Source of the DNA: an uncultured beta proteobacterium
GTDB taxonomy: Bacteria > Pseudomonadota > Gammaproteobacteria > Burkholderiales > Casimicrobiaceae
Reading direction: 5' to 3'
DNA length: 64,000 bases
NCBI GenBank assembly: GCA_963718025.1
Contig: CAVQXW010000004.1
Coordinates: 249,523-313,522 of the forward strand
Of this stretch, positions 1 to 64,000 are shown one piece after another; the stretch's first letter is position 1, and every line of letters begins with the position of its first letter. The notes under the pieces are model-generated. The model was not told the DNA's origin and ran no database searches. It was given only the letters and a program-made list of their open reading frames with translations. The position numbers and the translations under genes are program-made.

Positions 1-1
1 T

Positions 2-30
2 TTGACACTTTGTCGCTTCTTCGCTATTAT
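2..30 (+). promoter_or_regulatory. sigma70 promoter of the yceD-rpmF-plsX-fab operon
   Basis: TTGACA (2-7), 17-bp spacer, TATTAT (25-30), upstream of yceD. Confidence 0.75.
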
Positions 31-102
31 GCGCGGTTTACGTCGTCAGCCCAACGCAGCGCCGCCGGGTGCTCGAGGCGAAGGCGCTCGGCGTGGCGTG
101 CA

Positions 103-534
103 ATGCCCAGGCGAAACGATCCGCGCTTTGACGCGTTCCGGCTCTCCGCCACCGGCGGCGTGCTCGAAGGGCGGGTGGACCCCGCGCAGTTGCCGCGGTT
201 GGCCGACGAGGTCGGGCGCGGCGCGGGGGAGGTCGCCTGGCGGATCGCCGGGATCCGGGGTGCACTGGGACGCCCGGCGATCGCGGTCGAGTTGTCCGGC
301 CACGTGCAGCTCGAGTGCCAGCGCTGCTTGGGAACGGTCGACCTGTCGGTCGAGCAGCGCACCGAGTTGCTGCTCGCCAGAAGCGAACGAGAACTCGCGC
401 GGTTGGACGACGAAAGCGAGCTCGAGGTCGTGCTGGCAAACGAGCCGCTCGATCCGCAGACGCTGGTGGAAGACGAATTGCTGTTGACGCTTCCGTACGC
501 GCCACGGCACGAAGAACGATGTCCCGCGGCCTGA
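103..534 (+). CDS. yceD: YceD/DUF177 family protein (large ribosomal subunit accumulation)
   Basis: CQRCL motif and C-terminal LVEDELLLTLPYAPRH; conserved position before rpmF; start taken at ATG 103. Confidence 0.9.
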   Translation: MPRRNDPRFDAFRLSATGGVLEGRVDPAQLPRLADEVGRGAGEVAWRIAGIRGALGRPAIAVELSGHVQLECQRCLGTVDLSVEQRTELLLARSERELARLDDESELEVVLANEPLDPQTLVEDELLLTLPYAPRHEERCPAA

Positions 535-606
535 CACCGACGGCAGCAAAGCATCGACCATCGCGAGCCATGCGCGCCGGCAGCAATCGAGAACGAGGAG
601 AATGAG

Positions 607-789
607 ATGGCAGTCCAGCAGAACAAGAAGTCCCCATCGAAGCGCGGCATGCATCGGGCGCACGATTTCCTGCAGACCCCCGCGCTCGCGGTCGAGCCGG
701 TGAGCGGAGAGACGCATCGTCGGCACCACATCAGCCCGAGCGGTTTCTATCGCGGCAAGAAGGTCGTCAAGACGAAGGCCGACGAGTGA
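607..789 (+). CDS. rpmF: 50S ribosomal protein L32
   Basis: [20 protein letters not shown]...[14 protein letters not shown]; GAGGAG RBS. Confidence 0.98.
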
Positions 790-949
790 TGTTGCCGCGT
801 CCCCGGCTCGGGCCGGGGGCACTGCCGGGCTTGCCCCAGGCACAGCCGCCTGCGGCCGCTACGCCGTCGCGGATCTTCCGTCGGCGTCGTCGATGACGCG
901 TTAGCATCTAGACTCCCACGCCGCCTGCGCGGCGACAGCCCAACAACCA

Positions 950-2014
950 ATGCCGGTCACGGTCGCCGTCGACGCGATGGGAGGGGACCACGGTCCCTCG
1001 GTCACCGTCCCCGCCGCGCTGCAGTTCCTCGCGAAAACGGACGACACCCGCGTCATTCTGGTCGGCCTCGCAGCCCCGCTGGAGGCCGCGCTCGCCAAGG
1101 CCGCGCCCGCGCTGCGCGAGCGCATTGTCCTGCACGCGGCGAGCGAAGTCGTCGAAATGGACGAGCCGCCGGCGGATGCGCTGCGCAGGAAGAAGGATTC
1201 GTCGATGCGCGTCGCGATCAACCTTGTCAAGGAGGGCACGGCGCAGGCATGCGTTTCGGCAGGCAACACCGGGGCGCTGATGGCGATCGCGCGCTTCGTG
1301 CTGAAGACCCTGCCTGGCATCGACCGGCCGGCGATCGCCTCGCAACTGCCGACCAAGAAGGGCGTGACGACGGTGCTCGACTTAGGCGCCAACGTCAACT
1401 GCACGCCGGAGCAGCTCGTGCAGTTCGCGGCGATGGGCAGCGCGCTGGTCACGGCGTTCGACGGCGTCGAACACCCCACGGTCGGCCTGCTCAACATCGG
1501 CGAGGAAGACATCAAGGGCAACGAGGTCGTGAAGCAGGCTGCTGAGCTGCTCAAGGCATCGGGGCTTAACTTCCACGGCAACGTCGAAGGCAACGACATT
1601 TACAAGGGCACGACCGACGTGGTCGTGGCCGACGGCTTCGTGGGCAACGTCGCGCTGAAAGCCTCCGAGGGCCTCGCGCAAATGCTCTACGAGTTCCTGA
1701 AGGCCGAGTTCACGCGAAATCCGCTGACCAAACTGGCTGCGCTGATCGCCTATCCCGTGCTCTCCGCATTCCGCCGGCGCATCGATCCGCGCCGCTACAA
1801 CGGGGCCACGCTCGTGGGTCTCAAGGGCGTCGTCGTGAAAAGCCACGGCGGCGCCGACGTGCTCGCATTCCGGTACGCGCTGCAGAAGGCGCATGCGGAG
1901 GCAACCCACGGCGTGCTGGAGCGCATCGCGCAGCGCATCGCGGCGATGCCCGCGCTCGCCGCATCCGCCCACGCCGCTTCGCCGGAAGCGGCGACGCCGC
2001 CTGCGCATGCATAG
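950..2014 (+). CDS. plsX: phosphate acyltransferase PlsX
   Basis: [42 protein letters not shown] motifs. Confidence 0.97.
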
Positions 2015-2966
2015 CCGGATCGCCGGGACCGGCCATTATCTGCCGGCGAAGGTGCTGACCAACGATGAGCTGTCCGCGCAGGTCGCGACCACCGACGAGT
2101 GGATTCGCGCGCGCACGGGAATCCGCCAGCGACACATCGCGGCCGCCGGCGAAACGACCTCCGACATGGCATTGGCCGCATCGCGAGAAGCGCTCGCGGC
2201 AGCGGGTCTCGCCCCGGGCGAGGTCGACCTGATCGTGCTCGCGACGACGACACCCGACATGGTCTTTCCGTCGACCGCGTGCATCCTGCAGGCAAAACTC
2301 GGCGCCCGCGGCGGTCCGGCGTTCGACGTGCAGGCGGTGTGCTCGGGCTTCGTCTACGCGCTGGCGCTCGCCGACAAGATGGTCGCGACCGGCGCGGTAC
2401 GCAATGCGCTCGTCGTCGGCGCGGAGATCTATTCGCGCATACTCGACTGGAGCGATCGCACGACCTGCGTTCTGTTCGGCGACGGTGCCGGCGCCGCCGT
2501 GCTCGTGCCCTCGCCGGCGCCCGGCATCCTGACATCGCACCTTCACGCCGATGGTCATTACAAGGACATCCTGTGCGTGCCGGGGCAGGTGAAGGACGGC
2601 GGCGTCGCGGGCACGCCGTTCGTGCACATGGACGGCGCCCACGTGTTCAAGTTCGCGGTCAAGGTGCTCGCCGAAACGTGCGAAGAGGCGCTCGCCGCGA
2701 CCGGCATGGGCCGCGAGTCGATCGACTGGCTGATCCCTCACCAGGCGAACATCCGCATCATGGATGCCACCGTGAAGAAGCTGCATCTGCCGCACGACAA
2801 GCTGATCATCACCGTGGACAAGCACGCCAACACGTCGGCGGCGTCGATTCCGCTCGCGCTCGATGCGGCAGTACGCGATGGTCGCATTCGCGCCGGCCAT
2901 CACGTGATGCTCGCGGGCGTCGGCGGCGGATTCACGTGGGGGTCGGTCTTGCTGCGGTGGGCGTGA
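2007..2966 (+). CDS. fabH: 3-oxoacyl-ACP synthase III
   Basis: AVCSGF (catalytic Cys), [23 protein letters not shown]; start ATG 2007. Confidence 0.97.
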
Positions 2967-2978
2967 TCAGGGGGTCGG

Positions 2979-3914
2979 ATGAAACTCGCATTCGTGTTTC
3001 CGGGACAGGGCTCGCAGGCGGTCGGGATGATGAGCGGCTTCGACGCGCATCCGGCGGTGCGTGCGACGTTCGCCGAGGCGTCCGACGTGCTCGGGCAGGA
3101 CCTGTGGGAGCTCGTCACCGAAGGCCCGGAGGAGGATCTCGACCTGACGGTCAACACGCAGCCGCTGATGCTCACCGCCGCGGTCGCGATCTGGCGCGCA
3201 TGGCAGGACGCGGGCGGGCCGCCGCCGGCGATCGTTGCCGGACACAGCCTGGGCGAGTATTCGGCGCTGGTCGCCGCGGGTGCGCTCGCGTTCCGTGACG
3301 CCGTTCCGCTCGTGCGCTTTCGTGCGCAAGCGATGCAGGAGGCGGTGCCGGCGGGTGAAGGCGCGATGGCAGCGGTGCTCGGCGCGGACGACGCGACCGT
3401 CGCAGCGGCGTGCGCCGAAGCCGCACAAGGGGAGATCGTCGAGCCGGTCAACTACAACGCGCCCGGGCAACTCGTGATCGCGGGCAGCCGCGCTGCGGTG
3501 GAGCGGGCGATGGTGACGGTGAAGGCGCGCGGCGCGCGGCGCGCGGTGATGCTCCCCGTGTCGGCGCCGTTTCACAGCTCGTTGTTGAAACCGGCGGCGG
3601 AGCGGCTTGCCGCGCGTCTTGCCGGCGTGCCGTTTGCAACGCCCACGATTCCGGTGCTGCACAACGTCGATGTGGCCGAGCATGCCGCACCCGACGAGAT
3701 CCGGCGAGCGCTCGCGCAGCAGGCGGCGAGCCCGGTGCGCTGGACCGGGACCATCCAGGCGATGAAGGCGCGCGGCGTGACGCACGTCGCCGAATGCGGG
3801 CCGGGCCGCGTGCTGACCGGGCTCGTTAACCGTATCGAGGAGTCGTTGACCGCGCTGCCGCTGTCGAGCGGCTCGATGCTGGACCAGGCGAAGGCGACGC
3901 TGGCACCGGGCTGA
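2979..3914 (+). CDS. fabD: malonyl-CoA:ACP transacylase
   Basis: FPGQGSQ, GHSLGEY, SAPFHS motifs. Confidence 0.97.
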   Translation: MKLAFVFPGQGSQAVGMMSGFDAHPAVRATFAEASDVLGQDLWELVTEGPEEDLDLTVNTQPLMLTAAVAIWRAWQDAGGPPPAIVAGHSLGEYSALVAAGALAFRDAVPLVRFRAQAMQEAVPAGEGAMAAVLGADDATVAAACAEAAQGEIVEPVNYNAPGQLVIAGSRAAVERAMVTVKARGARRAVMLPVSAPFHSSLLKPAAERLAARLAGVPFATPTIPVLHNVDVAEHAAPDEIRRALAQQAASPVRWTGTIQAMKARGVTHVAECGPGRVLTGLVNRIEESLTALPLSSGSMLDQAKATLAPG

Positions 3915-4037
3915 GAGGCAACGGGTGAGCCCGGCGGCCGCGTCGATCGCCGTTCGCACCGTCCGTCGCGGGGCGATTGCGAGCGGCCGGCCAACGCCTT
4001 TCGGTCAAGCGAAACGCAGACAACGAGGACAACGAGG

Positions 4038-4790
4038 ATGACGGACAAGGAATTGACGGGGCAGGTTGCGCTCGTCACCGGCGCTACGCGGGGCATCGGG
4101 CGCGCGATCGCAATCCGGCTGGCGGGCGACGGCGCAGTTGTCGTCGGTACGGCCACCACCGAGGAGGGCGCTGCGCAGGTCGCCGCCTATCTCGCCGAAA
4201 CCGGCAACGGCGGCACGGGGCTCCGGCTCGACGTCACCGACGCGGCTGCGACGGACGCTGCGCTTGCAACCATCGAGCAGCGCTTCGGCGTGATTACGAT
4301 TCTCGTCAATAACGCCGGCATCACGCGCGACAACCTGCTGCTGCGCATGAAGGACGAGGAGTGGGACGCGGTGATCGCGACCAACCTCAAACCCGTGTTC
4401 CGGCTCGCCAAGGCTGTTCTGCGCGGGATGATGAAGGCGCGCCATGGCCGCATCATCCAAATCGGATCGGTGGTCGGCACGAGCGGAAGCGCCGGGCAGA
4501 CGAATTACGCAGCCGCCAAGGCGGCGCTGATCGGTTTCACCAAGTCACTCGCGCAGGAAGTGGCAAGCCGCAACATCACGGTGAACTGCGTGGCGCCGGG
4601 TTTCATCGACACCGATATGACCCGGGTATTGCCCGAGGTGCAGCGCACGGCGCTGCTCTCGCGCATTCCGCTCGGGCGAATGGGAATGCCGGACGACATC
4701 GCCCACGCGGTGGCGTTCCTAGCAAGCCCGGCAGCCGGCTATGTCACCGGGGCGACGCTGCACGTGAACGGCGGCTTGTACATGGCATGA
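4038..4790 (+). CDS. fabG: 3-oxoacyl-ACP reductase
   Basis: TGATRGIG, NNAGITRD, YAAAK short-chain dehydrogenase motifs; fab operon context. Confidence 0.97.
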   Translation: MTDKELTGQVALVTGATRGIGRAIAIRLAGDGAVVVGTATTEEGAAQVAAYLAETGNGGTGLRLDVTDAAATDAALATIEQRFGVITILVNNAGITRDNLLLRMKDEEWDAVIATNLKPVFRLAKAVLRGMMKARHGRIIQIGSVVGTSGSAGQTNYAAAKAALIGFTKSLAQEVASRNITVNCVAPGFIDTDMTRVLPEVQRTALLSRIPLGRMGMPDDIAHAVAFLASPAAGYVTGATLHVNGGLYMA

Positions 4791-4899
4791 AACGCAAAGC
4801 GCACGGCGGAGGCGGGCTTGCAGCACTGGGGCTCGTTCCCACCCAATCTGGTAGAATTCGTCGGTTTTGATTTTCACGTCCCCGCAAGGGAGGAGACGC

Positions 4900-5139
4900 A
4901 TGGAAAACGTTGAACAACGGGTGAAGAAGATCGTCGCCGAGCAGCTCGGGGTGAACGAGGCCGAGATCAAGACCGAGTCGTCGTTCGTCGACGACCTGGG
5001 CGCGGATTCGCTCGACACGGTCGAGCTCGTGATGGCGCTGGAGGAGGAATTCGAAACCGAGATCCCGGACGAGGAAGCCGAGAAGATCACGACTGTCCAG
5101 CAGGCCATCGACTACATCAGCTCGCACCTCAAGACGTAG
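4900..5139 (+). CDS. acpP: acyl carrier protein
   Basis: [20 protein letters not shown]; GGAGGAG RBS before ATG 4900. Confidence 0.98.
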
Positions 5140-5242
5140 CGCCCTCGGCGGGCGTGCCCCGATTGCCGGGGCGCCTCGCCTGCGCCGTGCGGGCGACGCG
5201 AGTGCGGTGCCGCGCGCCTCATTCCCGTCACCTGCCATCCCC

Positions 5243-6481
<1,239 letters not shown>

Positions 6482-6521
6482 CGCGCCCGGTCGTCGAAGT
6501 TCCGCAGCAACCGCTCCCACC

Positions 6522-7769
6522 ATGTCCCTCATCGTCCAGAAGTACGGCGGCACCTCGGTCGGCACGACCGAGCGCATTCGCAATGTCGCCCGGCGCGTTG
6601 CCCGGTTCCACCGTGAAGGCCACCAGCTCGTCGTCGTCGTCTCGGCGATGGCCGGCGAGACCAACCGCCTGCTCGCACTCGCAAAGGAGCTCTCGCCAAG
6701 CCCGGACCCGCGCGAGCTCGACGTCGTCGCGGCGACGGGGGAGCAGGTCACGATCGGCCTGCTCGCGATCGCGCTTCAGGCGATGGGGCTCAAGGCGAAG
6801 AGCTACACCGGCGGCCAGGCGCGCATCCTGACCGACAACGCCTTCACCAAGGCGCGCATCCAGGACATCGACGACAAGGCGATGCGCAACGACCTCGCGG
6901 ACGGCATGATCGTCATCGTCGCCGGCTTTCAGGGGGTGGACGAGGCAGGCAATATCACGACGCTCGGCCGTGGCGGATCCGACACGTCCGGCGTCGCGCT
7001 CGCCGCCGCGCTCAAGGCCGACGAGTGCCAGATCTACACCGACGTCGACGGCGTCTACACGACCGATCCGCGCATCGTTCCCGAGGCCCGGCGGCTCGAC
7101 AGGGTGACGTTCGAGGAAATGCTCGAGATGGCGAGCCTCGGATCGAAGGTGCTGCAGATCCGCTCGGTCGAGTTCGCGGGCAAGTACAAGGTCAAGCTGC
7201 GCGTGCTGTCCTCGCTCGAGGACCCGGAGGTCACGTCCCCCGGCACGCTCATCACCTACGAGGAAGACGAGGACATGGAACAGGCGATCATTTCCGGTAT
7301 CGCGTTCACCAAGGACGAAGCCAAAATCTCGGTCATGGGCGTGCCCGACCGGCCCGGCATCGCGTACGCGATCCTCGGCCCCGTCGCGGCCGCCAACATC
7401 GACGTCGACATGATCGTGCAGAACATCGGCGCCTCGGGCCAGACCGACTTCTCGTTCACCGTCAACCGCAACGAATTCCAGAAGGCGCTCGACGTGCTGG
7501 CGCGCGAGCGCGGCAAGGACTTCGAGGCGCGCGAGATCATCGGCGACAACAAGATCGCGAAGGTCTCGGTCGTCGGCATCGGCATGCGTTCGCATACCGG
7601 GCTCGCCGCCAAGATGTTCAGGGCGCTTGCCGGCGAGGGAATCAACATTCAGATGATCTCGACCTCCGAAATCAAGATCTCGGTTGTCATCGACGAGAAG
7701 TACCTCGAGCTCGCCGTGCGGGTTCTGCACAAGGTGTTCGAGCTCGAGAAGAGCGGCGAGGCGGCATAG
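6522..7769 (+). CDS. lysC: aspartate kinase
   Basis: VQKYGGTSVG, TLGRGGSD, DVDGVYTTDP, two ACT domains (MISTSEIKIS). Confidence 0.96.
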   Translation: MSLIVQKYGGTSVGTTERIRNVARRVARFHREGHQLVVVVSAMAGETNRLLALAKELSPSPDPRELDVVAATGEQVTIGLLAIALQAMGLKAKSYTGGQARILTDNAFTKARIQDIDDKAMRNDLADGMIVIVAGFQGVDEAGNITTLGRGGSDTSGVALAAALKADECQIYTDVDGVYTTDPRIVPEARRLDRVTFEEMLEMASLGSKVLQIRSVEFAGKYKVKLRVLSSLEDPEVTSPGTLITYEEDEDMEQAIISGIAFTKDEAKISVMGVPDRPGIAYAILGPVAAANIDVDMIVQNIGASGQTDFSFTVNRNEFQKALDVLARERGKDFEAREIIGDNKIAKVSVVGIGMRSHTGLAAKMFRALAGEGINIQMISTSEIKISVVIDEKYLELAVRVLHKVFELEKSGEAA

Positions 7770-7992
7770 CCTCGCGGCCATGGCGCATGGCTGCCGGGTG
7801 GATCGCGACGACAAGGCGTTGCGGCCGTCGGAGCCGGGTCCCGAAACTCTTGCGGGGCGCGCAGGTTCGCAAAGCATGGACGGGGCATGGCGCGGCCGGT
7901 AGAATCGCCCGTGCGATGTCGGTTCGAGCCGAAGGCGCAGTGGCGGACGCTCGTCCCTGCGTCGGATGTCTGAAGTGAGTGAAGTGAAGTAC

Positions 7993-8086
7993 GGAGACGT
8001 GGCCGAGAGGTCGAAGGCACTCCCCTGCTAAGGGAGCATACGGGCCAAAACCTGTATCCAGGGTTCGAATCCCTGCGTCTCCGCCA
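7993..8086 (+). tRNA. tRNA-Ser (anticodon GCT)
   Basis: GGAGACG...CGTCTCC-G-CCA acceptor stem, CTCCC-CT-GCT-AA-GGGAG anticodon arm, long variable arm, GGTTCGAATCC T-arm. Confidence 0.97.
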
Positions 8087-8409
8087 ATACCCAAGTCACC
8101 TGACGCCAAGCTCCACCGTGTGTAGGTGGCGAATTCGTAGTCAAGCGGCGATCGGGACCTGAAACAGGCCCCGGCAATGCTGCTGCCGGCCGCCGTGGAC
8201 CAACGCGGCAGGAAATGTCGGCCCATGGCCGAACTCGGCATGTCGACGGACGTCGAATCAGTCTCGATCCACGGCAACAGACCGGGTGCGATCTGTGGCT
8301 GATCGACTTCCCGCGCCACGTAGATCGTGCCCTGTGTGGGACGGTGACACCTTAACGGCGCGCGTTCGCAATGGGTCCCAAGGCATCTGCCTTATCGCGA
8401 GGCCCGCAA

Positions 8410-8922
8410 CTACTCCAGTATCGGACGCGCTGTCGCCTCGTCGATCACCGCTACCACGTACCCGCCGCACTGGTTTGCCGATGCGTCCGCAGCCCCGACA
8501 ATCCCATAGATTGCAAGTTGATTGATGAATGGAAAAAGAAGAAAAGGGAGCGCAAGCGGGCTCAATGCCCACGTCAAGACCGCGACGTTGGGGTCGCTCC
8601 AAGGCGAGACTTGGAGAAAATGGCGCGAACCGCCGGAGGTTCGGACTGCGATCTCACACAGGCCGGGCCGTGTCTTGCCGCGCGCAGCTACCCGGTGCTC
8701 ACCGGGCGAGGCGAAGAATTCCTTGTACGCGCTCGGTTCGAGCATGCCGACTTCCATCCCATCGAGCAGGACCGTCACTTCGGCAGTCCTTCCGCTCTCC
8801 GGCCAGAAGACAATCAGGCTGGCCGTGTCTGCCGGGACGGTAGCGCCAATGGCCGCGTGCTCGGAAAACCTGGGTCCCGTAACCTTGGGTTCCGTCGTGG
8901 CGCAAGCAGTCAGAAGAACCAC
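8410..8922 (-). CDS. putative lipoprotein, DUF2846-like
   Basis: LLTAC lipobox; VTVLLDGMEVGMLEPSAYKEFFASPGEHRV resembles DUF2846; start uncertain. Confidence 0.55.
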   Translation of the reverse strand: MVLLTACATTEPKVTGPRFSEHAAIGATVPADTASLIVFWPESGRTAEVTVLLDGMEVGMLEPSAYKEFFASPGEHRVAARGKTRPGLCEIAVRTSGGSRHFLQVSPWSDPNVAVLTWALSPLALPFLLFPFINQLAIYGIVGAADASANQCGGYVVAVIDEATARPILE

Positions 8923-9489
8923 GACGCCAACAGCACGCGTGACAACCCGCGCATGAAGCCCTGTTTCATGGGCTGATCACCCTTCTGGCAACGCAAAGGT
9001 AAGGCTTCAACGAGTCCATTACGCGCCCGCTGTCAGAACGCGGCATTGACCCTTGTCAACGCACATGCAGTCGAGAGCCCCCAGATGCGCCGCCAGGCTA
9101 TCGTTACCGGGTGCGATACCGGGGCTCTGCGCTCCCCCGCGCCACGTCGACCGTGCTCAGTGCGACACGCTAACACTCCGGCAGCGCGGATCCGGCGGCC
9201 CAATCGACCGACCGGACGGTGCTACGCGTTCGGCGGCTCCCGGGATGGCCGATTGCGAAGCCTCTGGCACATTCGAATCTAGGTTCCAGCCAAGCGGTCG
9301 TTGATATAGTCCAAGTTCGTCTATGGCAAGAAGATGGTTCAGTACGAACCGATGATCAACGGTTTCTTCCTGATGGCCTAGCCGCATCTTGCTTCCCGGA
9401 CTTGGCTCATCTGCACCCACGGTTGCGGCCTCCGCTTGGGGCTGTATTGTTTTCCGAGACTGACCACGCAACTTGTCGCAAGGTGATTC

Positions 9490-9873
9490 ATGACCCGCAG
9501 CATTCTTGACGAATCGCATATCCACCCGGCTATCAGGGTGGCCATCGCCGATCACCATGCGGACATCGTCCGCGAAGTGCAGGCCGCGATTGCGAGCAAC
9601 GACGTGGTTGTCGTTGGAATGAAACAAAACCCATTTCCGAAGAAGGCGCGTAAGGCGCTCCACGCGGCAGGCGTGCCGTACAAGTATCTCGAATATGGCA
9701 GCTACATCGACGGTTGGCGGCGGCGCAATGCCTTGAAGATGTGGACCGGCTGGCCGTCCTTTCCCATGATATTCGTCAAGGGCGTGCTGATCGGTGGAGC
9801 CACCGATTTGGAGCGCCTCTTTGATAGCGGCGAGTTGAAGCAACTGCTGGCCGGGAAATCCGCGTCATCATGA
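9490..9873 (+). CDS. glutaredoxin-fold protein without cysteine
   Basis: WTGWPSFPMIFVKGVLIGGATDL matches the Grx cis-Pro and GG motifs. Confidence 0.8.
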   Translation: MTRSILDESHIHPAIRVAIADHHADIVREVQAAIASNDVVVVGMKQNPFPKKARKALHAAGVPYKYLEYGSYIDGWRRRNALKMWTGWPSFPMIFVKGVLIGGATDLERLFDSGELKQLLAGKSASS

Positions 9874-10082
9874 ACACTGTCGTGCTCGAGTCCGCGCTGT
9901 CCTGCCCGCACTGCGGCTTCGCCGCGCGGGAGACGATGCCCACGGATACCTGCCACTTCTTCGACGAGTACCGCAACTGCGAGACGCTGCTACGCCCGAA
10001 GCCAGGCGACTGTTGCGTGTTGTGCTCGTACGGCTGGGTGAAGTGCCCGTCGATTCAGGAGCAAGGCGGATGCTGCGGTTGA
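9870..10082 (+). CDS. GDCCVxC domain-containing small Cys-rich protein
   Basis: CPHCG...LLRPKPGDCCVLCSYG..KCP; 4-nt ATGA overlap with the upstream gene. Confidence 0.85.
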   Translation: MNTVVLESALSCPHCGFAARETMPTDTCHFFDEYRNCETLLRPKPGDCCVLCSYGWVKCPSIQEQGGCCG

Positions 10083-10285
10083 CTGGCGCCGTCGTGACTA
10101 TCGCTGTTTCGCTGGCCGCGACGGGATGTACATGGCAACAAACCGCCTATTTCGTCGGCCAACAATGGCAGCGCAATGCCTGCAACCGGCTTCCCGATCA
10201 ATTCGAACGTGAGCGCTGCTTCGGTAACGCGAACATGTCCTACGACGAGTATCGACGTCGGGTCGAAGGAGCCAAGAAGGAGTAG
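10070..10285 (+). CDS. small putative lipoprotein
   Basis: hydrophobic leader with AATGC lipobox; two further Cys; overlaps the upstream stop. Confidence 0.6.
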   Translation: MLRLTGAVVTIAVSLAATGCTWQQTAYFVGQQWQRNACNRLPDQFERERCFGNANMSYDEYRRRVEGAKKE

Positions 10286-10341
10286 GGCGCGGACGTCGAG
10301 GTGACAAGAAGGAAGCCACCGAATAACGACAACGCGAAGGA

Positions 10342-10886
10342 CTATCGACGCGCGCTCCTCTGAGCGAGCGCCTCGATCTTCGCCAGATCGAGGACACCCT
10401 TGGCGCCCCAGCCACGCTCGTCAGCAGGCACTTCGGGGCGAAACCGCTCGTAGAGGTGGAACGCCTGCTCGTTCAGCTCTTCGGTAGAAAGGCTGCCAGC
10501 CAGCCGCTCCATCGCACGTCGAGCAGGTTCGAGCTGGTCGCCGAACCTGCCGATCAAGTAGCGAGTGACCGACTCAGGTTTCGCGATCTGGCCCTTGCTG
10601 ATCGCGCGCAGGCCACCGTTGGTGGGTACGACGGGCACGTTACGTCCGAGTAGCGGGAGAGAGCGAGCGGCCCCTGTGGCATCCGCCGGTTCAGGCGGCA
10701 CCGGTTCCTGCGGACGCTCCTCATGGGGTGCGTAGATGCCGAGCCGCACGCCCTTGGCGTGAGCGGTCATTCCGGCGACCGCCTGACCACAGGTGAGCGC
10801 GGTGTCCCAAGGCGAGCCAAGCCGTTCGGCCACCACGGCAGCCCAGAGGGTCAACACCGGGGCGCGATTGATGCGTAACGTGGTCA
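10342..10886 (-). CDS. hypothetical protein
   Basis: MTTLRINRAPVLTLWAAVVAERLG...WGAKG, protein-like composition; start at ATG 10886. Confidence 0.65.
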
Positions 10887-11071
10887 TTGCCACCGCCTGA
10901 CCGGACTGGAGATCGATGACGGGATCGCCACGGGTGTCGTAGCGCACTTCTGGCGGGATCACGACCGCCGATGAACGCGAACCAGCGATGCCAACGGTGC
11001 GATGCTCATCGGAGCAGCGTGTTCAGACGGTGGCGACGCGACACAACGCCCGTTGCACGCACCCCTCCAAC

Positions 11072-11099
11072 AAAAAAGCCCGCACTCGGCGGGCTCTTC
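11072..11099 (-). terminator. Rho-independent terminator
   Basis: minus strand AGCCCGC-cgagt-GCGGGCT followed by a T-run, downstream of the 11181-11438 gene. Confidence 0.75.
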
Positions 11100-11180
11100 A
11101 TGGCGAAGCGGTGACGGGTTAGAGGCACCGCCGGTTACCGCATTCGTCCTTGCGAGGGCTTGCCAACACCGCTGGCTGCC

Positions 11181-11438
11181 TCACGAAGACTTGTTCGGGC
11201 TTGGAGCCACGCTGCCTTGGCTTGGGCGCGTGTTGTTGGGGTTGGCCACAGCCGTCGGGTTCTTGGCGGATTTCTGGGTGGCGACCGCCTTCGGCTCGGC
11301 CTTCTTCACGACGAGCGGCTTCTGCGAGGCGTTCGGGGCAAAGGCCATCGAGTCCTTCATGACCATGTCCTCGCACGCGAGGGCAGCACCGGAGCCTAAA
11401 CAAGCGACGACGGCGATTGCAACGGAGATGCGCTTCAT
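11181..11438 (-). CDS. small secreted protein
   Basis: signal peptide MKRISVAIAVVACLGSGAALA; GGGAG RBS; terminator downstream. Confidence 0.65.
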   Translation of the reverse strand: MKRISVAIAVVACLGSGAALACEDMVMKDSMAFAPNASQKPLVVKKAEPKAVATQKSAKNPTAVANPNNTRPSQGSVAPSPNKSS

Positions 11439-11879
11439 GGTGATCTCCCGACAGGTTGCGGATTCGCGCGATCCTGCGCCGTTGGAAGAACGGCGTCAAG
11501 GGGGTCGCGCTCCGGCCATGGTGTGCCGAGGCGCTGCTCGACATGCTGATGGGTGCGGGGCCGCGGCGCTGGCCTGTGCCAACTCGTTCCCCCTGACGGG
11601 ATTGGACACCCGTACGGCGATCCGGACGCGTCCAAGCTCGAGACCCAGCGCCGCAGATTTGGGGCGCACGATTCCAGGCATCGCGAAGACGAGCATCGTG
11701 GCAGTGCTCGCCGCAGTGTCTCCCGCGGTGGCCTGGCGGGGCAAGCGTGTCGACCCAGAGAAAATGAATCTCTGCGTCTTCGCCGGATTTGATTCTCCAT
11801 GTACCGGTGTGTCGGGGCGGTCATTCGCGGCGCTGCACTTTCTCTCACGCGCCCCCTCCGCTCACACCCGGGGGCGCGC

Positions 11880-12290
11880 CCTCTCGTGCTCCCGCACCAC
11901 GCCAAGCAACAAGCCCGCGAGCCCGGTGATCGCGACGCTTGCGAGCAAGGCGCCGCGCGAGCTACGGCAACGCGGTTTCGCCGAGCCGCGCGTGGACAAA
12001 CGTGGAGACCATGCTGTGGACGAAGAACACCGCGGCGGCGCGTGAGAACGGGATCGCTGCGTGGACTTCGCGCAACATCAGGAAGACGCGCGCGAGCCGC
12101 CCCGCAAAGGAAGGGGCAAGCAATCCGGTGAAAGCGAGCCACGCTGGGGCGGGCACACGACCGACCATCCGATGAACCGATCGACGGCCCAGGCTACCGC
12201 CACCGCGAGCAGCAGCGTAACACCGAGCAGGGCAGAACCGCGGCTGTGGAATTGGCGGCGCGAATCGAGCGGCGGACGCGAGCAGAAGCT
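11880..12290 (-). pseudogene. possible decayed membrane-protein gene (CPBP/Abi-like)
   Basis: hydrophobic stretches spread over three frames (LLGVTLLLAVAVAW / SMVSTFVHARLG / LLASVAITGLAGLLLGVVRE). Confidence 0.25.
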
Positions 12291-12776
12291 GCAATGATCT
12301 TCAAACATTTGTAGCCTTCACCGCCCTCGTATGGCGGCGCGCAGCGTGACCTCGCCGTAGCCCGGCGGAGGTTTGTGCCGCCCAAAACACGCTCGTCGGA
12401 ATCTTTGCATGATCTGTCGAGCACATCTGGCCCGAGGTCGATTCCGGCAAAGGCGGCGTCCGCGGCGGTTGGGAGCGACAGGAGAAGCCGCCGGTTGCCG
12501 TAATCCTGTGGAGGGCAGATTCTTGTTCGCTACACCGATCGAAACCCGTCGAACCGTTTGGCATCTTCGCCTGCAGTTCGGAACGGCCGGTGCAATAATC
12601 GCCGCCGGCTGATCTCGTTTGATCGGGCAATTCAGCCAGAACCCGCCGGGCGTGTTCGGGAGCGCGCGCGGCCCTTCCGGAGACGGGGCAAGGGGGAACC
12701 AAGCGGTGCGACGAGAGGGCGGGAACCGTCCGCACACGCAGCACGTTCCGGCGATAGTGCGAACAAGAGCCGGGCG

Positions 12777-13475
12777 ATGCCGCTCATAGCGTTCAAGCCG
12801 ACGAAGGCTCGACTCATCATCGAGCAGAGCAAGGACAGCGTGCTGGTGATGAAAGTGGTCTCCGCCGCGGACGAGCGCCTTGTGCTCTCGACCGGGGAAT
12901 CGCTCTCCACGCTGCACGGCGTGCTGCGCATCCGCGAGTACAAGCCGCACGTCGAGCGGCTCGATCGCAAGGTGTCGGGCACGCTCGTCTTCATCCTGGA
13001 CCCGGGCCGGCCGACGGCAAGCGCCGCGGCCAAATACCAGATCAACATCGCGATGGGGTCGAAGAAGTTCGACTCCCTGCTGCAGATCGCGCTCGCCGGG
13101 CGAATGCCGACCAAGTTCTTCATCGATGCCGGCGAAGGCACCGGTCCCTTCGGAGGTCGCGGTATCACCTATGTGACGCGGCAAAGCGGCCGGGTGAAGC
13201 ACTGGAACAACCGCGCGCACCCGGTGCTGTCGATCGGCAATTTCTCGATGATCCTTCCGATCGACGTGGCGGAGCCCCCGGAGCCCGCGCTCGCGGAGTC
13301 GGATGAGCGTGCGCCGCCCGAGGCGCTTGCCACCAGCGCACAGGTCGCAGAGCTCGCCGACGAGCTGCTTGCGTTCCAAGCGGAGACGCATTACACGCTG
13401 AAGGCGATCGTCACGATCATCGGCGTCATCTTGCTGCTTGCCGTCGTTTTCAACGTTGTGCTGCTGTATCGCTGA
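12777..13475 (+). CDS. hypothetical protein with C-terminal membrane anchor
   Basis: codon usage typical of the genome; C-terminal IVTIIGVILLLAVVFNVVLLY helix. Confidence 0.7.
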   Translation: MPLIAFKPTKARLIIEQSKDSVLVMKVVSAADERLVLSTGESLSTLHGVLRIREYKPHVERLDRKVSGTLVFILDPGRPTASAAAKYQINIAMGSKKFDSLLQIALAGRMPTKFFIDAGEGTGPFGGRGITYVTRQSGRVKHWNNRAHPVLSIGNFSMILPIDVAEPPEPALAESDERAPPEALATSAQVAELADELLAFQAETHYTLKAIVTIIGVILLLAVVFNVVLLYR

Positions 13476-13647
13476 AGCCGCGCACCGTGCGTGCGCGCAC
13501 GTCGCGGGAGGCGACTTTTCCGCAGATCCGGGGCTGCCCGGTCCGCTTGCCGGTGCCGGCGCTCGGCAGTAGAGTGCAGCGATAGGCTTCCGGCCTGGCT
13601 TTCGCAGGCGAGAGCGCAGTGCCCGCGGGAAGCCGCAGGAGAGCCCG

Positions 13648-14325
13648 ATGCCCCGCACGACGCTGCATCCAGGAACGATCGACGAGCCGGTCCTCGCGGG
13701 AGCAGCGGCATGGGACGGTCTCGAGCAGGAGGCGCTGCGCGACGCGCTCGTCGAAGGTCTGGGCACCACGCATCTCGACCTTCCTCCCGTCACTGCCGAG
13801 TTCATGGAATCGCTCGGTTCGCTCGTTCGCGCCTTTGCGGCCGGGACGATGACGTTGCTGCGCGAGCGCGCCGAAACGAAAAGCACCCTGCATGGCGACA
13901 TGACGCTGATCGACGCGGGCGCGATCAACCCGCTCAAGGCCGCGTGGGACGTCGATATCGCACTCCAGCACCTGTTCGCGCCGCAGCGCAGCGACATGCA
14001 GCAGCCCGTGCCGGCGTTCACCGAGGCGTACGAGGACCTGCGGGCGCACGACCGCGACCTCTGCGCCGGAATCCATGCAGCGCTCGCCGGATTGCTCGCC
14101 CGTTTCGACCCGGCCGCGCTCGAGCAGCGGCTTGGCAGCGAAAGCATGCTGGACAGCCTCGTGCCGGGAAGTCGCAAGGCGCGAAGTTGGGATTCGTTCG
14201 TCGAGCTTTATGCGGATGTCCGCGCCGAGGCCGAGCGCGATTTCTGGGCGGTGTTCGCGCGCGAGATTGGCGGGCAGGCGCCAGCGGAAGCGAGCGCCGA
14301 CGCCGCGGCCGGCGCGCGCGACTGA
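13648..14325 (+). CDS. TagH/FHA-protein C-terminal domain protein, no FHA domain
   Basis: INPLK...DLRAHD..LCAGIHAALAGLLARFDPAALEQRL...KARSWDSFVELY, paralogous to the C-terminus of 16966-18195. Confidence 0.8.
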   Translation: MPRTTLHPGTIDEPVLAGAAAWDGLEQEALRDALVEGLGTTHLDLPPVTAEFMESLGSLVRAFAAGTMTLLRERAETKSTLHGDMTLIDAGAINPLKAAWDVDIALQHLFAPQRSDMQQPVPAFTEAYEDLRAHDRDLCAGIHAALAGLLARFDPAALEQRLGSESMLDSLVPGSRKARSWDSFVELYADVRAEAERDFWAVFAREIGGQAPAEASADAAAGARD

Positions 14326-14365
14326 ACGCGGCTGCGGCTGGCGCTCTCCTTCGCGACGTCGTCCG

Positions 14366-16666
14366 TCAATCCAGGCGATCACCCGATTCGCGCACGACGC
14401 CGACGGTCGTGCGCAGCTGCGCGGACACGTGGTGTAGCAGGTTCTGCAGCAGACGGGCGTACAGATCGAGATTCGCACGCCGGATCGCCTCGAGGCTTTT
14501 GCGGGAAAGGCTGTAGACGACCGCCTCTTCCTCGACCATTGCCGTCACCGCGCGCGGCGATCCTTCGAGTGCCGCCGATTCGCCGAAGATCACGCCCGGC
14601 GCCAGCGTGACGATGCGCCGCGTATTGGCGTGGCCCGGCGCCATCTGCTCGACGGCGATGCTGATTGCGCCGCGTGCGAGCAGATAGAGCCGGTCGCCCG
14701 CGTCGCCTTCGCGAAACAGCACCGCGCGCGCGGGGTAGTGCTGGCGATCGAGATACGGCTTGATGAAGGCAAGGTCGGCGTCCGGAAGCCCGCGCGCGAG
14801 CGCGAAATCGGACAACGGGATCTCGGCGCGCAGGTCCCGCGGCAGAAGCTCGGTCAACAGCGCTCGCTCGGCCCACTCGAGCGCGCGATCGACATCGTCG
14901 AACCAGTGCGTGTGATGGCGCTCGGTGAACAGGCCGGCGCCGGTCAGCGCTGCGCCAAGCCGGCTCGTCGCGTTGATGTGGGCAAGCAACAGACCGATGC
15001 CGCGCTCGTGCAGCCGGCGTTCGAGCCGCTCGATCGTCAGCGCACCGGACGCATCGAGCATCGTCACTCGATGGAGGTCGAGCACGAGGAAGCGCGTTCC
15101 GTCGGGCACGGCATCGGCCTCCTCGGCGAGCCGTTCCGCGGTCCCAAAGAAGATCGCGCCATCGAGCTCGAGAATCGCAGTGCGCCCGCCGTGGTTGCGC
15201 AGGAGGCGTGACTGCTCGGGCGGATAGACGCGGCGCGAGGCACGCGTTACGCCTGTCGTCGTCGACCGTACGAGGGAGCGGTTCATCACGGCAATGAAGA
15301 GCCCCATCGAGAGGACGAGGCCGACGAGCACCGCGGGCACCGGGCCGAAGATCACGGTGACGGCGGCGACGAAGGCGACCACCAGCAGATTTCGCTGCAA
15401 TTCGCGGTCGTGCAGGTGCCGCAGCGCGCGCTGCAGCATGTCGCGCACCCAGCGGTCGAAGAGCCCGATCGCGATCGTGATGTTGACGCCCGCGAAGACG
15501 GCGAGCGGTATCGTCGCCAGCAGTGGCCCGCCGTACAGCAGAAGGAGCAGCAGCACCGCGGACGTCGTGAGCGTGGTGATGGTCCTGCGTCCGCCGCGCC
15601 GGCGCGATGCCATCGCCTGCGCCGACGAGTAGGCGACGGGCACACCGCCGAACAGCGCCGAAGCGATATTGCCGAACCCCAGCGTCACGATCAGGCGGTT
15701 CGGCTGGTGACCTGCATCGAGCGGACCCTCTTCCTCGCCGACTGCGGTCAGAAGGCTGTCGAGCGCGCCTACCACGGCGAGCACGGCTGCGCTGAACGCG
15801 ACCTCGTAGCCGTGCTGCAGCAGCAATTCCAGACCACCGGCGCGAAGGAGCGGCAGCAGCGCATCGGGCCATGGCAACGTGCCGGAAAGCGGCGGCAGCG
15901 TCGGGCCCGTACGGGCATCGGGCACGAGCCCGACGATCAGCATTGCGATGGCGGTTCCGCCGACGATGCCGATGAGCCGGGACGGCGCCTTCGACCAGCG
16001 CAGCGAAACCGCGAGCACGATGACGATCGTCGCGGCGCCGACGACGAGTGGCCAACCGGGCAGGCCACTGTGGGCGCCCTGGTCCAACGCCATGTGCGGA
16101 CCGGCGACGCCTTGGTGCAGGCCCAGAAGCTCGGGCAGCTCGTAGAGCGCGAGCGACACCGCGAGCCCGGTCATGAAGCCCGCGACGACGGGGTAGGGCA
16201 CGTAGCGGACGACGCTGCCGAGCCGCAGCACGCCGAACACGATCTGCAGCACGCCGGAGAGCAGAAGGCAGGCGGCCGCCAGGAAGACGATCTCGGGTAC
16301 ACCGCGCGCGGGCAGCGATTGCAGCGAGGGATCCGCGGCGAGCCGCGTCACGAAAGACGCGAAGACCAGCACGGTCGAGGCGCGCGGCACCTCGTTCGGC
16401 ATGAGCGCGCTGCCAAGGATGGCGGCGGTGAGGTTGCCGAAGATCGCCGCGGCGAACGCCGCACGCACGCCGGAATCGACCGCCGCGTCGCCCAGAGGAC
16501 CGAATGCGATCAGGCCGAGCGTCAACATGTACGCGAGCATCCAGATCGCGTTCATCGTTCCGGCCACGATTTCGCGAGCGGCACGCCGGACGCGCTCGAG
16601 CGGCGATACCGTCTCGCTGGCCGCAGTGTCCGGCGGGTGGTGGCTCTCGGGGGCCTGCGAGCTCAT
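14366..16666 (-). CDS. SulP family anion transporter with STAS and cNMP-binding domains
   Basis: VPYPVVAGFMTG, GNIASALFGGVP, ELDGAIFFGTA (STAS), LFREGDAGDRLYLL...GVIFGE (cNMP). Confidence 0.9.
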   Translation of the reverse strand: MSSQAPESHHPPDTAASETVSPLERVRRAAREIVAGTMNAIWMLAYMLTLGLIAFGPLGDAAVDSGVRAAFAAAIFGNLTAAILGSALMPNEVPRASTVLVFASFVTRLAADPSLQSLPARGVPEIVFLAAACLLLSGVLQIVFGVLRLGSVVRYVPYPVVAGFMTGLAVSLALYELPELLGLHQGVAGPHMALDQGAHSGLPGWPLVVGAATIVIVLAVSLRWSKAPSRLIGIVGGTAIAMLIVGLVPDARTGPTLPPLSGTLPWPDALLPLLRAGGLELLLQHGYEVAFSAAVLAVVGALDSLLTAVGEEEGPLDAGHQPNRLIVTLGFGNIASALFGGVPVAYSSAQAMASRRRGGRRTITTLTTSAVLLLLLLYGGPLLATIPLAVFAGVNITIAIGLFDRWVRDMLQRALRHLHDRELQRNLLVVAFVAAVTVIFGPVPAVLVGLVLSMGLFIAVMNRSLVRSTTTGVTRASRRVYPPEQSRLLRNHGGRTAILELDGAIFFGTAERLAEEADAVPDGTRFLVLDLHRVTMLDASGALTIERLERRLHERGIGLLLAHINATSRLGAALTGAGLFTERHHTHWFDDVDRALEWAERALLTELLPRDLRAEIPLSDFALARGLPDADLAFIKPYLDRQHYPARAVLFREGDAGDRLYLLARGAISIAVEQMAPGHANTRRIVTLAPGVIFGESAALEGSPRAVTAMVEEEAVVYSLSRKSLEAIRRANLDLYARLLQNLLHHVSAQLRTTVGVVRESGDRLD

Positions 16667-16965
16667 AGCGGGCGCGAACGTCCGAATCGTGTGCGATGCG
16701 GCGAGTCTCCGTGCCGCGGCCGCTGCGGCGCCGTGGAGTCTACTCCAGCGCTGCGCCGATAATGGCGGCGGCCGTCCGGGGCGTACGTCTGTGCTCCAAT
16801 CCTCGTTCCGTGTGGCGCGGGCGGCCAACGGAAAAGTCGGCTTGACGGAGCTCGGGCGACGCTCCATGCTTCCCTGCAGGCAGCGACCGCCCTTTGCCGC
16901 GGCGCGGCGTCCGGATCCTTCGCGCGCCGGCGTCGATGCGCCCTTCCTGACCAGCCCTTTCGCTC

Positions 16966-18195
16966 ATGTCCTCGCGCAAGATCACGCTGCGGGTCGTTTC
17001 GTGTGCCGGCCAGCCGCTCGAACCGCCGATGACGATCGACGTCGGCGAGGAGGGCGCGACGATCGGTCGGGCGCCCGGGAATGCGCTCGTGCTGCCCGAT
17101 CCCGATCGCGTGATCTCCCGACAGCATGCGGTGATCGGTTTTCGCGACGGCATGTTCGTGTTGTGCGACCACGGAAGTGTGGTGGCCGTACAGCACAACG
17201 GACGGATCGTCGGCAACGGTCGCGAGTCGCCGCTCGCCGATGGCGACGAGATGCGGATCGGTCCGTACGTTGTTAAGGTCGAGGCGGAGAACGACGACGA
17301 AACGCTGCCGCTGCACGGCCTCGTTGCAGGCATGCCGGAAGCGCCACCCGTAGCCGACACACTGCTTTCGTGGCAGACGCCGGGCGCGGAGCGGCGACCT
17401 GACGGTATCACCACGGTGATCGTTCCGCAGACAGCAGAAGCTCTCGCTGCCCGTGAAGCTGCCGAGGTCATCGTGCCGCCGCTTGCGGCAGCTACGCCGG
17501 CGGCGCCCGGGGCCCCTTCCCTCGAAGCCGGCGTCACGCTTCCGCTTCGCACCGGCAGTCTCCCGCCGGCGCCGCTCGCCTCGCGGCAAGAGCTGCTGCG
17601 AGCGTTCCTTGGGGGCGCCGGCATGCCGCAGCTGGACATCGCAGGCGGACTCACGCCCGAGTTCATGCGCGATGTTGGGCAGATCCTGAGCGAGGCGGTG
17701 CGCGGCATCCTGGACCTGCTGCACGCGCGCGCCGTGACCAAGCGCGAGGTGCGTGCCGAGGGCACGATCATCGTCGCGGCCGACAACAATCCGCTCAAGT
17801 TCTCGCCCGACGTCGATGCCGCGCTCGTCGCGTTGCTCGCACCGCGCGGCCGCGGCTTCATGGCGCCACGCAACGCGGTCGAAGATGCATTCGCGGGCTT
17901 GTCCTCGCACCAGCAGGGCTTCGTCGCCGGCATGCGTGCGGTGCTTGCCGTCGTGCTGGCGCGGTTCGATCCCGCGACGTTGGAGCAGCGTCTCGCGCAG
18001 CCGAGCGTGGCCGATTCGCTCGTCCCGCTGCATCGCAAGGCTCGTCTGTGGGACCTGTTTGCCGAACTCTATGTCGAACTGTCCCGGGAATCGGCGGCCG
18101 ACTTCCAGGCGCTGTTCGGCCACGAGTTCCTGCGCGCATACCAGGCGCAGGTTGCGCTTGCGCGCACGCGCGACAACGCGGATGGCGCAGGTTAG
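16966..18195 (+). CDS. tagH: FHA-domain protein, T6SS-associated TagH/Fha family
   Basis: IGRAPGN..LPDPDRVISRQHA (FHA) and NNPLKFS...HQQGFVAGMRA C-terminal domain. Confidence 0.88.
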   Translation: MSSRKITLRVVSCAGQPLEPPMTIDVGEEGATIGRAPGNALVLPDPDRVISRQHAVIGFRDGMFVLCDHGSVVAVQHNGRIVGNGRESPLADGDEMRIGPYVVKVEAENDDETLPLHGLVAGMPEAPPVADTLLSWQTPGAERRPDGITTVIVPQTAEALAAREAAEVIVPPLAAATPAAPGAPSLEAGVTLPLRTGSLPPAPLASRQELLRAFLGGAGMPQLDIAGGLTPEFMRDVGQILSEAVRGILDLLHARAVTKREVRAEGTIIVAADNNPLKFSPDVDAALVALLAPRGRGFMAPRNAVEDAFAGLSSHQQGFVAGMRAVLAVVLARFDPATLEQRLAQPSVADSLVPLHRKARLWDLFAELYVELSRESAADFQALFGHEFLRAYQAQVALARTRDNADGAG

Positions 18196-18208
18196 CGCGG
18201 CCGGCACG

Positions 18209-18997
18209 ATGCTGATCGAAGTCGCGACGCTATCGAACATCGGAGGCCGCGAGACCAACGAGGACGCATCGGGCGTATGGTCGCCTCCCAATGCGCTCTT
18301 CTGCGTGGTCTCCGACGGCGCGGGCGGGCAAGGCGGGGGGGACGTCGCCTCGAAGCTCGCCGTCACCGCGGCGCTGGCCGCGCTGCAGCGATCCCCGCAG
18401 TGCACGCGCGACACCGTGCACGGCGCGTTGGCCGCGGCCAACCAGGCGGTGACGGCAGGACAGCAGGGGGAGCTTCGATTGCGCAACATGCGGGCAACAG
18501 CCGTCGTCTTCTGCTGCGACGCGTTGCACCGCCGTGCCGCGTGGGGGCACATCGGCGATTCGCGGCTATACTATTTTGCCGGTCGCCGGATCGCCCGGCA
18601 GACGCGCGACCACAGCGTTGTCCAAAACATGGTGGACGCAGGCTATATCGCGGCGGACCAGCTGCGGGCAGCGCCGCAGAGGAGCCGCCTGTTCGCGGCG
18701 CTTGGGGAACCTGCCAATTTCGCGCCGGTTGCCGAGGAGATCGCGATCGAGGGCGGCGACGTGTTCCTGCTCTGTACCGATGGTGTCTGGGAGCAGGTGA
18801 CGGAGCAGGACATGGAGCAGGCGCTCGCGCACGCGTCGTCGGCCGCGGACTGGCTTGCGCGCATCGAGGCGCGCGTGCTGGAGGTACAGCGGGAGCGGCA
18901 GGACAATTTCTCGGCGGTGGCGATCTGGTGCAGCGAGCGGTCGGCCGGTCCGGCCGGTGCAACGGGATCGCAGATGATGGGAACGCAATGGACGTGA
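18209..18997 (+). CDS. PP2C-family Ser/Thr phosphatase (PppA/Stp1-like)
   Basis: RETNED, VSDGAGG, HIGDSRLY, LCTDGVW, DNFS motifs. Confidence 0.92.
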   Translation: MLIEVATLSNIGGRETNEDASGVWSPPNALFCVVSDGAGGQGGGDVASKLAVTAALAALQRSPQCTRDTVHGALAAANQAVTAGQQGELRLRNMRATAVVFCCDALHRRAAWGHIGDSRLYYFAGRRIARQTRDHSVVQNMVDAGYIAADQLRAAPQRSRLFAALGEPANFAPVAEEIAIEGGDVFLLCTDGVWEQVTEQDMEQALAHASSAADWLARIEARVLEVQRERQDNFSAVAIWCSERSAGPAGATGSQMMGTQWT

Positions 18998-19929
18998 TGG
19001 GAACGATGGCAAGGACCGCAGCGCTGCTCGCCTTGGCGGGTGCATTGGGCGCGGGTTGCGCATCGTCTCCGCCAGCGGCCAGCGGACAGGCCGGCGGCAC
19101 CGCCACTTCGCAGGCACCGCCACCAACGCCGGCACCGGCGCCGGTTGCGGCACCGCCCGCGCCTCCCACCGAGGCGCAGATCCGCGAGGACAGGGCGCAG
19201 GCGCAGAAACTTGCGCTCGAGGCCGTCGACCAGCTGCAAAACGGCGACGAGCCCGCCGCCCGCGCCACGCTCGACCGGGTACAGGCACTGGATCCCAACA
19301 ACGAGCTGGCGCGCAAGCTTGCCGAGCAGATCCGTGCCGACCCGGTGAAAGAGCTCGGCGCGGCCAACTTCCGCTACACGGTGCAGCCCGACGACACGCT
19401 GTCGAAGCTCGCGCAGCGGTTCCTCGGCGACCGGCTGCGCTTCTATATCCTCGCGCGCTACAACGACATCGCCAATCCCAGCCGGCTCCAGGCCGGCCAG
19501 TTGATCAAGATTCCGGGCAAGGAGCCGCCGCCCGCGCCTGCCGGCACGGCCCGTGCCGGTCAGCGCCCCATCGAGCCGGTCGAGACGCTGACGAGGCCCC
19601 CGACCGAAGCGGAGCGCCTCTACCGGCAAGGTGTTGCGCAGAAGAATGCGGGCAATCTGGACGCGGCCCTTGCGGCATTCAGCGACGCCGCGCGGCGCGA
19701 GCCCGGCAACTCCGAGTACGCGAAACAGGCCGAGGCAGCGCGCAACGAGCTCGTGCGCCGCTACGACCGTGACGCGACGCAGGCGTTCCAGCGGCAGAAC
19801 CTGGACCTTGCGATCAAGAGCTGGGATCGCGTGCTCGCGCTCGATCCCGAGAACCAGAAGGCAAAGCTCGAGCGCGCCCGCGCCGAGGACTTGAAGAAGC
19901 GCCTGCAGGACAAGTTCGGCACCAAGTAG
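18997..19929 (+). CDS. lipoprotein with LysM domain and TPR-like helices
   Basis: LGAGC lipobox; YTVQPDDTLSKLAQRF...LQAGQLIKIP LysM; TGATG coupling to the PP2C gene. Confidence 0.85.
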   Translation: MGTMARTAALLALAGALGAGCASSPPAASGQAGGTATSQAPPPTPAPAPVAAPPAPPTEAQIREDRAQAQKLALEAVDQLQNGDEPAARATLDRVQALDPNNELARKLAEQIRADPVKELGAANFRYTVQPDDTLSKLAQRFLGDRLRFYILARYNDIANPSRLQAGQLIKIPGKEPPPAPAGTARAGQRPIEPVETLTRPPTEAERLYRQGVAQKNAGNLDAALAAFSDAARREPGNSEYAKQAEAARNELVRRYDRDATQAFQRQNLDLAIKSWDRVLALDPENQKAKLERARAEDLKKRLQDKFGTK

Positions 19930-19965
19930 CGCGATCCGGCGCTCCTCGTTGCGTCGGCGGATCCG

Positions 19966-20946
19966 TCAGGGGCGTTGCATTGCGCCGCCGGCGCCCCGCG
20001 CGTCTTTGCCGGCCGGCGTGCCACGCACCGCCGCCAGGCGGCTTGCCGCACGGGTGTTCTTCGGATCGATGCGCAGGCTCGTTTCCCAATAGCCGATTGC
20101 AAGCACCATGTCCGTGTCGGCCACCCGCACACCCTTCTCGTAATACTCGTTGCCGAGCGCGCGGCGCAGTGTTTCCGCCCGGGCGCTCCATTCCGGCATC
20201 TTCTCGCCGCGCAGCGACAACGCCTGGTCGTAGAGGCTCAACGCGTCCTCGCGCGCGCCCTGTGCTTCGGCCTCGCGCGCGCGCTCGTAGACCACGGCGC
20301 CGATCTGCGCACGCGCCGCACGGTCGTTGGGGTGCGCTTCCACGTAGCGACGCAGTTCGCGCAGGCCGCCGCTTCGATCCCCGGCGCGGAACATCTCGAT
20401 GCGCTGCTCGAGATCGTAGCCGTCGGACGGTTCCGCAGGGCGGACCGAGGCCGACGTCGCGGAATCCATTCCATTGTCGGTGCGTGCACGCGCGGAGCGA
20501 TCGGCCTGCGTACGGCTCACTCGCTGCCGCTCGATCTCGCGCAGCACCTTTGCCGCCTCCGCGTTGCCGGGATCGGCGGCGAGGACGCGCAGCATCGCCG
20601 CGGTCGCGCGCTCCATGTCGCCGGTACGAAGCGCCGCGTTGCCGGCCGCAAGCTGCTCGGCGGTGACGCGGCCGATTTCCGCCCGGGTCGCGGCGAGCGC
20701 GTCCCGAAACGACCGCTCCTCGGGGTCGAGCAGCGTCAGCGCTTGCCATTGGCTCGCGGCGCGCGAAAGGTCGCCGCTCTTGGCGTACTGCTCGGCCAGT
20801 CCGCGATGCCGCGCGATGCTGCGAGCGAGCGCCGGATCGACGGGGGCGGACGACGCAGCGACAGGCGCGCCGGAACGCGTCGGCGCCTCGGCACACGCGG
20901 CGACCAGCGCCGCAAGAAGCAGCGAAAGCACATGATGGCGACTCAT
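19966..20946 (-). CDS. TPR-like lipoprotein
   Basis: LVAAC lipobox; repeated helices ending in LDP/ADP/IDP turns; ATGA overlap with the deacetylase gene. Confidence 0.75.
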   Translation of the reverse strand: MSRHHVLSLLLAALVAACAEAPTRSGAPVAASSAPVDPALARSIARHRGLAEQYAKSGDLSRAASQWQALTLLDPEERSFRDALAATRAEIGRVTAEQLAAGNAALRTGDMERATAAMLRVLAADPGNAEAAKVLREIERQRVSRTQADRSARARTDNGMDSATSASVRPAEPSDGYDLEQRIEMFRAGDRSGGLRELRRYVEAHPNDRAARAQIGAVVYERAREAEAQGAREDALSLYDQALSLRGEKMPEWSARAETLRRALGNEYYEKGVRVADTDMVLAIGYWETSLRIDPKNTRAASRLAAVRGTPAGKDARGAGGAMQRP

Positions 20947-21995
20947 CGCGATGCGGCGCGCGACGTGCGGGGCGTGAACACCTGGAGCCGCGACTTGAAC
21001 GTTTCCATGTCGTCGGTGCCGAACACCATCGAGCGGCGCAGCATGTACGGATAGGCGAAGAAGCCGTTGCCTCCCGGCGTCACCGTGGCGCCGATCTGCA
21101 GGCCGAGCCTCTGCAGTTCCGCCACGACGGCGTCGTTCACGTCGCCGTACGGAAACGCGTAGCTGACGGGTTTGACGCCGAGGCGTTCGGCGATCAGCGC
21201 GGTGGGACGCTCGATCTCGAGACGCATGCGGTCGCGATACTGCGCGGGTGTCTCGTTCGCCATGCGCAGCGCCAGGTTGCCGTGCGTCTTCGAGTGTGGC
21301 TGGATCTCGATCAGCCCCGAGCGCATCATCTCCTGCATCTGCGTCCATGTCATCGCATCGCTCGCGCCGACGAAATCGCTGTAGAGGAACACCGTGGCCG
21401 GGAAGCCGTACTTGCGCAGCACGGGGTAGGCGATCTCGTAGGTCGACTTGTAGCCGTCGTCGATCGTGAGCACGACGGATTTGGGCGGCAGCGCCTCCCG
21501 GCCCTCGAGAAAGCCGACGAGGCGCGACAGCGCTATCACGTGGTAGCCGTTACGCGCCAGGTACTCCATCTGCGCCTCGAAATCGGCGCGGGTGACCACC
21601 AGCCTGCGTTTGGGTGAACCGAAGCGGTGATAGCAGAGGATCGGAATCGTCTGGAACCCCTGTGCGGTGACGCCGAGCGGGCTCGGGCCCCTGAGCGGGA
21701 TCGCGATCAACTCGCCGGCCGCGATCTTCTCCGTGCCATTGAACTCGGTGATCCACCAGCCCTTGCCGGCATCGCCCAGATGGCGCGCAGCGAGCGCGGC
21801 GGCGTCGTCGCCGGGTTGCGCCGCGACGATCGCGAATTCGTTGTCGCGGGCGACGACCGGCCCCCGCGGTGCCGTCGAGACGACGGGTGCGGACACATCC
21901 GCCTGCCGCGGCGGAGGCGCGCTTGCGCACGCGGCAAGCAGCAGAGCCAGCGCGCACGCGGCGGCGGCGGACCGGGGATCAGCGGGCTTTCGCAT
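20943..21995 (-). CDS. lipoprotein polysaccharide deacetylase (CE4/NodB) with LysM-like N-terminus
   Basis: LLAAC lipobox; ILCYH, LTIDDG, HSKTH, FAYPYG motifs. Confidence 0.9.
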   Translation of the reverse strand: MRKPADPRSAAAACALALLLAACASAPPPRQADVSAPVVSTAPRGPVVARDNEFAIVAAQPGDDAAALAARHLGDAGKGWWITEFNGTEKIAAGELIAIPLRGPSPLGVTAQGFQTIPILCYHRFGSPKRRLVVTRADFEAQMEYLARNGYHVIALSRLVGFLEGREALPPKSVVLTIDDGYKSTYEIAYPVLRKYGFPATVFLYSDFVGASDAMTWTQMQEMMRSGLIEIQPHSKTHGNLALRMANETPAQYRDRMRLEIERPTALIAERLGVKPVSYAFPYGDVNDAVVAELQRLGLQIGATVTPGGNGFFAYPYMLRRSMVFGTDDMETFKSRLQVFTPRTSRAASR

Positions 21996-23586
21996 TCTTC
22001 GTGCGCGGCGCTTCGTGGCGCGCCTGCAGCGCTGCGGCAGTCTCGTCGAAGGCCGCATAGAGCTCGCCGAATTCGTCGCTGCGGGTGTCGGTGATGCGGT
22101 ACTCGTAGCGGCCGCCGGCGAGTTCCGCGAGGGAATTGCGCAGCACACGCATCGGACCTGCGAGGCGCTGGGCGAGCAGGTAGCTGCCGACCGCGACCGC
22201 GATGCTCGTCACGAGGATCAGCAGGCCGAGCAGCGCAAGCGTGAGGTTCGCCACCGCTGCGAGGGGAGCCTGGAAGATGCCGAGGTGCACCTGGCCGATC
22301 TCGTTGCCCTGGAAAAGGATGGGGGCGCTGAAGTCGAGCACGTCGCGACCGTCGGCAAGCTTGTGCGTCTGCACGGCAACGCCCAGCTCGCGCGTGGACA
22401 CCGGCCTCGCGGCGAGCGGCTTGTAGCGCTGCCCGATCTGTGCAGGTTCGTTCGATCCGCGGATTACCCCGCCGTCGTCCAGAACGACCAGGTAACTGAA
22501 ATCCTGCCGGTCCACCGTTTCCTGCACGAGCACGTCGGTCGCCGCCCAGTCCTCGGCGAGCATCGGCACGGCATTTTGCGACGCCATGAACTTGACGAGC
22601 GATCCGCCATAGCCCGTCACCTGGTCCATCATCGCCTGGTACTGACGGTTGTAGAGGAACAGTGCGGTGATGCTCATCGTCACGGCGACCAGTGCGGCCA
22701 TCAGCACCGCCCAGCGGACGCCGAGCGGGATGCGGCGCTTGCGATCGGCTTCCACGCCGGTTTCCGCGAGTTCGAGCGCCACCGCTTCGAGCGCCTCGGC
22801 CATCTCGGCGCCGGACTGAAAGCGCTTGTCGGGCTGCTTGCGCAGCGCCCGGTCGATCACACGCCGCAGCGAGAGCGGCAAGTCCGGCCGCAGCTTGTCG
22901 AGCGGCGTGGGCTCGGTCTTCGTGATCTTGTAGGCGACGGTGATGAGTGTCTCGCCGTCGAAAGGCAGCGTATTCGAAAGGAGCTGGTAAAGCACGACCC
23001 CTGCCGAAAACAGGTCGGAACGCGCGTCGGTCTTTTCGCCCAGAACCTGCTCCGGCGACATGTAGTGCGGCGTGCCCAGCACGTTCCCCACCTGCGTGGC
23101 CTGCGTAGCCTCGCTGTCCTCGATGCGGCAGATGCCGAAGTCGGCGACCTTGATCGTCGTCGTATTCTTCACCAGCATCACGTTGCCCGGCTTCACGTCG
23201 CGATGGACGATGCCCCTCCGGTGCGCATAGTCGAGCGCGCGCGCGAGCTGAATGCCGATCTGCACGACCTCGGAAACGGAGAGCAGGCGCTTTTCGCGCA
23301 GCAACATCGAGAGCGTCGGCCCCTCGACGTACTCCATGGCGATGTAGGGATGGCCGTTCTGGTCGCCGACGTCGAAGACGGTGACGATGTTCGGGTGCGA
23401 CAGGATGCCGGCACCCTTCGCTTCGCGCAGGAAGCGGACGCGATATTCCCGGTCCTCGCGCAGCTGCGTCTTGAGAAGCTTGATCGCGACCGTGCGGTCG
23501 ATGTCCGGGTCGTGCGCCCTGTAGACCCGGGCCATCGCGCCTTCGCCGATGGACTCCTGGATTTCGTAGCGACCTACACGTTCCAT
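21979..23586 (-). CDS. Hanks-type Ser/Thr kinase with two TM helices, periplasmic domain and C-terminal HAMP
   Basis: IGEGAMARVY, VAIK, HRDVKPGN, DFG, GTPHYMSPE; TM segments; DEFGELYAAFD HAMP motif. Confidence 0.93.
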   Translation of the reverse strand: MERVGRYEIQESIGEGAMARVYRAHDPDIDRTVAIKLLKTQLREDREYRVRFLREAKGAGILSHPNIVTVFDVGDQNGHPYIAMEYVEGPTLSMLLREKRLLSVSEVVQIGIQLARALDYAHRRGIVHRDVKPGNVMLVKNTTTIKVADFGICRIEDSEATQATQVGNVLGTPHYMSPEQVLGEKTDARSDLFSAGVVLYQLLSNTLPFDGETLITVAYKITKTEPTPLDKLRPDLPLSLRRVIDRALRKQPDKRFQSGAEMAEALEAVALELAETGVEADRKRRIPLGVRWAVLMAALVAVTMSITALFLYNRQYQAMMDQVTGYGGSLVKFMASQNAVPMLAEDWAATDVLVQETVDRQDFSYLVVLDDGGVIRGSNEPAQIGQRYKPLAARPVSTRELGVAVQTHKLADGRDVLDFSAPILFQGNEIGQVHLGIFQAPLAAVANLTLALLGLLILVTSIAVAVGSYLLAQRLAGPMRVLRNSLAELAGGRYEYRITDTRSDEFGELYAAFDETAAALQARHEAPRTKNAKAR

Positions 23587-23932
23587 CGGGCCGGTCCTCG
23601 CATGCCGCGTGCACTGTCCCTATCGGGCAGCGGCAACGGCGGCGAGTATGCCAGAAAGACCGCGACGCGCGAGCGGGCAGGGGCTCGCGCCGCGGTTTTG
23701 GGCGCAGCCACACGGCAAACAGGCGGCGAAGACCCTCAGGTCGGGCCGGCCTGCGAGGCGACTCTTGACGCCGGTCAAAGTCCTCGTACTGCCGCGTACT
23801 ATGGTGCATAAAGGATCTCTGGAAAAGCCGCAGGCGATGACCTGCGGCCCATGCAGAGGCTTCCCCGGGGCGGCGCAGCACGCGGGCAGGCCGCCGCAGG
23901 CGACGCCGCTCGCCACGAGCAGGAGGTCGTTG

Positions 23933-24280
23933 ATGCAAGTTCCGCTGCAGGTCACGCTGCGCAATCTTCCGCATTCCGACGCACTCGAGCAGCGCATCCG
24001 CCGCAAGGTGGACAAGCTCGAGGCGCTGTCGCATCGCATCACGAGTTTCGTGGTGACTGTCGAGTCGCGTCACCGCCACCAGCAGCAGGGCCGCGAGTTC
24101 GCGGTCAGCTTGGACGTGCGCCTTCCCGGTCGCGAAATCGTCGTGAACCGCACGCACGACGAGGACGTCTACGTGGCGTTGCGCAATGCGTTCGACACGT
24201 TACGGCGGCAACTGGACGAGCTTGCGCGCATCCAGCGCGGCGAGGTGAAACCCCGCAAGACGGCGGGCGGTACGCCATGA
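23933..24280 (+). CDS. HPF/RaiA family ribosome hibernation protein
   Basis: MQVPLQVTLRNLPHSDALE...DVYVALRNAFDTLRRQL. Confidence 0.88.
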   Translation: MQVPLQVTLRNLPHSDALEQRIRRKVDKLEALSHRITSFVVTVESRHRHQQQGREFAVSLDVRLPGREIVVNRTHDEDVYVALRNAFDTLRRQLDELARIQRGEVKPRKTAGGTP

Positions 24281-24927
24281 TCTTCCGCGACCGCGCGGAC
24301 GCGGCGGAACGGCTTTCGGCTGCGCTTTTGCACCTCAAGGGTACCAATCCGCTGATCCTCGCGATTCCGCGCGGCGCGGTTCCGATGGGGCGCGTGCTGG
24401 CCGAGCGCCTTGGTGGCGAGCTCGATGTCGTTCTGGTGCGCAAGCTCGGGGCGCCGGGCTCGCCCGAGTTCGCCGTCGGCGCCGTGGACGAAACGGGCTG
24501 GACGTATGTCGCGCCGCATGCCGCGCAGGCGGGCGCCGATGCGGGCTATCTCGCGCGCGAGCGCGACGCGCAACTTGCGGTGCTGCGCACGCGACGCGCC
24601 AGTTACACGCCGGCGCGACCGCCGCTCGATCCCGCGGGCCGAGTGGCGATCGTCATCGACGACGGATTGGCCACCGGTGCGACGATGATCGCGGCCCTGC
24701 ACGCCGTGCGCGCGCGTAACCCGTCGCGCCTGATCTGCGCCGTCCCGGTTGCAGCACCGGATAGCGTCGAGACGGTCCGGCCGTACGCTGACGAGGTCGT
24801 GTGCCTCGCGGCACCGGCGAATTTCTACGCAGTCGGCGCGCACTATATGCGCTTCAACCAGGTGAGCGACGACGAGGTGATCGCGACGTTGGCAGAGGTC
24901 GGGGCCGCGCGCATCGCGGGCGCGTAG
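24277..24927 (+). CDS. phosphoribosyltransferase family protein
   Basis: FRDRADA, AIPRGAVP, IVIDDGLATGATM PRPP loop. Confidence 0.92.
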   Translation: MIFRDRADAAERLSAALLHLKGTNPLILAIPRGAVPMGRVLAERLGGELDVVLVRKLGAPGSPEFAVGAVDETGWTYVAPHAAQAGADAGYLARERDAQLAVLRTRRASYTPARPPLDPAGRVAIVIDDGLATGATMIAALHAVRARNPSRLICAVPVAAPDSVETVRPYADEVVCLAAPANFYAVGAHYMRFNQVSDDEVIATLAEVGAARIAGA

Positions 24928-24936
24928 GCGGCGCGT

Positions 24937-25584
24937 TCAGCGGTGTAGGTAACCGAGCTCACGCAATCCGGCGACGATTCGCTCGGCCATCGCGCGGTAG
25001 CCCGATTCGTTCAGATGGACGGTGTCGGCGCGCTGCGACCGTTGCGCAAGAAGCGAAGCGAGTCCGGCGTCGAGGAGCGGGATCTGCAGCGACTTCGCCG
25101 CCTCGGCATAAAGAGGGGCATCGTTGAGACCGTTGCCTCCGAGCCGGGGCACCGGCATCAGCACGATCGGCGTATTGGCGGCGCGTGCGTCCTGCGTACA
25201 GGACGCGAGTGCCTCGCGGATACCTTGCTCGGGCAGCCGCCGCAGGAAGTCGTTGCCGCCCAGCAGCACGAGAACGAGCTGCGGACGGTGCACGGCGAGC
25301 AGATCCGCGAGCCGGCCGCAGCCCTGCGCGGCGGTTTCGCCCGGGACGCCGGCATTGATGACCTGCCAGCCGGTGAGCGCTCCGAGGACCGCCGGGTAGC
25401 TCGTCTGCGGCGTCGCGCCCGTGCCATACGTGAGACTGTCGCCGAGCGCGATGACGGTGGCGCCGGCGGCGAGCGGCGCATGCGGTGGGGACTTGCTGCA
25501 GGCTGCAAGCAGCACGATCGCCGCGACGCATGCGAGCGCGCGAAGCGACGGTGCGCAGCAATCGATCGCACGGGTCCAGGCCAT
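24937..25584 (-). CDS. GDSL/SGNH arylesterase lipoprotein
   Basis: LGDSLTYG, NAGVPGET, LGGND, DTVHLN blocks. Confidence 0.9.
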   Translation of the reverse strand: MAWTRAIDCCAPSLRALACVAAIVLLAACSKSPPHAPLAAGATVIALGDSLTYGTGATPQTSYPAVLGALTGWQVINAGVPGETAAQGCGRLADLLAVHRPQLVLVLLGGNDFLRRLPEQGIREALASCTQDARAANTPIVLMPVPRLGGNGLNDAPLYAEAAKSLQIPLLDAGLASLLAQRSQRADTVHLNESGYRAMAERIVAGLRELGYLHR

Positions 25585-25639
25585 CGGGTCATGTTACCGT
25601 AAGCGTGCGGGGTGGCCGGTACCCACGCGACCTTGACGG

Positions 25640-27163
25640 ATGTTGGCACAATCCTCCTTCCCCACGCGGCTCGTCGTCGACAGCAACCTGCTTGCGCTTG
25701 CCGAGCGCGCGTTCGGCCGCGCTGCCGGCGCGGATCCGATCGACGGGAACGCGGTGCGGATCCTGCTCGACGCCGAGCAGAACTTCCAGGCCTGGCTCGG
25801 GGCGATCAGCAACGCGCGACGCACGATCCTCTTCGAGAGCTACATCATTGCCGACGATGCGGTCGGCCGCGAATTCGTTGGCGCGTTGGTGCGCAAGGCG
25901 AAGGAGGGGGTACGCGTCTTTGCCGTGTTCGACTGGCTCGGATCGCTGTGGTCGGGGGCGCTCTGGCCGTTGCTGCGCGATGCCGGAGTCGAGTTGCGCA
26001 TCTTCAATCCGATGCACTTCACGAGTCCGCTTGGCTGGCTGTCGCGCGATCACCGCAAGACGATCGCGATCGACGGGGAAGTCGGTTTCGTCAGCGGGCT
26101 TTGCGTCAGCGGCAAGTGGCTCGGCGATCCCGAACGGCAGCTGGAACCCTGGCGTGACACGGGCGTGGAAATCCGAGGTCCCGCCGTTGGCGCACTGGAG
26201 CGCGCGTTCGCGCAGGTGTGGTCGGCGAGCGGCCATACGCCGTTTCCCCACGAGCTTCTCCTGCAACCGGCGGATGCCCGGCGCGTGGGCGACACGCGGT
26301 TGCGGGTCGTCGCGGGAATTCCCAACGCAACCGGCACGTTCCGCCTCGACCTTGTCATCGCTTCGATGGCACACCGGTCGCTTTGGCTCACCGATGCCTA
26401 CTTCGTCGGCACGGCGCCTTACGTGCAGGCACTGGCTGCCGCCGCGCGCGATGGGGTGGACGTTCGCCTGCTGGTGCCGGGCGCGAGCGACATCCCGGGA
26501 TTGTCGCCGATGTCGCGCGCCGGCTACCGGCCGTTGCTCGAGGCCGGCGTCCGCGTGTTCGAATGGAACGGCACGATGCTGCACGCGAAGACCGCGGTGG
26601 CGGACGGCGCATGGTCGCGCATCGGTTCCACCAATCTCAACATCGCAAGTTGGCTGCAGAACTACGAGCTCGACGTCGCGATCGAGGACGAAGCGATCGG
26701 CGCCGCGATGGCCGAGCAATACGAGCGCGACCTCGAGCATGCGACCGAGATCGTGCTGACCGAGCGCAACCGCGTCCGGCGCGCGCAGCCGCGAACTGGG
26801 CCGCCGGTGCGCCGCGCGAGCGCGGGAAGCGCGGGCCGCGCGGCAGCGGGCGCGTTGAGCGTGGGCAGCGTACTCGGCGCGGCGCTGACCGATCGTCGCG
26901 TGCTCGCTCCAGCCGAGGCCGGGCTGGTCGCTCGCATGGCCGTTACCGCCATCGTGATCGCTATCGTCGCTGCCTTCTGGCCGCGGCTCGTTGCATGGCC
27001 GCTGGCGGTAGTCGGCGTCTGGATCGGTCTTGCATGGATCGGCAAGAGCATCGACCTGCGGCGCGAAGCCAGGCGTCGCGCCGATGAAGGTGGCGCGGAA
27101 CCCGAGGCGAGCGGATGCGGCGCCAACGCGCCATCGCCGACGCGACCTCGCGGCCCCGACTAG
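25640..27163 (+). CDS. phospholipase D family cardiolipin synthase (ClsB-like)
   Basis: two HKD motifs: DHRKTIAID and LHAKTAVAD; C-terminal TM helices. Confidence 0.88.
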
Positions 27164-27223
27164 GCGGTCGGCCGGCCGCGCGCTGGTCTGCCGAGTCGGT
27201 CATCGGCTATAATTCGCCGCTTC

Positions 27224-27300
27224 GCGCCCGTAGCTCAGTTGGATAGAGTACCTGGCTACGAACCAGGGGGTCGTGGGTTCAAATCCTGCCGGGCGCGCCA
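27224..27300 (+). tRNA. tRNA-Arg (anticodon ACG)
   Basis: GCGCCCG...CGGGCGC-G-CCA, CCTGG-CT-ACG-AA-CCAGG, GGTTCAAATCC; TATAAT at 27208-27213. Confidence 0.97.
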
Positions 27301-27314
27301 AAATTCAAGGACTT

Positions 27315-27338
27315 AGGCCACCTCTTTGGTGGCCTTTG
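27315..27338 (+). terminator. hairpin/terminator downstream of tRNA-Arg
   Basis: AGGCCACC-tcttt-GGTGGCCT followed by TT. Confidence 0.55.
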
Positions 27339-27367
27339 TCTTTCAGCGTAGTAAATTCGTAGTAACT

Positions 27368-27922
27368 TTACCCCGCCCGAAGGCCACCACGGCGATCCAC
27401 CCAGTGCGCCAAGTGCTCGGTGGCGAGGTGCGCATACCGCTGCACCATCTCCGCCGACGCCCATCCCCCCAGTTCCTGCAGCACGTTGAGCGGGGTTCCA
27501 TCCTGGGCGTGCCAACTCGCCCAGGTGTGTCGCAAATCATGCCAACGAAACCCCGACCCAATTTGCGCCCGCTCGAGTGCACGCCGCCAAGCCTTCGTGG
27601 CCACCTGCGTGATGGGTTTGCCGCGATACGGAAATACCCACCTCGCATGTTTGCCCTGCTGGCCCCGCAATACAACGACAGCGTGCTTCGATAGCGGGAC
27701 ACCGATCGCCTTCTTCGCCTTGGCCTGATCCGGGTGAATCCACGCGACCCGGCGTTCGAGGTCGACCTGGGTCCACTCCAAGTGCGTGACGTTTCCGCGC
27801 CGCAGGCCTGTTTCAAGCGCAAACTGGGTCATCGCTCGCTGATGCTCGGGCAACTCGCCGACGAGCCGTTCCGCTTGTTCGCGCGTAATCCAGCGAATAC
27901 GCCGGGCCGGCTCCTTGAGCAT
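27368..27922 (-). pseudogene. tyrosine integrase, catalytic C-terminal fragment
   Basis: TGLRRGN (Arg), FRWHDLRHTWASW (HxxR), LGGW, RYAH; no integrase-like N-terminal domains upstream; points towards the tRNA. Confidence 0.85.
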
Positions 27923-28446
27923 CTGCAATCGGCGACCTTCTACGCGCGATACACGCGAAATCGCAGCTGACCGGCGGCTTTCAACGCGCGCGAAGGCGCG
28001 GTACCGACCCTCTGCCGTCACTCGCCGTGCCGCGCTGGCCGACTGCAACGCAGCGATACCGGTCGTAACGCTCGGCACGGTGCGGGCCTCCTGTCGGCCA
28101 CTTCCCATCGTCCGATCATCCAGAAAATCGCCACGCCAATGACGAGTTTCAGAGTGCAGCTGGCATAGGCCGACGGCCGCTCGAAGGGCCGCGGTCGGGC
28201 CCGGCCTTGAACTTTCGGTCTCGGTCATGAGCACGCACCGGAACCCGCGCCCGAAAACCGATGGTCGGGACCGCTCGTTCGCTATCTGACTGCCGGTTGA
28301 ATAGCTGGCCCACTCGCCCATTGGGCAGCGCGCCGCGTCGTCTGCCGGATGCCCCGTTCCGTATTGGGCAACATGCGTGTCAGCTCGGAGAGCTCCATCA
28401 GCCGTTGCCCCCACGCAAGCGGGGGCGCAGCGTCGGACCAGCCTCA

Positions 28447-29016
28447 TCAGGTCAGCAACGGAAACGCCACCGCGCCGGCCGGCGAGGCCCAGTTGCGAAC
28501 CAGCTCGGCAATCATCGAGGTGGTGCTGTTCAGGCGCACGCCCGCGCGCTCCATGCGCCGCCAGGCCATCTCTTCGGCAATCTGGTTGCCCGAGCCACAG
28601 GCATCGCAGACCACCTGCACGTTGAAGCCTTCCTCGACGGCGCTGATCGCGGGCGCGACCATGCAGACATCGGTCGTCACGCCCGCCATCACGAAGTTGC
28701 GCTTGCCGGTGGCGCGGCAGGCCGTGGCGAAGTCCTCGTCCTCCCAGGCGTTCACCAGGCCCTTGCGCTTGATGCGCGCCGCGAACTCGTTCGGTGCGAT
28801 CGCTTCAAGCTCCGGCATCAGCGGGCCCTGGATGTGGGTGTTGGTCTCCTGGCTCGAGGTCAGCACCAGGGGCATCCCGCTGCCCTTGGCGAACTTGGCG
28901 AGGATCACCACGTTGCGCTGGAGCAGCTCGAGCGGCGTGCTCTTGGCCCAAGTGTTGGTGCCGACCTGGTGGTCGATCAGGATCATTGCGGTGTCTTGGA
29001 TGTCGAAGGGTTTCAT
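28447..29016 (-). CDS. isochorismatase-family hydrolase (YcaC-like)
   Basis: ILIDHQVG, RKGLVNAWED, AGVTTDVC. Confidence 0.9.
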   Translation of the reverse strand: MKPFDIQDTAMILIDHQVGTNTWAKSTPLELLQRNVVILAKFAKGSGMPLVLTSSQETNTHIQGPLMPELEAIAPNEFAARIKRKGLVNAWEDEDFATACRATGKRNFVMAGVTTDVCMVAPAISAVEEGFNVQVVCDACGSGNQIAEEMAWRRMERAGVRLNSTTSMIAELVRNWASPAGAVAFPLLT

Positions 29017-29047
29017 GCTCGGTTCTCCGGTGAGCCTATGGAGGGAA

Positions 29048-29423
29048 CTAGGCGGTGCACAGGTTCGGTACCGCCACTTTGGAAAACAAGTGCGGCGACG
29101 CGACCGCGCTCGACGGATAGGCCGCCAACGCGCCCATGAACTCCGGGTGGGTGAATGCCTGACGAAAGTGCGCAACTGGATTCCCACAACGCATAGTTCA
29201 GGAACACGCAACTGCCGCCGTTGCCGCGATGCAACTGGGTCGAGATGTAGCCGGGCTGGCGCTTCATCCAGTTGGCATCGTGGGCCCAGGCGTCGAGCAA
29301 GGCATCGACATCCTTGGCATCTACGGTGAAGACGTTGATCAGCACCACCGGCGCGAGGGTTTCGCCGAGTTGCTGCTGAATCGGGACCAGCGGGTCTAGC
29401 GGGCGCAGTTGGAGCATGGGCAT
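29048..29423 (-). pseudogene. antibiotic biosynthesis monooxygenase (ABM) family, +1 frameshift
   Basis: VVLINVFTV...QPGYISTQLHRG...NYALWES, then one extra base (TCC-A-GTT, about 29175) before the frame resumes VAHFRQAFTHPEF...NLCTA*. Confidence 0.8.
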
Positions 29424-29446
29424 TGCTTCGGTGTGGTGGCTATCGA

Positions 29447-30270
29447 TCAAACACGCGGTGCATTGACGTGCAGAACCATCTTGCCGCGCGCCTTGCCGGT
29501 CTCGCCGAGGCGGTGTGCGTGCGCGGCATCGGCGAGCGCGAACTCCTGTCCGACGAGCACGCGCAGGCGCCCCGCATCGACACGCTCGGCCAGTTGCGCC
29601 AGCACCGCGCCGCGCGGCGGCGTGAAGACGAACGCCGCCCGCACGCCAGCGGCCGCGGCGCGTTCGGGCGGCGGCGGCATCGCCGTGGCGACCAGGATGC
29701 CGCCCGGCTTCATCACGCCCCACGACGCTTCCTGCGTCGGCCCGCCAATCGTGTCGAGCACGATGTCGATGTCGCGCGCGTGGTCCTGGAAGCGCTGGCT
29801 GCGGTAGTCGATGACCTCGTCGGCGCCGAGCGAGCGCACGAGCGCGACGCCGTCGCCGCTCGCAGTGGCGATCACGTGCAGGCCCGCGTCCTTGGCCAGT
29901 TGCACCGCCACAATGCCGAGCGCGCCGGCGCCACCGTGGATCAGCACACGCATGCCGCGTTCGATCTGCGCGTTGTCGACGAGCGCCGTCCACGCCGCTT
30001 GGCCGGCCATCGGCAGTGCCGCCGCAGCGACAAAGGCGAGCGTGCGCGGCTTCAACGCGACCTGCGACGCGTCGACCGCCACGTACTCGGCGTAGGTGCC
30101 GCCGCGCGCGAACTCGGCATAGAAGCAGACCTCATCGCCGGGCTTGAAGGTCGTGACAGAGCCGCCGACGGCATCGACCACGCCGGCCGCGTCCCAGCCA
30201 AGCGTGACCGCAAACGCCTTCGGCAGCCCGTGCGCCATCGCCCCGGCACGGATCTTCCAGTCGATGGGGT
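29447..30270 (-). pseudogene. NADP-dependent (quinone) oxidoreductase, 3' part, interrupted by IS21
   Basis: NPIDWKIRAG, TLGWDAAG, VLIHGGAGALG, GKARGKMVL. Confidence 0.9.
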
Positions 30271-30520
30271 TGTGTATTCCGACGGAAGGTGACCGAGGTT
30301 TCCGACGGATGATGACCGCCGAATCCGACGATGTTGACCGGTGAATCCGACGGATGATGACCGTTTTTGCGGCCATGTCGGAAACCGCGGTCAAGGTGGT
30401 CGGAACGGTGGTCACGATGCCCGGAAATCGGGGTCGTGATCGCGGTGGCGACGTTGCTGTGCGTGGTAATTCGAACCTTCGACTGGGTACGCTCGCTCCC
30501 TTTTGCTCAGGGAGCCTGCG

Positions 30521-32065
30521 GTGCCAGCCAACCGGATTACCATGCGCCGAATTCGAGAAGTTCTCCGTCTCAAGCACGAATGCGGGTTGCCTAACGCCCG
30601 GATCGCCGCCGCGTTGGGTATCGCCAAGGGTTCGGTGGCGAACTACCTGGCCGCCGCCACAGCCGCCGGGCTGGCACACAGCGAAGCGCAGGCACTTGAC
30701 GACGCGGCGCTGAACGCGCGGTTGCATCCGCAGCGCTACGTCTATCCGCAGTTTGCCGTTGCGGACTTCGGCCAGATCCATCGCGAGCTGCGACGCAAGG
30801 GCGTCACGCTGCAATTGCTGTGGGAGGAGTACCGGGCGCAAGCTCAAGGCGTTCCCTACAGCCGATCGCGCTTCTGCGAGCGCTACATCGAGTTCCGGCA
30901 GTTGCTGCGCCGCTCGATGCGGCAGATCCATGTCGCCGGCGAGAAGCTGTTCGTCGACTACGCCGGCCCGACCGTCCCGCTGATCGACCCGGCCAGCGGC
31001 GAGATCACCCGTGCGCACATCTTCGTCGCGGTGTGGGGCGCGTCGAACTACACCTACGCCGAGGCCACCGCCGCCGAGTCGAAGGCTGACTGGATCGCGG
31101 CGCACGTCAACGCGCTGACGTTCTTTGGCGGTGCGCCGGCGCTCCTGGTGCCCGACAATCCTCGGGCCTTGATTCGCGACCCGGACCGCTACGAGCCGAT
31201 CGCCAATCGCACCTACGAAGCCCTGGCCGAGCATTACGGCTGCGCCATCTTGCCGGCACGGCCGCGCAAACCGCAGGACAAGGCCAAGGTGGAGGCCGGG
31301 GTGCTGCTGGTCGAGCGCTGGATTCTGGCCCGGCTGCGGCATTGGCGTTTCCACAGCCTGGCCGAACTCAATACCGCGATCCGGCAGCTGCTCGGTGAAC
31401 TCAACGACCGGCCGTTCCAGAAGCTCGAGGGCTCCCGTCGCAGCTGGTTCGACCTGCTCGACCGGCCAGCGTTGCGGCCGTTGCCGGCCACCGCGTTCGA
31501 GTACGCCGACTTCAAGCGGGCACGGGTCTCGCGTCTCGATTACCACGTCGAACTCGCGCACCATTACTACTCGGTGCCGCATGCCCTGGTCGGGCAGGAG
31601 GTCGAGCTGCGGATCACCCGCACCACGGTCGAGGTGCTGTTCCGTCATCAACGGATAGCGAGCCACGCCCGCTCCAATCGCCGCGGTGGCTACACCACGA
31701 TCCCGGAGCACATGCCGGCGGCGCATCGTGCGCATCGAGAATGGACGCCGGCCCGGCTGTTGCACTGGGCGGCGACCATCGGCATCGCGACCGGGCACCT
31801 GGTCACGCATCTGCTCGAATCCAAGCCGCATCCCGAGCAAGGTTACCGCGCTTGCCTCGGTTTGCTCGCGCTGGCGCGCAAGTACGGCGACACGCGACTC
31901 GAAGCCGCCTGCGTGCGCGCGCTCGCACTCGGCGCCAAGACCCGCAAGTCGGTCGCCTCCATTCTCGCCGCCGGGCTCGACCGCCAGCCGGCCACGGCCA
32001 TACTCTTTGCCGACACCGTTGTGCCCGAGCACGGCAACGTGCGCGGTCCCGAGTACTACCACTGA
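30521..32065 (+). CDS. istA: IS21 transposase IstA
   Basis: MPANRITMRRIREVLRL, LFVDYAG, VPDN, KAKVEAGV. Confidence 0.95.
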   Translation: MPANRITMRRIREVLRLKHECGLPNARIAAALGIAKGSVANYLAAATAAGLAHSEAQALDDAALNARLHPQRYVYPQFAVADFGQIHRELRRKGVTLQLLWEEYRAQAQGVPYSRSRFCERYIEFRQLLRRSMRQIHVAGEKLFVDYAGPTVPLIDPASGEITRAHIFVAVWGASNYTYAEATAAESKADWIAAHVNALTFFGGAPALLVPDNPRALIRDPDRYEPIANRTYEALAEHYGCAILPARPRKPQDKAKVEAGVLLVERWILARLRHWRFHSLAELNTAIRQLLGELNDRPFQKLEGSRRSWFDLLDRPALRPLPATAFEYADFKRARVSRLDYHVELAHHYYSVPHALVGQEVELRITRTTVEVLFRHQRIASHARSNRRGGYTTIPEHMPAAHRAHREWTPARLLHWAATIGIATGHLVTHLLESKPHPEQGYRACLGLLALARKYGDTRLEAACVRALALGAKTRKSVASILAAGLDRQPATAILFADTVVPEHGNVRGPEYYH

Positions 32066-32086
32066 CCCGTTGAAGGAGATCGTTCG

Positions 32087-32839
32087 ATGCTGACTCAACA
32101 AACCGTCACGCACCTGCGCACCCTGCGCCTCGATGGCATGGCCCGCGCCTTCGAAGAGCAGCTCACCCAGCCGGTGGCCACCGGCCTCGCCTTCGAAGAT
32201 CGCTTCGGCCTGCTGGTCGATCGCGAACTCGCCTGGCGCGACACCCGGCGCCTGGAACGGCTGCTCAAACAGGCCAAGCTCAAGTATCCCGAAGCTTGCA
32301 TCGAGGACCTCGACACCCGCAGCGCCCGCGGTCTCGATCCGCGCCAGCTCGCGAGTCTCGCCAGCGCCGACTGGATTCGCAGCGGCCACAACGTCCTCAT
32401 CACCGGCGCTACCGGCCTCGGCAAGACCTGGCTCGCCTGCGCGCTGGGTCAAGCCGCCTGTCGTCAGGGCTTCGCCGTCTTCTACACTCGTTTCGGTCGC
32501 CTGCTCGAAGAACTGCGCATCGCCCACGGCGACGGCAGCTTCAGCCGGCGCTTGCAGCAACTTGCCCGTACCGATCTCCTGATCCTCGACGATTGGGGCC
32601 TCGCGCCCATCGGCCAGTCCGAACGCAATGATTTGCTCGAACTGCTTGACGATCGCACCACCGGCAAAGCCACGCTCATCACCAGTCAACTGCCGGTCGA
32701 ACATTGGTACGCGTATCTCAACGACCCCACCTTGGCCGACGCTATCCTCGATCGCATCGTGCATGGCAGTCATCGCCTCATGCTCAAGGGTGAATCATTG
32801 CGCAAGAAGACCGCTGACAAAGGATCGAAAAAGTCGTGA
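32087..32839 (+). CDS. istB: IS21 AAA+ helper ATPase IstB
   Basis: GATGLGKT Walker A, LLILDDWG Walker [10 protein letters not shown]. Confidence 0.96.
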
Positions 32840-33075
32840 ACGCGAACTGCTTCACAACCGCGCCGCGCCACCCCACGGAAGCTACCCAATGACCTGCAGC
32901 CTCCCTACATGCGCTTGCAGGGCTTCCTGGCTGCCCCGCTGTGGTGCATCCGCTCTCGACCACCGAAATTGACAACGATGATGACCGACCACGCTAAAAT
33001 CTGAACTCCACGCACCGCAACTCACCACGCGGTCAACATCGTCGGATTCATCGGTCAACTTCGCCGGAATACGCA

Positions 33076-33200
33076 ATGGGGTTGACGCCGGCTGCCACCA
33101 CGCGCACCAGCAGATCGCTGGCGCCGCAAGCGGGCACTGGTGCGTCCTCGAGCTGCATCTGCTCGGGGCCGCCGTAGGCATGGATGCGAATGGCTTTCAT
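33076..33200 (-). pseudogene. NADP-dependent oxidoreductase, 5' part
   Basis: MKAIRIHAYGGPE...VVAAGVNP joins in frame to NPIDWK once IS21 is removed. Confidence 0.9.
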
Positions 33201-33285
33201 GGGACGCATGGTCGGCTGATTCATCCGCGAGCAGAAGTGCGCAAAACGGGAATGACCTTTCCATCCGTGGCATAATCTATCCTGC

Positions 33286-34179
33286 ATGGGCGATCTCTCT
33301 GCGCTGCATGACATGACCCTGTTCGTAGAGGTCGCTCGCACCGGCAACTTCAGCCGCGCCAGCGCTCACCTCGGCGTGCCCGGTGCCACGCTGTCGCGCC
33401 GCATCGCCGCGATGGAGCACGAGTTCGGCGTGCGCCTGTTCGACCGCACCACGCGCCGGGTCGAACTTACCGACGCCGGCCGGCGCTACTTCGAGCGCTG
33501 CGCGCACCTGGTCGACGAAGCGCGCCTGGCGCAGGAGGCGCTGCGCGAATCGGCGGCCTTGCCGACCGGGCATGTGCGTGTCTCTATGCCGGTCGACCTG
33601 GGGGTGTTCGTGATCGGCCCGCTGCTGCCCGAGTTCGCGCGCCAGTTCCCGGGCATCAGCTTCGACCTCGACCTGTCGCCGCGCCACTCCGACCTGGTTG
33701 GCGAGCAAGTCGACGTTGCGATCCGTCTGGGCGGCGTCAAGGACGAGCAGCTCGTCGCGCGGCGCATCGGCGCCATCGAGCAGGCGCTGTTCGCGTCGCC
33801 GGCCTACCTCGACCTGCGCGGGCGGCCCATCCAGCCGGCCGATCTGGTCGAACACGAGTGCATCTTCGTGCGCAATCCGCAGCGCCAGGCGCTATGGCAA
33901 CTGCAGCGCGATGGCGAGTCGACACAGGTTGCCGTGCGCGGGCGGTTCATGGTCAACAACCTGGGGCTGATGCGCCTGCTCGCCGAGCGCGGCATGGGCA
34001 TCGCGGTGCTGGCGCCGCCGCTGGTCCGCGAGGCCGTGGCCCAGGAGCGCCTGGTGCAGGTGCTGTCGGAGTGGGGTGTGCCGCGCTTGCCGATCCAAGC
34101 CGTGATGTCGTCGCGCCTGCAGCCGGTCAGCGTCAAGGCGCTGGTCGATTTCCTCGCGGCGCGGCTGGCGCTGCTCTGA
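33286..34179 (+). CDS. LysR family transcriptional regulator
   Basis: FSRASAHLGVPGATLSRRIAAME...LFDRTTRRVELT; divergent from the oxidoreductase operon. Confidence 0.95.
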   Translation: MGDLSALHDMTLFVEVARTGNFSRASAHLGVPGATLSRRIAAMEHEFGVRLFDRTTRRVELTDAGRRYFERCAHLVDEARLAQEALRESAALPTGHVRVSMPVDLGVFVIGPLLPEFARQFPGISFDLDLSPRHSDLVGEQVDVAIRLGGVKDEQLVARRIGAIEQALFASPAYLDLRGRPIQPADLVEHECIFVRNPQRQALWQLQRDGESTQVAVRGRFMVNNLGLMRLLAERGMGIAVLAPPLVREAVAQERLVQVLSEWGVPRLPIQAVMSSRLQPVSVKALVDFLAARLALL

Positions 34180-34278
34180 GGCTTGGGTCAGTCGGCAGTA
34201 GCGAAGGACCGCAATCACAAACTCTGGTGTGCTCTACACCTTCAGCAAAGGGCAAGCTTCAAGGTGGACGGTCGTTCA

Positions 34279-36358
34279 CCTAGCCTGGATTTCCACGCGA
34301 CGGGATTCGACTAACAGTAGCGGTGCGCCAGCGTCTACGCGCGTCCCCTAATCAGGGGATCGTACTCGTTAGTCATGTGGTGCGCCTACGGCCGGCCATT
34401 CCGCTGGCCGTTTGGTCGGCAAGCTCGATCGGTGCGGTGATGCGGCCACGACTGCCAGCCTCGTCAACAGCCCCTATCCCATAGCGAAGGCATCCCCACA
34501 ACGGATGGGGGTGGCCCGGCTATTGACAACCATCGCTTGTATGTAGCAGTATGCAGGCATGGGTATAGGGGCACCAAAAGACTTAACACAGTGCCGCCGC
34601 TACTTCGCGGAACCGTCGCACCCGCGGCAGCGCATGTATGAGGCGTTGCGCGCCTATTTCCTGGAAGGGCGTGCTTCCCAGGAAGTGGCGCGCGACTTCG
34701 GCTATACCCCCGGCTCCTTTCGCGTGCTCTGTCACGCGTTCCGCCGCGATTCCGATCCGCGGTTCTTCATCTCCCCGCCGCCCGGGCCGCGCGAGCAGCC
34801 GAAGAAGGCCAAGGCACTCGATCTGGTGATCGCGTTGCGCAAGCAGAACCACTCGGTCTACGAGATCGCCACCGCGCTCAAAGCGCGCGCGCTGCCGTTG
34901 AGTCCGACCGCGGTGCGCGAGGTGCTGCGCGCGGAAGGCTTCGCCCCGTTGCCGCGGCGCCTGGATGAGGAGCGGCCCGCGCAGCCGGGACCGACGGTGG
35001 AGCCGGTGGCGGACGCGCGCGCCTTCGGGTTGACCCCGGGGACCAAGTTCACCACCCGCGTGGGCGGGCTGTTTCTGTTTCTGCCCGATCTGGTGCGCCT
35101 TGCGGTCGAGACCTTGGCGGTGAAAGCCAAGTTGCCGGGCTCGCAAATGATTCCGGCACCGCATGCCTTACGCGCGGCACTCGCGCTCAAGCTCTGGTCG
35201 ATCGAGCGCAAGAGCCACGTCATGGCGCTGGTCGCCGACCCCGGCTTGGCCTTGTTCTGTGGCTTGAACGCGATGCCGAAGAAGAGCTACCTCAGCGAAT
35301 ATTCCTCGCGCCTCGACCATGCCCGGACCACGAGCCTGTTGGCCGCCTGGCACCGTGCGGTCGCGCACGACGCACTGTTCCCCGGCGCCTCGTTCAACCT
35401 CGATTTCCACTCAGTCCCCTATTACGGGGAAGACCCGCAGGCCGAGCGCCATTACGTCTCGATGCGTAGCCGCGCGCAGCCCTCGGTGCTCACCTTCCTG
35501 GCGCAAGACGCCAGCGGGCGGGCGTTCTGCTATTCCAATGCCGATCTGCGCAAGGGCGAAGAGGCCGAAGAGATCTTCCGCTTCATCGCCTTCTGGAAGC
35601 AGCACCACGGACAGCCTCCACGCCATCTGGTGTTCGATTCGCGACTGACCACCTACGCTCACCTCGCGCGGCTCGATGGCTTGGGGATCACGTTCATCAC
35701 GCTGCGGCGGCGCTCGCCAAGCCTGCTCGCGGAAATCGCCGGCCTGGCGCCCTCGGCCTGGCGTCGGGTGAGCCTGGATGTCCCGGCGCGCAAGTACAAG
35801 ACCCCGCGCGTGTTCGAGCAGCCGGTCACCCTCGAAGGCGCGACCCTTCGGCAATTGTTCATCCTCGATCTCGGCCACGAGGAGCCGACGATCCTGCTCA
35901 GCAATGATCGGCAGAGCACCCCGGCCAAGCTCATTGCCCGCTACGCGCAGCGCATGCTGATCGAGAACGCGCTCTCCGACGCGGTGCGCTTCTTCCACAT
36001 GGATGCGCTGTCCTCGGCCGTGGGTCTCAAAGTGGATTTCGACATGGCGCTGCTGGTGATCGCCAGCGGCCTCTACCGTCTGCTCGCGCAGCGCATGCGC
36101 GGCTACGCCGAGGCCCAGGCCCGCCACATCTTCCGTGACCTGGTCGACACCCCAGCCGACGTGCGCATCTCCGAACGCGACGTGCATCTGCGCTTCCACC
36201 GCCGCGCGCACTTGCCGATCATCATCGCATCCGGGATACTCAACGCGCCGGTCAACGTGCCTTGGTGGAACAATTACACCCTGAGCATGAGCGCTTGAGG
36301 CGGACCGAAAACAGCTCCGGTGTTAGTCCAATCACCTCGCGTGGAAATCCAGGCTAGG
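34279..36358 (+). mobile_element. unclassified IS with a DDE transposase
   Basis: perfect 22-bp IR CCTAGCCTGGATTTCCACGCGA (34279-34300 / 36337-36358), extending to 38 bp with 3 mismatches; CTAG at both ends may be the target duplication. Confidence 0.85.
34559..36298 (+). CDS. putative DDE transposase with N-terminal HTH (loosely IS1380/IS1634/IS701-like)
   Basis: only long ORF inside the IRs; acidic motifs LDFH, VFDS, IENALSD in RNase H-like spacing. Confidence 0.75.
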   Translation: MGIGAPKDLTQCRRYFAEPSHPRQRMYEALRAYFLEGRASQEVARDFGYTPGSFRVLCHAFRRDSDPRFFISPPPGPREQPKKAKALDLVIALRKQNHSVYEIATALKARALPLSPTAVREVLRAEGFAPLPRRLDEERPAQPGPTVEPVADARAFGLTPGTKFTTRVGGLFLFLPDLVRLAVETLAVKAKLPGSQMIPAPHALRAALALKLWSIERKSHVMALVADPGLALFCGLNAMPKKSYLSEYSSRLDHARTTSLLAAWHRAVAHDALFPGASFNLDFHSVPYYGEDPQAERHYVSMRSRAQPSVLTFLAQDASGRAFCYSNADLRKGEEAEEIFRFIAFWKQHHGQPPRHLVFDSRLTTYAHLARLDGLGITFITLRRRSPSLLAEIAGLAPSAWRRVSLDVPARKYKTPRVFEQPVTLEGATLRQLFILDLGHEEPTILLSNDRQSTPAKLIARYAQRMLIENALSDAVRFFHMDALSSAVGLKVDFDMALLVIASGLYRLLAQRMRGYAEAQARHIFRDLVDTPADVRISERDVHLRFHRRAHLPIIIASGILNAPVNVPWWNNYTLSMSA

Positions 36359-36542
36359 GCATTGTGGCGGTTCGGCCCGATCATCAACGGCCAACGGATG
36401 ACCCGATCAGCCGAAGTGGTTTGGCGAAGCGGTTCGCGAGCTAGGCCGTCGTGATCAGGGCCGGTTCTGCCGGTAGCCGCCTCGGATGTGCGGCCTCATC
36501 CGCGAGTCGCTCGAACACAGCTAACTGGCAAGGGAGGCAGTA

Positions 36543-36860
36543 ATGATCACCGTGATGACGCAGTTCAAGTTCCCGCGCCCTGTCCCGGTCGAGAGGGCGC
36601 GCGAGGCCGCGCTTGGCTCGGCCCCGAGGTACCGGGGCGTGCCGGGGTTGATCCGGAAGTACTTCGCCCTTTCTCCCGACGGCATGAGCGGGGCCGGCAT
36701 TTATCTATGGAAGTCGCGCGAGGACGCGGATCGCATGTACAACAGCGAAGAATGGCGGGCGTTCGTGCGTGAAAGATATGGCTCCGAGCCGACGTTCACC
36801 TATCTGGAGACACTGGTCGTCGTCGACAACGTACGGAGCGAGATCGTCTCGGATTCGTAG
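36543..36860 (+). CDS. YdhR/dimeric alpha-beta barrel putative monooxygenase
   Basis: VPGLIRKYF...GAGIYLWKSREDA; GGAGG RBS. Confidence 0.8.
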   Translation: MITVMTQFKFPRPVPVERAREAALGSAPRYRGVPGLIRKYFALSPDGMSGAGIYLWKSREDADRMYNSEEWRAFVRERYGSEPTFTYLETLVVVDNVRSEIVSDS

Positions 36861-36962
36861 AAGCAGGCGAGAGGCGGTTGCGTTGTCAGGCTCGCATGTT
36901 AGCCGCGCCAGGCCGACTGCAAACCGCGAGGGTCCGGTTAGTTAAGACGCGGATGCCTGCAA

Positions 36963-37099
36963 AGGGTCGTTCAGAGTCAACTCCGTCCCGGCGCTGACCA
37001 GCGGCTCCGCGATCTACAGCGGACCTTGACGCATCGATGGCTGCAGCGGGTCACCCAGCGGCCACTCGGTCGAATCGCGTCAACGCCGGCAGCCGGCCA
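36963..37099 (+). repeat. 137-bp direct repeat, copy 1
   Basis: identical by eye to 52201-52337 (AGGGTCGTTCAGAG...GGCAGCCGGCCA). Confidence 0.92.
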
Positions 37100-37254
37100 G
37101 GAGCCGCCGTTTGAGCCCGGCTTGGTTCTCGCTCGGTACCGGACGTTGGACCGAGGCCACTTTTCGGGGCTTGGATCGGTTGATTCTCCTGTAGCAGAGA
37201 GCCGCGGAGCCAACCTGCGACGCGCGACAGATGCGGGCTGTCGTTGAAGCATCG

Positions 37255-38064
37255 CTACTTCACGCCGTATTCCTGAGCGGTTTCCCACGCCACCTGTTGC
37301 AGGTGCGCAGCGACATCGGCGGGCAGTCCGGCCGTGTAGGCGTTGCCGACGGGCGACTTGCCAAGGAGCGATGCGTACACCGTGCACGCGGCCAGGTAGG
37401 TGCCCGCGAGGCTCGGGTGCCGCTTGTCGGGCGCGTAGAGCTCGAGGTCCGGCTTCCGCGCCACGGACTTCGCGAAGGCGAGTCCCGCGGGCACGACCTG
37501 GGCACCATTGGTCTTGCCCGCGATGGTGTACTGCTCGGCAAGTTGGCCCGTCATCTCGGGCTTGTCCTTGTACGCCCAGGACATGAACAGGATCGGGCGC
37601 GCGCCGTTGGCCCGGATCGTATCCGCGTGCTTCTTCGCATACTCGTGGAACACGGACTTCAGCTTCGCGTGTATCGGGCACTGGCTGCAGTCCATGATCA
37701 TCACGGCGTCGAACTGCCGCCCGGGCGGGTTGAAGCTGATCTCGTTATCGCCGACGAACGAGTACCTGCCGATGCGGTCGGGCCCGAGATAGCTCGCGAC
37801 GTCGTGCCAGTCGATGCCCGAGCCACTGATTGTCACCGACACACCGCGGTGCGTGATCGACTTGTCGCCGCGGGTGAGCTGCGACACGTGCCCGTGCATG
37901 CTGTTGTTGTAATAGAAGAAGCTGTTGCCGACCCACAGCAGCGTCTGCGGCGGGCCGCTCGAAACCGCCGGTGTAGCGGATGGGTTTGGGACCTGGGTCG
38001 CACAGCCTGTGATGGCGAGCAGGACGAGCAGCGGCCCGAAGACGCGGTACAGGGGGAGGGTCAT
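37255..38064 (-). CDS. SGNH-type hydrolase lipoprotein (DUF4886-like)
   Basis: ITGC lipobox; WVGNSFF; DKRHPSLAGTYLAA. Confidence 0.8.
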   Translation of the reverse strand: MTLPLYRVFGPLLVLLAITGCATQVPNPSATPAVSSGPPQTLLWVGNSFFYYNNSMHGHVSQLTRGDKSITHRGVSVTISGSGIDWHDVASYLGPDRIGRYSFVGDNEISFNPPGRQFDAVMIMDCSQCPIHAKLKSVFHEYAKKHADTIRANGARPILFMSWAYKDKPEMTGQLAEQYTIAGKTNGAQVVPAGLAFAKSVARKPDLELYAPDKRHPSLAGTYLAACTVYASLLGKSPVGNAYTAGLPADVAAHLQQVAWETAQEYGVK

Positions 38065-38222
38065 GACTTGGGTCCTATCGACACCGAATGGGTGGGGGCT
38101 CCCCGCGAGGATAGCGGATGGCGGACGACCTGTGGACGACGTGCCGGTCTGCGTCACCGAAGGGGTGGCTGCGCGTTCGCGACATCGGTCACCGACAATC
38201 GTCGAACGTGCAGGTCCGCTCG

Positions 38223-38288
38223 GGGTCGTACTGCGACCTTCAGCGATCCAACCGCTCGCGTTCAGACTCGACGGTCGCAGACCGGCCA
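38223..38288 (+). repeat. 66-bp palindromic repeat unit, copy A
   Basis: GGGTCG...CGGCCA; about 57/66 identical to 41464-41529. Confidence 0.75.
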
Positions 38289-38442
38289 CAACCAGACCGT
38301 CGTCACCACCCGCCAATCGGCATCGGAAGGACTGCCAGGAGAAGGGCGCCGCGGCCCCCGGCGTTCGCGACGTCGGCAGCCCGCGGCAAACCCGCTTCGA
38401 GGTTGCGAAGTCGCTTCATCCGCGCTTCGTTAAGTCTTGCGG

Positions 38443-40323
38443 TCAGTGGCCCTGATCGTGCGGTACGACACAGGTTGCGACAGCCGTCGTGGCGTTGCCT
38501 GCGCGATCGGTCGCGTTTGCCGACAGCGTGTAGGTGCGTCCCGGTCCATCGCCAAGGCGTGTCGCCCGAACGGAAATGATCCGCGGAGCGAGACCGGTGC
38601 CGGCCGTCACGGTGTCGGGCTGTCCCGGTGCCGCAGCTTCGCTGCTTGCAACGCTGGTATTGAAGGACGACAGGCCGGACAATCCGTCCTGTGCCGCAAC
38701 GGTCGCGACATTCACGAGCTTGTTGTTCGGGGGCCAGATCTCGCATCCGGCCGCGGGCAAACCCGAGATCGAAGGCGGTGTCTTGTCGAGTTGCACGACC
38801 AGGGTCTTGGCGGTCTCGGCATTGCCTGCGTTGTCGGTCGCATAGTAGGTGACCGTCGTCTGGCCCTCGGCGTTGATGGTCAGCGAAGCACTGCCACCGT
38901 TGACGCTCCCGACGCCGACCTGGCCGCCGGCCGTGGAAAACGTAATCTGCTTGACGCCCGAGCCGTTCGCGTTGTCGGTCGCGGTCAGCGTCACGGTCAC
39001 GTCGGCATTGTTCCAGCCGTTGGCGTTGGCGGGCGGGTTCGCCGCCGCAACCGTGGTCGGGGCCGACAGGTCGGCCCCGACCGTCGCCTGTGCGACTCGC
39101 TGCAGCTGCACGGCGACGTAAGGCGCGATCCCCAGTTCGGCCGCTGCCATTTCACCAGCCCCGAGGCTCAACGCATTGCGGCCGGTGAGCGTCTGGAACA
39201 AAACCAGTGCACTGAGGTAGGAGCCGTGCTTGCTCGCGTGCAGATAGTCGTCCCACCACAGGTTGGTCTTGTCCCCCGGCACCGCGACGGTATACGTTCC
39301 CTCGGCGTTATAAAAGCCGTCGCGCTTCGCGACATCTTCGTCCAACGCGCGCTGAAACGCGTCGCCGACCGGGATCACGCCGGCGAGACTGGGATTCGCG
39401 ATGACGTTGGCGCGTCCAGGGATCGGCTGCAACTTCGCGGCAAAGCTTGCCCGCAGGTCTGCCGTCATGCCTGCAAGTCCCGTGTCGGTGTAGTAGAGCG
39501 TGTCGGGGTAGCCGTCTGGACGGGTCGGAACGCCGTTAACAATCAAGGTGTCGACGATCGGCCGGCCGTCCGGGACGGTCGGATAGTTCGCATCGGCGAT
39601 GGTGGCAAGGTGCGGAAAGACCATGTCCGGCCGCGCCCAAGTCTGCGTCAGGTACACCTTCGTGTCGGCGCTGGCGTTCGGGTTCGCCGGGATGACGCGT
39701 GAGGTCGTGTTGCTGCACGCCAACGGCGTACCGAGTGCAAGCCTGCAGGCCGCATCGCTGCCGTATATCGCCTGATACATGCTCCTTTCCGTGAAGGTCT
39801 CGGCAGCGCCGAGGTGGACGTACTTCTCGATCTTGTCGACGTACGCGCTGAACTGGGGAAGGTTCGCGTTGGCGCCGCGCCCTGACGGCAGCGCAGCGTC
39901 GCTCTGCTCCTGCAGCACCACGATGTCCCACTTGCGCTTGGCGATGTTGCCGCGCAGGTCCCAGTCGGCGTTGGCCGTATTGAGGAAGTGTCCACGCAGC
40001 GTGGCGGCGTTGCGCGCCGACATCGACACGTTGAACTCGAAGCCGGCCTGGTCGGCGAGTCGCTTGAAGATGCCCGGGACGCCGCCCCACGGATGCGGCT
40101 CCCACGCGCGCGTGCCGGTCGTGTCGGTGAAATTCGGATCTGGCAGATCCGGCCGCGGCCGGGTCAGGTCGTCCACGTTCGCGGTGTTGTAGCTCATCAC
40201 CGGATCGAGACGCCCGAACGTGTAGCTGTTGCCGACGAACAGGATCGAACTCGGAGCGGCGATGACGGCGGAACTGGCGGTAGACGCGGCGAAGGCGAGG
40301 GCGAGCGGTACGAAACGCTTCAT
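38443..40323 (-). CDS. secreted SGNH-type protein with C-terminal beta-rich Ig-like domains
   Basis: signal peptide; FVGNSYTF, VLQEQS, DYLHASKHGSYL; TDNAGN-type repeats and WPPNNKLV in the C-terminus. Confidence 0.8.
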   Translation of the reverse strand: MKRFVPLALAFAASTASSAVIAAPSSILFVGNSYTFGRLDPVMSYNTANVDDLTRPRPDLPDPNFTDTTGTRAWEPHPWGGVPGIFKRLADQAGFEFNVSMSARNAATLRGHFLNTANADWDLRGNIAKRKWDIVVLQEQSDAALPSGRGANANLPQFSAYVDKIEKYVHLGAAETFTERSMYQAIYGSDAACRLALGTPLACSNTTSRVIPANPNASADTKVYLTQTWARPDMVFPHLATIADANYPTVPDGRPIVDTLIVNGVPTRPDGYPDTLYYTDTGLAGMTADLRASFAAKLQPIPGRANVIANPSLAGVIPVGDAFQRALDEDVAKRDGFYNAEGTYTVAVPGDKTNLWWDDYLHASKHGSYLSALVLFQTLTGRNALSLGAGEMAAAELGIAPYVAVQLQRVAQATVGADLSAPTTVAAANPPANANGWNNADVTVTLTATDNANGSGVKQITFSTAGGQVGVGSVNGGSASLTINAEGQTTVTYYATDNAGNAETAKTLVVQLDKTPPSISGLPAAGCEIWPPNNKLVNVATVAAQDGLSGLSSFNTSVASSEAAAPGQPDTVTAGTGLAPRIISVRATRLGDGPGRTYTLSANATDRAGNATTAVATCVVPHDQGH

Positions 40324-40712
40324 GGGAGCTCCGAGGCGGGGGTTGGCCGGCGGACGATAGGCACAAGAAACCCAGAGGTCAAGTATAAGTACATCGGTCA
40401 CCAGGCCTGAAAATCGCCAGCGGCGGGTATGGGTTGGGCACGGCCGCCCGGCCTCCGGCGATGGCGGGTCTACGGTTTACACCGGCCCTTCACGCGTCCG
40501 TGGCCGCTGTATGTCATCCAGCGGCCGCTCGGGTCCGTACGGTGGCTGGCCGGCGACCGGCCAACAGCTGTCGGTCGGGGTCGCCGCTGGATCGTCCGGC
40601 AAGCGGCCGTAGGCGCGCGGCGATCCCCCGACCCCGCGCGGCCAGGGAGAGCGAGCCGCCGCGCGGCGTATCGACCACGATCGGCAGCGCCGATTGCCGG
40701 TCCTTCCTGCGT

Positions 40713-41213
40713 TTACTTCTTGCGCTCAACGACCCATTCGCAGTGGGAGTCGCCATGGAGCATATTCTTGGTCAGTCTGAATGTGAAATTTGGGTTCAGA
40801 CTTTCGACAGCTCCATCCCCCCATCGTTGGTGCCCTACGCCGCAGGTGTCAAAGTCAACACCTTGCTCCTTCCATCTCTTGTGCCATGGGCATTGAGTAG
40901 TCTTTCCGACGCATCTGTCTTTGGTGGCTTCAACAACCTCGAACACAAACTCGGGCCCCATCGACGCTTGAGCAAGAAGATGTGTAATCCCTTCGATGTC
41001 CTTGGCGGTCTCGGTGGCCAGTCCAAGGTTGGCAGCAAATTCCTTTGCTCCCTTTCCGGCTCCGTACCACAGCGGACCATTGAACTCCTCAAATTTCTTC
41101 TGTCCGACAGCCTCCTTCAAGGCTTTGGAGACTGCAATGTACGCGCCGGTCAATCCTTTCGTTGCAATTTCCCACCTCGTCTTCTCGGGAATCGCTTCCA
41201 GCGGGTCAGCCAT
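40713..41213 (-). CDS. L-2-amino-thiazoline-4-carboxylate hydrolase-like / DUF6125-like protein
   Basis: QCPWHKRW...TCGVGH...GDSHCEW motif pattern; AGGAGGAGG RBS; AT-richer than its surroundings. Confidence 0.65.
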   Translation of the reverse strand: MADPLEAIPEKTRWEIATKGLTGAYIAVSKALKEAVGQKKFEEFNGPLWYGAGKGAKEFAANLGLATETAKDIEGITHLLAQASMGPEFVFEVVEATKDRCVGKTTQCPWHKRWKEQGVDFDTCGVGHQRWGDGAVESLNPNFTFRLTKNMLHGDSHCEWVVERKK

Positions 41214-41463
41214 CGATCGCCTCCTCCTGTGGACCGTGCTTCGAATTGCCCCCTGCAGCCGAACTGATTCTCGCTCCGTGCCCCAACCATTGCAAGGCGC
41301 GCGTGGTCCGACTCGGCCTCGCGGCCGTAGTCGGCGACGGCGGCGCCATGAAGGTAGGATGTCGGTCCTCGAACATCGGCGTCGTGCGACTTGTTGCCGG
41401 GGCCTCAATAGCGGCTTCCATCGCACTGTGTGTTCGCGCCGGTGTCCGGCCAATGTCGGGATC

Positions 41464-41529
41464 GGGTCGTTCTGCGACCGTCGCCGATCAAACCGCTCGC
41501 GTTCAGACTTGAAGGTCTCTGACCGGCCA
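41464..41529 (+). repeat. 66-bp palindromic repeat unit, copy B
   Basis: same length and ends as 38223-38288. Confidence 0.75.
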
Positions 41530-41699
41530 ACTGCTGTCAGTTGCGCTGGGCACCGAGATCGCTCCAGACCGGACATTGGAACGTCACCGCACCGCATGAA
41601 TCCTTGGGCTGAGATTCCCCCCGCACGGATCAGCCCAGGTTATTTCCCGGTTGCACTCACGCGTGGGCTATCGAACGGATTCGACGGCGGTCCCGCCGA

Positions 41700-42203
41700 T
41701 CAACACTGGTGCGTGAGCCCGATCACCCTGGCAAGGTAGTCCGCCAGCGCCGCCAAGTCGGCGACCCGAAAGCGCGGCAACGAGGTCTCGATAGGCTCAT
41801 CGGACACGAGCGATACGATGTTCTTGTTCCCTGGCCACCGCATGGTGCGACCGCTGGAGGGCACGCAGACCTCGACGGTCGGAATCGCCGCCGTTTTGAA
41901 CCCTTGGGCGATGACCACGTCGACCAGCGCGAGCCGCGCGAGTAGGGAGTCGAGCGATGGTTCGGGATCGGCGCCGAACTCCTGCATCAACACCAGACGC
42001 TTGTCGCCGACGAGCATGACCTCGCGACAGCCCGCTTCGCGCCGCGCGTACGACCCCTTGCCTGGTTGATCCAGGTCGAACCCGTCCGGGGCGCGCTTGA
42101 TGGTCGACACCGACCACCCGTTAAAATGGAAGGCGTGGATCAGATCCTCGACGAACGTCCCCTGGCCCAATGCGGAGGCCCCCAAGAGTCCAATGACCTT
42201 CAT
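41700..42203 (-). CDS. mobB: molybdopterin-guanine dinucleotide biosynthesis protein B-like
   Basis: VSTIKRAPDGFDLDQPGKGSY..REAG, DVVIAQGFK; P-loop degenerate. Confidence 0.8.
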   Translation of the reverse strand: MKVIGLLGASALGQGTFVEDLIHAFHFNGWSVSTIKRAPDGFDLDQPGKGSYARREAGCREVMLVGDKRLVLMQEFGADPEPSLDSLLARLALVDVVIAQGFKTAAIPTVEVCVPSSGRTMRWPGNKNIVSLVSDEPIETSLPRFRVADLAALADYLARVIGLTHQC

Positions 42204-42275
42204 TGGGCTGGGCAACGGCCAGGGAAAGCCTGAGTCATCGGCGGTTGTCGCGAGAGGGCTGTGCGCCGTCGAAGG

Positions 42276-43400
42276 TCATGTGCGGCGAGGGTGAGGCGTG
42301 TGTTCGGCAATGTTGGCGGCCCCTTGACCCTCGTACCACCCCTTGCTGGAATTGACCACCTTCACCACCAACAGCATGACCGGAACCTCGATCAGTACGC
42401 CCACCACGGTCGCGAGCGCGGCGCCGGAATTGAAGCCGAACAAGCTGATCGCGGCGGCTACCGCCAGTTCAAAGAAGTTCGAGGCTCCAATCAGTGCCGA
42501 CGGACAGGCGATGTTGTGCTTCTCTCCCAGCGCCCGGTTCAGGAGATAGGCCACCGACGAGTTGAAGAAGACCTGTATCAGAATCGGCACGGCGAGCAGG
42601 GCGATGATCAGGGGCTGGCGCAGGATGGCCTCGCCCTGAAAGGCAAACAGCAGCACCAGCGTGGCCAAGAGCGCCGCGATGGACCACGGCCCGATCTTGG
42701 CCATCGCTGCCTCGAACGCCGCCTTTCCCCTGTCGCCTCCGTCCCCCAGCAGCGACCTGCGCCAGAGCTGCGCCAGGATCACCGGGATCACGATGTAGAG
42801 CACGACCGAAGTCAGCAGCGTTGCCCATGGTACGGTGATCGCCGAGATGCCCAGCAGGAAGGCCACCAACGGAGCGAACGCCACGACCATGATGCTGTCG
42901 TTGAGCGCCACCTGCGACAACGTAAACAACGGATCACCGTTGGACAGCCGGCTCCAGACGAACACCATCGCCGTGCACGGCGCCGCGGCGAGGAGGATCA
43001 GGCCGGCGATATAGCTGTCGAGCTGATCCGCCGGCAGCCATGGCGCGAAGAGGTTGCGGATGAACAGCCATCCGAGGAAGGCCATCGAAAACGGCTTGAC
43101 CAGCCAGTTCACGAACAGCGTGACCCCGATGCCGCGCACATGCTGGCGGACTTCGTGCAATGCACCGAAGTCCACCTTCATCAGCATCGGGATGATCATC
43201 ACCCAGATCAGCAGACCGACCGGGAGATTGACCTTCGCTAATTCCAGCCGGCCGATGGCCTGAAACAGGCTGGGCAGCAACTGACCGGCGGCAATGCCCG
43301 CGACAATGCACAGGAAAACCCATACGGTCAGATAGCGCTCGAACACGCTCATGGGTGCGCGCGCAGTCGGCGTGATTGCGACTTCGGTGGGTGTCGACAT
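42276..43400 (-). CDS. acr3: ACR3 family arsenite efflux transporter
   Basis: FERYLTVWV, IIPML, AAAPCTAMVFVW, ASNFFELAVA, GVLIEVP. Confidence 0.96.
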   Translation of the reverse strand: MSTPTEVAITPTARAPMSVFERYLTVWVFLCIVAGIAAGQLLPSLFQAIGRLELAKVNLPVGLLIWVMIIPMLMKVDFGALHEVRQHVRGIGVTLFVNWLVKPFSMAFLGWLFIRNLFAPWLPADQLDSYIAGLILLAAAPCTAMVFVWSRLSNGDPLFTLSQVALNDSIMVVAFAPLVAFLLGISAITVPWATLLTSVVLYIVIPVILAQLWRRSLLGDGGDRGKAAFEAAMAKIGPWSIAALLATLVLLFAFQGEAILRQPLIIALLAVPILIQVFFNSSVAYLLNRALGEKHNIACPSALIGASNFFELAVAAAISLFGFNSGAALATVVGVLIEVPVMLLVVKVVNSSKGWYEGQGAANIAEHTPHPRRT

Positions 43401-43497
43401 CGAAGGCAAGCCTATTCGTTCGTTTGGATTACACGCCAGCGGATACGCGGTGCCCAACCCACGCCGAAGGCACAGAAATAGTTCCGCTCTGCTGCGC

Positions 43498-44022
43498 TCA
43501 GGCTGCGGCGTCGTTGGGCGTGGCCGACTTGCCGATCTCAGCGAGCTTTTTCGCAAGGCTCAAGCGGTCGAGCTTGGTGAGCGGCAAGCTGACGAACAAG
43601 CGAATGCGATTCAACAGGATGTTCCCGGTGACGGAGAAAGCCTTGCGCTTCTGCTCGTCGCTGCCTTCGACCGCGGCAGGGTCGGGAACTCCCCAGTGCG
43701 CCGTCATCGGTTGGCCGGGCCAGACCGGGCAGACTTCGCCGGCGGCGTTGTCGCAGACGGTGAACACGAAATCGAGGGGCGGGGAGCCGGGTTGTGCGAA
43801 CTCCTCCCAGTTCTTGCTGCGCATCCCCTCGGTCGGCAGCCGGGTTGCGTGCAGGAACTCCAGCGCGAACGGGTTGACTTTGCCCGTCGGGTGGGAGCCG
43901 GCGCTGTGGGACACGAATCTCCCAGCGCCGACCTGCCGAAGAATCGATTCGGCGATGATGCTGCGCGCCGAGTTACCGGTACAAAGAAAGAGGACGGTAA
44001 ACGGACGTTGTTCAGTAGCCAT
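43498..44022 (-). CDS. arsC: arsenate reductase, thioredoxin-coupled LMWP fold
   Basis: FLCTGNSARS, TVCDNAAGEVCP, HWGVPDP. Confidence 0.93.
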   Translation of the reverse strand: MATEQRPFTVLFLCTGNSARSIIAESILRQVGAGRFVSHSAGSHPTGKVNPFALEFLHATRLPTEGMRSKNWEEFAQPGSPPLDFVFTVCDNAAGEVCPVWPGQPMTAHWGVPDPAAVEGSDEQKRKAFSVTGNILLNRIRLFVSLPLTKLDRLSLAKKLAEIGKSATPNDAAA

Positions 44023-44132
44023 TCTTGGACTCCATGGAATGGGAAAATGGATCTGGTGTATGGGGCGAGTAACGCACTCGACGCCCGTGACGAGCAGCGC
44101 GAAGAACGGACCGCGCGGATGCAACTCAATGT

Positions 44133-44645
44133 TCAAGCAGGAGGACGACTGCGAAACGTGACGGGTGCTGCTGCCTGTGCGCAACATGCTTCGGCATGCG
44201 CTGGCGCGAGCCCACGGTCGGTCGGGCAGCAGCCTGCCGTCGGGGTGGCCGCTTCCGGAGGCGTGTCGCCGTCGAAATAGGGAATGCTGTCGAGCGTGTG
44301 GTACCCCTCCCAGGCGATGCCCTGCGGATCGGTGACCCAGTGCTTGTCTGATTTCGCGTAGCAGCAGTTGCTGCCCGGCTCATCGAGTACTGTTGCGGCG
44401 TCGGCTGCAGCGAAACGCTCGCGAATGCCTCCGAGTTCCTCTGCAGAGTCAACCTGCAGACCGAGATGATTCACGCCGCTCCGGCCGCCGCGCTGCGAGA
44501 TCGCGAAGTTGAGGCGCGGATCGTCGACCATCCATTTCGCGTAATCGGTCTTGCGGACCGTGGGTGGCGCGCCGAACATCGCCGAATAGAAGCGAATGCT
44601 CTGCTCAAGGTCTTCGACACCGACATGGACATGGAAGCGCTTCAT
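44133..44645 (-). CDS. arsI: ArsI/CadI family VOC protein (possible C-As lyase)
   Basis: RFHVHVGV, NHLGLQV, vicinal Cys pair NCCYAKSDKHW, WE. Confidence 0.8.
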   Translation of the reverse strand: MKRFHVHVGVEDLEQSIRFYSAMFGAPPTVRKTDYAKWMVDDPRLNFAISQRGGRSGVNHLGLQVDSAEELGGIRERFAAADAATVLDEPGSNCCYAKSDKHWVTDPQGIAWEGYHTLDSIPYFDGDTPPEAATPTAGCCPTDRGLAPAHAEACCAQAAAPVTFRSRPPA

Positions 44646-45016
44646 GCGGATTTCCTCTTGCGGGTGGAGGGCAGTGCTTGCGCCAAGGGCTGCGGGGCTC
44701 CCACGGGGACGCAGGCCGCGTCGCAAACAGCGCTGGAGCCGCAGCAGTTTTCGGTGAGGTAGCCGACCAGACCATTCATCGCATCGAGATCGGCGCGGTA
44801 CCAGATGAACCTGCTCTGCGGATGCGCGGCAATGAGCCCCGCGTGCGCCAGTTCCTTCAGATGAAAGGAGAGCGTCGCCGGTGGCAGGCCGAGGCGCTCG
44901 GCAATGGCCCCAGCCGGCAAGCCCTCTGGGGCGTGCTCGACCAACAGGCGAAACACCGCGAGGCGGTTTTCCTGTGCCAGCGCGCTAAGGGCTACCAATG
45001 CATCCTTGGTTTTCAT
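44642..45016 (-). CDS. arsR: ArsR family repressor with C-terminal Cys pair
   Basis: ALAQENRLAVFRLL, LSFHLKEL, LTENCCG. Confidence 0.93.
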   Translation of the reverse strand: MKTKDALVALSALAQENRLAVFRLLVEHAPEGLPAGAIAERLGLPPATLSFHLKELAHAGLIAAHPQSRFIWYRADLDAMNGLVGYLTENCCGSSAVCDAACVPVGAPQPLAQALPSTRKRKSA

Positions 45017-45023
45017 GTTTCTA

Positions 45024-45052
45024 ATAATATAAAAGTATACGAGCGATGTCAA
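45024..45052 (-). promoter_or_regulatory. sigma70 promoter of the ars operon
   Basis: minus strand TTGACA (45052-45047), 17 bp, TATTAT (45029-45024), 7 nt before the arsR ATG. Confidence 0.8.
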
Positions 45053-45182
45053 TCTCACGCAGAGCGGGCGAGATCTCGCTCGGCCGGAACGTCCAGAATC
45101 CCGGCCACTTGGCGAAAAATGGGCGCCCCGCAAGGCGCCCAATGTGCATCAACGCGGAGGAGGAAGCCGCGTTTCCCCCCGT

Positions 45183-47663
45183 TTACACCCGGTCGTATCG
45201 CCGACTCTTGAAGCTGATCGTGTCGCGATGTTCGGCGCCGCTGCCGGCGCGCCGGATGCTGGCCCAAGTCCCTTTGTAATACGGGATGATGTTGCGGTCG
45301 GTCCAATTGGTCGTGACATCACCCTGCACGCCGTTGTCGTAGCCGAACTGCATGAAGGTCTGGCCGGGCTTCTGGTCCGGTTCGGGGTAGGCCATTGCGA
45401 ACGTCGCGCCCCAGTCGTTGTAGACCTCGACGAAGTCTCCGGCCTCGATCTTGAGCGACGCCATGTCGTCAGGATTCATCTCGATGATGGACATGGGATA
45501 GCGGCCCCGCACGTAGGCGTTGTACTTGTTGTGGTAGCCGGTCTGCCAGACCTCGTTGATGCGCCCGTTGTTGATCCAGAACCGATGCTTGGCCTTGAGG
45601 TCGGCGACGGGTTTGGGCAATCCCGGCCACGGTGAAGGCAGGAACTTAGCCTTGCCATCGGCCGTGTCGAACTTGCCATCCATGTACAGCATCTCGGTGC
45701 CGATCAGCTTGCCGTCCTTGTACTCCTTGATGGGCAGCTGCACGCCGTTGTTGCCCATCACGCGCAGGCGCTCGTAGGTGGCGAGGTTCCCGGTGCCGCC
45801 ACCCTGGCTGTCGATGGGGGGCGATCCCGGCTGGCCGGCCCGGCGGAACCCATCGTTGAACACGTCTTCCTCGGCCTTCCACTCGAAGCCGTCGAAGCGC
45901 GCAGCCATAGTGGCATTGCCCTCTGCCCGGTACATCGACTTCAGCGAGTTTGCAATCGCAGCTGCGATCAGGCAATCCGGCCGCGCGGTGCCAGGTGGGT
46001 CCATGAATTTCTGGGACAGCCGGCAGCGGCGTTCGCCGTTCATCGACGTGAGATTCATCTCTCCCGGATGCGCCGCGGGCAGGAGCATGCTCGACGCCTC
46101 GGAGAACATTACCGGATAGAGATCGATGGTCGTCACGAACAGACCACCCTTGTTGCAGGCGTCGACAATCACATCGACCATCTGAGCGGGCGTCGCCCCA
46201 CGCGCCTTATTCATCGCGTCCTTCACGATGTTGGAGCGACGGTGGATCTCGGTCCGGTACGCCTGAGCGTTCAGCGTTGTCTGGAAATTGTTGCAGCCCC
46301 AGGCGGTCAGCATCTTGCCTTTGCCCTTCATCAACTCCTCGTCGATGAAGATCTTGCTGTTACCGGGATAGGGCGGACGCGTATAGCCCTCCTGGTGGCC
46401 GCCCATGCGCACGCAGCCGGTGCCGCGACGGCCGACGTTCCGGGTCGCAAGCACGAGATCGACCAGCGCCGACTGGATCAGATAGTTGTCATTGCCCCAG
46501 ATGATGCCTTTCTCGTACGCATGCATGGTCCTGGGCAGCACGCCCGGAGCCTTTGGCTTGTAGGCCCATTCCGCCGCCTGTCGGAGCTTGGCAACGGAGA
46601 CGCCCGTGATGCGGCTGCACTCGTCGAGCGAGAGCTTGTTCGCGGCGACCACAGCGTCGAATCCGGTCGTGTTCTTGGCGATGAAATCGCGGTCGATCCA
46701 CCCTTGGTCGACCACGTAGGTGAAGAGGCCATTGAACAGTGCGATGTCGGTGCCGGGCTGGATGTCGAGATGCAGCACGCGGTCCTTGGCGACCTGTTCG
46801 GCAATGGCAATGGTGTTCGTGCGACGCGGATCGACAAAGATGACGCGAGTGGGGGGTAGCGGTTCGTTGGGGAACCACTGTTTGCGCTTGGCCTCAGTGC
46901 CGCCTTGCAGGTTCGGTATCCAGTGCGCGAGGAAGTAGTTGGTTTGCGTTTCGTACTGGTTCGCGCCGATACCCATGATGCAGTCCGCGACTTCGGCGTC
47001 CTCGTAGGAATTGTTGAGCTCACCAACCCCCATGTCGCGCGTCGCATGGCATTCAGAGTTATAGGCCGGCCGATTGTGAATGCGCACCATCGGCGTTTGT
47101 AGGGCCGTGAACATCAGCTTGCCCGTGCCCCAGGTATTCTCGAACCCGCCGCCGGCACCGCCGTGGTCGAAGCAGTTGAACACGAGCCCCGAAGGGCCGT
47201 CCTTATCGAGTATCTTCTTCGCGACGCCGCAATAGATCGCGAGCGCGTCGTCCCAGGTCGTGTCCACCCACTGTGCGCCGGTAAAAAGCCGCGGTGACTT
47301 GAGCCGCGCCTTGGCGTCGCCACTCGGGTTGTACATGTAGGTCGCCATCTGCCCGCCGCGTACCGATGACAGGCCCTGATTCACCGAGCACGCCTTGTCG
47401 GGAAGAATCATGACGTTATAGCGGCGTCCGTCCGAGTCCTCGATCAGGTTGTGCATCGCCGGCGTCATGATCTGCGTGAGCGGTGCCACTTGCGTCCGGA
47501 AGTCGACGCCAAGTGCATTCTGGTCCGGTGACCGTCCGCCCTCGCGGTTCTCGTCCCACTTGTAAACGTGGTATCCGCAACCCACGATGCAGAAGTGACA
47601 GGTCAGGTTGGTCTTCTGCGCGTTGACGGGCGGCAGCGGAAGGCGATCCTTGAATTGCGCCAT
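45183..47663 (-). CDS. aioA: arsenite oxidase large (molybdopterin) subunit
   Basis: CHFCIVGC...GLSSVRG [3Fe-4S] motif, [33 protein letters not shown]. Confidence 0.97.
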
Positions 47664-47674
47664 GGTGTCGCCCC

Positions 47675-48199
47675 CTATAGGATGTTGGATTGACGGCCGT
47701 AGATCAGGCCGGCCACCGCGACGGCGGTCACACTGCCGGTCGAGGCGTCATATTCGAGGACGATCCGTGCCAGGTCTTCCGTGGCCTGCCCGCACACCAT
47801 TTGCCCGCCTTTTTCGGCGTCGAAAGTGCTGTAGTGGCAAGGGCACTTGAAACAACGTGACTTCGCGTCATAGGCGACCGGGCAGCCCATGTGAGAGCAA
47901 AGGGTGCTGTAGGCGACGATGTCGCGGCCAGGCCCAACACCGCCTTCGACCGGCTTCCCCATCCGAATCACCGTGCACGGCGACGAGTCGTCGGGGTAGC
48001 TGAAGGCGGCCGCCTGGCCCATGGCCATCTGCCCCGCCGCGCCCAATGGTTTGCGCGGGTAGGGGAGGACCGTGTTGCCGGCGTCGGCCGTGGTGGCGGC
48101 GAGAGCCGCTTCGGGAATCGCCCCGGTTACTAATCCGGCCCCTGCCGCAAGGCCACCCGACTTCTTAAAAAATTCTCTCCGCGAGAGCTTGTCGCTCAT
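47675..48199 (-). CDS. aioB: arsenite oxidase small Rieske subunit with Tat signal
   Basis: SRREFFK Tat motif; CSHMGC and CPCHYS Rieske ligands. Confidence 0.96.
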
Positions 48200-48257
48200 C
48201 GTTTTTCCTCCAAGGATTATTGTCGTGGACCAACAGCTGGGATTACCCTGTTGGCAA

Positions 48258-48273
48258 TGCACGTTTCATTCCC
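48258..48273 (-). promoter_or_regulatory. possible sigma54 -24/-12 promoter of aioBA
   Basis: minus strand GGGAATGAAACGTGCA gives GG-N10-GC; partial consensus match; AioR is a sigma54 activator. Confidence 0.4.
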
Positions 48274-48333
48274 GTGACAAGGGGCCGAGTACGCGCGCTA
48301 AATCAGTGGGTTAGCGGTATAGAAGGCTGCGGT

Positions 48334-48393
48334 GTTACCAGCTGGTAACCAAACTCGCGGGCGGCCGCGTTCAGGTGGTCACCGCCAGGTAAC
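48334..48393. promoter_or_regulatory. paired palindromes, candidate AioR enhancer sites
   Basis: perfect GTTACCAGCTGGTAAC (48334-48349) and GTCACCGCCAGGTAAC (48378-48393). Confidence 0.55.
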
Positions 48394-48435
48394 GGCGCGG
48401 AAATGCGGTCACTACTTGACTAGAATCTGCAAACT

Positions 48436-49356
48436 ATGGCGTCGGCGAATCAGGAAGGGCAGGTGAAGAACAACGACCACCCTCGGAAGGTGTCCAAGCG
48501 AGAGTTTTGCGCGGCGGCTATCGCGATAGCGGCGGCCCTGCCTCGCGTCGCGCTGGGCGCTTCGGAAGCGCCAATCCGCATCGGCACAACCTCAGTGATT
48601 CTCGACAACCAGGTTGGCTTTTTGCACGCCTGGCGCGACTACCTGCAACCCCGGCTGGGCCGGCCGGTCACGTTTCTGCAGCGCGGCAGCTATCGCGAAA
48701 TCACCTCCATGCTCATGGGCGACGAATTGGACTTCGCCTGGGTGTGCGGGTACCCCTATGTGCGCAATCGCGCCGCATGGGAACTCGTTGCATTGCCGAA
48801 CTATGGCGGCAAGCCGCTCTACCGGTCATACCTGATCGTGCCGGCCACCGACAAGTCTGCCCAAGGCTTCGACGCGCTGGCCGGCAAGGTATTCGCCTAT
48901 TCCGATCCGGACTCGAACTCGGGGTTCCTTGTCCCGCAGTTCGAAATGTTACGAACCGGTATCTATCCACCCACACACTTCCGCAAGACGTTCTTCACCT
49001 ATGCGCATCACAAGGTTGTGGCCGCCGTCGCCGATGGCGTCGCGCAGGGCGGAGCGGTCGACGGATATGTTTGGGAGACGCTTGCGCTGCGCGCGCCGGA
49101 ACTCACTCGACGCACGCGGGTCGCGCACGTTTCTGATGAGTATGGGTTTCCGCCGATGGTTGCGCGCCGCTCGCTCGACCGCGCGACGTACACGGTATTT
49201 CGCGACACGCTGCTTGCGATGCCCAACGACGCGCGCGGTCGCGAACTTCTGCAGCAACTCAATCTCGACGGCTTCCTGCCGCCTGACGATGCTCAGTTTG
49301 CCGGAATCGCCCACGTGCTTGAATTCGTCTCGTCTCGCGAACGGCTACCGACCTAA
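48436..49356 (+). CDS. aioX: periplasmic arsenite-binding protein (PhnD-like fold)
   Basis: Tat-like KREF leader; FAWVCGYPY with conserved Cys; SDPDSNSG; start 48436 or 48463. Confidence 0.9.
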   Translation: MASANQEGQVKNNDHPRKVSKREFCAAAIAIAAALPRVALGASEAPIRIGTTSVILDNQVGFLHAWRDYLQPRLGRPVTFLQRGSYREITSMLMGDELDFAWVCGYPYVRNRAAWELVALPNYGGKPLYRSYLIVPATDKSAQGFDALAGKVFAYSDPDSNSGFLVPQFEMLRTGIYPPTHFRKTFFTYAHHKVVAAVADGVAQGGAVDGYVWETLALRAPELTRRTRVAHVSDEYGFPPMVARRSLDRATYTVFRDTLLAMPNDARGRELLQQLNLDGFLPPDDAQFAGIAHVLEFVSSRERLPT

Positions 49357-49359
49357 GTC

Positions 49360-50805
49360 ATGGCTACGCTTGACGACCTTAGTTACCGGGTCAAGGTCCC
49401 GCTGGCATTGTTGGCGGTCATCGTCGTCGTGTCGGCGATTCTGGCTGCGCTTCTCGGAGCACAGATCTATGCGGACGCACGGCGTGACCTGCTCGGGAAT
49501 GCCGAGAGTCTCGGGCGGACGCTGGCGCGAGCACTGACGCCAGCGATGCTCCGCGACGATGTCTGGCAAGCCTACGAAACGATTGTCGCTCCACTCGCAG
49601 GCGAGACTGGCGAGGGAAGCGGGCGCCGTTCGATCACCGTCCTCGATGCGGACGGCAAGATCTATGCATCGTCCGACCCGGCGCGATTTCCGATGCTCGC
49701 GCCCGCTACGCAAACGTTGGGGCCGGCGGCCGAGAAGCTGCTATCTCCCGGAGATGACAAGAGTCCCACCGTCGTCGAAGACCCTTCGACCAAGGTCATT
49801 CTGGTCGGCGTGCCTATAGTCGCGGATGATGGCGCGCGGCTCGGCAGCGTTGTGCTCAGCTTTTCGCAGGATGTCTTCGTCCCGCGCTTCTTCACGACGG
49901 TGGAGCGAGTCGTCTTGTCTACCTTGGTCGCTCTCGTCGTGCTGGTGCCGATTGGCTGGTGGTTCGGACGGCGGATGGCCGCGCCGCTCGTGGGCCTCGC
50001 CGCCGCGATGAAACGCGTTGGTGAAGCCCCGCCGACGGAGTTGGCGCGAGGGCTTTATCGTAGCGGTGACGAGATCGGGCAGCTGGGCAACCGCTTTGAG
50101 CAAATGGTCATTGAGCTGGAGGGGAAGCAGCGGCTTGAACGCGAGATCGTTGCGGCGGACCGGCTGGCTGCCATCGGCCGCTTGACCGCCGGAATCGCCC
50201 ATGAGATCAACAATCCGCTGGCCGGCATGATTACCGCAATCGATACTGCTCGAAAGCACGGCGAGCCTGATCCCATTTCCGCAAGCACGCTGTCTCTGGT
50301 CGAACGTGGGCTGCAGCAAATTCGCCATTCGGTCAGCGCACTGTTGGTCGAGGCGCGGTTCGAGGCCCGCGCGCTGACACCGCAGGACATTGACGATGTT
50401 CGCACGCTGTTGGAACCGGAAGCCGCGACGCGCGAGCAGACGTTGCAGTGGGAAAGCCACCTGGACCGCGCGCTGCCGCTGCCTTCGACACCCATTCGCC
50501 AAATCCTGATCAACCTGATCCTGAACGCGATCCAGGCGGCCGGTCGGGGAGGGACCGTTTCGTGCCGCATTCAGGCGGATGCCTCACAGATGTCCTTCGA
50601 AGTTCGCAATGACGGACGCTCCATTCCCGACGAATTGATGGAGCACCTGTTCGAGCCGTTCTCCACTGGATCGGAAGGCGGCAGCGGGCTCGGGTTGTGG
50701 GTGACCTACCAGATCGTTGAGCAGCTGCGCGGCACGATTCGCGTGCGCAGTGGGCTGCCGGAGACGGAATTCGCGGTCGCCCTACCGCTTGGCGCTGCCG
50801 CATGA
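49360..50805 (+). CDS. aioS: sensor histidine kinase
   Basis: two TM helices, HAMP, AHEINNPL H-box, NAIQA, GLGL; between aioX and aioR. Confidence 0.92.
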   Translation: MATLDDLSYRVKVPLALLAVIVVVSAILAALLGAQIYADARRDLLGNAESLGRTLARALTPAMLRDDVWQAYETIVAPLAGETGEGSGRRSITVLDADGKIYASSDPARFPMLAPATQTLGPAAEKLLSPGDDKSPTVVEDPSTKVILVGVPIVADDGARLGSVVLSFSQDVFVPRFFTTVERVVLSTLVALVVLVPIGWWFGRRMAAPLVGLAAAMKRVGEAPPTELARGLYRSGDEIGQLGNRFEQMVIELEGKQRLEREIVAADRLAAIGRLTAGIAHEINNPLAGMITAIDTARKHGEPDPISASTLSLVERGLQQIRHSVSALLVEARFEARALTPQDIDDVRTLLEPEAATREQTLQWESHLDRALPLPSTPIRQILINLILNAIQAAGRGGTVSCRIQADASQMSFEVRNDGRSIPDELMEHLFEPFSTGSEGGSGLGLWVTYQIVEQLRGTIRVRSGLPETEFAVALPLGAAA

Positions 50806-52145
50806 CGGCGAAACTTTGCCTCATCGAGGACGACCCGATCATGGGGGAATCGCTACACCAGCGATTGTCACTGGAGGGATTCGACTGCGACTGGCACCGT
50901 ACCGGGACGGCAGCGCTCGCCGCGCTTGAACGTGAGGCGTACGCTGCCGTGGTTTCGGATGTGCGCCTACCGGATCTCTCGGGCGAGGCATTGTTTCGCG
51001 CCGCGCTCGACCGCGACGAACATGCACCGCCGTTTGTGTTTGTCACCGCGTACGGATCGATTGATCGCGCGGTTGAGCTGATCAAACTTGGCGCCGCCGA
51101 CTATGTAACGAAGCCGTTCGACGTTGAGCAGCTTATTCTGAAGCTGAAGGTGCTGGCAGGTGTGCCGGACAAGATTTCGACCTCAGCTGGGCGTGCTGAA
51201 CTCGGGACATCCGCGGCAGCGCGCCGGGTCGAAGAGCTATTGCCGCGAATCTCCCAGCTTGCCGATACGGTTCTCATCACCGGCGAATCAGGCGTAGGCA
51301 AGGAGCGCATTGCGCAGATTCTGCATCGATTGGGCGATGCCGATGGTGGCGCACCGTTCATCGCCGTGAACTGTGCCGCCGTCAGCGAATCTTTGCTTGA
51401 GGCGGAGTTGTTTGGCCATGAACGCGGGGCGTTCACCGGTGCGATTCGGACAAGGCGCGGCGTGTTCGAGCAGGCCGAGGGCGGAACTTTGTTCCTCGAC
51501 GAGATAGGCGAGATGACGCCAGGTATGCAGGCGAAGCTATTGCGGGCGATCCAGGAGCGGGAGATCGTCCGCGTGGGTGGAGAAAGACGTATTCCAGTGC
51601 GCCTTCGGCTGATTTGCGCAACCAATCGCAATCTGCAGGAACTCGTCGACGACGGACGCTTCCGGCGCGACCTGTACTATCGCATAAACGTTATTCACCT
51701 GCGATTGCCGGCGCTGCGCGAACGTCGCGACGATATTCTTTGGTTTGCAAGAACGTTCCTCGCTGAGCGATGCCGCACCCACGCGGTTGCAAGGCGGCTA
51801 AGTGTGGCCTCCGAGTCGGCACTGCTCGCCCACGACTGGCCCGGTAATATTCGCGAATTGCGTCATGCAATCGAGCGCGCGTGCATCCTGTCGCAGCGTC
51901 TTGTGATTGAACCGGACGACCTGTTCGAGTCACTCGCTGGAGAGTCCTCTGTCGTTCCGGTTGAGGGCGATTCGACACTAAGCGACTATCTGCAGCGGGG
52001 TGAGCGATACTTCATCCTCGAAACCTTAGAACGGCATGGTTGGCAAATTGGGGCGTCCGCGCGGGTGCTAGGTATCAGTCGGAAGAATCTTTGGGAGCGC
52101 ATGCGCCGACTAGCTATCGCCGCGAGCGACACGCGAGACAACTAG
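50802..52145 (+). CDS. aioR: sigma54-dependent response regulator
   Basis: receiver domain, GESGVGKE, GAFTGA, WPGNIREL, C-terminal HTH. Confidence 0.93.
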   Translation: MTAKLCLIEDDPIMGESLHQRLSLEGFDCDWHRTGTAALAALEREAYAAVVSDVRLPDLSGEALFRAALDRDEHAPPFVFVTAYGSIDRAVELIKLGAADYVTKPFDVEQLILKLKVLAGVPDKISTSAGRAELGTSAAARRVEELLPRISQLADTVLITGESGVGKERIAQILHRLGDADGGAPFIAVNCAAVSESLLEAELFGHERGAFTGAIRTRRGVFEQAEGGTLFLDEIGEMTPGMQAKLLRAIQEREIVRVGGERRIPVRLRLICATNRNLQELVDDGRFRRDLYYRINVIHLRLPALRERRDDILWFARTFLAERCRTHAVARRLSVASESALLAHDWPGNIRELRHAIERACILSQRLVIEPDDLFESLAGESSVVPVEGDSTLSDYLQRGERYFILETLERHGWQIGASARVLGISRKNLWERMRRLAIAASDTRDN

Positions 52146-52200
52146 AGTCCGCTTTCGGCTAAACCGAACGCCGGCTCGCGGCAGGGCCGAACGTCCGGAG

Positions 52201-52337
52201 AGGGTCGTTCAGAGTCAACTCCGTCCCGGCGCTGACCAGCGGCTCCGCGATCTACAGCGGACCTTGACGCATCGATGGCTGCAGCGGGTCACCCAGCGGC
52301 CACTCGGTCGAATCGCGTCAACGCCGGCAGCCGGCCA
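52201..52337 (+). repeat. 137-bp direct repeat, copy 2
   Basis: identical by eye to 36963-37099. Confidence 0.92.
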
Positions 52338-52574
52338 TTACCGGCCATTCTCGAAACTCATTCGTTCTGACGAAGAGCGGTCACTCGTTGACCCCCTGCA
52401 ATCCCGGGGACCATACTCGTGTGCCGATCGCTCCCTTCGCGGATAAGATCCGGCTACATCAATTTCATCGCCGAGAGCGATGATGCCGCGCACGGCGACC
52501 GGCAAGATCCTGTCCCGCCGCCGGCGTGACCGGTTCACTCGTTGACTGATCTGCACTCGACTCCGGAGGAAAAC

Positions 52575-53636
52575 ATGCAACTTCACATGCACTGCGTAGT
52601 CTTTGCGCTCGGCTTCGTTGTCCTGCTGGCGCCGGCCAGCGCCCAGATGCCGGTCAACGACGAACCGCTGACGGACAGGTGGGCACCTAGCGAGTGGGGC
52701 CCCGACGACAAGATGGGCTCTGTCAACCGCACTACGCCTGAGCTGGTGCTGAAGGCGGTCGGACTGGTCAAGCAGGGCAAGACCGCGACGCTCGGCAAGG
52801 TGTATGCATCCGACGCGCCGGCGTTTGGCACGCGCAGCTGGCGCCTGTTCATTCCAGGCCGGCCCACCGGCGGGCCGTTCGGGCCGCAACAACTCGTCTA
52901 CAACGACGAGGTCGTCACCACCGAGCTCGGCCAGATCGGCACGCAGTTCGACGGGCCGGGGCACATCGGTGTGATCACCTCGAAGGGCCGCTACTACTAC
53001 AACGGCCGCTTCGACCACGATCCGGGCATCGGCTCGGCCGGCATGGGACCGCTCGGCGTCGAGTACGTCGCGCAGAAGGGCTTCGTCTGCCGCGGCGTGC
53101 TGCTGGATGCGGTCGCGCAGCGCGGTGCTGTGCTGCCGGTTCCCAAGGAGAACAGCTCGAGCGACCCCGGCATCGTGACCGCGAAGGACATCGAAGCGAT
53201 GGTCAAGCGGCAGGGCATCGCACCGATCGGCACCGGCGACTGCGTGTTCCTGTACACGGGCCACGGGGATCTTTGGCATCCGCGCGACTGGGACAAGTTC
53301 GACGCGGCCGAAAAGGCGAAACGCGTCGCGCAGTTCAACGCCGGTGAGCCAGGATTCGGCATTTCCGCGTGCGAATACCTCGCCGAACGCAAGATCATCC
53401 TGACCGGCGCCGACAACTGGGGCACCGAGGCGGTCGGCAAGGGCTTTGGCGGCGAGAATCCGCAGCCCTTCGAGTGCCACGTCAAGCTGCAGACCAAGCG
53501 CGGGATCTGGAACATTGAGAACCTCGACCTGTCGCAGCTAGTGGCCGACAAGGCCTACGAGTTCCTGTTCGTCTGGTCGCCACTGAAGATGAAGGGTGCC
53601 ACGGGCTCGCCGGGTAATCCGGTGGCGCTTTACTGA
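52575..53636 (+). CDS. secreted cyclase-family (kynurenine formamidase-like) protein
   Basis: signal peptide; GTQFDGPGH, GVLLD, CHVKL, IWNIENL, GATGSPGNP. Confidence 0.88.
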   Translation: MQLHMHCVVFALGFVVLLAPASAQMPVNDEPLTDRWAPSEWGPDDKMGSVNRTTPELVLKAVGLVKQGKTATLGKVYASDAPAFGTRSWRLFIPGRPTGGPFGPQQLVYNDEVVTTELGQIGTQFDGPGHIGVITSKGRYYYNGRFDHDPGIGSAGMGPLGVEYVAQKGFVCRGVLLDAVAQRGAVLPVPKENSSSDPGIVTAKDIEAMVKRQGIAPIGTGDCVFLYTGHGDLWHPRDWDKFDAAEKAKRVAQFNAGEPGFGISACEYLAERKIILTGADNWGTEAVGKGFGGENPQPFECHVKLQTKRGIWNIENLDLSQLVADKAYEFLFVWSPLKMKGATGSPGNPVALY

Positions 53637-53767
53637 AGACTTAGGCGTCGTCGCTTTTCGGCCAGAAGCGGTCGGTTTCAGCCACTGCCAGTGTCCCCTC
53701 GCAGCCGGGGCGCCCCTATGCTAGTCCAGTGTAACGGTCGAGGACAAAACGTCGCTACCGGATGCGC

Positions 53768-53950
53768 CTATTTGCGCGGCGCGGTGTCAATTACTATGCC
53801 CACTCCGGTACCAATCAGGGCACCCGACACGGGATGGCCGGTAGCAACACCAACGCCGGTACCGATCAGTCCTCCCGCGATGGTCGCGCACCCAGACAGC
53901 GCTACGACGGGAACGACTACGACAAGCAATCTCAATCTTCGAACCATCAT
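53768..53950 (-). CDS. small glycine-zipper-like lipoprotein
   Basis: LSGC lipobox; GGLIGTGVG...GALIGTGVG repeats. Confidence 0.65.
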   Translation of the reverse strand: MMVRRLRLLVVVVPVVALSGCATIAGGLIGTGVGVATGHPVSGALIGTGVGIVIDTAPRK

Positions 53951-54290
53951 CTGCCCTTTCCGCTATCGTGCTGCTGTACCCAAGCAATTGCCGCTCATGT
54001 GAGAGTTCTGACGGGGCGACGGCAGTTTCGCCCGGCGCCAAGCAAACACAAACCAACGGCCGTAGCCGGTGCTCGTTGTGGATTCTTGCATGTCTGGGCC
54101 CCAGGAATGTAACCTGCAACGTGTGCTGCCGTTGAGAGCGTTGGCCGCTCGCGGCGTCCGGCATCGGTGTGGGTAGCAGCTTACGGCCAGCTGCAGCCGT
54201 AACGCGCTGCGCCGCATAGCGGTCTTTGATCGGGGCTTGTCGGCCACGGGTGATCAATCAAACATTCGGCCTGGGTGCCATAGGTAGGCC

Positions 54291-54392
54291 TCGCCTCGGA
54301 TGGGTGCCGCTTGCCGTGGAAATGGACGAAGCGTTTAATCCCGTCGAAGTAAGGTTGCTCGGTGCATGGGCCGTGGTGTTTGACGCAGATGA
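54291..54392 (-). pseudogene. integron integrase (IntI) N-terminal remnant
   Basis: KHHGPCTEQPYFDGIKRFVHFHGKRHPSE resembles the IntI consensus KHYSxRTEQAYxxWIKRFxxFHGKRHPxE. Confidence 0.7.
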
Positions 54393-55594
54393 CGTGCTGT
54401 TCCAAAACTCAGCCGAACGTACGTGGGCTAATGCGATCTCGCTGCTACGGTTGACGTTGTGAAGATAAGTAGCCAACATTTATCTCGATGGCTGCCTCGA
54501 CAACTCTGCTGCAATTCCTGCTGATGGTGGTCGCCGGTTGGCTGCACAGGCAACAGGCGGCGACGATCGACTATCTGAAAGCGGAAAACCGCATGCTTCA
54601 CGCGCGCCTTGGTGGGAGGCGCATCGTCTTCACGGACGCCGAACGCCGGCAACTTGCCGAGAAGGCGAGGGCGCTTGGGCGCAAAGCGCTGCACGAGCTT
54701 GGCACGATCGTTACGCCCGACACATTGCTTCGCTGGCACCGCGAGCTGGTGGCACAGAAGTGGACGTTCGTTGAGAGACGCAGTCCCGGTCGGCCGCGCA
54801 TCCGTGCAGAGCTGGTTGCGCTGGTGCTGCGTATGGCAAAGGAGAATCGCGGCTGGGGCTACACGCGGATCCAGGGGGCGATGGCGAATCTCGGTCATAC
54901 GCTGGGCCGGGGGACCATTGGCCGGATTCTGAAAGATCACGGGATCGAGCCGGCCCCTGAGCGCGGTAAAGGAATGTCCTGGTCAGTGTTTTTGAAAGCA
55001 CACTGGAAGGTGTTGGCAGCGACCGACTTTTTCACGGTTGAGGTGTGGAGTTGGTCCGGGCTCGTCACCTACTACGTGCTGTTTGTCATGGAACTGGCGA
55101 CGCGGCGCATCTGTATTGCTGGTATCACGATACATCCGGACACCCACTGGATGTTGCAGATGGCAAGGCAGCTCACGGACGGAGTCGACGGAATTCTCCT
55201 CGACAAGCGATACATTATTTTGGACCGTGACACGAAGTACTGCCAAGCGTTCCGCGACTTCTTGAAGCGCGAGGGCATCGCAGTGATTCGGCTGCCACCG
55301 CGATCTCCGAATCTCAATGCGCACGCGGAAAGATGGGTGCGCGGGATCCGCGATGAATGCCTATCGAGGCTGATCCCGATTGGGCAGGGAATGCTGCGCC
55401 GTGCCCTTCGAGAATACGGTGCGCATTTTCATCGAGAGCGCAATCACCAAGGCCTCGGCAATGTGCTGATCATGCCGGACACCTCCTCCCAACAGCGAGG
55501 AGCACCGGTTATTCGTCGTGCTCGACTTGGAGGATTGCTCAATTACTATGAGCGAGCGGCTGCATAGCATTCGGCAGAGTTTTGGAACATCACG
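54393..55594 (+). mobile_element. IS-like element with rve/integrase-core transposase (IS481/IS3-like)
   Basis: IRs CGTGcTGTTCCAAAACTCaGCCGAA (54393-54417) and 55570-55594, 2 mismatches; no target duplication seen. Confidence 0.75.
54488..55567 (+). CDS. integrase core domain (rve) transposase
   Basis: WGYTRIQG HTH, ATDFFTV, LDRDTKY, NAHAERWV, YHRERNHQG-like motif. Confidence 0.88.
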   Translation: MAASTTLLQFLLMVVAGWLHRQQAATIDYLKAENRMLHARLGGRRIVFTDAERRQLAEKARALGRKALHELGTIVTPDTLLRWHRELVAQKWTFVERRSPGRPRIRAELVALVLRMAKENRGWGYTRIQGAMANLGHTLGRGTIGRILKDHGIEPAPERGKGMSWSVFLKAHWKVLAATDFFTVEVWSWSGLVTYYVLFVMELATRRICIAGITIHPDTHWMLQMARQLTDGVDGILLDKRYIILDRDTKYCQAFRDFLKREGIAVIRLPPRSPNLNAHAERWVRGIRDECLSRLIPIGQGMLRRALREYGAHFHRERNHQGLGNVLIMPDTSSQQRGAPVIRRARLGGLLNYYERAAA

Positions 55595-55742
55595 CCCTGT
55601 GGAACAGGAGCAGCGTTGTCGGGTTGACCAGCACACCCAGCTTCGGAATCCGGCGCGGGCACACGAACAGCGTCGTCAGCCCGAGCGCCACGCGATCGAG
55701 CGTGGTCAGATTCGAGGCGCGGCCTCGCGAGCGATTACTGAT
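55592..55742 (-). pseudogene. fragment of a second rve-type transposase
   Basis: minus frame SNRSRGRASNLTTLDRVALGLTTLFVCPRRIPKLGVLVNPTTLLLFHRA resembles the N-terminal region of this family. Confidence 0.5.
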
Positions 55743-55784
55743 ATCTCTGTCGCAGCCTCGATCCGGTGTCGGCGGAGTACTGAC

Positions 55785-56357
55785 TCAGGCCGGCCAGGCA
55801 TGCTCGCGGCAGATGTGCCGGGAGTCGTCTTCCGAGAGCTCCTCTCCCGTCAGCCCGCAGCGGAAGCCGGACGGCTCGCGCCTGAACTGCGTGCAGGTTC
55901 GGCACACGCCGAAGCTGCGGCTGCCGCCCGCCCGCTGGAAGTCGAGGAGTACCGCCTGCAAGACCCGCCGGGCGGTCGAGACGTCCGCTTTGGGGAGACC
56001 CGCCAGCGCTTTCTCCCAGGCGGCGCCCAGTAGTCCCTCGGTCGCCACCAGCTTCTCGCCGCGTCGCGACAATCGCAGCCGAACCACGCGCCCATCCCGC
56101 TCGTCGGCGTAGCGCTCCAGCAACCCCCGGCGGTAGAGAACGAGCAAGCTCTGGGATACGGTGCCCTTGGTGGAGCCCAGGTACTCGGCCAGCGCCTGGG
56201 GCGTGTTGCTGTAACGGTTGGCCTCACGCAGGTACATGAGCGCCTGCAGGTGCACCGGCTGGAGGCTGCTCGCGGCGCCGCGGGCACGCAGATCGCTGCG
56301 GATCAGGCGTCCGAGGCATTCGACGAGTTCGAGCAGCGCGCGGCTGTTCCCGTTCAT
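55785..56357 (-). CDS. MarR family regulator with C-terminal Cys cluster
   Basis: TPQALAEYLGSTKGTVSQSL...DERDGRVVRLRLS; CRTC...CGL...C. Confidence 0.9.
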   Translation of the reverse strand: MNGNSRALLELVECLGRLIRSDLRARGAASSLQPVHLQALMYLREANRYSNTPQALAEYLGSTKGTVSQSLLVLYRRGLLERYADERDGRVVRLRLSRRGEKLVATEGLLGAAWEKALAGLPKADVSTARRVLQAVLLDFQRAGGSRSFGVCRTCTQFRREPSGFRCGLTGEELSEDDSRHICREHAWPA

Positions 56358-56366
56358 CCGCGAATC

Positions 56367-56431
56367 GTATCGGGGCGATACCAGATTGACAAGGCCCGGA
56401 GGCGGCCCTAGACTTAGTATCGCATCGCTAC
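56367..56431. promoter_or_regulatory. divergent promoter region with two candidate MarR operators
   Basis: GTATCG-N3-CGATAC (56367-56381) and GTATCG-N3-CGCTAC (56417-56431); TTGACA(56386)-17-TAGACT(56409). Confidence 0.65.
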
Positions 56432-56478
56432 CATATCGCGACGTACATCCATATCCTGTCAAACTTGGGAGACAACCC

Positions 56479-56958
56479 ATGATGAAGTCGGCCTTCGCCC
56501 TGATCGCCGCGCTCGCCGCGGCCCCCGCCCTCGCCGCCGATTCCTCCGCCGTCGCCTATCCGGACGGCTACCGGAGCTGGGATCACGTCAAGTCCATGGT
56601 GATCAACAAGGGACACCCGCTCTACGACGCCGTGGGCGGCATCCATAGCATCTATGGCAACCCAAAGGCGATGAACGGCTACAAGGGCGGCAAGAAATTC
56701 GCCGATGGCAGCGTCATCGTGTTCGACCTGTTCGAGGCGGTCGACAAGGACAACGCGGTATCCGAGGGCAACCGGAAGGCCGTCGTCGTGATGGCCAAGG
56801 ACAGCAAGAAGTTCAAGGACACCAACAGCTGGGGCTACCAGGTGATCGACCCGAAGACGAAGAAGGGCACGATCGACGCCAAGGGCGCGGCCGGCTGCCA
56901 TGGCTGCCACACGCAGGTGAAGGACCAGGACTACGTCTTCAGCTCCTGGCGCGAGTAA
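56479..56958 (+). CDS. cytochrome P460/c'-beta family protein
   Basis: signal peptide; YPDGYRSW, FADGSVIVFD, WGY, C-terminal GCHGCH heme motif, DYVF. Confidence 0.88.
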   Translation: MMKSAFALIAALAAAPALAADSSAVAYPDGYRSWDHVKSMVINKGHPLYDAVGGIHSIYGNPKAMNGYKGGKKFADGSVIVFDLFEAVDKDNAVSEGNRKAVVVMAKDSKKFKDTNSWGYQVIDPKTKKGTIDAKGAAGCHGCHTQVKDQDYVFSSWRE

Positions 56959-57003
56959 TCCCCGCCGAGGCAGCCGTTCCGCGCGCGTCCCCGCACCGGC
57001 CTT

Positions 57004-57081
57004 CGGCTGCCACGGGCCGCGCGCGCTGCCACATGCAGTGAAGGACCAGGACGGCGTCTTCCGTTCCTGGCGCGAGTAATC
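57004..57081 (+). repeat. degenerate tandem copy of the cytochrome gene 3' end
   Basis: GAAGGACCAGGAC..CGTCTTC..TCCTGGCGCGAGTAATC matches 56892-56960. Confidence 0.8.
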
Positions 57082-57361
57082 GGCGAGCACCTCGTGGTGC
57101 ACGTCCGATCGGTGCCGGGCGGCCCACATCAGGGGTATTCGCTTGCACCTGTCTTAGCCTGATCGAATATACGCGGAGGACAACTCACGGAATTGCTCGA
57201 TCGCACCGGCCTTGGATTGGTTTCCATCGACCACCATCGATGGATGATCGATCCAACCTGCCCCTATTCAGCCTCCTATAGCATTGGAAGAGACTGCCGC
57301 TTGCGCGGCGCTGGAATTGCAGGTTCAATAGCGCGGCCCCGCATTGCAAGGGCTCTTCAAC

Positions 57362-58030
57362 ATGGCCACGAAGACGATCGCTGCCGAACCATTCCCGCTT
57401 GCCTTCGACCCAGGGACGTCGGCGCTGGTCATGATCGACATGCAACGGGACTTCGTTGAGCCGAAGGGCTTCGGCGAATTGCTGGGCAACGACGTATCCA
57501 TGGTTCGGACCGCGATCGGGCCCTGCAGGGCTGTCCTCGCGGCCGCCCGCAGGTCCGGAATGCTGGTGCTCCATACGCGCGAAGGTCATCGCCCCGACCT
57601 GTCGGACTGCCCGCCGGCCAAGCTCACGCGCGGTGGTAAGACTTTCATCGGAACCGAGGGCCCGATGGGTCGCATTCTCGTGCGTGGCGAGAAGGGACAC
57701 GACATCATTCCCGAACTCTATCCGATCGCCGGCGAACCGGTGATCGACAAACCCGGCAAGGGTGCGTTCTTTGCCACCGACCTCGAACTGATTCTGCGCG
57801 ATCGCGCGATCAGGACGCTGTTTGTTTGCGGAGTGACCACCGAGGTCTGCGTCAATACGACCGTGCGCGAGGCCAACGACCGCGGCTTCGAGTGCGTCGT
57901 GCTCGAGGATTGCGTGGGCTCGTACTTCCCCGAATTCCAGGACTACGCGCTGCGAATGATCAAGGCCCAGGGCGCTATTTTCGGCTGGGTCTCGAATTCG
58001 AAAAACGCCATCGCCGCCATAGAGTCCTGA
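57362..58030 (+). CDS. isochorismatase-superfamily amidohydrolase, triuret/biuret hydrolase (TrtA/BiuH) group
   Basis: IDMQRDF (Asp), DKPGKGAF (Lys), TEVCV (Cys), AQGAIFG. Confidence 0.85.
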   Translation: MATKTIAAEPFPLAFDPGTSALVMIDMQRDFVEPKGFGELLGNDVSMVRTAIGPCRAVLAAARRSGMLVLHTREGHRPDLSDCPPAKLTRGGKTFIGTEGPMGRILVRGEKGHDIIPELYPIAGEPVIDKPGKGAFFATDLELILRDRAIRTLFVCGVTTEVCVNTTVREANDRGFECVVLEDCVGSYFPEFQDYALRMIKAQGAIFGWVSNSKNAIAAIES

Positions 58031-58863
58031 TGCACGTAGCGGTGGTCGCGTCCGCCGGCCCGCTTGCCCGCATCGACGGGGTTCGTGGCGTGGTGCACGC
58101 AGTGTTCCCGGGTTCGGTCCTCGTCGCGAGGTCCGACGGACCCCTGCTGGTCGTCCACGGTCCAGGCCACGGCCATACACCCACCTCGCTGATCGTCGAA
58201 GGCGCGCGCCGTGGTCAATGGGGTACGGCGCCGGGCGATGTCGTGACAGGCGGACTCGGCCACCTGCGGTTCGGAAGCACGCTGCTTGATGGCCGCCAGG
58301 CCCGGGTCTGGCGGCCGCGCCGGGCGGTCCGCTGCGGCGCCGTTGCGGCGGCCGAGGCGCTCCCCGCGATCGTCCACACGGTCCCTGTTGACGCATTGGC
58401 GAGGCTCGATTCGGATTGCCGACGACTCGCCACTGCGCTAGCCATCGACGACGTCCCTGCGGTCTGCGCGTGCACGCGCGCCCTCGTCGGCAACGGGCCG
58501 GGGCTCACGCCGTCTGGAGACGACGCGATCGTGGGGCTGCTCGCCGTCCTGCATCGGGCCGGCCCGATAGAGCTCTGTGCGCGCCCGCTGCGCCTTATCG
58601 GTAACATCCTGGACGCTTTGCTGTGCCGCACGACTTCCGTCGGCGCGCACTACCTGCGCCTGGCGATCGATGGCCACTTCGGCGAGCATCTCACCGACCT
58701 TGTCGACGCGTTGGGCTCCGAGGGCGGTGCAAGCCCCGAGCGCGTGGCCCGGGTGCGCGCCACCGGCGCCACGTCGGGCGCCGACGCGCTCGTCGGTGTG
58801 GTCGCCGGTCTGCGCCTGCTGCGCGACCTCTCGTCAACCCCTCGGCGCAAGGACAAGGCATGA
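58030..58863 (+). CDS. DUF2877 family (YlbF/AllH-like) protein
   Basis: GNGPGLTPSGDDAIVG, GATSGAD; TGATG coupling to the hydrolase gene. Confidence 0.88.
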   Translation: MHVAVVASAGPLARIDGVRGVVHAVFPGSVLVARSDGPLLVVHGPGHGHTPTSLIVEGARRGQWGTAPGDVVTGGLGHLRFGSTLLDGRQARVWRPRRAVRCGAVAAAEALPAIVHTVPVDALARLDSDCRRLATALAIDDVPAVCACTRALVGNGPGLTPSGDDAIVGLLAVLHRAGPIELCARPLRLIGNILDALLCRTTSVGAHYLRLAIDGHFGEHLTDLVDALGSEGGASPERVARVRATGATSGADALVGVVAGLRLLRDLSSTPRRKDKA

Positions 58864-60419
58864 CGGCCAGGCACCGCATCGTGGCCAACCTCTACAAGGA
58901 TTCCGTCGCGCTGATGGCGATATCGTCGAAGCTGCTCGCGCTGGAAGGACTCGATGGCGCCTCCGTCGTGATGGCGACGCCGACCAACCTCCAGAACCTG
59001 GTCGCGGCCGGCCTCGGCGAGGACCTAGCCGCCACCAAGCCTTCCGACCTCGTCGTCGCCGTCGCCGGCACCGATACCGCATGCGACGCAGCGCTTGCCC
59101 TGGCCGAAGAATTGCTCGCCGAGCAACTTCCGGGCGACGGCGGTAGCGTGGCGGAACAGCCGCCATCCAGCCTGCAGATGGCGGCCACCCGAGACCCGGG
59201 GGTGAACTTCGCGCTGGTGTCCGTTCCCGGCACCTACGCCGCGGCCGAGGCCCTGAAGGCGCTGCGCCTAGGCATGAGCGTCATGGTATTCAGCGACAAC
59301 GTACCGCAGGACCAGGAACTTGCCATCAAGCAGTATGCGGCCCAGCACGGATTGATGGTGATGGGCCCCGACTGCGGCACGGCGATCGTGAACGGACTTC
59401 CGTTGGGCTTCGCGAATGTCGTGCGGCGCGGCCCGATAGGCGTCGTTGGCGCGTCGGGAACGGGCATGCAGGAGGTCACGAGCCGGATTCACAACTTGGG
59501 GTCCGGTATCTCGCAGGCGCTCGGCACCGGCGGCCACGACCTCAGCGAGGCCATCGGTGGCATCTCGATGCTTGCAGGACTGCGGGCGCTCGAACGCGAT
59601 TCCGAGACCAAGGTCATCGTCCTCGTCTCCAAGCCGCCGGCGCCCGCCGTGGCGCGGCGCGTGCTCGATCAAGCCCGGGCGATGACGACGCCGCTGGTCG
59701 TGGTCTTCCTCGGGGCCGATCCGGCCTCGTTCAGCGACGATGTCGTTTGCGGTGCGACTACCCTGGCCGGCGCCGCCGACATGGCAGTGGCACTGGCCTC
59801 CGGGCGGCGCCCCGAACCGGAAGAGTCCGGCATCGCTCCGACGGTCCGCGGCCGGCTCGACGACGCCGCCAGACGCATGGCACCGGACCAACGATTCATC
59901 CGCGGTGTTTTCTGCGGTGGCACGTTTTGCTTCGAGGCGCAGTTCATCTGCCAGGCCGAGGGCCTCCGTGCGTGGTCCAACACGCCCGTGGCGGGCAATC
60001 CGGCGCTGGACGACATCCGCGTGAGCAGGGAGCACACCATCGTCGACATGGGCGACGACGCGTTCACGCAGGGCCGCCCCCACCCGATGATCGACCCGTC
60101 GCAGCGCAACGAGCGCATCGAACGCGATGCAGCGGATCCCGCGACCGCCGTGGTGCTCGTCGACGTGGTACTCGGCTACGGATCGGCGGCCGACCCGACA
60201 TCGCGCCTGATCGAGGTTCTCGACCACGCTCGCAGTTCGGCCAAGAACGCGGGGCGCTACCTCGCCGTGATCGCCCATGTTTGTGGTACCGACGCCGATC
60301 CGCAGAACCGCAAGGACACGATCGCCAAGCTGCACGGCGTCGGTGCGCTGGTTGCATCCAGCAATACCGAGGCGGCCACCTGGGCATCTTATCTCGCCAC
60401 CCGGCTGGCAGCGCGCTGA
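58860..60419 (+). CDS. fdrA: FdrA family acyl-CoA synthetase-like protein (AllF-like)
   Basis: YKDSVALM, MGPDCGT, GASGTGMQE, GTGGHDL, GRPHPMIDP. Confidence 0.92.
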   Translation: MTARHRIVANLYKDSVALMAISSKLLALEGLDGASVVMATPTNLQNLVAAGLGEDLAATKPSDLVVAVAGTDTACDAALALAEELLAEQLPGDGGSVAEQPPSSLQMAATRDPGVNFALVSVPGTYAAAEALKALRLGMSVMVFSDNVPQDQELAIKQYAAQHGLMVMGPDCGTAIVNGLPLGFANVVRRGPIGVVGASGTGMQEVTSRIHNLGSGISQALGTGGHDLSEAIGGISMLAGLRALERDSETKVIVLVSKPPAPAVARRVLDQARAMTTPLVVVFLGADPASFSDDVVCGATTLAGAADMAVALASGRRPEPEESGIAPTVRGRLDDAARRMAPDQRFIRGVFCGGTFCFEAQFICQAEGLRAWSNTPVAGNPALDDIRVSREHTIVDMGDDAFTQGRPHPMIDPSQRNERIERDAADPATAVVLVDVVLGYGSAADPTSRLIEVLDHARSSAKNAGRYLAVIAHVCGTDADPQNRKDTIAKLHGVGALVASSNTEAATWASYLATRLAAR

Positions 60420-60429
60420 AGGAGCACCC

Positions 60430-61854
60430 ATGCACGAGCTGTTCACCCGGGAGCTCCGCATCGTCAACGTCGGCCTGTCGAGCTTTGCCGAGAACGTCGT
60501 CAATGCCGGCGGCCACGCCGTCCAGCTGGCGTGGCGCCCGCCCGCGGGCGGGGACGTCGACTCCGGGTGGACGCTCGCGCGATTGATCACCGATCCGCTC
60601 GTCGAGAGCGCCAATCGCACCGCTTTCGCGCGCTACCTCGAGGCCCAGCCCGTCCTGGTCGACGTCGTGCTCGCGCGAGAAGCCGCGCCCGCCCTGAACG
60701 GCGAGCGCCGGATCCTTCACGCCGGTCCGCCGATCGCATGGGCCGACATGTGCGGCCCGGTCAAGGGTGCGATCGCCGGGGCCATCGTGTACGAGGGCTG
60801 GGCCGCGTCATCCGAAGAGGCGATGGACCTCGCCGCGGCTGGCAAGGTCGCGATGGGGCCAGCGCACGATCATGGCGCTGTGGGGCCGATGGCGGGCATC
60901 ATCAGTCCGTCGATGCCCGTGTGGTTGGTGGAGAACACCTCCGCCGGCAATCGGGCGTTCTGCAATTTCAACGAGGGGCTCGGCAAGGTGCTGCGCTTTG
61001 GCGCCAATGGTCCGGCGGTGATCGAGCGCCTGCAGTGGATGGGCACCGAGCTCTACGAGGTGATGCGCGCCGCGGTGCGCCGTCTCGGCCGCCTGGAACT
61101 CAAGCCGCTGATCGCCCAGGCCCTGCACATGGGTGACGAAGTGCACAACCGCAATGCCGCTGCGACGGGGCTGCTGCTCAAGCGCCTGCTGCCGGCGCTG
61201 CTCGCAACCGATGCGGCGAACGACCGGCTGCGCAGGGTGATCGAATTCGTGGCCGGCAATGATCACTTCTTCCTCAACTTGTCGATGGCGAGCTGCAAAG
61301 CCATGCTCGACGCCGCCGCCGGGGTGCCCGGCAGCTCGATGGTGACCGTGATGGCCCGCAACGGCGTGAACTTCGGCATCCAGCTCAGCGGCACCGGGCA
61401 CCAGTGGTTCCAGGCGCCGGCCAATCCGGTCGACGGCCTGTTCTTCCCCGGCTATGGCGTCAAGGATGCCGCAGCCGACCTCGGCGACAGCGCGATCACC
61501 GAAACCGCCGGACTTGGCGGGTTCGCAATGGCAGCAGCCCCCGCCATCGTGCAGTTCGTCGGCGGCACGCCGGCCGATGCCACCGAGAACAGCCGCCGGA
61601 TGCGCACGATCACCGTCGGCACCAACGCGGCTTTTACGCTGCCCGCGCTCAACTTCGGACCGACGGCGGCAGGCATCGACGCCAGACTGGTGCTCGACTC
61701 GGGTGTGCTGCCGATCATCAACACCGGCATTGCGCATCGCGATGCCGGTGTCGGCCAGATCGGCGCGGGTGTCACGACGGCCCCGATGGACTGCTTCATC
61801 GGCGCCATCGACGCGCTGGGTGCTGCCATGCCGGCGACAGAGGTGCGCCGGTGA
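60430..61854 (+). CDS. DUF1116 family (YlbE/AllG-like) protein
   Basis: HAGPP, GPMAG, NEGLGKVLRFG, GDEVHNRN, DLGDSAITET, INTGIAH. Confidence 0.9.
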   Translation: MHELFTRELRIVNVGLSSFAENVVNAGGHAVQLAWRPPAGGDVDSGWTLARLITDPLVESANRTAFARYLEAQPVLVDVVLAREAAPALNGERRILHAGPPIAWADMCGPVKGAIAGAIVYEGWAASSEEAMDLAAAGKVAMGPAHDHGAVGPMAGIISPSMPVWLVENTSAGNRAFCNFNEGLGKVLRFGANGPAVIERLQWMGTELYEVMRAAVRRLGRLELKPLIAQALHMGDEVHNRNAAATGLLLKRLLPALLATDAANDRLRRVIEFVAGNDHFFLNLSMASCKAMLDAAAGVPGSSMVTVMARNGVNFGIQLSGTGHQWFQAPANPVDGLFFPGYGVKDAAADLGDSAITETAGLGGFAMAAAPAIVQFVGGTPADATENSRRMRTITVGTNAAFTLPALNFGPTAAGIDARLVLDSGVLPIINTGIAHRDAGVGQIGAGVTTAPMDCFIGAIDALGAAMPATEVRR

Positions 61855-62795
61855 GCGGGCTCGCCGTGGTCGCCCTCGGTGGAAATGCGCTTGTGCGCGA
61901 CGCGCAGCACCAGTCGATTGCCGACCAGTACGAGACCGTGCAGTCGGTCGCGCCGTATCTTGTCGACTTGGTGGACGAGGGCTGGAACCTCGTCGTCACC
62001 CACGGCAACGGACCGCAGGTCGGATTCATCATGCGCCGCTCGGAGCTGGCCATCGCCGAAGTCGCCCCCGTACCGCTGGACTACGTGGTCGGCGACACGC
62101 AGGGCGCGATCGGTTATATGTTCCTCAAGGCGCTCGGTAACGAGTTACGCCGCCGCGGTCGCGACCGGCAGGTCGTGGCGGTGGTGACGCAGACTGTGGT
62201 CGCTGCGGACGACCCAGCATTCGCCCATCCGGCCAAGCCCGTTGGCGCGTTCATGGACGAAGCCGTGGCGCGTCGCTTCAAGGCCGAACTTGGCTGGACC
62301 ATCACCGAGGATGCAGGGCGCGGCTGGCGGCGCACGGTGGCGTCGCCGCTGCCGCGGGAGATCGTCGAGCTGCCGACGATCGCCGCGCTTTGCCGCCAGG
62401 GCACGATCGTCGTCGCCGTCGGCGGCGGCGGGGTGCCGGTCGTGCGCGCGGCCGACGGCAGCCTGGTCGGTGTCGAGGCGGTGGTCGACAAGGACCTCGC
62501 CTCGGCGCTGCTGGCGGCGCAGCTCGGCGCCGACCTGCTGGTCATTCCGACAGGCGTCGACAAGGTGGCTCTGAACTTCGGCCAGCCCAACCAACGCTGG
62601 CTCGACTCGCTCACGGTCGTCGAAGCCCGGGCCATGGCCGAGGCGGGCCAGTTCGGCGAAGGCAGCATGCGTCCGAAGGTCGACGCGGTGGCGAGCTTCG
62701 TCGCGCGCCGACCCGGCGGCGCCGGGGTCATCACCTCGCCCGAGAAGCTGCGCGATGCGCTGCGGCGGCAAACCGGCACGTGGATCGAAGGCTGA
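61851..62795 (+). CDS. arcC: carbamate kinase
   Basis: ALGGNAL, THGNGPQVG, EAVVDKD, GSMRPKV; GTG start overlapping the upstream stop. Confidence 0.93.
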   Translation: MSGLAVVALGGNALVRDAQHQSIADQYETVQSVAPYLVDLVDEGWNLVVTHGNGPQVGFIMRRSELAIAEVAPVPLDYVVGDTQGAIGYMFLKALGNELRRRGRDRQVVAVVTQTVVAADDPAFAHPAKPVGAFMDEAVARRFKAELGWTITEDAGRGWRRTVASPLPREIVELPTIAALCRQGTIVVAVGGGGVPVVRAADGSLVGVEAVVDKDLASALLAAQLGADLLVIPTGVDKVALNFGQPNQRWLDSLTVVEARAMAEAGQFGEGSMRPKVDAVASFVARRPGGAGVITSPEKLRDALRRQTGTWIEG

Positions 62796-62815
62796 CTTCC
62801 GCGCTGGGAGAAGAC

Positions 62816-63214
62816 ATGGAGAACACCTTGCTCGCCGTCAACGGCACGCTGATGCGCGGCCTCGAACTCAATCCCAACATGCTTGCCGTCGGTGCGACGT
62901 TCGTGCGCGAGGATCACACCGACGCGTGTTACCGGATCTGGACGATCGGCGATCGCCACCCGGCCATGCTGCGCACGCCGGGCGAAGGCGCGCGCGTGGC
63001 GCTGGAGCTGTGGTCGGTCCCCTCTGCAGGGCTCGCGACCATACTGCAGAACGAGCCGCTGGGATTGTCGATTGGCAAGGTCGTGCTCGCGGACGGGTCG
63101 ATCGTCCTCGGCGTTCTGGGCGAGCCCTTCCTGTGCCGGAATCAGCGCGAGATCACCGAGTTCGGCGGCTGGCGCGCCTACATTGCCGCGAAATCGAATG
63201 CCGCCGGCGCTTGA
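62816..63214 (+). CDS. stand-alone allophanate hydrolase C-terminal (GGCT-like) domain protein
   Basis: LAVNGTLMRGLELN, ELW, EPLGLSIGKVVLADG, EITEFGGWRAY. Confidence 0.8.
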   Translation: MENTLLAVNGTLMRGLELNPNMLAVGATFVREDHTDACYRIWTIGDRHPAMLRTPGEGARVALELWSVPSAGLATILQNEPLGLSIGKVVLADGSIVLGVLGEPFLCRNQREITEFGGWRAYIAAKSNAAGA

Positions 63215-63340
63215 CGGGCCCCGGCCGATTGCGCAACTGCATGACCGGTTCCGCCTCGGCAACGGCAGCGCAGGCGGCGCCGGAGTGGTTAGCTGGGCGA
63301 TGAGGTTCAGGTTCGCAACCCAACCAACGAGGAGATTCTC

Positions 63341-64000
63341 ATGAATGGTGCCACCAACGCTGGTGCGCCGCGGCTCTGGGTGCCGGGCGACTGGAATGGC
63401 TTCTTCGGCCTGTTCACGAACGTGCTGCTCAACGTGATCGTGCTCACCGGCCTGTGCCTGGGGGTCGTTCAGATCCCGGCCGACACGGTCTTCGGCCGCA
63501 TCCTGCCGGCCCTTGGCATCGCGCTGCCCCTTGGCAACCTGTTCTACGCCTATCTCGCTTGGCAACTGAGCAAGGCCGAGGGTCGCAGCGATGTCACCGC
63601 GATGCCGTACGGGCCCAGCGTGCCGCACATGTTCATCGTCGTCTTCCTGGTCATGTTGCCGACCTACCTGACGACGAAGGACCCGATGCTGGCCTGGAAG
63701 GCGGGGCTCGCCTGGTGCTTCATCATCGGAGTCATCGTGCTGCTCGGCGCATTCGTCGGACCGGCCATCCGGGCCGTGACGCCCCGCGCCGCCATGTTGG
63801 GCACGCTGGCCGGAATATCGATCGCCTTCATATCGATGCGGCCAGCATTCCAGATGTGGGAGACGCCGTGGATCGGGCTGGTCTGCTTCGCGATCGTGCT
63901 CATCGCCTGGACCGCCAACCTGCGCATGCCGGGTGGTCTGCCGGGCGGTCTGGCCGCGGTGATCGTCGGCTCGGTGATCGGCTGGGTCGTCTCGCTGATC
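63341..64000 (+). CDS. xanthine/uracil/vitamin C permease-like transporter (3' partial)
   Basis: open frame from ATG 63341: WVPGDWNGFFGLFTNVLLN...TAMPYGPSVPHMF...AMLGTLAGI; runs off the window. Confidence 0.8.
   Translation, partial: MNGATNAGAPRLWVPGDWNGFFGLFTNVLLNVIVLTGLCLGVVQIPADTVFGRILPALGIALPLGNLFYAYLAWQLSKAEGRSDVTAMPYGPSVPHMFIVVFLVMLPTYLTTKDPMLAWKAGLAWCFIIGVIVLLGAFVGPAIRAVTPRAAMLGTLAGISIAFISMRPAFQMWETPWIGLVCFAIVLIAWTANLRMPGGLPGGLAAVIVGSVIGWVVSLI

What the first reader, a model, noticed from the sequence alone, without database searches (positions are those of the whole stretch)
16966..23586. Kinase/phosphatase/FHA switch without T6SS, linked to cell-wall-type lipoproteins
Established: kinase, PP2C and FHA (PpkA/PppA/Fha) form the threonine-phosphorylation switch of type VI secretion. 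Seen: two convergent, translationally coupled operons, tagH-PP2C-LysM/TPR lipoprotein and kinase-CE4 deacetylase lipoprotein-TPR lipoprotein. No tss, hcp or vgrG genes are in the window. Inference: a stand-alone phospho-signalling system controlling peptidoglycan or exopolysaccharide deacetylation, possibly uncharacterised.
Basis: partly seen in the sequence, partly recalled or inferred. Interest (0 to 1): 0.75.

Follow-up and report, generated by a model that had tools for sequence, protein, structure and literature searches.

The report
T6SS phospho-switch surviving without T6SS
This bacterium has no type VI secretion machine, yet it keeps, intact and under selection, a membrane kinase, three cell-wall-type lipoproteins and the kinase/phosphatase/FHA switch that sit inside type VI gene clusters in its relatives; here they are joined to an anion transporter, so a weapon's control circuit seems to have become a stand-alone envelope sensor.

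Summary
The six genes are real, coupled and convergent as described, and all catalytic motifs are intact. The genome (99% complete) has none of 14 T6SS genes tested.

The block is not one unit:
- **Invariant core (4 genes):** Cache-HAMP Hanks kinase, LysM-like CE4 deacetylase lipoprotein and TPR lipoprotein, convergent on a LysM-TPR lipoprotein.
- **Swappable FHA output, variant I (here):** short TagH, PP2C, a SulP-STAS-cNMP transporter and an FHA-less TagH paralogue. This extends the locus to 13648.
- **Swappable FHA output, variant II:** a nucleotide cyclase-FHA fusion.

In a 121-genome family sample, 29 genomes carry the kinase: 14 are variant I, 13 variant II, and only one also has TssC.

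In five T6SS-positive betaproteobacteria the same core lies inside the T6SS cluster, next to TagF-TssM and a long TagH. So this is a T6SS-type threonine-phosphorylation module that has been orphaned and rewired, not an unrelated system. dN/dS of 0.12-0.21 between two T6SS-negative genomes argues against a decaying relic.

The exported deacetylase is more likely on the sensing side than a target of the kinase. No description of either form was found in the literature. I class it as a new variant of a known kind, with interest about 0.6.

The parts
13648..14325 (+). TagH2: an FHA-less paralogue of TagH, made of the T6SS_FHA_C domain only (about 225 aa)
   Evidence: Pfam PF20232, E 6e-43. It is the second PF20232 hit in the genome. 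It is conserved beside SulP in 11 variant-I loci. Orthologues in L019 and L097 keep a degenerate FHA domain. The AF2 model is all-alpha with pLDDT 81.5, and Foldseek finds no PDB neighbour.
14366..16867 (-). SulP-family anion transporter with a STAS domain and a C-terminal cyclic-nucleotide-binding domain (833 aa)
   Evidence: Pfam Sulfate_transp, STAS and cNMP_binding. It always lies between TagH and TagH2 in variant-I loci, at 52-57% identity. It is absent from the T6SS-embedded loci.
16966..18195 (+). Short TagH (409 aa): FHA domain, disordered linker with a conserved SW...TTVIVP motif (T149/T150), and an all-alpha T6SS_FHA_C domain
   Evidence: TIGR03354 scores 251 bits against a cut-off of 120; Pfam FHA plus PF20232. 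AF2: FHA pLDDT 97, linker 112-196 disordered, C domain helical. It falls in the short-TagH clade, separated from long T6SS TagH with SH-like support 100. The linker motif is conserved in both clades.
18182..18997 (+). PP2C Ser/Thr phosphatase (PppA/TagG analogue), overlapping the end of the tagH gene
   Evidence: Pfam PP2C_2, E 1e-14; Stp1-like 147 bits, below its cut-off. All motifs are present and the overlap with TagH is 14 nt.
18988..19929 (+). LysM-TPR lipoprotein, part of the invariant 4-gene core
   Evidence: Pfam LysM, E 1e-10, plus TPR. Lipobox LGAG|C. It is present, convergent on the kinase operon, in every locus with enough flank.
19966..20946 (-). TPR lipoprotein, part of the invariant 4-gene core
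   Evidence: Pfam TPR_2 and TPR_14. Lipobox VAA|C. Its start shares ATGA with the CE4 stop. Conserved in the loci.
20943..21995 (-). Lipoprotein with a LysM-like N-terminal region and a CE4 polysaccharide/peptidoglycan deacetylase domain, part of the invariant 4-gene core
   Evidence: Pfam Polysacc_deac_1, E 8e-25. The nearest solved relatives are BpsB, IcaB and the PgaB N-domain, E 1e-18 to 4e-22. YHR, TIDDG, HSKTH, FPYG and the lipobox Cys are conserved in 120 orthologues. Pfam detects LysM in some orthologues.
21979..23586 (-). Receptor Hanks Ser/Thr kinase: N-terminal kinase, TM1 (about 286-310), periplasmic sCache_3_2, TM2 (about 440-470), C-terminal HAMP
   Evidence: Pfam Pkinase 1e-51, sCache_3_2 4e-9, HAMP 1e-10. 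Hydropathy and motifs were checked. Full-length orthologues share 62-77% identity in uncultured Betaproteobacteria.

Best explanation
This locus is an orphaned and rewired type VI secretion 'threonine phosphorylation pathway'.

Shown:
- An invariant four-gene core is conserved as a unit. It consists of a Cache-HAMP receptor Hanks kinase, a LysM-like CE4 deacetylase lipoprotein, a TPR lipoprotein and a LysM-TPR lipoprotein.
- In T6SS-positive betaproteobacteria this core lies inside the T6SS cluster, beside TagF-TssM, a long TagH and a PP2C.
- In this genome and in dozens of related species there is no T6SS. The core persists there under purifying selection.
- Next to the core sits one of two mutually exclusive FHA-domain outputs. 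Variant I (here) is a short TagH, PP2C, a SulP-STAS-cNMP transporter and a TagH paralogue that has lost its FHA domain. Variant II is a class III nucleotide cyclase fused to FHA.

Inferred mechanism:
1. The three exported, peptidoglycan-binding-type lipoproteins work with the kinase's periplasmic Cache domain to report cell-wall or envelope state.
2. HAMP and the TM helices relay this to the N-terminal kinase, which autophosphorylates (a PknB-like ATQATQ activation loop).
3. The FHA domain of TagH docks on phosphothreonine, and TagH is probably phosphorylated in its linker at the conserved TTVIVP motif.
4. The helical T6SS_FHA_C domain, which engages the secretion machine in T6SS organisms, here most likely acts on the neighbouring SulP transporter together with TagH2.
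5. PP2C resets the switch.
For: Gene content and intact motifs.

No T6SS in this genome:
- VipB HMM negative.
- 13 core genes plus TagF negative by tblastn with relatives' proteins that were themselves verified by NCBIfam or Pfam.

Core conserved in all loci with sufficient flank.

Core embedded in T6SS clusters in five genomes:
- L098.
- G007, i.e. L017 plus L085.
- G243, i.e. L101 and L102.
- G309 (L103) and G274 (L104), with the order TssJKLM-TagF-kinase.

Family sample of 121 genomes:
- 29 are kinase-positive and 24 are TssC-positive; they overlap in one genome (two-sided Fisher p 0.014, not phylogenetically corrected).
- 14 carry TagH plus TagH2 at the locus.
- 13 instead carry cyclase-FHA at the locus.

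Other support:
- SulP and TagH2 occur only in orphan loci.
- Short TagH forms its own clade against long T6SS TagH.
- In the kinase tree the deep branches are T6SS-linked and the crown clade is mostly T6SS-negative.
- dN/dS for a pair of T6SS-negative genomes: TagH 0.21, PP2C 0.15, TagH2 0.17, LysM-TPR 0.12 (T6SS status).
- A complete 4.58 Mb genome shows the same eight-gene order.
Against: - No experiment bears on any step, and no RNA run holds the locus.
- The input role of the lipoproteins and the SulP/TagH2 output rest only on topology and conserved adjacency.
- The fold of T6SS_FHA_C has no solved neighbour, and the Cache ligand cannot be inferred.
- The kinase tree is rooted on a long-branch paralogue, so 'T6SS-linked is ancestral' is parsimony, not proof. 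The module could have spread to T6SS-free genomes by transfer.
- dS is compressed by the extreme GC3 bias, so dN/dS values for distant pairs are unreliable.
- Most carrier genomes are MAGs. Absence of TssC in any single MAG is weak evidence, although many are over 95% complete.
- Two T6SS clusters (L098, G007) also carry a second kinase, so the Cache-HAMP kinase is not necessarily the T6SS gate there.
Confidence: 0.6

Rival explanations
1. One reading: a stand-alone kinase/phosphatase/FHA switch whose output is control of peptidoglycan or exopolysaccharide deacetylation by the CE4 lipoprotein.
For: The kinase and CE4 genes overlap by 17 nt and always travel together. The CE4 is catalytically intact and strongly conserved. 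LysM-type domains point to GlcNAc polymers.
Against: The CE4, TPR and LysM-TPR proteins have lipoprotein signal peptides and act outside the cytoplasm, so the cytoplasmic kinase, PP2C and FHA cannot touch them. The FHA partner is swappable (TagH or cyclase-FHA) and sits next to cytoplasmic or inner-membrane partners, which points to a cytoplasmic output. The genome has no PNAG synthase.
Confidence: 0.15
2. A functionless relic: leftover regulatory genes of a lost T6SS that have not yet decayed.
For: The core is embedded in T6SS clusters in relatives, and T6SS is absent here.
Against: All eight ORFs and every catalytic motif are intact. The module is kept in at least 28 T6SS-negative species of three genera. 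dN/dS is 0.12-0.21 between two T6SS-negative genomes. New conserved partners, SulP-cNMP with TagH2 or cyclase-FHA, were gained only in orphan loci.
Confidence: 0.07
3. An accessory of a PNAG-like exopolysaccharide pathway: a PgaB/IcaB-type deacetylase with PgaA-like TPR partners, regulated by phosphorylation.
For: The closest solved relatives of the CE4 are the PNAG deacetylases BpsB, IcaB and PgaB (NCBIfam PgaB 128 bits). TPR proteins partner with deacetylases in the Pga and Pel systems (established knowledge).
Against: There is no PgaC/IcaA in the genome (best 70 bits against a cut-off of 422). No glycosyltransferase, porin or c-di-GMP receptor lies in any of about 30 loci. The CE4 scores far below the PgaB and IcaB cut-offs and lacks PgaB's C-terminal domain.
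Confidence: 0.08
4. The switch is T6SS-independent, but its target is another envelope machine or regulator encoded elsewhere, not the adjacent SulP transporter.
For: The partner of T6SS_FHA_C is unknown and its fold has no solved neighbour. In L097 the TagH2-SulP-TagH-PP2C block lies away from any kinase core. V. cholerae TagH affects hlyA expression independently of PpkA (PMC8993066, cited in PMC13584744).
Against: SulP lies between TagH and TagH2 in all 11 variant-I loci examined, across about 45-55% protein divergence. That is hard to explain without a functional link.
Confidence: 0.1

Closest known systems
Threonine phosphorylation pathway of the P. aeruginosa H1-T6SS (TagQRST-PpkA/TagE-PppA/TagG-Fha1/TagH), with the Agrobacterium and Serratia versions
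   Same: It has a membrane Hanks kinase with a periplasmic sensor, a PP2C phosphatase, and an FHA protein carrying the T6SS_FHA_C domain (passes TIGR03354). Outer-membrane or periplasmic accessory lipoproteins sit on the sensing side. In five relatives the core lies beside TagF-TssM inside a T6SS cluster.
   Different: This genome has no T6SS. The kinase sensor is Cache plus a C-terminal HAMP instead of a vWA domain. The accessories are a CE4 deacetylase and LysM/TPR lipoproteins instead of TagQRST. TagH is about 180 residues shorter and forms its own clade. New partners are present (SulP-STAS-cNMP and an FHA-less TagH paralogue). There is no TagF.
Actinobacterial PknB-PstP-FhaA/FhaB cell-wall signalling
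   Same: A receptor Hanks kinase with a peptidoglycan-linked extracellular input, a PP2C, and FHA readers that regulate membrane proteins. The activation loop is PknB-like (ATQATQ). The best NCBIfam hit of the kinase domain is the Stk1/PknB family.
   Different: There are no PASTA domains. The peptidoglycan link is indirect, through separate LysM lipoproteins. The organism is Gram-negative, and the score is below the family cut-off (349 against 450 bits).
PNAG deacetylases PgaB, IcaB and BpsB (CE4)
   Same: These are the closest solved homologues of the CE4 domain. The metal and catalytic motifs are shared, and the protein is lipoprotein-anchored like PgaB.
   Different: The genome has no PgaC/IcaA synthase. 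The protein lacks PgaB's C-terminal domain and has a LysM-like N-terminal region. It scores below the equivalog cut-offs.
FHA-fused nucleotide cyclases such as Bdellovibrio DgcB (GGDEF-FHA)
   Same: Variant II of the module uses a nucleotide cyclase fused to FHA as the phosphothreonine-controlled output. The DgcB FHA domain is among the structural neighbours of the TagH FHA domain.
   Different: The cyclase here is class III (Guanylate_cyc), not GGDEF. In this genome that gene lies elsewhere, beside another kinase.

Membership tests
T6SS threonine phosphorylation pathway (TagE/PpkA, TagG/PppA, TagH/Fha1) | An FHA protein with the T6SS-type C-terminal domain (TIGR03354 / PF20232) | tested here: met
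   TIGR03354 scores 251 bits against a cut-off of 120.25; PF20232 E 5e-55.
T6SS threonine phosphorylation pathway (TagE/PpkA, TagG/PppA, TagH/Fha1) | A transmembrane Hanks kinase and a PP2C phosphatase encoded with TagH | tested here: met
   Pkinase E 1e-51 with two TM segments; PP2C_2 E 1e-14; all catalytic motifs present. The sensor domain differs: Cache plus HAMP, not vWA.
T6SS threonine phosphorylation pathway (TagE/PpkA, TagG/PppA, TagH/Fha1) | Encoded with, and acting on, a T6SS apparatus (TssA-M, Hcp, VgrG, TagF) | tested here: not met
   No TssC by HMM. No TssA, B, C, E, F, G, J, K, L, M, Hcp, VgrG or TagF by tblastn in a 99.25% complete genome. The feature is met in five relatives.
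T6SS threonine phosphorylation pathway (TagE/PpkA, TagG/PppA, TagH/Fha1) | Phosphothreonine-dependent kinase-to-TagH signalling that PP2C reverses | not testable with these tools
   The FHA phosphothreonine-binding residues (R35, S51, H54, N78) and a conserved linker Thr are present. This is sequence evidence only.
PgaB/IcaB/BpsB PNAG N-deacetylases | A CE4 domain with the Asp-His-His metal triad and a catalytic Asp | tested here: met
   TIDDG, HSKTH and FPYG are invariant in 120 orthologues. The nearest solved structures are BpsB, IcaB and PgaB.
PgaB/IcaB/BpsB PNAG N-deacetylases | A score above the equivalog cut-off, and a PgaC/IcaA synthase in the genome | tested here: not met
   PgaB model 128 bits against 322, IcaB 71 against 248. 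The best PgaC/IcaA hit in the genome is 70.5 bits against 422.
PknB/Stk1 PASTA kinases | Extracellular PASTA repeats, and a score above the NF033483 cut-off | tested here: not met
   349 bits against a cut-off of 450. Only the kinase domain (residues 5-272) aligns, and the extracellular part is sCache_3_2.

The most novel reading that the evidence does not exclude
The four-gene core is a peptidoglycan-damage sensor with an enzymatic front end. The LysM-anchored CE4, held by the TPR lipoproteins, would act on exposed or released GlcNAc-containing wall fragments. Its product (acetate or de-N-acetylated muropeptide), or the enzyme's occupancy, would be read by the Cache domain of the kinase. In T6SS organisms this would aim retaliation. 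In T6SS-free lineages the same alarm would be rewired, through TagH/TagH2 or cyclase-FHA, to cyclic-nucleotide-gated anion transport as an envelope-stress response.
Probability: 0.15. Interest if true: 0.8.

Novelty: new variant of a known kind. Interest (0 to 1): 0.6.

Why it matters
1. It identifies an undescribed set of T6SS accessory genes: a Cache-HAMP kinase, a CE4 deacetylase and two TPR/LysM lipoproteins beside TagF-TssM. This set may be a cell-wall-linked input to T6SS firing in betaproteobacteria. It differs from TagQRST and is absent from the 2026 review of T6SS accessory genes.
2. It shows that TagH, PppA and their kinase can persist and diversify without any T6SS. The T6SS_FHA_C domain therefore has a function that is not tied to the secretion machine, and 'TagH' annotations (TIGR03354) are not a marker of T6SS.
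3. The swap between TagH/SulP-cNMP and cyclase-FHA outputs gives a natural experiment on how phosphothreonine signalling is rewired.

Tried and rejected
- **Fold of T6SS_FHA_C.** The AF2 models of TagH and TagH2 are confident. Foldseek against the PDB returns only FHA hits for TagH and nothing significant for the helical domain (best E 1.7, TM below 0.25).
- **Sequence search of solved structures.** TagH gives no hit. The Cache region gives only chance hits, so no ligand can be inferred.
- **Kinase-CE4 'fusion' P0102 (911 aa).** I rejected it as Rosetta-stone evidence. Its locus (L087) has several fragmented genes, and the two ORFs overlap by 17 nt here, so one indel would fuse them.
- **The 305-aa ORF at 12558-13475.** It has no Pfam hit and no homologue in any related locus, so it is not part of the module.
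- **Promoter and terminator scan.** Nothing above shuffled expectation.
- **Literature.** Four full-text searches found no description of this gene set or of orphan TagH modules.
- **Expression.** Only DNA metagenomes from freshwater or sediment samples hold the locus, and no RNA run does.
- **dN/dS for distant pairs.** Unreliable because synonymous differences are compressed under GC3 of 85-95%. I used only the closest pair.

Full report
**1. What is there**

The window has about 67% G+C. Using GC3-guided ORF choice and Pfam/NCBIfam, I read the locus as follows.

| Coordinates | Strand | Gene |
|---|---|---|
| 13648-14325 | + | T6SS_FHA_C-only protein, here called TagH2 |
| 14366-16867 | - | SulP-STAS-cNMP transporter |
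| 16966-18195 | + | TagH (FHA plus T6SS_FHA_C; TIGR03354 251 bits, cut-off 120) |
| 18182-18997 | + | PP2C |
| 18988-19929 | + | LysM-TPR lipoprotein |
| 19966-20946 | - | TPR lipoprotein |
| 20943-21995 | - | CE4 lipoprotein |
| 21979-23586 | - | Hanks kinase (kinase, TM, sCache_3_2, TM, HAMP) |

All catalytic and phosphothreonine-binding motifs are intact.

**2. No T6SS in the genome**

The window lies on contig 4 of a 4.88 Mb, 7-contig assembly that is 99.25% complete. The VipB/TssC HMM finds nothing.

I took a verified T6SS cluster from a relative, G007. NCBIfam identifies VgrG, ClpV, TssG, TssF, TssE, Hcp, TssC, TssB and TssA there. I added TagF, TssM, TssL, TssK and TssJ from L098 and L017. 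tblastn of all of these against the genome returns only ClpB/ClpA-type AAA hits and one OmpA-domain hit.

**3. The block is a core plus swappable outputs**

Full-length kinase orthologues (62-77% identity) are abundant in uncultured Betaproteobacteria, and several carry Casimicrobiaceae labels. tblastn of the window's proteins on 19 orthologous loci shows two things:
- Kinase-CE4-TPR convergent on LysM-TPR is present wherever the flank allows.
- TagH-PP2C, together with SulP-cNMP and TagH2, is present in only about half.

The same eight-gene order occurs in a complete 4.58 Mb genome (L086) and in L096.

Loci without TagH instead carry a roughly 300-aa class III nucleotide cyclase-FHA fusion, usually divergent from the kinase.

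In a sample of 121 genomes of the family, 29 have the kinase orthologue:
- 14 have two PF20232 genes at the locus (variant I).
- 13 have cyclase-FHA at the locus (variant II).
- 1 is unresolved.
- 1, G074, is T6SS-positive.

This genome also has a cyclase-FHA, but elsewhere, beside another kinase (C3, about 213.7-217 kb).

**4. Relation to T6SS**

Within the family, the 29 kinase-positive and 24 TssC-positive genomes overlap in only one. Two-sided Fisher p is 0.014, although the two traits are confounded with genus. Of 16 further carrier genomes, 14 lack TssC.

The decisive result came from TagH homologues. Short TagH (376-448 aa) forms one clade, separated from long TagH (491-656 aa) with SH-like support 100.

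The contexts of long TagH are T6SS clusters, and in L098 the four-gene core sits right there. The order is kinase-CE4-TPR, then LysM-TPR, a second kinase, long TagH, PP2C, TagF, TssM, TssL, TssK and TssJ.

The same embedding is seen in four more genomes:
- G007: VgrG, DUF2169, a PAAR toxin and a CHAP protein; then the core; then long TagH-PP2C; then TagF-TssM.
- G243.
- G309, with TssJKLM-TagF-kinase-CE4-TPR all in one direction.
- G274.

At order level the kinase is rare: 12 of 401 genomes, 8 of 167 genera. Four of the eight carriers outside the family have TssC.

In the kinase tree the deep branches are T6SS-linked, and a well-supported crown clade is mostly T6SS-negative. The cyclase-FHA variant forms one subclade.

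SulP-cNMP, TagH2 and cyclase-FHA never appear in the T6SS-embedded loci.

**5. Relic or working system?**

- For the closest pair of T6SS-negative genomes (L022 in G012 and L096 in G528), NG86 dN/dS is 0.21 for TagH, 0.15 for PP2C, 0.17 for TagH2 and 0.12 for LysM-TPR.
- The CE4 motifs and the lipobox Cys are conserved in 120 orthologues.
- TagH2 keeps a degenerate FHA in some genomes (SRxH replaced) and has lost it here. That is the pattern of a paralogue taking on a new role.

Together with the orphan-specific partners, this argues for a functioning, rewired module.

**6. Mechanism**

Shown: the domain content, the membrane topology, the conserved gene adjacency and the selection described above.

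Inferred:
- The three lipoproteins are exported, so they cannot be substrates of the cytoplasmic kinase. I place them with the Cache domain on the sensing side.
- The CE4 is closest to the PNAG deacetylases BpsB, IcaB and PgaB, but the genome has no PgaC/IcaA. LysM domains favour peptidoglycan-type substrates.
- AF2 gives TagH a confident FHA domain, a disordered linker (112-196) and a helical C domain.
- The linker carries an SW...TTVIVP motif shared by short and long TagH. This is a candidate phospho-acceptor.
- The helical domain has no solved structural neighbour.
- SulP is the proposed output because it lies between TagH and TagH2 in all 11 variant-I loci examined. The cNMP-binding domain on SulP and the cyclase-FHA of variant II suggest a common cyclic-nucleotide theme. 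That link is speculative.

**7. Comparison and novelty**

The module works like the T6SS threonine phosphorylation pathway and shares TagH with it. It fails the defining feature of being tied to a T6SS in this genome. The 2026 review of T6SS accessory genes lists no deacetylase, LysM, TPR or HAMP component, and four literature searches found no description.

Earlier notes of this scan report other stranded T6SS phospho-switches in uncultured Burkholderiales. They fit the pattern, but they are unchecked AI notes and not independent evidence.

Verdict: a new variant of a known kind.

Noticed in passing
G000 contig C3:213736-217056 (locus L108 8731-12063): The genome has a cyclase-FHA fusion, 52-53% identical to the variant-II partner. 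It lies about 1.7 kb from a different Hanks kinase of about 800 aa that is conserved across the whole family. This looks like a second phosphothreonine-to-cNMP pair.
   Followed up: partly
window 12558-13475 (+): A 305-aa ORF with good GC3 and a C-terminal hydrophobic tail, just upstream of TagH2. It has no Pfam hit and no homologue in any related locus.
   Followed up: partly
L087 10001-12736 (protein P0102): A 911-aa kinase-CE4 'fusion'. Its locus has several fragmented genes (TagH and SulP are split), so it is probably a frameshift artefact of a long-read MAG.
   Followed up: partly
L097 6403-11995: The block TagH2 (with degenerate FHA)-SulP-cNMP-TagH-PP2C occurs with no kinase core within 10 kb. 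The output block can therefore stand apart from the core. The genome is not held, so I could not look for the core elsewhere.
   Followed up: partly
L015 14622-15359 and L021 15319-16083: A DUF2652 protein lies just beyond LysM-TPR in two variant-II loci. From memory, DUF2652 belongs to the nucleotide-cyclase clan. I did not check this.
   Followed up: no
L107 (G018:C1:3593000-3612900), about 9570-10094: In some T6SS-positive genomes of the family, a second short T6SS_FHA_C protein sits next to an auxiliary VgrG island, away from the main T6SS cluster.
   Followed up: no
L017 9020-9844 and L085 17082-18482: In the T6SS cluster of G007, a CHAP/cysteine-peptidase-fold protein lies directly upstream of the Cache-HAMP kinase, and a second Ser/Thr kinase of about 466 aa lies beside TssA. 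L098 also has a second kinase, next to a Gly-zipper lipoprotein.
   Followed up: no
window 23924-27163: The neighbours on the kinase side are a ribosome hibernation factor (S30AE), a phosphoribosyltransferase-domain protein, a GDSL lipase and a PLD-family protein. None of them is conserved next to the module in other genomes.
   Followed up: partly
window 16966-23586 in public runs: The locus is found only in DNA metagenomes from freshwater and sediment samples, up to 83% of sampled words. No RNA run holds it.
   Followed up: no

Follow-up and report, generated by a model that had tools for sequence, protein, structure and literature searches.

Repeat units and genes of the arsenic-locus region

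The window analysed here, a 64,000-nt stretch of DNA from an uncultured betaproteobacterium, contains five discrete repeats that fall into two related non-coding families, D1 (~136 nt, three copies) and D6 (66 nt, two copies). Their limits were set with nhmmer and covariance models, which detected the window units at E = 1e-18 to 5e-38. All five lie on the + strand, each 50-220 nt past a gene's stop codon, and they share a 5' end of GGGTCG (GGGTTG in the second D1) and a 3' end of CCGGCCA. GC content falls to 0.60-0.65 across 36-57 kb of the window. The units and neighbouring features are:

27368-28447, - strand: tyrosine integrase gene beside a tRNA-Arg (27224-27300)
34559-36298, + strand: IS transposase with a weak DDE match, 579 aa; bounds the unit-bearing region on the left
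36964-37099, + strand: D1 copy 1, ~136 nt, GGGTCG...CAGCCGGCCA; 157 bits, E = 5e-38
37255-38064, - strand: DUF4886-family gene (Pfam), between D1 copy 1 and D6 copy 1
38223-38288, + strand: D6 copy 1, 66-nt imperfect inverted doublet, GGGTCG...GACCGGCCA; 84.7 bits
38443-40325, - strand: gene with DUF4886 and an Ig-like domain (Pfam), between D6 copy 1 and D1 copy 2
40431-40563, + strand: D1 copy 2, diverged, GGGTTG start; 118 bits, E = 4e-28
40564-40610, + strand: M3 module, ~47 nt, directly 3' of D1 copy 2; six-copy alignment
40713-41213, - strand: ATC-hydrolase-like gene (Pfam), between D1 copy 2 and D6 copy 2
41464-41529, + strand: D6 copy 2; 89.7 bits
41700-52145, unstranded: arsenic locus with mobB, acr3, arsC, an intervening region (~44190-44640), arsR, aioA, aioB, aioX, aioS and aioR (Pfam)
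52202-52337, + strand: D1 copy 3; 156 bits, 100% identical to copy 1 over 137 nt
52542-53636, + strand: putative cyclase gene (Pfam), right of the last D1
54291-54408, - strand: integrase-like relic, TEQPYFDGIKRFVHFHGKRHP, ~34 codons, weak likeness to an N-terminal SAM-like domain
54488-55567, + strand: IS transposase, rve-type; right edge of the unit-bearing region

The original prediction described about ten short palindromic units in this region, each with inverted arms around a 6-bp core. Direct reading finds both of its example palindromes, GACGGTC-gcagac-CGGCCA-caacca-GACCGTC at 38270-38301 and AGGTC..GGGTCG..GACCT at 38212-38239, and the 86% identity given for the 66-nt copies at 38223 and 41464 was confirmed. 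The proposed units are in fact fragments of the five longer elements: the two example palindromes straddle the ends of D6 copy 1 and run ~11-13 nt into its flank, and the sites listed near 36960/37090, 40555-40590, 41464/41524 and 52200/52330 fall within D1, D6 or M3, leaving the one near 53655 with no match at E <= 1. Since the bare hexamers GGGTCG and CGGCCA are common in the window on their own (59 and 147 occurrences), significance is confined to the long units.

The accompanying view that unrelated single genes separate the units holds for the gene at 40713-41213 and fails for the DUF4886 pair and for the D6-to-D1 interval at 41529-52202, which carries about 10 ars/aio genes and is multi-gene rather than a single-gene cassette. 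The ars part of this locus is widespread in the genus, with identities of 70-83%. Homologs of the gene at 37255-38064 (82-86%) occur in genomes G009, G095 and G047 with the flanking units absent, and in G009 and G095 the two DUF4886 genes are direct neighbours that no unit separates. The stretch 52337-54260, past the last D1, holds the cyclase gene and a small ORF. The tyrosine integrase at the tRNA-Arg suggests a genomic island on its side of the window. The relic at 54291-54408 scores 18.6 bits against PF13495, under the cut-off, was not reported by the TIGR02249 search, and faces away from the units.

Internal structure of D1 and D6

D6 is an imperfect inverted doublet, GGGTCGAACTGCGACCGTCGA - ~24 nt - TCGACGGTCGCAGACCGGCC, with sharp ends and imperfect terminal inverted repeats of ~21 nt. 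D1 is a composite whose D6-like first ~63 nt end in CAGACCGGCC and whose second part again ends in CAGCCGGCCA; it has both termini in common with D6 and no clear terminal inverted repeats. Optional modules, M0 on the left and M3 on the right, join either unit type (M3 extends some D1 and some D6 copies), and the resulting mosaic includes D6+M3, D1+M3 and M0+D1 combinations as well as half D6 units.

The symmetry of the units is a DNA-level property and not RNA structure. The long-range stem of D6 has 78% of cells paired, compared with 21-45% when it is slid; covariation in this stem was no better than in shuffles, and RNAalifold returned only weak structures for the units. At the Rfam gathering threshold the units matched no family, two tRNAs being the sole matches in the window. 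Substitutions in the units are without 3-base periodicity (117/142/142; 28/21/28), and indels in them disrupt the reading frame.

Distribution and gene-module joints

Counted over three contigs, the genome has 11 D1 and about 10 D6 copies, all intergenic. All 21 sit in 6-kb windows whose GC content is no higher than the 30th percentile (median 10th), in regions of low-GC, IS-rich, flexible DNA, and 13 of the 21 have a neighbour within 10 kb, compared with 1.7 expected. The elements recur in many species of one betaproteobacterial genus: D6 was present in at least 18 of the 61 genomes sampled, and it often forms co-oriented arrays whose units are separated by unrelated genes. Co-orientation extends to five of five units in the window, to arrays of 5/5, 4/4 and 2/2 in G076 and to 4/4 on one contig of G001, at a spacing of 1-3 kb; mixed-orientation clusters occur at G000:C2:636-640k and G013:C7, and the way a unit is oriented to its neighbouring gene is not the same in the window as in G076. 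Almost all true matches were betaproteobacterial MAGs, and none was found in the viral contigs and plasmids searched. Between species, D6 is ~85-90% conserved compared with 70-85% for neighbouring coding DNA, a level that requires either constraint or recent horizontal spread.

Homology to other genomes and metagenomes repeatedly ends at the units. Metagenome contigs part from the window exactly at 36964 and 37099/37100, the ends of D1 copy 1; contig loose ends fall at 38288, the end of D6 copy 1; and many contigs begin at 41463/41464 or stop at 41528-41531, the edges of D6 copy 2. The window module 40555-41463 recurs in other metagenomes (runs X7 and X10) with its limits exactly at unit edges. 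In X7 a D6-type unit lies to its left and different sequence to its right, and the presence of that left-hand unit accounts for the joint. Four modules, about 92-99% identical to other species or metagenomes, terminate at unit edges. Among the shared segments, a GST module is 96.4% identical between G000 and G013 and ends inside a D6 and at a D1 end, the flanks being otherwise unalignable; the module at C4:318318-319163 is 92% identical to L118, with a unit, and 89% identical to L094, without one, the missing unit lying beside the same gene in L118 and G000; and L112 and L141 share 99.3%. Because four shared modules end at unit edges, the placement of units relative to gene-content boundaries is non-random, as the original prediction had anticipated. 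Breakpoints nevertheless vary among the GGGTCG end, the CCGGCCA end and the unit centre, with no single crossover point, and no clean empty site was recovered, since flanks differ past the unit in every comparison.

A recombinase distributed with the units did not emerge: across about 45 unit loci, drawn from more than 25 genomes, no tyrosine or serine recombinase recurred nearby, and none adjoins the window array. The recurrent neighbours were ABC_sub_bind genes, an IS5-like transposase and IS110, with IS110-family genes adjoining units in L097 and L107. An IS1111-like element with subterminal inverted repeats, which of 61 genomes G000 alone carries, sits directly against the GGGTCG end in two units, and a third unit represents the uninterrupted target; REPs are known targets of IS110/IS1111 elements (PMC1525189, PMC11187229, PMC11208160). 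No IS was identified whose ends would make it the parent of the units: those of the IS5-like and IS1111-like elements are unlike the unit ends, and no pair of units enclosed a transposase. No direct duplication flanks 17 copies, where a weak extra inverted repeat was seen instead. The genome contains Y1 transposase genes and one RAYT-like gene (C3:597230-597559), which is flanked by a different REP (GGGGCCAGGCTCGA, 67 copies) and not by D units.

Nature of the units and their significance

The genome possesses a true integron, with attC sites reading GCCTAAC...GTTAGGC and a sole full IntI (TIGR02249, 468 bits, C2:816172-817113). An attC sequence-and-structure model, R3, trained on this genome's own attC sites recovered 16 sites on contigs C2 and C3, five of them outside the training set, and none on C4, in the unit region of the window or in the G076 and G013 arrays. 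With no RYYYAAC/GTTRRRY boxes, no match to this model and no IntI adjoining the array, the units were rejected as integron attC sites, which bears out their predicted distinctness from attC. They resemble attC sites and CALINs in being imperfect palindromes of 60-140 nt with mostly unrelated genes between them, in forming co-oriented arrays in flexible DNA and in bounding modules, but differ in their variable breakpoint position and in intervals of up to 10 genes. The arm-core-arm layout that had been likened to a tyrosine-recombinase site does not survive closer reading: the window palindromes have arms of 5-7 nt, 18 nt apart, with inner palindromes on 3- or 5-nt spacers, and are parts of larger elements of 66 and ~136 nt. 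The units were therefore also rejected as Xer/dif-type sites, which have two ~11-bp arms around a 6-8-bp centre. In Acinetobacter plasmids, pdif (XerC/XerD) sites of 28 bp (11-6-11) in alternating orientation are short, non-attC, recombinase-type sites that bound small modules. The units similarly bound small gene modules, but at 66-136 nt, with arms 18 nt apart, they are chromosomal, co-oriented and free of dif-like sequence.

Closer parallels are found among palindromic repeats. As in the REP, REPIN and BIME repeats of gamma-proteobacteria (PMC3116915, PMC3337134), the units are short, non-coding and intergenic; the D6 inverted doublet is hairpin-capable like a REPIN, modules are combined in mosaics as in BIMEs, and like REPs the units are insertion targets of IS110/IS1111-family elements (PMC1525189). 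They differ from REPs in numbering only ~21 per genome, in clustering, in their restriction to low-GC flexible regions and in their mostly co-oriented arrays; moreover, D units flank no RAYT and D1 is longer (~136 nt). The dRS3 repeats that flank RS elements in neisserial intergenic mosaic elements, NIMEs, are targeted by an IS110/Piv-type recombinase. NIMEs (PMC1797815, PMC3898611) are likewise mosaic intergenic repeats of 50-150 nt with short inverted repeats, and have been linked to recombination and genome flexibility (PMC1797815, PMC3898611). Their sequence is unrelated, however, and they form dense tandem mosaics, whereas the units here, in a lineage of environmental betaproteobacterial MAGs, stand singly between genes 1-10 kb apart. 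The units match no Rfam family, and the RAYT-associated REP of the genome is a different one; in their features they resemble the REP/REPIN/BIME/NIME class.

On balance we favour, with moderate confidence, the view that the units are a new lineage-specific family of REP/BIME/NIME-like mosaic repeats at which flexible DNA is joined by recombination. Such events within a unit or from one unit to another, whether homologous or mediated by hairpins or microhomology, would shuffle and import the intervening gene blocks, and the units would spread along with the flexible DNA, possibly aided by non-autonomous transposition by an enzyme acting in trans; a dedicated integron-like integrase would not be the agent. 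With neither a target-site duplication nor a parent IS in evidence, the mode of spread is something we infer. Against a REP-type reading stand the ~21 copies per genome, far fewer than in typical REP families, and the different REP carried by the RAYT-like gene. A directional site-specific system would likewise be expected to produce the strict co-orientation of most arrays and homology that stops a few bases at most from the edge of a unit.

The units could instead be plain non-autonomous transposons of MITE or REPIN type, which a transposase supplied in trans, such as an HUH/Y1 enzyme working on single-stranded hairpins, would insert preferentially between genes in flexible regions; they would then coincide with synteny breaks simply because almost every intergenic region there is one. 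The sharp ends and terminal inverted repeats of D6 fit this proposal, as do the 97-100% identity among three D1 copies, which points to recent copying, the Y1 genes in the genome, the unit-free L094 locus and the unit that divides the DUF4886 pair here and is absent in G009 and G095; strand-biased insertion could even give co-orientation. We nonetheless hold it unlikely, given the few copies, the missing target-site duplication and clean empty site, and the failure to find an autonomous parent with matching ends among IS5-like, RAYT and IS1111-like candidates. More doubtful still is a non-integron, site-specific gene-cassette system, in which D1 and D6 would be the sites and a recombinase, in trans or encoded once per genome, would directionally insert and excise modules of one to a few genes. 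The co-oriented arrays of the window, G076 and G001, the four inter-genome modules stopping at unit edges, the confinement to low-GC flexible DNA, the common D1/D6 termini and a cross-species conservation lacking covariation, as expected of a protein-binding site, all speak for it, and to this extent the gene-capture array of the original prediction is partly supported. Against it are the want of a recurring recombinase and breakpoints at either end or the centre; the inconstant orientation to neighbouring genes, the mixed clusters, the 10-gene interval at 41529-52202, the DUF4886 pair that is unit-free elsewhere and an X7 joint attributable to a D6-type unit rather than a circular junction weigh in the same direction. 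That the units are cis-acting RNA or regulatory elements (terminators, mRNA-stabilising hairpins, small RNAs or operators) moving with the genes they serve seems very improbable: their position past stop codons in five of five cases and the hairpin potential of their sequence are set against the lack of covariation for structure, of a T-run after the hairpin and of an Rfam match, an inconstant orientation to the upstream gene, and functionally unrelated neighbours.

Should the units prove to be REP/NIME-like joints and nothing more, they would provide a useful marker for the flexible gene pool of an abundant, uncultured betaproteobacterial genus of soil and sediment, and one more example of IS110/IS1111 elements homing to repeats. 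What sets them apart from classical REPs is their low copy number, their restriction to acquired DNA, their co-oriented arrays and their exact match to the ends of modules that species share, and these four differences leave room for a second, non-integron route of gene-array assembly. Were the cassette system true, it would bear on how accessory genes, including an arsenite-oxidation and resistance locus, are gathered and moved.

Units and their setting in the window

The original prediction described short palindromes at about ten places in the window as tyrosine-recombinase-like sites separating single unrelated genes. Direct reading of 36800-41700 and 52100-54400 confirmed that the quoted palindromes are present. 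When the whole assembly (4.88 Mb, 67% GC, 7 contigs, with the window at C4:249523-313522) was searched by repeat finding, BLAST and iterated nhmmer, they proved to be not complete units but pieces of longer elements, which fall into two families. D1 is ~136 nt long, runs from GGGTCG to CCGGCCA and occurs 11 times in the genome; the 66-nt D6 occurs ~10 times. The termini are common to both families, some copies of each carry a right module of ~47 nt (M3; window copy at 40564-40610), and a left module, M0, is present on some units. By themselves, the hexamers are frequent in the window (GGGTCG 59 times, CGGCCA 147 times), so only the long units are significant. Covariance models for D6 (R1) and D1 (R2) matched exactly five window units, with E values of 1e-18 to 5e-38; D1 and D6 alternate along the window, each copy on the + strand. 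A further unit claimed at 53655 matched neither model.

Features of the window (genes called by GC3 filter)
27224-28447, tRNA-Arg and tyrosine integrase
34559-36298, 579-aa transposase
36964-37099, +, D1 unit (R2)
37255-38064, DUF4886 gene
38223-38288, +, D6 unit (R1)
38443-40325, gene with DUF4886 and Ig-like domains
40431-40563, +, D1 unit (R2)
40713-41213, ATC-hydrolase-like gene
41464-41529, +, D6 unit (R1)
41700-52145, arsenic locus: mobB, acr3, arsC, arsR, aioA, aioB, aioX, aioS, aioR (list leaves out ~44190-44640)
52202-52337, +, D1 unit (R2)
52542-53636, putative cyclase gene
54488-55567, rve-type IS

Single unrelated genes thus lie between units in part of the region only, as the multi-gene arsenic locus and the two DUF4886 genes illustrate. 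An exact-protein look-up returned no record for the ATC-hydrolase-like protein. The surroundings, which also include an IS21 element, look like a mosaic island, with a GC content of 0.60-0.65 compared to 0.67-0.70 outside. The tRNA-Arg (ACG) directly precedes the integrase gene, which lies on the other strand, an arrangement typical of island insertion sites; a repeat of the tRNA-Arg 3' end (att), sought to delimit the island, was absent from the window. Relics resembling integron integrases were seen in the window at 54181-54408 (-; N-terminal-domain-like, under the Pfam cut-off) and, as two C-terminal fragments (TIGR02249, 41.6 and 52.8 bits), at C4:615345-615630 on the window's own contig, 5-13 kb from two D1 copies. 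No attC was found near either relic.

Distribution and gene-content boundaries

Each of the genome's 21 copies is intergenic, and none lies in a 6-kb stretch above the 30th GC percentile (median 10th). They are also clustered, 13 of the 21 having another unit within 10 kb compared to 1.7 expected. Related genomes were represented by one per species, mostly fragmented MAGs; D6 was found in 18 of the 61 sampled in the genus, at 1-11 copies each. D1 was found in this genome and in G013, and its matches in G008 and G011 were no more than marginal (E ~3e-4 to 8e-4). Scanning 185,579 species genomes for the pattern gave 58 stretches; of the true matches, most were MAGs labelled 'uncultured beta proteobacterium', with one Danish survey the source of many. 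No matches were found in the viral contigs and plasmids searched. One MAG labelled uncultured Actinomycetes has two full-length D6 copies (79 and 62 bits) on a 1.06-Mb contig (CAVPLP010000002.1, locus L096), which could reflect a mislabelled or mis-binned contig or inter-phylum transfer. In genome G076, co-oriented units form arrays of 5, 4 and 2 at a spacing of 1-3 kb, with unrelated genes in the intervals (SCO1, CLC channel, aldehyde dehydrogenase with DUF779, M10 peptidase, Hcp, TctC, BBE oxidase and ABC_sub_bind). Orientation is mixed in two clusters, at C2:636-640k of this genome and on contig C7 of G013.

Ends of homology coincided with unit edges in four cases. A 1004-nt segment bearing a GST gene (C2:636903-637906) is shared with G013 at 96.4% identity between unalignable flanks, its homology starting in mid-D6 and stopping at the D1 end. 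The segment C4:318318-319163, made up of a D6 and a gene for 214 aa, matches locus L118 at 92% identity; at L094 the same gene is present at 89% without a unit, and homology begins at the GGGTCG edge. Loci L112 and L141 have 686 nt in common at 99.3% from the unit edge onward, and L141 has an IS5-like element at the joint. Finally, the window module 40555-41463 (M3 with the ATC-hydrolase-like gene) recurs in metagenome run X7 at ~97% identity. Its left neighbour there is the tail of a D6-type unit, in place of the window's D1, and on its right unrelated sequence starts exactly at 41464. An excised circle, considered for a joint in X7 that 'goes back 966', is less satisfactory than a D6-type unit left of the module as the explanation. 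Exact divergence at unit ends was also seen in many metagenome contigs, which are short assemblies of the kind that break at repeats. Placement of the units was therefore not random with respect to gene-content boundaries.

Candidate identities, enzymes and guest elements

We examined whether the units belong to a known class of sequence. Reverse-strand translations appear protein-like (RLLTG..GDPERQLLAG; SERERLDRRRSQFDP), yet they contain stops and frame-breaking indels and lack 3-base periodicity, and no ORF leads into D units; a coding remnant was rejected. So was a conserved RNA, since RNAalifold folds were weak and explicit pair counting gave no covariation. The long-range inverted repeat, examined in 35 distinct copies of D6 drawn from many species, was paired in 78% of cells compared to 21-45% when slid, with covariation no better than in shuffles. 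D6 is an inverted doublet at the DNA level, GGGTCGAACTGCGACCGTCGA / TCGACGGTCGCAGACCGGCC. D units had no match in Rfam, and no known family was matched.

The genome does possess an integron proper, with IntI at C2:816172-817113 (468 bits) and canonical attC sites (GCCTAAC...GTTAGGC). An attC model (R3) trained on seven of the genome's own sites recovered 16, which lie in the integron, at C2:435k and in a CALIN at C3:631-643k; C4, the region of the prediction and the related arrays yielded none. This rules out an attC or CALIN identity, and the predicted distinctness from attC holds. The complete chromosomal integron (C2:816172-835168) has at least 12 canonical attC on one strand, with some cassettes duplicated at 99% identity; the integrase-less clusters comprise the CALIN with 5 sites (C3:631573-643319) and 2 sites at C2:435801-436585. 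A RAYT-REP system was likewise rejected, as the RAYT-like gene at C3:597k has a different flanking REP, GGGGCCAGGCTCGA. That Y1 transposase gene (C3:597230-597559, locus L020) lies between tandem REPs of this type, of which the genome has 67 exact copies and the window zero.

To survey neighbours, we clustered the ORFs of ~45 loci that bear units, taken from more than 25 genomes. Those that recurred were ABC_sub_bind (in 9 genomes), an IS5-like transposase (in 7) and IS110-family transposases (in 3); neither a tyrosine nor a serine recombinase recurred. Arm-core-arm tyrosine-recombinase sites are not supported as a mechanism. The ABC_sub_bind (PF04392) solute-binding genes (loci L104, L111, L114, L115, L126, L130, L140, L144 and L078) lie ~60-150 nt from D6 or D1, always on the unit's strand; this may reflect no more than expansion of the family in flexible DNA, or the genes may be a preferred cargo. 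The IS5-like element was discarded as a parent because its ends are unlike unit ends. No consistent ORF reading outward from M0 was conserved.

An IS1111-type IS (IS1111/IS110 family; ~1.67 kb, 378-aa DEDD transposase, CTTC at both junctions) has subterminal inverted repeats TATGAGGGCG..GCCCCCTTGA / TCAAGGGGGC..GCCCTTCATA and occupies C3:1696799-1698466, C3:1947460-1949127, C4:508135-509469 and C2:1247884-1248586. At two units it adjoins the GGGTCG end, its site being the conserved sequence directly left of D units, and an intact target (GAACGGCGGCTTC^AATCGA...) lies inside M0 beside a third. That IS110/IS1111 elements home to REPs and attC sites is well established in the literature (PMC1525189, PMC11187229, PMC11208160, PMC12288879). 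Among the 61 genus genomes this IS occurs in this one only, and it is therefore a guest, not a driver of the units.

Other repeats were also seen. The most abundant one seen in this genome is a separate dispersed repeat of ~138 nt (C3:1762648-1762785 and ~33 other places, ~80% identity). An IS200-like tnpA with one in-frame stop (C4:35807-36163, locus L019) is followed by a 200-nt segment that recurs at 98.5-99.5% at C4:317901-318100, C4:629354-629556, C3:1959428-1959623 and C2:1124667-1124862. Two of these four copies are within 200-300 nt of D units, so several repeat types gather in the same intergenic spots.

Units as candidate joints of the flexible genome

By anatomy, the units belong with REP/REPIN/BIME- or NIME-like repeats (PMC3116915, PMC3337134, PMC1797815), which they resemble in the inverted doublet, mosaic modules, intergenic position, IS1111 targeting and conservation of sequence rather than structure. 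They differ from classical REPs in their low copy number, confinement to acquired DNA, co-oriented arrays and coincidence with module ends. We consider it unlikely that the units are MITE-like elements. Pairs in inverted orientation enclose cargo and no transposase: the gene between a D6 half and D1 encodes a GST, and inverted D1 copies (C2:637766-639626), considered as the ends of an autonomous element, hold an Ig-like secreted protein. No target-site duplication was visible at units.

The co-oriented arrays and unit-edge boundaries might instead mark the sites of a true non-integron cassette system, a reading we regard as improbable. Against a simple cassette picture, in G009 and G095 the DUF4886 pair is adjacent and has units neither between the two genes nor next to them, and the ars genes form a common multi-gene locus in the genus, where the homologs found (70-83% identity) are too distant to inform on borders. 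In addition, break positions vary by case between either unit end and the unit centre. On balance, we lean towards the units being recombination joints of the flexible genome, along with which they would spread.

Follow-up and report, generated by a model that had tools for sequence, protein, structure and literature searches.

The window analysed here is a 64,000-nucleotide stretch from an uncultured beta proteobacterium (GCA_963718025.1 CAVQXW010000004.1:249523-313522), in which an arsenic locus lies between two direct repeats. Pfam annotation recovered the genes that an earlier note had placed there from the sequence alone, namely aioBA, aioXSR, an ars operon and three others, and the main ORFs of 36963-52337 carry no recombinase or transposase Pfam domain, in line with the note's view that no recombinase gene lies inside. 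The three other genes (37255..41597) are mutually unrelated and have one element between each. The features are as follows.

34279..36358, plus strand: insertion sequence (IS) with its own 38-nt inverted repeats, left of EL-A
36955..36959, plus strand: left flank motif G.C.G of EL-A (positions -9, -7, -5), mirrored by C.G.C at 37104-37108
36964..37099, plus strand: EL-A, left 136-nt element (GGGTCG…CGGCCA); two further copies in the genome are identical to it
37255-38316, minus strand: DUF4886-like accessory gene (Pfam)
38223..38288, plus strand: D3a, 66-nt sister element (GGGTCGT…CCGGCCA) with an imperfect hairpin (sequence and fold)
38443-40401, minus strand: Ig-like accessory gene (Pfam)
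40431..40563, plus strand: EL-div, diverged full-length member (GGGTTG…CCGGCCA) within the segment (nhmmer E=1.2e-12)
40713-41597, minus strand: ATC_hydrolase-like accessory gene (Pfam)
41464..41529, plus strand: D3b, second 66-nt sister, abutting the arsenic module on its low-coordinate side (sequence and fold)
41700..45000, minus strand: ars part of the cargo, whole block (Pfam)
41700-42215, minus strand: mobB (Pfam)
42276-43556, minus strand: acr3 (ACR3; Pfam)
within 43498-44187, minus strand: LMWP-type arsC (Pfam)
44133-44726, minus strand: glyoxalase/ArsI-like gene (Pfam)
45183-47663, minus strand: aioA, arsenite oxidase (Pfam: Rieske_3, Molybdopterin and Rieske over aioA and aioB)
47675-48262, minus strand: aioB, arsenite oxidase (same Pfam domains)
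48436-49356, plus strand: aioX (Pfam)
49360-50805, plus strand: aioS (Pfam)
50802-52145, plus strand: aioR (Pfam)
52193..52197, plus strand: left flank motif G.C.G of EL-B, mirrored by C.G.C at 52342-52346
52202..52337, plus strand: EL-B, right copy, identical to EL-A; a Logan contig terminates 30 nt inside it
53641..53675, plus strand: possible degenerate right-end relic (…TTCGGCCA-GAAG-CGGTC) lacking the left flank motif, seen by eye only
54298-54390, minus strand: relic of an integron-integrase N-terminus, 31 residues, interrupted by an IS
54386-55601, no strand assigned: IS with an rve-domain transposase and its own inverted repeats, cutting the integrase relic

The repeat pair itself is as first described. 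Positions 36963-37099 equal 52201-52337 at 137/137 bases, the copies lie 15,238 bp apart from start to start, and each begins with (A)GGGTCG, finishes with CGGCCA, contains the inner TTGACGC/GCGTCAA pair and is non-coding, with stops and frameshifts in every frame. Identity ends exactly at either side. As base 1 of the match (36963/52201) is A here and T in a third identical copy, the copied unit is 136 nt long (36964-37099 and 52202-52337), and it is this unit that is referred to as EL. The inner inverted pair is not retained in diverged members of the family.

BLAST and an nhmmer profile search found 11 copies of EL in the 4.88-Mb genome, those elsewhere comprising one identical and eight diverged copies, as well as six copies of the 66-nt sister family D3. 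The three identical EL copies have unrelated flanks. The third (C4:628885-629020), 327 kb away, lies between SnoaL-like and methyltransferase genes, in an accessory region that also holds an IS91-like IS, an IS4-like IS and a KAP NTPase gene. Within the 15.4 kb of the arsenic segment there are five co-oriented elements, in the order EL-A, D3a, EL-div, D3b and EL-B. On contig C4, elements are on the plus strand at 286-302 kb and on the minus strand at 318-323 kb, and this switch within 16-21 kb argues against a replication-strand bias. G+C content is steady across both repeats, the low-G+C island extending from about 32 to 58 kb.

A single layout, G.C.G-N4-[GGGTYG…CCGGCCA]-N4-C.G.C, is common to all five elements of the window. 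Among 35-43 copies, G(-9), C(-7) and G(-5) each occur in 91-97%, and C(+5), G(+7) and C(+9) carry about as much information as the left-side motif. The end boxes GGTCG/CGGCC are conserved and able to pair, while the interior varies in length (31-41, 66 or 136 nt); the D3 consensus forms a long nested imperfect hairpin of 25 pairs (-23.4 kcal/mol). No target duplication was found at the elements, the flanking 4-mers being unequal (CAAA/GGAG, GAGA/TTAC, GTTT/GCTC), nor were EL terminal inverted repeats, the tips agreeing at just four of six bases. By hand count, NNAG makes up about half of the 4-mers on the right flank, which corresponds to CTNN on the other strand. Identical copies vary in their flanks, and their sameness is confined to the inner 136 nt including the invariant end hexamers. 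The near-invariant hexamers GGGTCG/CGGCCA could also be the target rather than part of the copied unit, so that the exact limits of the mobile unit are provisional.

Similar arrays occur in eight soil betaproteobacterial MAGs, each with 3-36 clustered EL BLAST matches spaced 1.3-5 kb apart. Neighbouring pairs in these arrays have the same orientation in about 31 of 37 cases and opposite orientations in about six (hand count), and the genes between them are diverse accessory genes in both orientations. Three loci contain both D3 and EL, and in two of them (L070, L026) the two kinds are intermingled and run in the same direction. The repeat is real but is not specific to the arsenic locus. Among 40 same-genus genomes sampled, only two contain aioBA and many have ars operons, and EL was not found at the aio/ars loci fetched from same-genus relatives. 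One of the two (G009) has aioBA with no EL-type element found at the loci fetched and shares the adjacent DUF4886 and Ig-like gene pair, without D3; G012 has aioBA, aioXSR and ars genes, again with no EL-type element found, and its aio block is flipped with respect to the ars genes. The coding DNA of the relatives is 70-86% similar to that of this genome, a divergence too great for an empty site to be recognized, so that insertion and loss of an element are not directly visible.

The earlier note read the repeats as boundaries of an arsenic unit, and this reading is not supported, given the third identical copy and the eight diverged copies elsewhere, the three family members inside the 15.2-kb segment, the lack of a G+C change at the repeats, and the same-genus aio loci that lack the element. 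What was found is largely the dispersed element unrelated to cargo boundaries that the note had itself named as the contrary outcome. The repeats are probably copies of a dispersed non-coding element, EL, which together with D3 forms one superfamily bounded by GGGTYG…CCGGCCA, and they probably do not delimit a transposon or island of arsenic genes. Two EL copies enclose these genes since this low-G+C stretch of accessory DNA consists of an array of the elements, which are best read as small hairpin-ended insertion or recombination sites that accumulate in accessory regions. The flanks would belong to the site, with only the inner part copied recently, and the sites may be placed or exchanged by a site-specific enzyme acting in trans. 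Their strong local co-orientation and clustering fit cassette-type recombination at least as well as independent insertion.

The best candidate source of such an enzyme would be an IS91-family IS with a Xer/IntI-like tyrosine recombinase (Phage_integrase and SAM_4 in Pfam) and a Y2 (HUH) transposase (Y2_Tnp and Zn_Tnp_IS91), which several genomes carry immediately next to the CGGCCA-type end of such sites. Its left flank reads …GGCCA-N4 in five of seven copies and its right flank N4-C.G.C in all seven, while 110 metagenome copies give the left-flank consensus G.C.G-N4-G[G/T]G[C/T]CA-NNGG. The 12-mer AAACCGCTCGCG is common to the D3 apex and the left terminus of the IS. The terminal sequences of the IS (ACTAAACC… and …CCCTTAACA) differ from those of EL, similarity to its left end is weak overall (z at most 2.5 with EL and 3.9 with D3), and the searches revealed no autonomous element that ends as EL does. 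Y2_Tnp is present in 7 of 9 EL-bearing genomes versus 3 of 38 relatives without EL, a difference confounded by phylogeny and genome choice, and is missing from two EL-bearing MAGs. In this genome there is one copy of the IS, with the Y2 gene intact and the recombinase gene truncated to its last 54 residues.

Comparison with known systems gives partial likenesses. Like MITEs, REP/BIME and Correia-type elements, EL and D3 are short intergenic sequences that do not code, occur in multiple copies and have sharp ends, and young identical and old diverged copies are distributed patchily among genomes. EL differs from them in lacking target-site duplications and clear terminal inverted repeats, in occurring in mostly co-oriented arrays and in having conserved flanking half-site motifs. 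A classical MITE derived from a DDE transposon was rejected for EL on account of its tips and unequal flanking 4-mers, and a REP/RAYT system was rejected since there is no RAYT partner, Y1_Tnp occurring in only two of seven EL-bearing genomes and never beside EL. IS91 elements are rolling-circle elements with a Y2 HUH transposase, for whose transposition 89 bp of the left end and 82 bp of the right end are enough (PMC13181058), which makes a 136-nt non-autonomous form conceivable. Apparently shared with this family are the absence of target duplication, functionally distinct ends, adjacent 4 nt that often read CT[C/T]N on one strand, as do IS91 target tetranucleotides, and the co-resident IS91-family element located at these sites, whose left terminus has 12 nt in common with the D3 apex. 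The weak likeness of EL ends to those of this IS and the lack of an autonomous counterpart set EL apart, as does the palindromic flank motif of EL and D3 sites, which is not known for IS91.

Resemblance to attC sites and CALINs lies in the co-oriented arrays among unrelated accessory genes and in pairing end boxes around a variable interior, and resemblance to chromosomal integrons in near-identical sites beside unrelated genes; a true integron is also present in this genome, along with the integron-integrase relic. Unlike attC sites, EL has no conserved hairpin (D3 has one), and the genes are in both orientations. No RYYYAAC/GTTRRRY boxes were found at the elements in a scan of 33-58 kb, and the true attC sites of the genome (GCCTAAC…GTTAGGC) are unrelated to EL and D3. 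An array beside intI/attI was rejected, as only the 31-residue IntI relic is present at 54298-54390; it lies on the minus strand, so that its cassette side faces higher coordinates and not the arsenic segment. The IS1111-attC group of the IS110 family inserts into attC sites, and here too hairpin recombination sites of one family would be targeted at a set position by a mobile element, although that element is of the IS91 family with a tyrosine recombinase and not a DEDD transposase. Finally, the cargo has the gene content typical of arsenic islands (aioBA-aioXSR plus ars), while the repeats do not belong to the arsenic gene set and are absent from the same-genus aio/ars loci fetched. An excisable island bounded by unit-specific repeats is not supported given the copies elsewhere and the three relatives inside the segment, nor is an island with a recombinase or transposase gene inside or beside it, there being no such domain inside and the neighbouring ISs (34279-36358 and 54386-55601) each having inverted repeats of their own.

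Alternatively, though with rather low probability, EL, D3 and the 31-41-nt mini versions might be folded attC-like sites of a non-integron gene-cassette system, in which a tyrosine recombinase supplied in trans excises, in circular form, a stretch between co-oriented sites and inserts it again; the mobile stretches would then include the arsenic module from D3b to EL-B and the whole 15.2 kb. The mostly co-oriented arrays with one or two unrelated accessory genes per interval, the conserved pairing-capable boxes around interiors of varying length, the nested D3 hairpin, the IS-borne Xer/IntI-like recombinase located at the sites and the orientation switch on C4 are all consistent with this. Against it stand the missing canonical attC boxes beside a true integron whose attC sites are canonical and unrelated, the lack of a conserved EL fold, the mixed gene orientations and opposed site pairs, the DUF4886 and Ig-like pair that is adjacent in G009 without D3, and the truncation of the recombinase in this genome; moreover, no cassette was found to recur in a second array with its breakpoints falling at sites.

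It is still less probable that the 15.2-kb segment with one repeat is a discrete unit that entered recently in Campbell fashion, by recombination between the EL of a circle and a resident EL, and that it can exit or amplify by homologous recombination between the identical copies. Of the three identical copies, two form a direct repeat with a spacing of just 15.2 kb, 137 bp of perfect identity could suffice for RecA-dependent recombination, and the site motif is kept at all four junctions, as expected for an exchange inside EL. Yet the third identical copy lies at an unrelated place, older family members sit within the segment, base composition does not shift at the repeats, and the relatives compared do not show presence or absence of the segment as a block.

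That the repeat is a structured non-coding RNA, or a cis-regulatory leader or terminator lying near several genes by chance, is very improbable. Its intergenic location, the sequence blocks kept over 72-83% divergence and the plus-strand fold of a single copy, slightly better than shuffled (z = -1.96), would agree with such a role, but Rfam yielded nothing for the elements at E ≤ 1, the 35-copy EL consensus fold is essentially zero (-0.56 kcal/mol), gene maps show no fixed position or orientation of EL relative to neighbouring genes, and no T run marks a terminator. Introduction of one repeat copy by mis-assembly is a negligible prospect for which no support was found, since all three identical copies have unique flanks and an independent short-read Logan contig (run ERR11561443), equal to window 46802-52230, ends 30 bases inside EL-B, as expected at a true multi-copy sequence for an assembly that we take to be built from 31-base words.

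For the dispersed-element reading, general or site-specific recombination between EL-A and EL-B, giving excision or amplification, is possible, and through the identical pair RecA could delete the 15.2-kb segment or duplicate it in tandem. More speculatively, and with only a modest chance of being correct, EL, D3 and the mini versions could be recombination sites of an undescribed integron-like cassette system in soil Betaproteobacteria, serviced by the IS91-borne Xer/IntI-like recombinase. The proposed site would be a nested hairpin with G.C.G/C.G.C as its outer layer, the GGGTCG/CGGCCA box pair and a variable interior. If so, a 10.7-kb arsenite-oxidation and resistance module would be movable as one cassette and, more widely, a family of IS91 elements with a recombinase would home to one fixed site position across many soil metagenomes, as the 110 flanks (G.C.G-N4-GKGYCA-NNGG) may reflect.

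The two copies of the repeat that encloses the arsenic genes match at all 137 bases (window 36963-37099 and 52201-52337), with identity ending exactly on both sides and a spacing of 15,238 bp. An independent Logan contig (run ERR11561443) matches window 46802-52230 without a difference and stops 30 bases into the right copy, as expected at a real multi-copy sequence for an assembly from 31-base words, a word length that is assumed here. The exact match, the sharp ends and this contig confirm the identical direct repeats described in an earlier note on this DNA, and the assembly artefact it had considered is not borne out. The open reading frames between the repeats all have the expected domains and encode:

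AioA, AioB, AioX, AioS and AioR
ACR3, an LMWP-type ArsC, a glyoxalase/ArsI-like protein and MobB
ATC_hydrolase-like, Ig-like and DUF4886-like proteins

None of these enclosed frames carries a recombinase or transposase domain, which bears out the statement of the same note that no recombinase gene lies inside. Excision or amplification of the segment may still occur, but its central proposal, that the repeats are the boundaries of an arsenic unit, is not supported: a third identical copy lies elsewhere in the genome, relatives of the repeat lie inside the segment, and the low G+C that extends over ~32 to 58 kb of the window shows no step at the repeats. With a diverged copy of the 136-nt non-coding element (EL) and two copies of its 66-nt sister element (D3) found between the outer pair, the "15.2-kb unit" is instead a stretch with five co-oriented elements:

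36964-37099, EL, left copy
38223-38288, D3
40431-40563, diverged EL copy
41464-41529, D3
52202-52337, EL, right copy, identical to the left

The source genome comprises 4.88 Mb in 7 contigs, and the window corresponds to C4:249523-313522. BLAST placed the third identical EL copy (136/136) at C4:628885-629020, between a SnoaL-like gene and a methyltransferase gene in an accessory region that also holds an IS91-like IS, an IS4-like IS, a KAP NTPase gene and DUF6345, and detected further copies on C2 and C3 that are full-length and 75-77% identical. An alignment of the copies with their flanks showed similarity running from GGGTCG to CGGCCA in every case, between unrelated flanks. A profile built from the diverged copies raised the count to 11 in the genome; D3, with EL-like termini, occurs six times. 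The best reading is that both repeats are recent copies within a family of small sites for site-specific insertion or recombination that accumulates in accessory regions; the arsenic locus is not delimited by them. The genome also contains a separate repeat of ~200 nt, with copies 99-100% identical at C4:629354-629556, C4:317901-318100, C4:36287-36489 and C2:1124667-1124861 and CCCCGGCAGAGCCGGGGG hairpins close to both ends; a Y1_Tnp pseudogene (C4:35807-36163) is ~120 bp away from one copy, and this repeat probably represents a miniature IS200/IS605-type element.

At aio and ars loci fetched from same-genus relatives, EL was not found. Among 40 same-genus genomes sampled, ars operons are common and only two carry aioBA (G009 and G012). 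Weak EL matches were obtained in only two of 40 relatives. The aio block of G012 is inverted relative to its ars genes. In G009 the DUF4886-like and Ig-like genes are adjacent and lack D3; at 314 vs 652 aa, the Ig-like gene there has half the length of its window counterpart, and the pair adjoins a tRNA-like sequence read by eye (L163:4461-4533, on G009 C7). This apparent tRNA gene suggests that the two genes are island cargo in G009 too. The source genome itself has a second ars operon, with acr3 and arsC 74% identical to the window copies, at C6:21086-22623.

An 18-mer of the conserved EL core was used to scan 185,579 species genomes; BLAST and nhmmer then found full-length copies at 72-83% identity almost entirely in soil MAGs labelled "uncultured beta proteobacterium", with 3-36 BLAST matches per genome in eight of them. 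In these MAGs the copies cluster at spacings of 1.3-5 kb and share orientation in ~31 of 37 neighbouring pairs (counted by hand), and D3 is interleaved and co-oriented with EL in two of the three loci holding both. Between the elements lie accessory genes of unrelated kinds, oriented either way, including:

RCC1/Big_2, DJ-1 and thioredoxin-like proteins
PEP-CTERM, TPR and RIO kinase proteins
others

An exact 41-mer of EL had no match in metagenome contigs, and the exact-protein look-up matched the source sample only. Empty EL sites were not identified, the same-genus genomes being too divergent, and no case of cassette shuffling between arrays had breakpoints at elements.

Beyond the termini, 35-43 copies share G, C and G at positions -9, -7 and -5 and the mirror image C, G and C at +5, +7 and +9, with four poorly conserved bases between each motif and the element; all five window elements fit this pattern. 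Because the three identical EL copies differ at non-conserved flank positions, we infer that the flanks are part of the site and that recent copying was confined to the inner part. The end hexamers are nearly invariant and could thus be target sequence instead of copied unit. EL copies show no target duplication. D3 with its flanks folds as a long imperfect hairpin (-23.4 kcal/mol), and the EL consensus over 35 diverged copies has no fold (-0.56 kcal/mol). Insertion into a hairpin loop was rejected, since cognate left and right flanks pair no better than non-cognate ones (p = 0.95); what is conserved in the flanks is a fixed motif, not copy-specific pairing. One EL copy in G068 is itself interrupted by an IS3-family IS with HTH_Tnp_1 and rve ORFs (L147:7622-9016), and the EL halves around it overlap by ~10 profile positions, resembling a target duplication.

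Beside the arrays lies a 2.56-kb IS91-family element encoding a Y2 transposase (Y2_Tnp and Zn_Tnp_IS91) and a tyrosine recombinase (Phage_integrase and SAM_4), the latter with no role known to us in such elements. Copies were located at:

L147:3428-5987 (G068)
L154, L155, L156, L158 and L159
C4:615478-617200 (source genome), Y2 ORF intact (397 aa), recombinase reduced to its last 54 residues

Four copies within a single MAG served to define its ends. On the left, the flanking sequence is GGCCA-N4 in five of seven copies (five genomes), which is the end of a 31-41-nt GGGTCG…CGGCCA mini-element, and the right flank reads N4-C.G.C in all seven, the same as the EL right flank. A complete EL directly adjoins the recombinase gene in one of the MAGs. 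Across 110 metagenome IS copies the left-flank consensus is G.C.G-N4-G[G/T]G[C/T]CA-NNGG, preceded by a hairpin that by eye varies in a compensatory way (CGGAC…GTCCG, with variants including CGGAAGT…ACTTCCG and GCTGACGAC…GTCGTCAGC); RNAalifold gave no consensus fold for 25 such sites, probably because subtypes are mixed. The D3 apex and the left IS terminus share AAACCGCTCGCG, with weak overall similarity of the ends. Y2_Tnp is present in seven of nine EL-bearing genomes vs three of 38 EL-free relatives, a comparison confounded by phylogeny. IS91 elements transpose without duplicating the target, select a tetranucleotide adjacent to oriIS and require no more than 89 + 82 bp of end sequence (PMC13181058), so that a small non-autonomous partner of the IS91-family element is conceivable. 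The source genome holds a second, degenerate Y2_Tnp gene (C3:1763056-1763577, 88 bits, fragmented ORFs); a diverged EL copy and a 37-nt mini-element (C3:1761090-1761293) lie 1.8 kb away.

Integron-like features were also seen. The left IS91-family terminus, ACTAAAC, is similar to the R'' box of attC sites, and an IntI relic lies outside the repeat pair:

54298-54390, minus strand, IntI N-terminus, residues 21-51, 61% identical to the genome's own IntI
54386-55601, IS cutting the relic

Being on the minus strand, the relic has its cassette side pointing away from the arsenic segment. The genome has a real integron, with IntI at C2:816139-817152 (468 bits) and canonical attC sites (GCCTAAC…GTTAGGC); EL lacks attC boxes and is unrelated to these true sites, and was rejected as a canonical attC. 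The intact integron spans C2:816139-833600, with attC sites of ~85-95 nt and a cassette block duplicated at 98-99% identity (820006-822754 vs 823405-827295). Further IntI-like fragments lie at C3:644138-644215, and an imperfect palindrome of 68 nt, bounded by perfect attC-like boxes (GCCCAAC…GTTGGGC), sits at the arsC/acr3 junction within the ars operon (window 43452-43519).

RAYT/IS200-type mobilisation was rejected, Y1_Tnp being mostly absent from EL-bearing genomes, as was a known RNA family or conserved fold, with no Rfam match. One reading frame is open in the reference EL copy; every frame shows stops and frameshifts in at least 8 of 18 copies and codon periodicity is not clear, and a coding remnant was dismissed.

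For the arsenic locus this result is deflationary: the repeats are background element copies and not evidence of an arsenic transposon, and mobility claims for the aio/ars cluster require other evidence. For mobile DNA, the interest lies in a small family with no target duplication and a conserved mirror-image flank motif, which accumulates as arrays, mostly co-oriented, in accessory regions and next to which an IS91-family element with a tyrosine recombinase preferentially lies. EL and D3 sites may move alone or may mediate cassette exchange. Should the sites turn out to be substrates of recombination, they would account for the way these soil bacteria join unrelated accessory modules, large ones included, into strings.

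What the first reader, a model, noticed from the sequence alone, without database searches (positions are those of the whole stretch)
57362..64000. TrtA-like hydrolase in one operon with an AllFGH-like carbamoyltransferase and carbamate kinase
Seen: coupled genes hydrolase-DUF2877-fdrA-DUF1116-carbamate kinase-AtzF-C-like-permease. Established (recalled): E. coli FdrA/YlbE/YlbF act as oxamate carbamoyltransferase yielding carbamoyl phosphate, which carbamate kinase converts to ATP. The hydrolase motifs GFGxxLGNDV and SYFP look closer to triuret hydrolase TrtA than to BiuH (GYVDxMG, ATD). No allantoinase or allantoate genes are in the window. Inference: a possibly undescribed ATP-yielding route for triuret, biuret or a related purine-oxidation ureide.
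Basis: partly seen in the sequence, partly recalled or inferred. Interest (0 to 1): 0.76.

Follow-up and report, generated by a model that had tools for sequence, protein, structure and literature searches.

The report
Triuret-type ureide-to-ATP gene cassette
This is a real, tightly coupled seven-gene operon, found shuffled but intact in many bacterial phyla and in about 29% of complete E. coli genomes, that most likely imports a triuret-like urea-condensation or urate-oxidation compound and breaks it down to ammonia while making ATP through carbamoyl phosphate; nobody has tested this biochemically.

Summary
Window 57362-64000 holds a TrtA-like cysteine hydrolase, AllH, AllF/FdrA, AllG, carbamate kinase, a stand-alone allophanate-hydrolase C domain (AH_C) and a nucleobase-type permease, mostly with overlapping stop and start codons.

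- **Hydrolase:** It has the TrtA state at every catalytic and specificity position checked. In the tree it lies beside, not inside, the characterised TrtA clade.
- **Complex:** The three-subunit complex is a paralogue of E. coli AllFGH, not its orthologue. About 29% of complete E. coli genomes carry this cassette.
- **Neighbourhoods:** Of 55 well-flanked related loci, 51 have a TrtA-side hydrolase, 49 have AH_C (alone or within a full allophanate hydrolase), 53 have carbamate kinase, and none has allantoin genes.
- **Feeder swap:** Three loci without the hydrolase carry cyanuric acid hydrolase instead. Both enzymes make 1-carboxybiuret.
- **Own genome:** It has no BiuH, no allophanate hydrolase and no urease motif.

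Best reading: triuret is hydrolysed to carboxybiuret, whose carbamoyl units are transferred to phosphate and then yield ATP. This rests on homology and gene context only. The co-location has been published, but read differently. I class it as a new variant of a known kind.

The parts
56959..57361 (+). Upstream intergenic region, presumed promoter region of the operon
   Evidence: 403 nt lie between the cytochrome P460 gene and the hydrolase. The sigma-70 consensus scan found no promoter-like site. No cassette-type LysR or GntR regulator is adjacent or elsewhere in the genome; the best LysR match is 33% identical and distant.
57362..58030 (+). TrtA-like isochorismatase-family cysteine hydrolase (222 aa)
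   Evidence: PF00857 at 150 bits. Best PDB match is triuret hydrolase 6xix at 261 bits. Asp-Lys-Cys triad, the cis-peptide Val-Thr pair, and F35/N41/A134/E160/Y187/Q202/I205 are all in the TrtA state. The BiuH equivalog score of 270 is below its 370 cut-off. Homologues are 75-91% identical across phyla.
58030..58863 (+). AllH-like subunit (DUF2877)
   Evidence: PF11392 at 76 bits. A profile built from cassette AllH sequences scores 222 bits. The start overlaps the hydrolase stop as TGATG.
58860..60419 (+). AllF/FdrA-like subunit (CoA-binding and CoA-ligase domains)
   Evidence: NF004760 at 488 bits, above the 433 cut-off; also PF00549 and PF02629. Identity is 55% to the E. coli island paralogue, 42% to YahF and 41% to AllF. 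ATGA overlap with AllH.
60430..61854 (+). AllG-like subunit (DUF1116)
   Evidence: PF06545 at 316 bits. Identity is 70% to the E. coli island paralogue, 46% to YahG and 45% to AllG. Its N-terminal ~45 residues match the C-terminal tail of E. coli AllF.
61851..62795 (+). Carbamate kinase
   Evidence: NF009007 at 363 bits, above the 266 cut-off; TIGR00746 at 347 bits. GTGA overlap with AllG.
62816..63214 (+). Stand-alone allophanate-hydrolase C-terminal domain protein (AH_C, GGCT-like fold, 132 aa)
   Evidence: PF21986 at 128 bits, with no amidase domain. It scores 159 bits against PDB 5c5z. 5c5z is the E. coli island protein, matching at 119 of 121 residues.
63341..64000 (+). Nucleobase-type (AzgA/AGZA-like) permease, 515 aa; continues 888 nt beyond the window end
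   Evidence: The full ORF is L002:6864-8411. It has no Pfam, NCBIfam or PDB match. JGI names its homologues AGZA-family xanthine/uracil permease. The same permease type occurs in 17 of 55 related cassettes; an NCS1 permease occurs in 19.

Best explanation
The operon is a self-contained uptake and catabolism cassette for triuret or a very similar planar acyl-ureide. It yields ammonia, CO2 and ATP.

**Proposed steps**
1. The permease imports the compound. This is inferred.
2. The TrtA-like cysteine hydrolase removes the terminal amide nitrogen and gives 1-carboxybiuret. This rests on strong homology.
3. The AllH-AllF-AllG complex is a paralogue of oxamate carbamoyltransferase. It transfers the terminal carbamoyl group of 1-carboxybiuret, and possibly of the resulting allophanate, to phosphate. 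This is inferred from gene context only.
4. Carbamate kinase converts carbamoyl phosphate plus ADP into ATP and carbamate. This rests on homology.
5. The stand-alone AH_C domain does what the C domain of allophanate hydrolase does. As I recall it, that is decarboxylation of an N-carboxylated leftover such as N-carboxycarbamate. The exact substrate here is unknown.
For: **Hydrolase**
- It is 60% identical to crystallised TrtA.
- All catalytic, substrate-contacting and TrtA/BiuH-discriminating residues named in PMC7948467 are in the TrtA state in 58-59 of 59 cassette hydrolases. A134 is in that state in 46 of 59.
- It lies on the TrtA side of the TrtA/BiuH split.

**Cassette conservation**
- Of 55 loci with at least 4.5 kb on both sides of AllG: 53 have AllF, 53 have carbamate kinase, 51 have a TrtA-side hydrolase and 49 have AH_C. 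None has allA-E or allW.
- At least six different gene orders occur. The loci span Pseudomonadota, Actinomycetota, Nitrospirota, Chloroflexota and Spirochaetota.

**Alternating partners**
- Stand-alone AH_C and full-length Amidase+AH_C allophanate hydrolase substitute for each other.
- Three loci without the hydrolase (L043, L070, L076) carry cyanuric acid hydrolase PF09663 next to AllF-AllG. TrtA and AtzD both produce 1-carboxybiuret (PMC7948467).
- Nitrospira locus L066 has BiuH, TrtA, AllHFG, carbamate kinase and stand-alone AH_C in one operon, with no amidase.

**Own genome**
- It has no BiuH, no allophanate hydrolase above the cut-off and no urease signature. The canonical hydrolytic triuret route cannot run there.

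**Paralogy and regulation**
- 1557 of 5426 complete E. coli genomes hold the cassette. Listed carriers hold three matching places, and K-12 carries separate allFGH-allK and yahEFG-yahI clusters. This argues for a different substrate.
- The cassette LysR is nearest to PunR and AllS, which are purine-linked regulators.
Against: - No enzyme of this cassette has been assayed.
- The only characterised relative of the complex uses oxalurate.
- The hydrolase is outside the 99%-supported clade that holds Herbaspirillum TrtA. It differs from that clade at about 12 conserved positions, for example H113 where TrtA has N112.
- Locus L079 has a true TrtA and a cassette-type hydrolase side by side. This suggests they may not be redundant.
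- The scheme gives AH_C no obligatory role when no amidase domain is present.
- The three AtzD-type loci lack AH_C. That fits poorly if AH_C acts downstream of carboxybiuret.
- Loci with full-length AtzF would hydrolyse allophanate rather than phosphorolyse it.
- 1-Carboxybiuret is unstable, with a half-life of about 20 min (PMC7948467).
Confidence: 0.5

Rival explanations
1. Same architecture, different imported compound. The hydrolase deamidates another planar acyl-ureide, for example oxaluramide, formylbiuret, or a ring-opened triazine or urate-oxidation product. The complex then acts on oxalurate or another carboxylated ureide rather than on carboxybiuret.
For: - The hydrolase forms its own short-branched group outside the TrtA clade and has group-specific residues.
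- It co-occurs with a true TrtA in L079.
- The two alternative permeases are nucleobase-type, NCS1 and AzgA-like.
- The regulator is AllS/PunR-like.
- TrtA itself shows trace activity on formylurea.
Against: - All 15 TrtA active-site and second-shell residues are kept.
- Replacement of the hydrolase by cyanuric acid hydrolase in three loci points to carboxybiuret as the shared intermediate.
- BiuH, TrtA and AtzF, not oxalurate-forming enzymes, are the recurrent neighbours.
Confidence: 0.2
2. Two independent functions that merely sit together. One is a triuret/biuret hydrolytic module. The other is a genuine oxalurate-specific oxamate carbamoyltransferase with carbamate kinase, as read in PMC12625717.
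For: - The only biochemical precedent for AllFGH is oxalurate (PMC11326118).
- Some loci have a complete hydrolytic set of TrtA, BiuH and AtzF beside AllFGH and carbamate kinase.
Against: - In this genome the hydrolytic route is incomplete: no BiuH, no AtzF and no urease motif. The hydrolase product would be a dead end.
- No oxalurate-producing genes occur in 55 of 55 loci.
- The genes are translationally coupled.
- The association survives extensive gene-order shuffling and transfer between phyla.
- E. coli carriers would then hold two oxalurate systems.
Confidence: 0.15
3. A pyrimidine (Rut-like) nitrogen-scavenging island. A RutB-like hydrolase and a cytosine-type permease would feed carbamate metabolism, as speculated for region GR29 of avian pathogenic E. 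coli in PMC12928451.
For: - The hydrolase has distant similarity to RutB: 113 bits against TIGR03614, and about 110 bits against RutB structures.
- The NCS1 permease is annotated as cytosine permease.
Against: - The hydrolase is far closer to TrtA and BiuH (261 and 239 bits) than to RutB.
- No rutA, rutC, rutD, rutE or rutF partners were seen among the recurrent neighbour clusters of the loci. No rut queries were run against them.
- The NCS1 permease scores 146-154 bits against a cut-off of 326 for cytosine permease.
Confidence: 0.04

Closest known systems
E. coli AllF-AllG-AllH oxamate (oxamic) carbamoyltransferase with AllK carbamate kinase (PMC11326118, PMC9843812)
   Same: - The same three protein families (FdrA, DUF1116, DUF2877) lie next to a catabolic carbamate kinase.
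- The expected chemistry is the same: phosphorolysis of an N-acyl-urea to carbamoyl phosphate, then ATP.
   Different: - Identity is only 41%, 45% and 39%, so this is a paralogue.
- E. coli carriers of this cassette show three matching places, and K-12 has separate allFGH-allK and yahEFG-yahI clusters.
- No allantoin or ureidoglycolate genes are nearby.
- The cassette carries a TrtA-like hydrolase, AH_C and its own permease.
- A ~45-residue segment sits on AllG here but on AllF in E. coli.
Triuret/biuret pathway TrtA-BiuH-AtzF of Herbaspirillum sp. BH-1 and Rhizobium leguminosarum (PMC7948467)
   Same: - The first enzyme is a TrtA-side isochorismatase-like cysteine hydrolase with identical active-site and specificity residues.
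- An allophanate-hydrolase C domain is present.
   Different: - No BiuH and no amidase domain exist anywhere in this genome.
- A carbamoyltransferase plus carbamate kinase sits in their place.
- The hydrolase lies outside the characterised TrtA clade.
Accessory island of extraintestinal E. coli (GR29 of strain BEN2908, PMC12928451; PDB 5c5z)
   Same: - It is the same cassette: cysteine hydrolase, DUF2877, fdrA, DUF1116, arcC, allophanate hydrolase-related protein, permease and LysR.
- Identity to this operon is 77% (hydrolase), 33% (AllH), 55% (AllF), 70% (AllG), 63% (carbamate kinase) and 64% (AH_C).
   Different: - It uses an NCS1 permease and an adjacent LysR regulator.
- This operon has an AzgA-like permease and no adjacent regulator.
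- The island's function is also untested.
trtA-biuH-(atzF)-allFGHK clusters of comammox Nitrospira and biuH-allFGHK of ammonia-oxidising archaea (PMC12625717)
   Same: - The AllG clade is the same, at 61-64% identity.
- Carbamate kinase and AH_C or AtzF are present, linked to triuret/biuret hydrolases.
   Different: - Those clusters carry a true TrtA-clade enzyme plus BiuH and an ABC transporter.
- The authors read them as separate biuret and oxalurate pathways.
E. coli K-12 yahE-yahF-yahG-yahI-yahJ cluster
   Same: It is another paralogous DUF2877, FdrA-like, DUF1116 and carbamate kinase set with its own hydrolase and unknown substrate.
   Different: - Its partner hydrolase is a metal-dependent amidohydrolase (YahJ), not an isochorismatase-like enzyme.
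- It has no AH_C.
- Identity to this operon is 27-48%.

Membership tests
TrtA (triuret hydrolase, isochorismatase-like hydrolase family) | Asp-Lys-Cys catalytic triad and the cis-peptide Val-Thr pair | tested here: met
   D26, K130, C163 and V158-T159 align with TrtA D24, K129, C162 and V157-T158.
TrtA (triuret hydrolase, isochorismatase-like hydrolase family) | Residues that separate TrtA from BiuH (F35, N41, A134, E160, Y187, I205; shared Q202, E72, K132, F29) | tested here: met
   All are in the TrtA state in the window protein. They are in that state in 58-59 of 59 cassette hydrolases, with A134 in 46 of 59. BiuH has Y, Y, S, D, T and V at the six discriminating positions.
TrtA (triuret hydrolase, isochorismatase-like hydrolase family) | Placement inside the clade of the characterised enzyme | tested here: not met
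   Herbaspirillum TrtA, the Nitrospira enzymes and L079_4773 form a clade with 99% support. The window protein lies in a short-branched sister group or grade, joined to that clade at 88% support and separate from BiuH.
TrtA (triuret hydrolase, isochorismatase-like hydrolase family) | Operon context with biuH and atzF | tested here: not met
   The own genome has no BiuH paralogue and no allophanate hydrolase above the cut-off.
TrtA (triuret hydrolase, isochorismatase-like hydrolase family) | Specific hydrolysis of triuret to 1-carboxybiuret | not testable with these tools
   This needs an enzyme assay.
BiuH (biuret amidohydrolase) | Score above the NCBIfam equivalog cut-off, and BiuH-state specificity residues | tested here: not met
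   NF050097 scores 270 bits against a cut-off of 370. None of the six discriminating residues is in the BiuH state.
AllFGH oxamate carbamoyltransferase | Three subunits of the FdrA, DUF1116 and DUF2877 families encoded together, with an adjacent catabolic carbamate kinase | tested here: met
   Searches show the families. One search shows the overlapping genes.
AllFGH oxamate carbamoyltransferase | Orthology to the characterised E. coli enzyme | tested here: not met
   Identity to AllF, AllG and AllH is 41%, 45% and 39%. Identity to the separate E. coli island paralogue is 55%, 70% and 33%. E. coli genomes listed as carrying the cassette show three matching places.
AllFGH oxamate carbamoyltransferase | Context with oxalurate-forming allantoin genes (allB, allC, allE, allD) | tested here: not met
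   None occurs in the window or in 55 of 55 related loci.
AllFGH oxamate carbamoyltransferase | [quoted passage not shown] | not testable with these tools
   This needs reconstitution of the complex.
Allophanate hydrolase (AtzF/AH) | Amidase-signature N domain fused to the AH_C domain | tested here: not met
   The 132-aa protein has only PF21986 and matches positions 440-563 of TIGR02713. Full-length forms occur in other cassettes.
Catabolic carbamate kinase | Score above the curated family cut-off | tested here: met
   NF009007 scores 363 bits against a cut-off of 266.

The most novel reading that the evidence does not exclude
The AllH-AllF-AllG clade of this cassette is not an oxalurate enzyme. 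It is a 1-carboxybiuret (and perhaps allophanate):phosphate carbamoyltransferase. Breakdown of triuret, and of cyanuric acid in the AtzD-bearing variants, would then conserve energy by substrate-level phosphorylation, with up to two ATP per molecule. The stand-alone AH_C would finish off the N-carboxylated remainder. This would be a third fate of carboxybiuret, beside decarboxylation (TrtB or spontaneous) and deamidation (AtzEG).
Probability: 0.35. Interest if true: 0.8.

Novelty: new variant of a known kind. Interest (0 to 1): 0.62.

Why it matters
- **A new branch of nitrogen catabolism.** If the reading is right, a widespread and mobile cassette turns polyurets into ATP as well as ammonia. 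Polyurets are urea-fertiliser impurities and peroxynitrite-type oxidation products of uric acid.
- **A second substrate for a new enzyme type.** It would give the recently identified three-subunit carbamoyltransferase family a second substrate.
- **A function for a solved structure.** It would assign a function to PDB 5c5z, which is deposited as 'Glutamyl-tRNA amidotransferase'.
- **An explanation for where the island is found.** It would explain why the island is common in extraintestinal and avian E. coli, in Avibacterium, and in soil, sediment and nitrifier genomes.
- **Easy to test.** The cassette exists in culturable, genetically tractable bacteria.

Tried and rejected
- **Promoter and terminator scans.** Scans around the operon gave no promoter-like site and no convincing terminator.
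- **Transcript evidence.** The search for sequencing runs found only DNA metagenomes from freshwater sediments and no RNA, so expression could not be checked.
- **Possible AllH-AtzD fusion in L076.** A 300-residue extension in front of AtzD is an ORF-calling artefact. It has no AllH similarity, and the real start is near residue 305.
- **Random census.** An evenly drawn sample of 401 genomes of the class was too sparse, with AllG in only 7. Its 9 extra AllG places showed that the family has several other sub-clades with other partners. Only one of the nine was this cassette.
- **AH C-domain paper.** The paper on its function (Fan et al. 2013, PMC3774409) is not held. The decarboxylase role is cited from memory.
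- **Literature.** Searches found no paper that assays this cassette.
- **Urease.** Absence rests only on a motif search for GGGHAPD and MVCHHL, not on a profile search.
- **BiuH membership.** I considered and rejected it, on score and on residues.

Full report
**Observation**

ORF listing and family searches confirm a co-directional seven-gene block on the + strand.
- Isochorismatase-family hydrolase, 57362-58030.
- AllH/DUF2877, 58030-58863.
- AllF/FdrA, 58860-60419.
- AllG/DUF1116, 60430-61854.
- Carbamate kinase, 61851-62795.
- A 132-aa protein that consists only of the allophanate-hydrolase C-terminal domain (AH_C), 62816-63214.
- A permease starting at 63341.

The whole genome is held. 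The window is G000:C4:249523-313522. The permease runs 888 nt past the window end (515 aa), and the operon stops there. A convergent lipoprotein gene and a TonB-like gene follow.

The junctions are TGATG, ATGA and GTGA overlaps, or short gaps with Shine-Dalgarno-like sequences. G+C rises from about 0.62 to about 0.70 at the start of the operon. IS-type integrase genes lie on both sides. This suggests acquisition by transfer.

**The hydrolase**

Against solved structures, the best match is the triuret hydrolase TrtA of Herbaspirillum (6xix, 261 bits, about 60% identity). Biuret hydrolases follow at 239 and 233 bits, and RutB at about 110 bits. The NCBIfam BiuH equivalog model scores 270 bits, below its 370 cut-off.

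The TrtA paper names the catalytic triad (D24, K129, C162), the substrate contacts (E72, K132, Q202, F29) and six positions that differ by consensus between TrtA and BiuH (F35, N41, A134, E160, Y187, I205). In an alignment of 59 cassette-type hydrolases, 8 TrtA-clade sequences and 11 BiuH sequences, I found the following.
- The window protein has the TrtA state at every one of these positions.
- So do 58-59 of the 59 cassette hydrolases; for A134 the figure is 46 of 59.
- BiuH differs at all six discriminating positions.

In a maximum-likelihood tree rooted on RutB, BiuH is a separate clade. Characterised TrtA, the Nitrospira enzymes and one betaproteobacterial enzyme form a clade with 99% support on a long branch. 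The cassette type is a short-branched sister group or grade, joined to that clade with 88% support. About a dozen positions are conserved in the cassette type but differ from the TrtA clade, for example H113 against N112.

Strict membership of the characterised TrtA clade is not shown.

**The carbamoyltransferase**

E. coli AllFGH is oxamate carbamoyltransferase. It works with the carbamate kinase AllK (PMC11326118).

Identity of the window's subunits (AllF, AllG, AllH) to three E. coli systems:

| E. coli system | AllF | AllG | AllH |
|---|---|---|---|
| AllFGH (K-12) | 41% | 45% | 39% |
| YahFGE (K-12) | 42% | 46% | 27% |
| Accessory island | 55% | 70% | 33% |

- The island is present in 1557 of 5426 complete E. 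coli genomes.
- In strain MS 69-1 it reads: cysteine hydrolase, DUF2877, fdrA, DUF1116, arcC, 'allophanate hydrolase-related protein', cytosine permease, LysR. That is the same cassette.
- Listed carriers hold three matching places in one genome. K-12 itself has separate allFGH-allK and yahEFG-yahI clusters. Such strains therefore probably carry three paralogous systems, which argues that they differ in substrate or role.
- PDB entry 5c5z is deposited as 'Glutamyl-tRNA amidotransferase'. It is the island's AH_C protein, matching at 119 of 121 residues.
- A 2026 genome paper lists the island as region GR29 of an avian pathogenic strain and guesses at pyrimidine nitrogen scavenging.

**Conservation of the cassette**

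The hydrolase has 75-91% identical homologues in Caballeronia, Dyella, Silvimonas, Enterobacteriaceae, Avibacterium, Vibrio, Photobacterium and Acidimicrobiales. Look-ups in Avibacterium, Vibrio sinensis and an enterobacterium show the same gene set.

A scan of one genome per species with an AllG alignment returned 80 loci with AllG at least 61% identical. I annotated them with the cassette proteins, reference TrtA and BiuH, and the E. coli allantoin genes, and clustered all their ORFs. Counts among the 55 loci with at least 4.5 kb on both sides of AllG:

| Feature within 10 kb of AllG | Loci (of 55) |
|---|---|
| AllF | 53 |
| Carbamate kinase | 53 |
| TrtA-side hydrolase | 51 (45 cassette type, 6 TrtA clade) |
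| AH_C | 49 |
| Permease | 36 (19 NCS1, 17 of the window's type) |
| allA, allB, allC, allD, allE or allW | 0 |

Gene order varies widely.
- Hydrolase first.
- Permease-AH_C-hydrolase first.
- Hydrolase last.
- A divergent allophanate hydrolase.
- AllH on the opposite strand.

The hosts span five phyla. Persistence through such shuffling argues for a functional unit.

**Three alternations that point to the chemistry**

1. *AH_C or full allophanate hydrolase.* Where stand-alone AH_C is missing, a full-length Amidase+AH_C allophanate hydrolase often sits divergently next to the hydrolase (L054, L059, L063, L067, L072, L078, L082, L085). The small protein therefore supplies the C-domain function.
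2. *True TrtA with BiuH.* In Nitrospira, AllH-AllF-AllG-carbamate kinase lies in one operon with an ABC transporter, a true BiuH, a TrtA-clade enzyme and either stand-alone AH_C or AtzF. Locus L066 has no amidase at all.
3. *Cyanuric acid hydrolase in place of the hydrolase.* A note from an earlier report in this scan prompted me to examine the loci that lack any TrtA-side hydrolase. L070 and L076, and also L043, carry a cyanuric acid ring-opening amidohydrolase next to AllF-AllG (PF09663, 543 and 458 bits for L070 and L076; L043 was found by tblastn at 60% identity to the L070 enzyme). TrtA and cyanuric acid hydrolase make the same product, 1-carboxybiuret. The two alternative feeder enzymes converge on one compound.

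**The own genome**

- tblastn finds no BiuH paralogue and no second AH_C.
- The allophanate hydrolase model finds only three generic amidases, at 151-252 bits against a 511 cut-off.
- The invariant urease alpha motifs are absent.
- E. coli allA, allE and allW have no match. allB, allC and allD have only 30-34% relatives elsewhere.

The canonical route runs triuret, biuret, allophanate, ammonia. It cannot operate here, and nothing nearby makes oxalurate. If the hydrolase makes carboxybiuret, the rest of the operon must consume it.

**Mechanism proposed**

1. Import by the nucleobase-type permease. JGI labels its homologues AGZA family; it has no Pfam, NCBIfam or PDB match.
2. Deamidation of triuret to 1-carboxybiuret by the hydrolase. 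This rests on homology.
3. Transfer of the terminal carbamoyl group of carboxybiuret to phosphate by AllH-AllF-AllG, giving allophanate and carbamoyl phosphate. A second round on allophanate is possible. This rests on context, and on the analogy of oxalurate with carboxybiuret and allophanate as carboxylated N-acyl-ureas.
4. ATP formation by carbamate kinase. This rests on homology.
5. Decarboxylation of an N-carboxylated remainder by AH_C. I recall this role for the C domain from Fan et al. 2013, a paper that is not held.

The weak points are listed below.
- AH_C has no obligatory role when no amidase is present.
- AH_C is absent from the three AtzD-type loci.
- A true TrtA and a cassette-type hydrolase occur together in L079.
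- Biochemistry is entirely lacking.

I put the whole scheme at about 0.5 and the specific carboxybiuret/allophanate phosphorolysis at about 0.35.

**Rivals**

- *A different acyl-ureide substrate* (0.2). It fits the separate hydrolase group and the purine-type regulator: the island LysR is nearest to PunR and AllS.
- *Two unrelated pathways side by side* (0.15). This is the published reading for nitrifiers. It fits poorly with the incomplete hydrolytic route here, the translational coupling and the AtzD swap.
- *Pyrimidine scavenging* (0.04). The hydrolase's much closer kinship to TrtA than to RutB argues against it.

**Novelty**

Every component family is known. The co-location of trtA/biuH with allFGHK was reported in 2025 (PMC12625717), and the E. 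coli island was described in 2026 (PMC12928451).

What is not in the literature I could search:
- any assay of the cassette;
- the idea that the complex uses a triuret- or cyanurate-derived intermediate;
- the hydrolase/AtzD and AH_C/AtzF alternations.

I class the finding as a new variant of a known kind. This operon is an ordinary member of a widespread but uncharacterised cassette.

Earlier reports of this scan on other genomes reached similar readings. I treated them as leads only. I tested the AtzD claim and the ExPEC-island claim myself.

Noticed in passing
G000:C4:331597-345383 (outside the window, 18-31 kb downstream of the operon): A second carbamate kinase, 46% identical to the operon's, ends a minus-strand cluster. 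By their N-terminal sequences and weak tblastn hits, the cluster's ORFs look like E. coli ygeW (carbamoyltransferase), ygeY, a hydantoinase/dihydropyrimidinase, ssnA and a molybdenum xanthine-dehydrogenase-type protein. That would be the anaerobic purine-degradation type of cluster.
   Followed up: partly
window 60430-60570 (AllG N-terminus): The first ~45 residues of AllG match the C-terminal tail of E. coli AllF (residues 513-554, 38% identity; FdrA profile positions 508-545). E. coli AllG is about 55 residues shorter. A segment has therefore moved between neighbouring subunits, which fits a physical complex.
   Followed up: partly
window 63341-64000 and L002:6864-8411: The 515-aa permease has no Pfam, NCBIfam or PDB match. 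It is nevertheless 84-93% identical to more than a hundred metagenome protein clusters, which JGI labels AGZA-family nucleobase permease. It alternates with an NCS1 permease in the cassette.
   Followed up: partly
L009-L013, L018, L022, L045, L058 (Actinomycetota loci): In mycobacterial and other actinobacterial cassettes the hydrolase gene abuts AllF directly. No AllH is detected by BLAST or by a profile built from 50 AllH sequences. AllH may be dispensable, replaced or encoded elsewhere.
   Followed up: no
window 56959-57361 and whole genome: Most other cassettes have an adjacent LysR (PunR/AllS-like) or GntR regulator. This operon has none. The genome's best matches are only 30-33% identical and distant. 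The neighbours are an unrelated MarR and cytochrome P460 pair.
   Followed up: partly
window 54488-55567 and L002:16375-16980; composition across 57000-59000: Integrase-core (rve) transposase genes lie on both sides of the operon. G+C jumps from about 0.62 to about 0.70 at its start. Both fit a horizontally acquired island beside the arsenite-oxidase locus.
   Followed up: no
L024 (contig labelled Chryseobacterium sp. 18061): This cassette and its hydrolase cluster tightly with Buttiauxella and Serratia sequences. The contig is probably enterobacterial contamination or a very recent transfer.
   Followed up: no
L091-L093 (G099, G132, G304): Another AllG sub-clade (48-51% identical) sits next to an AllC-like M20 amidohydrolase, AllF and a YahI-like carbamate kinase. 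The carbamoyltransferase family therefore has further uncharacterised cassettes with other partner hydrolases.
   Followed up: no
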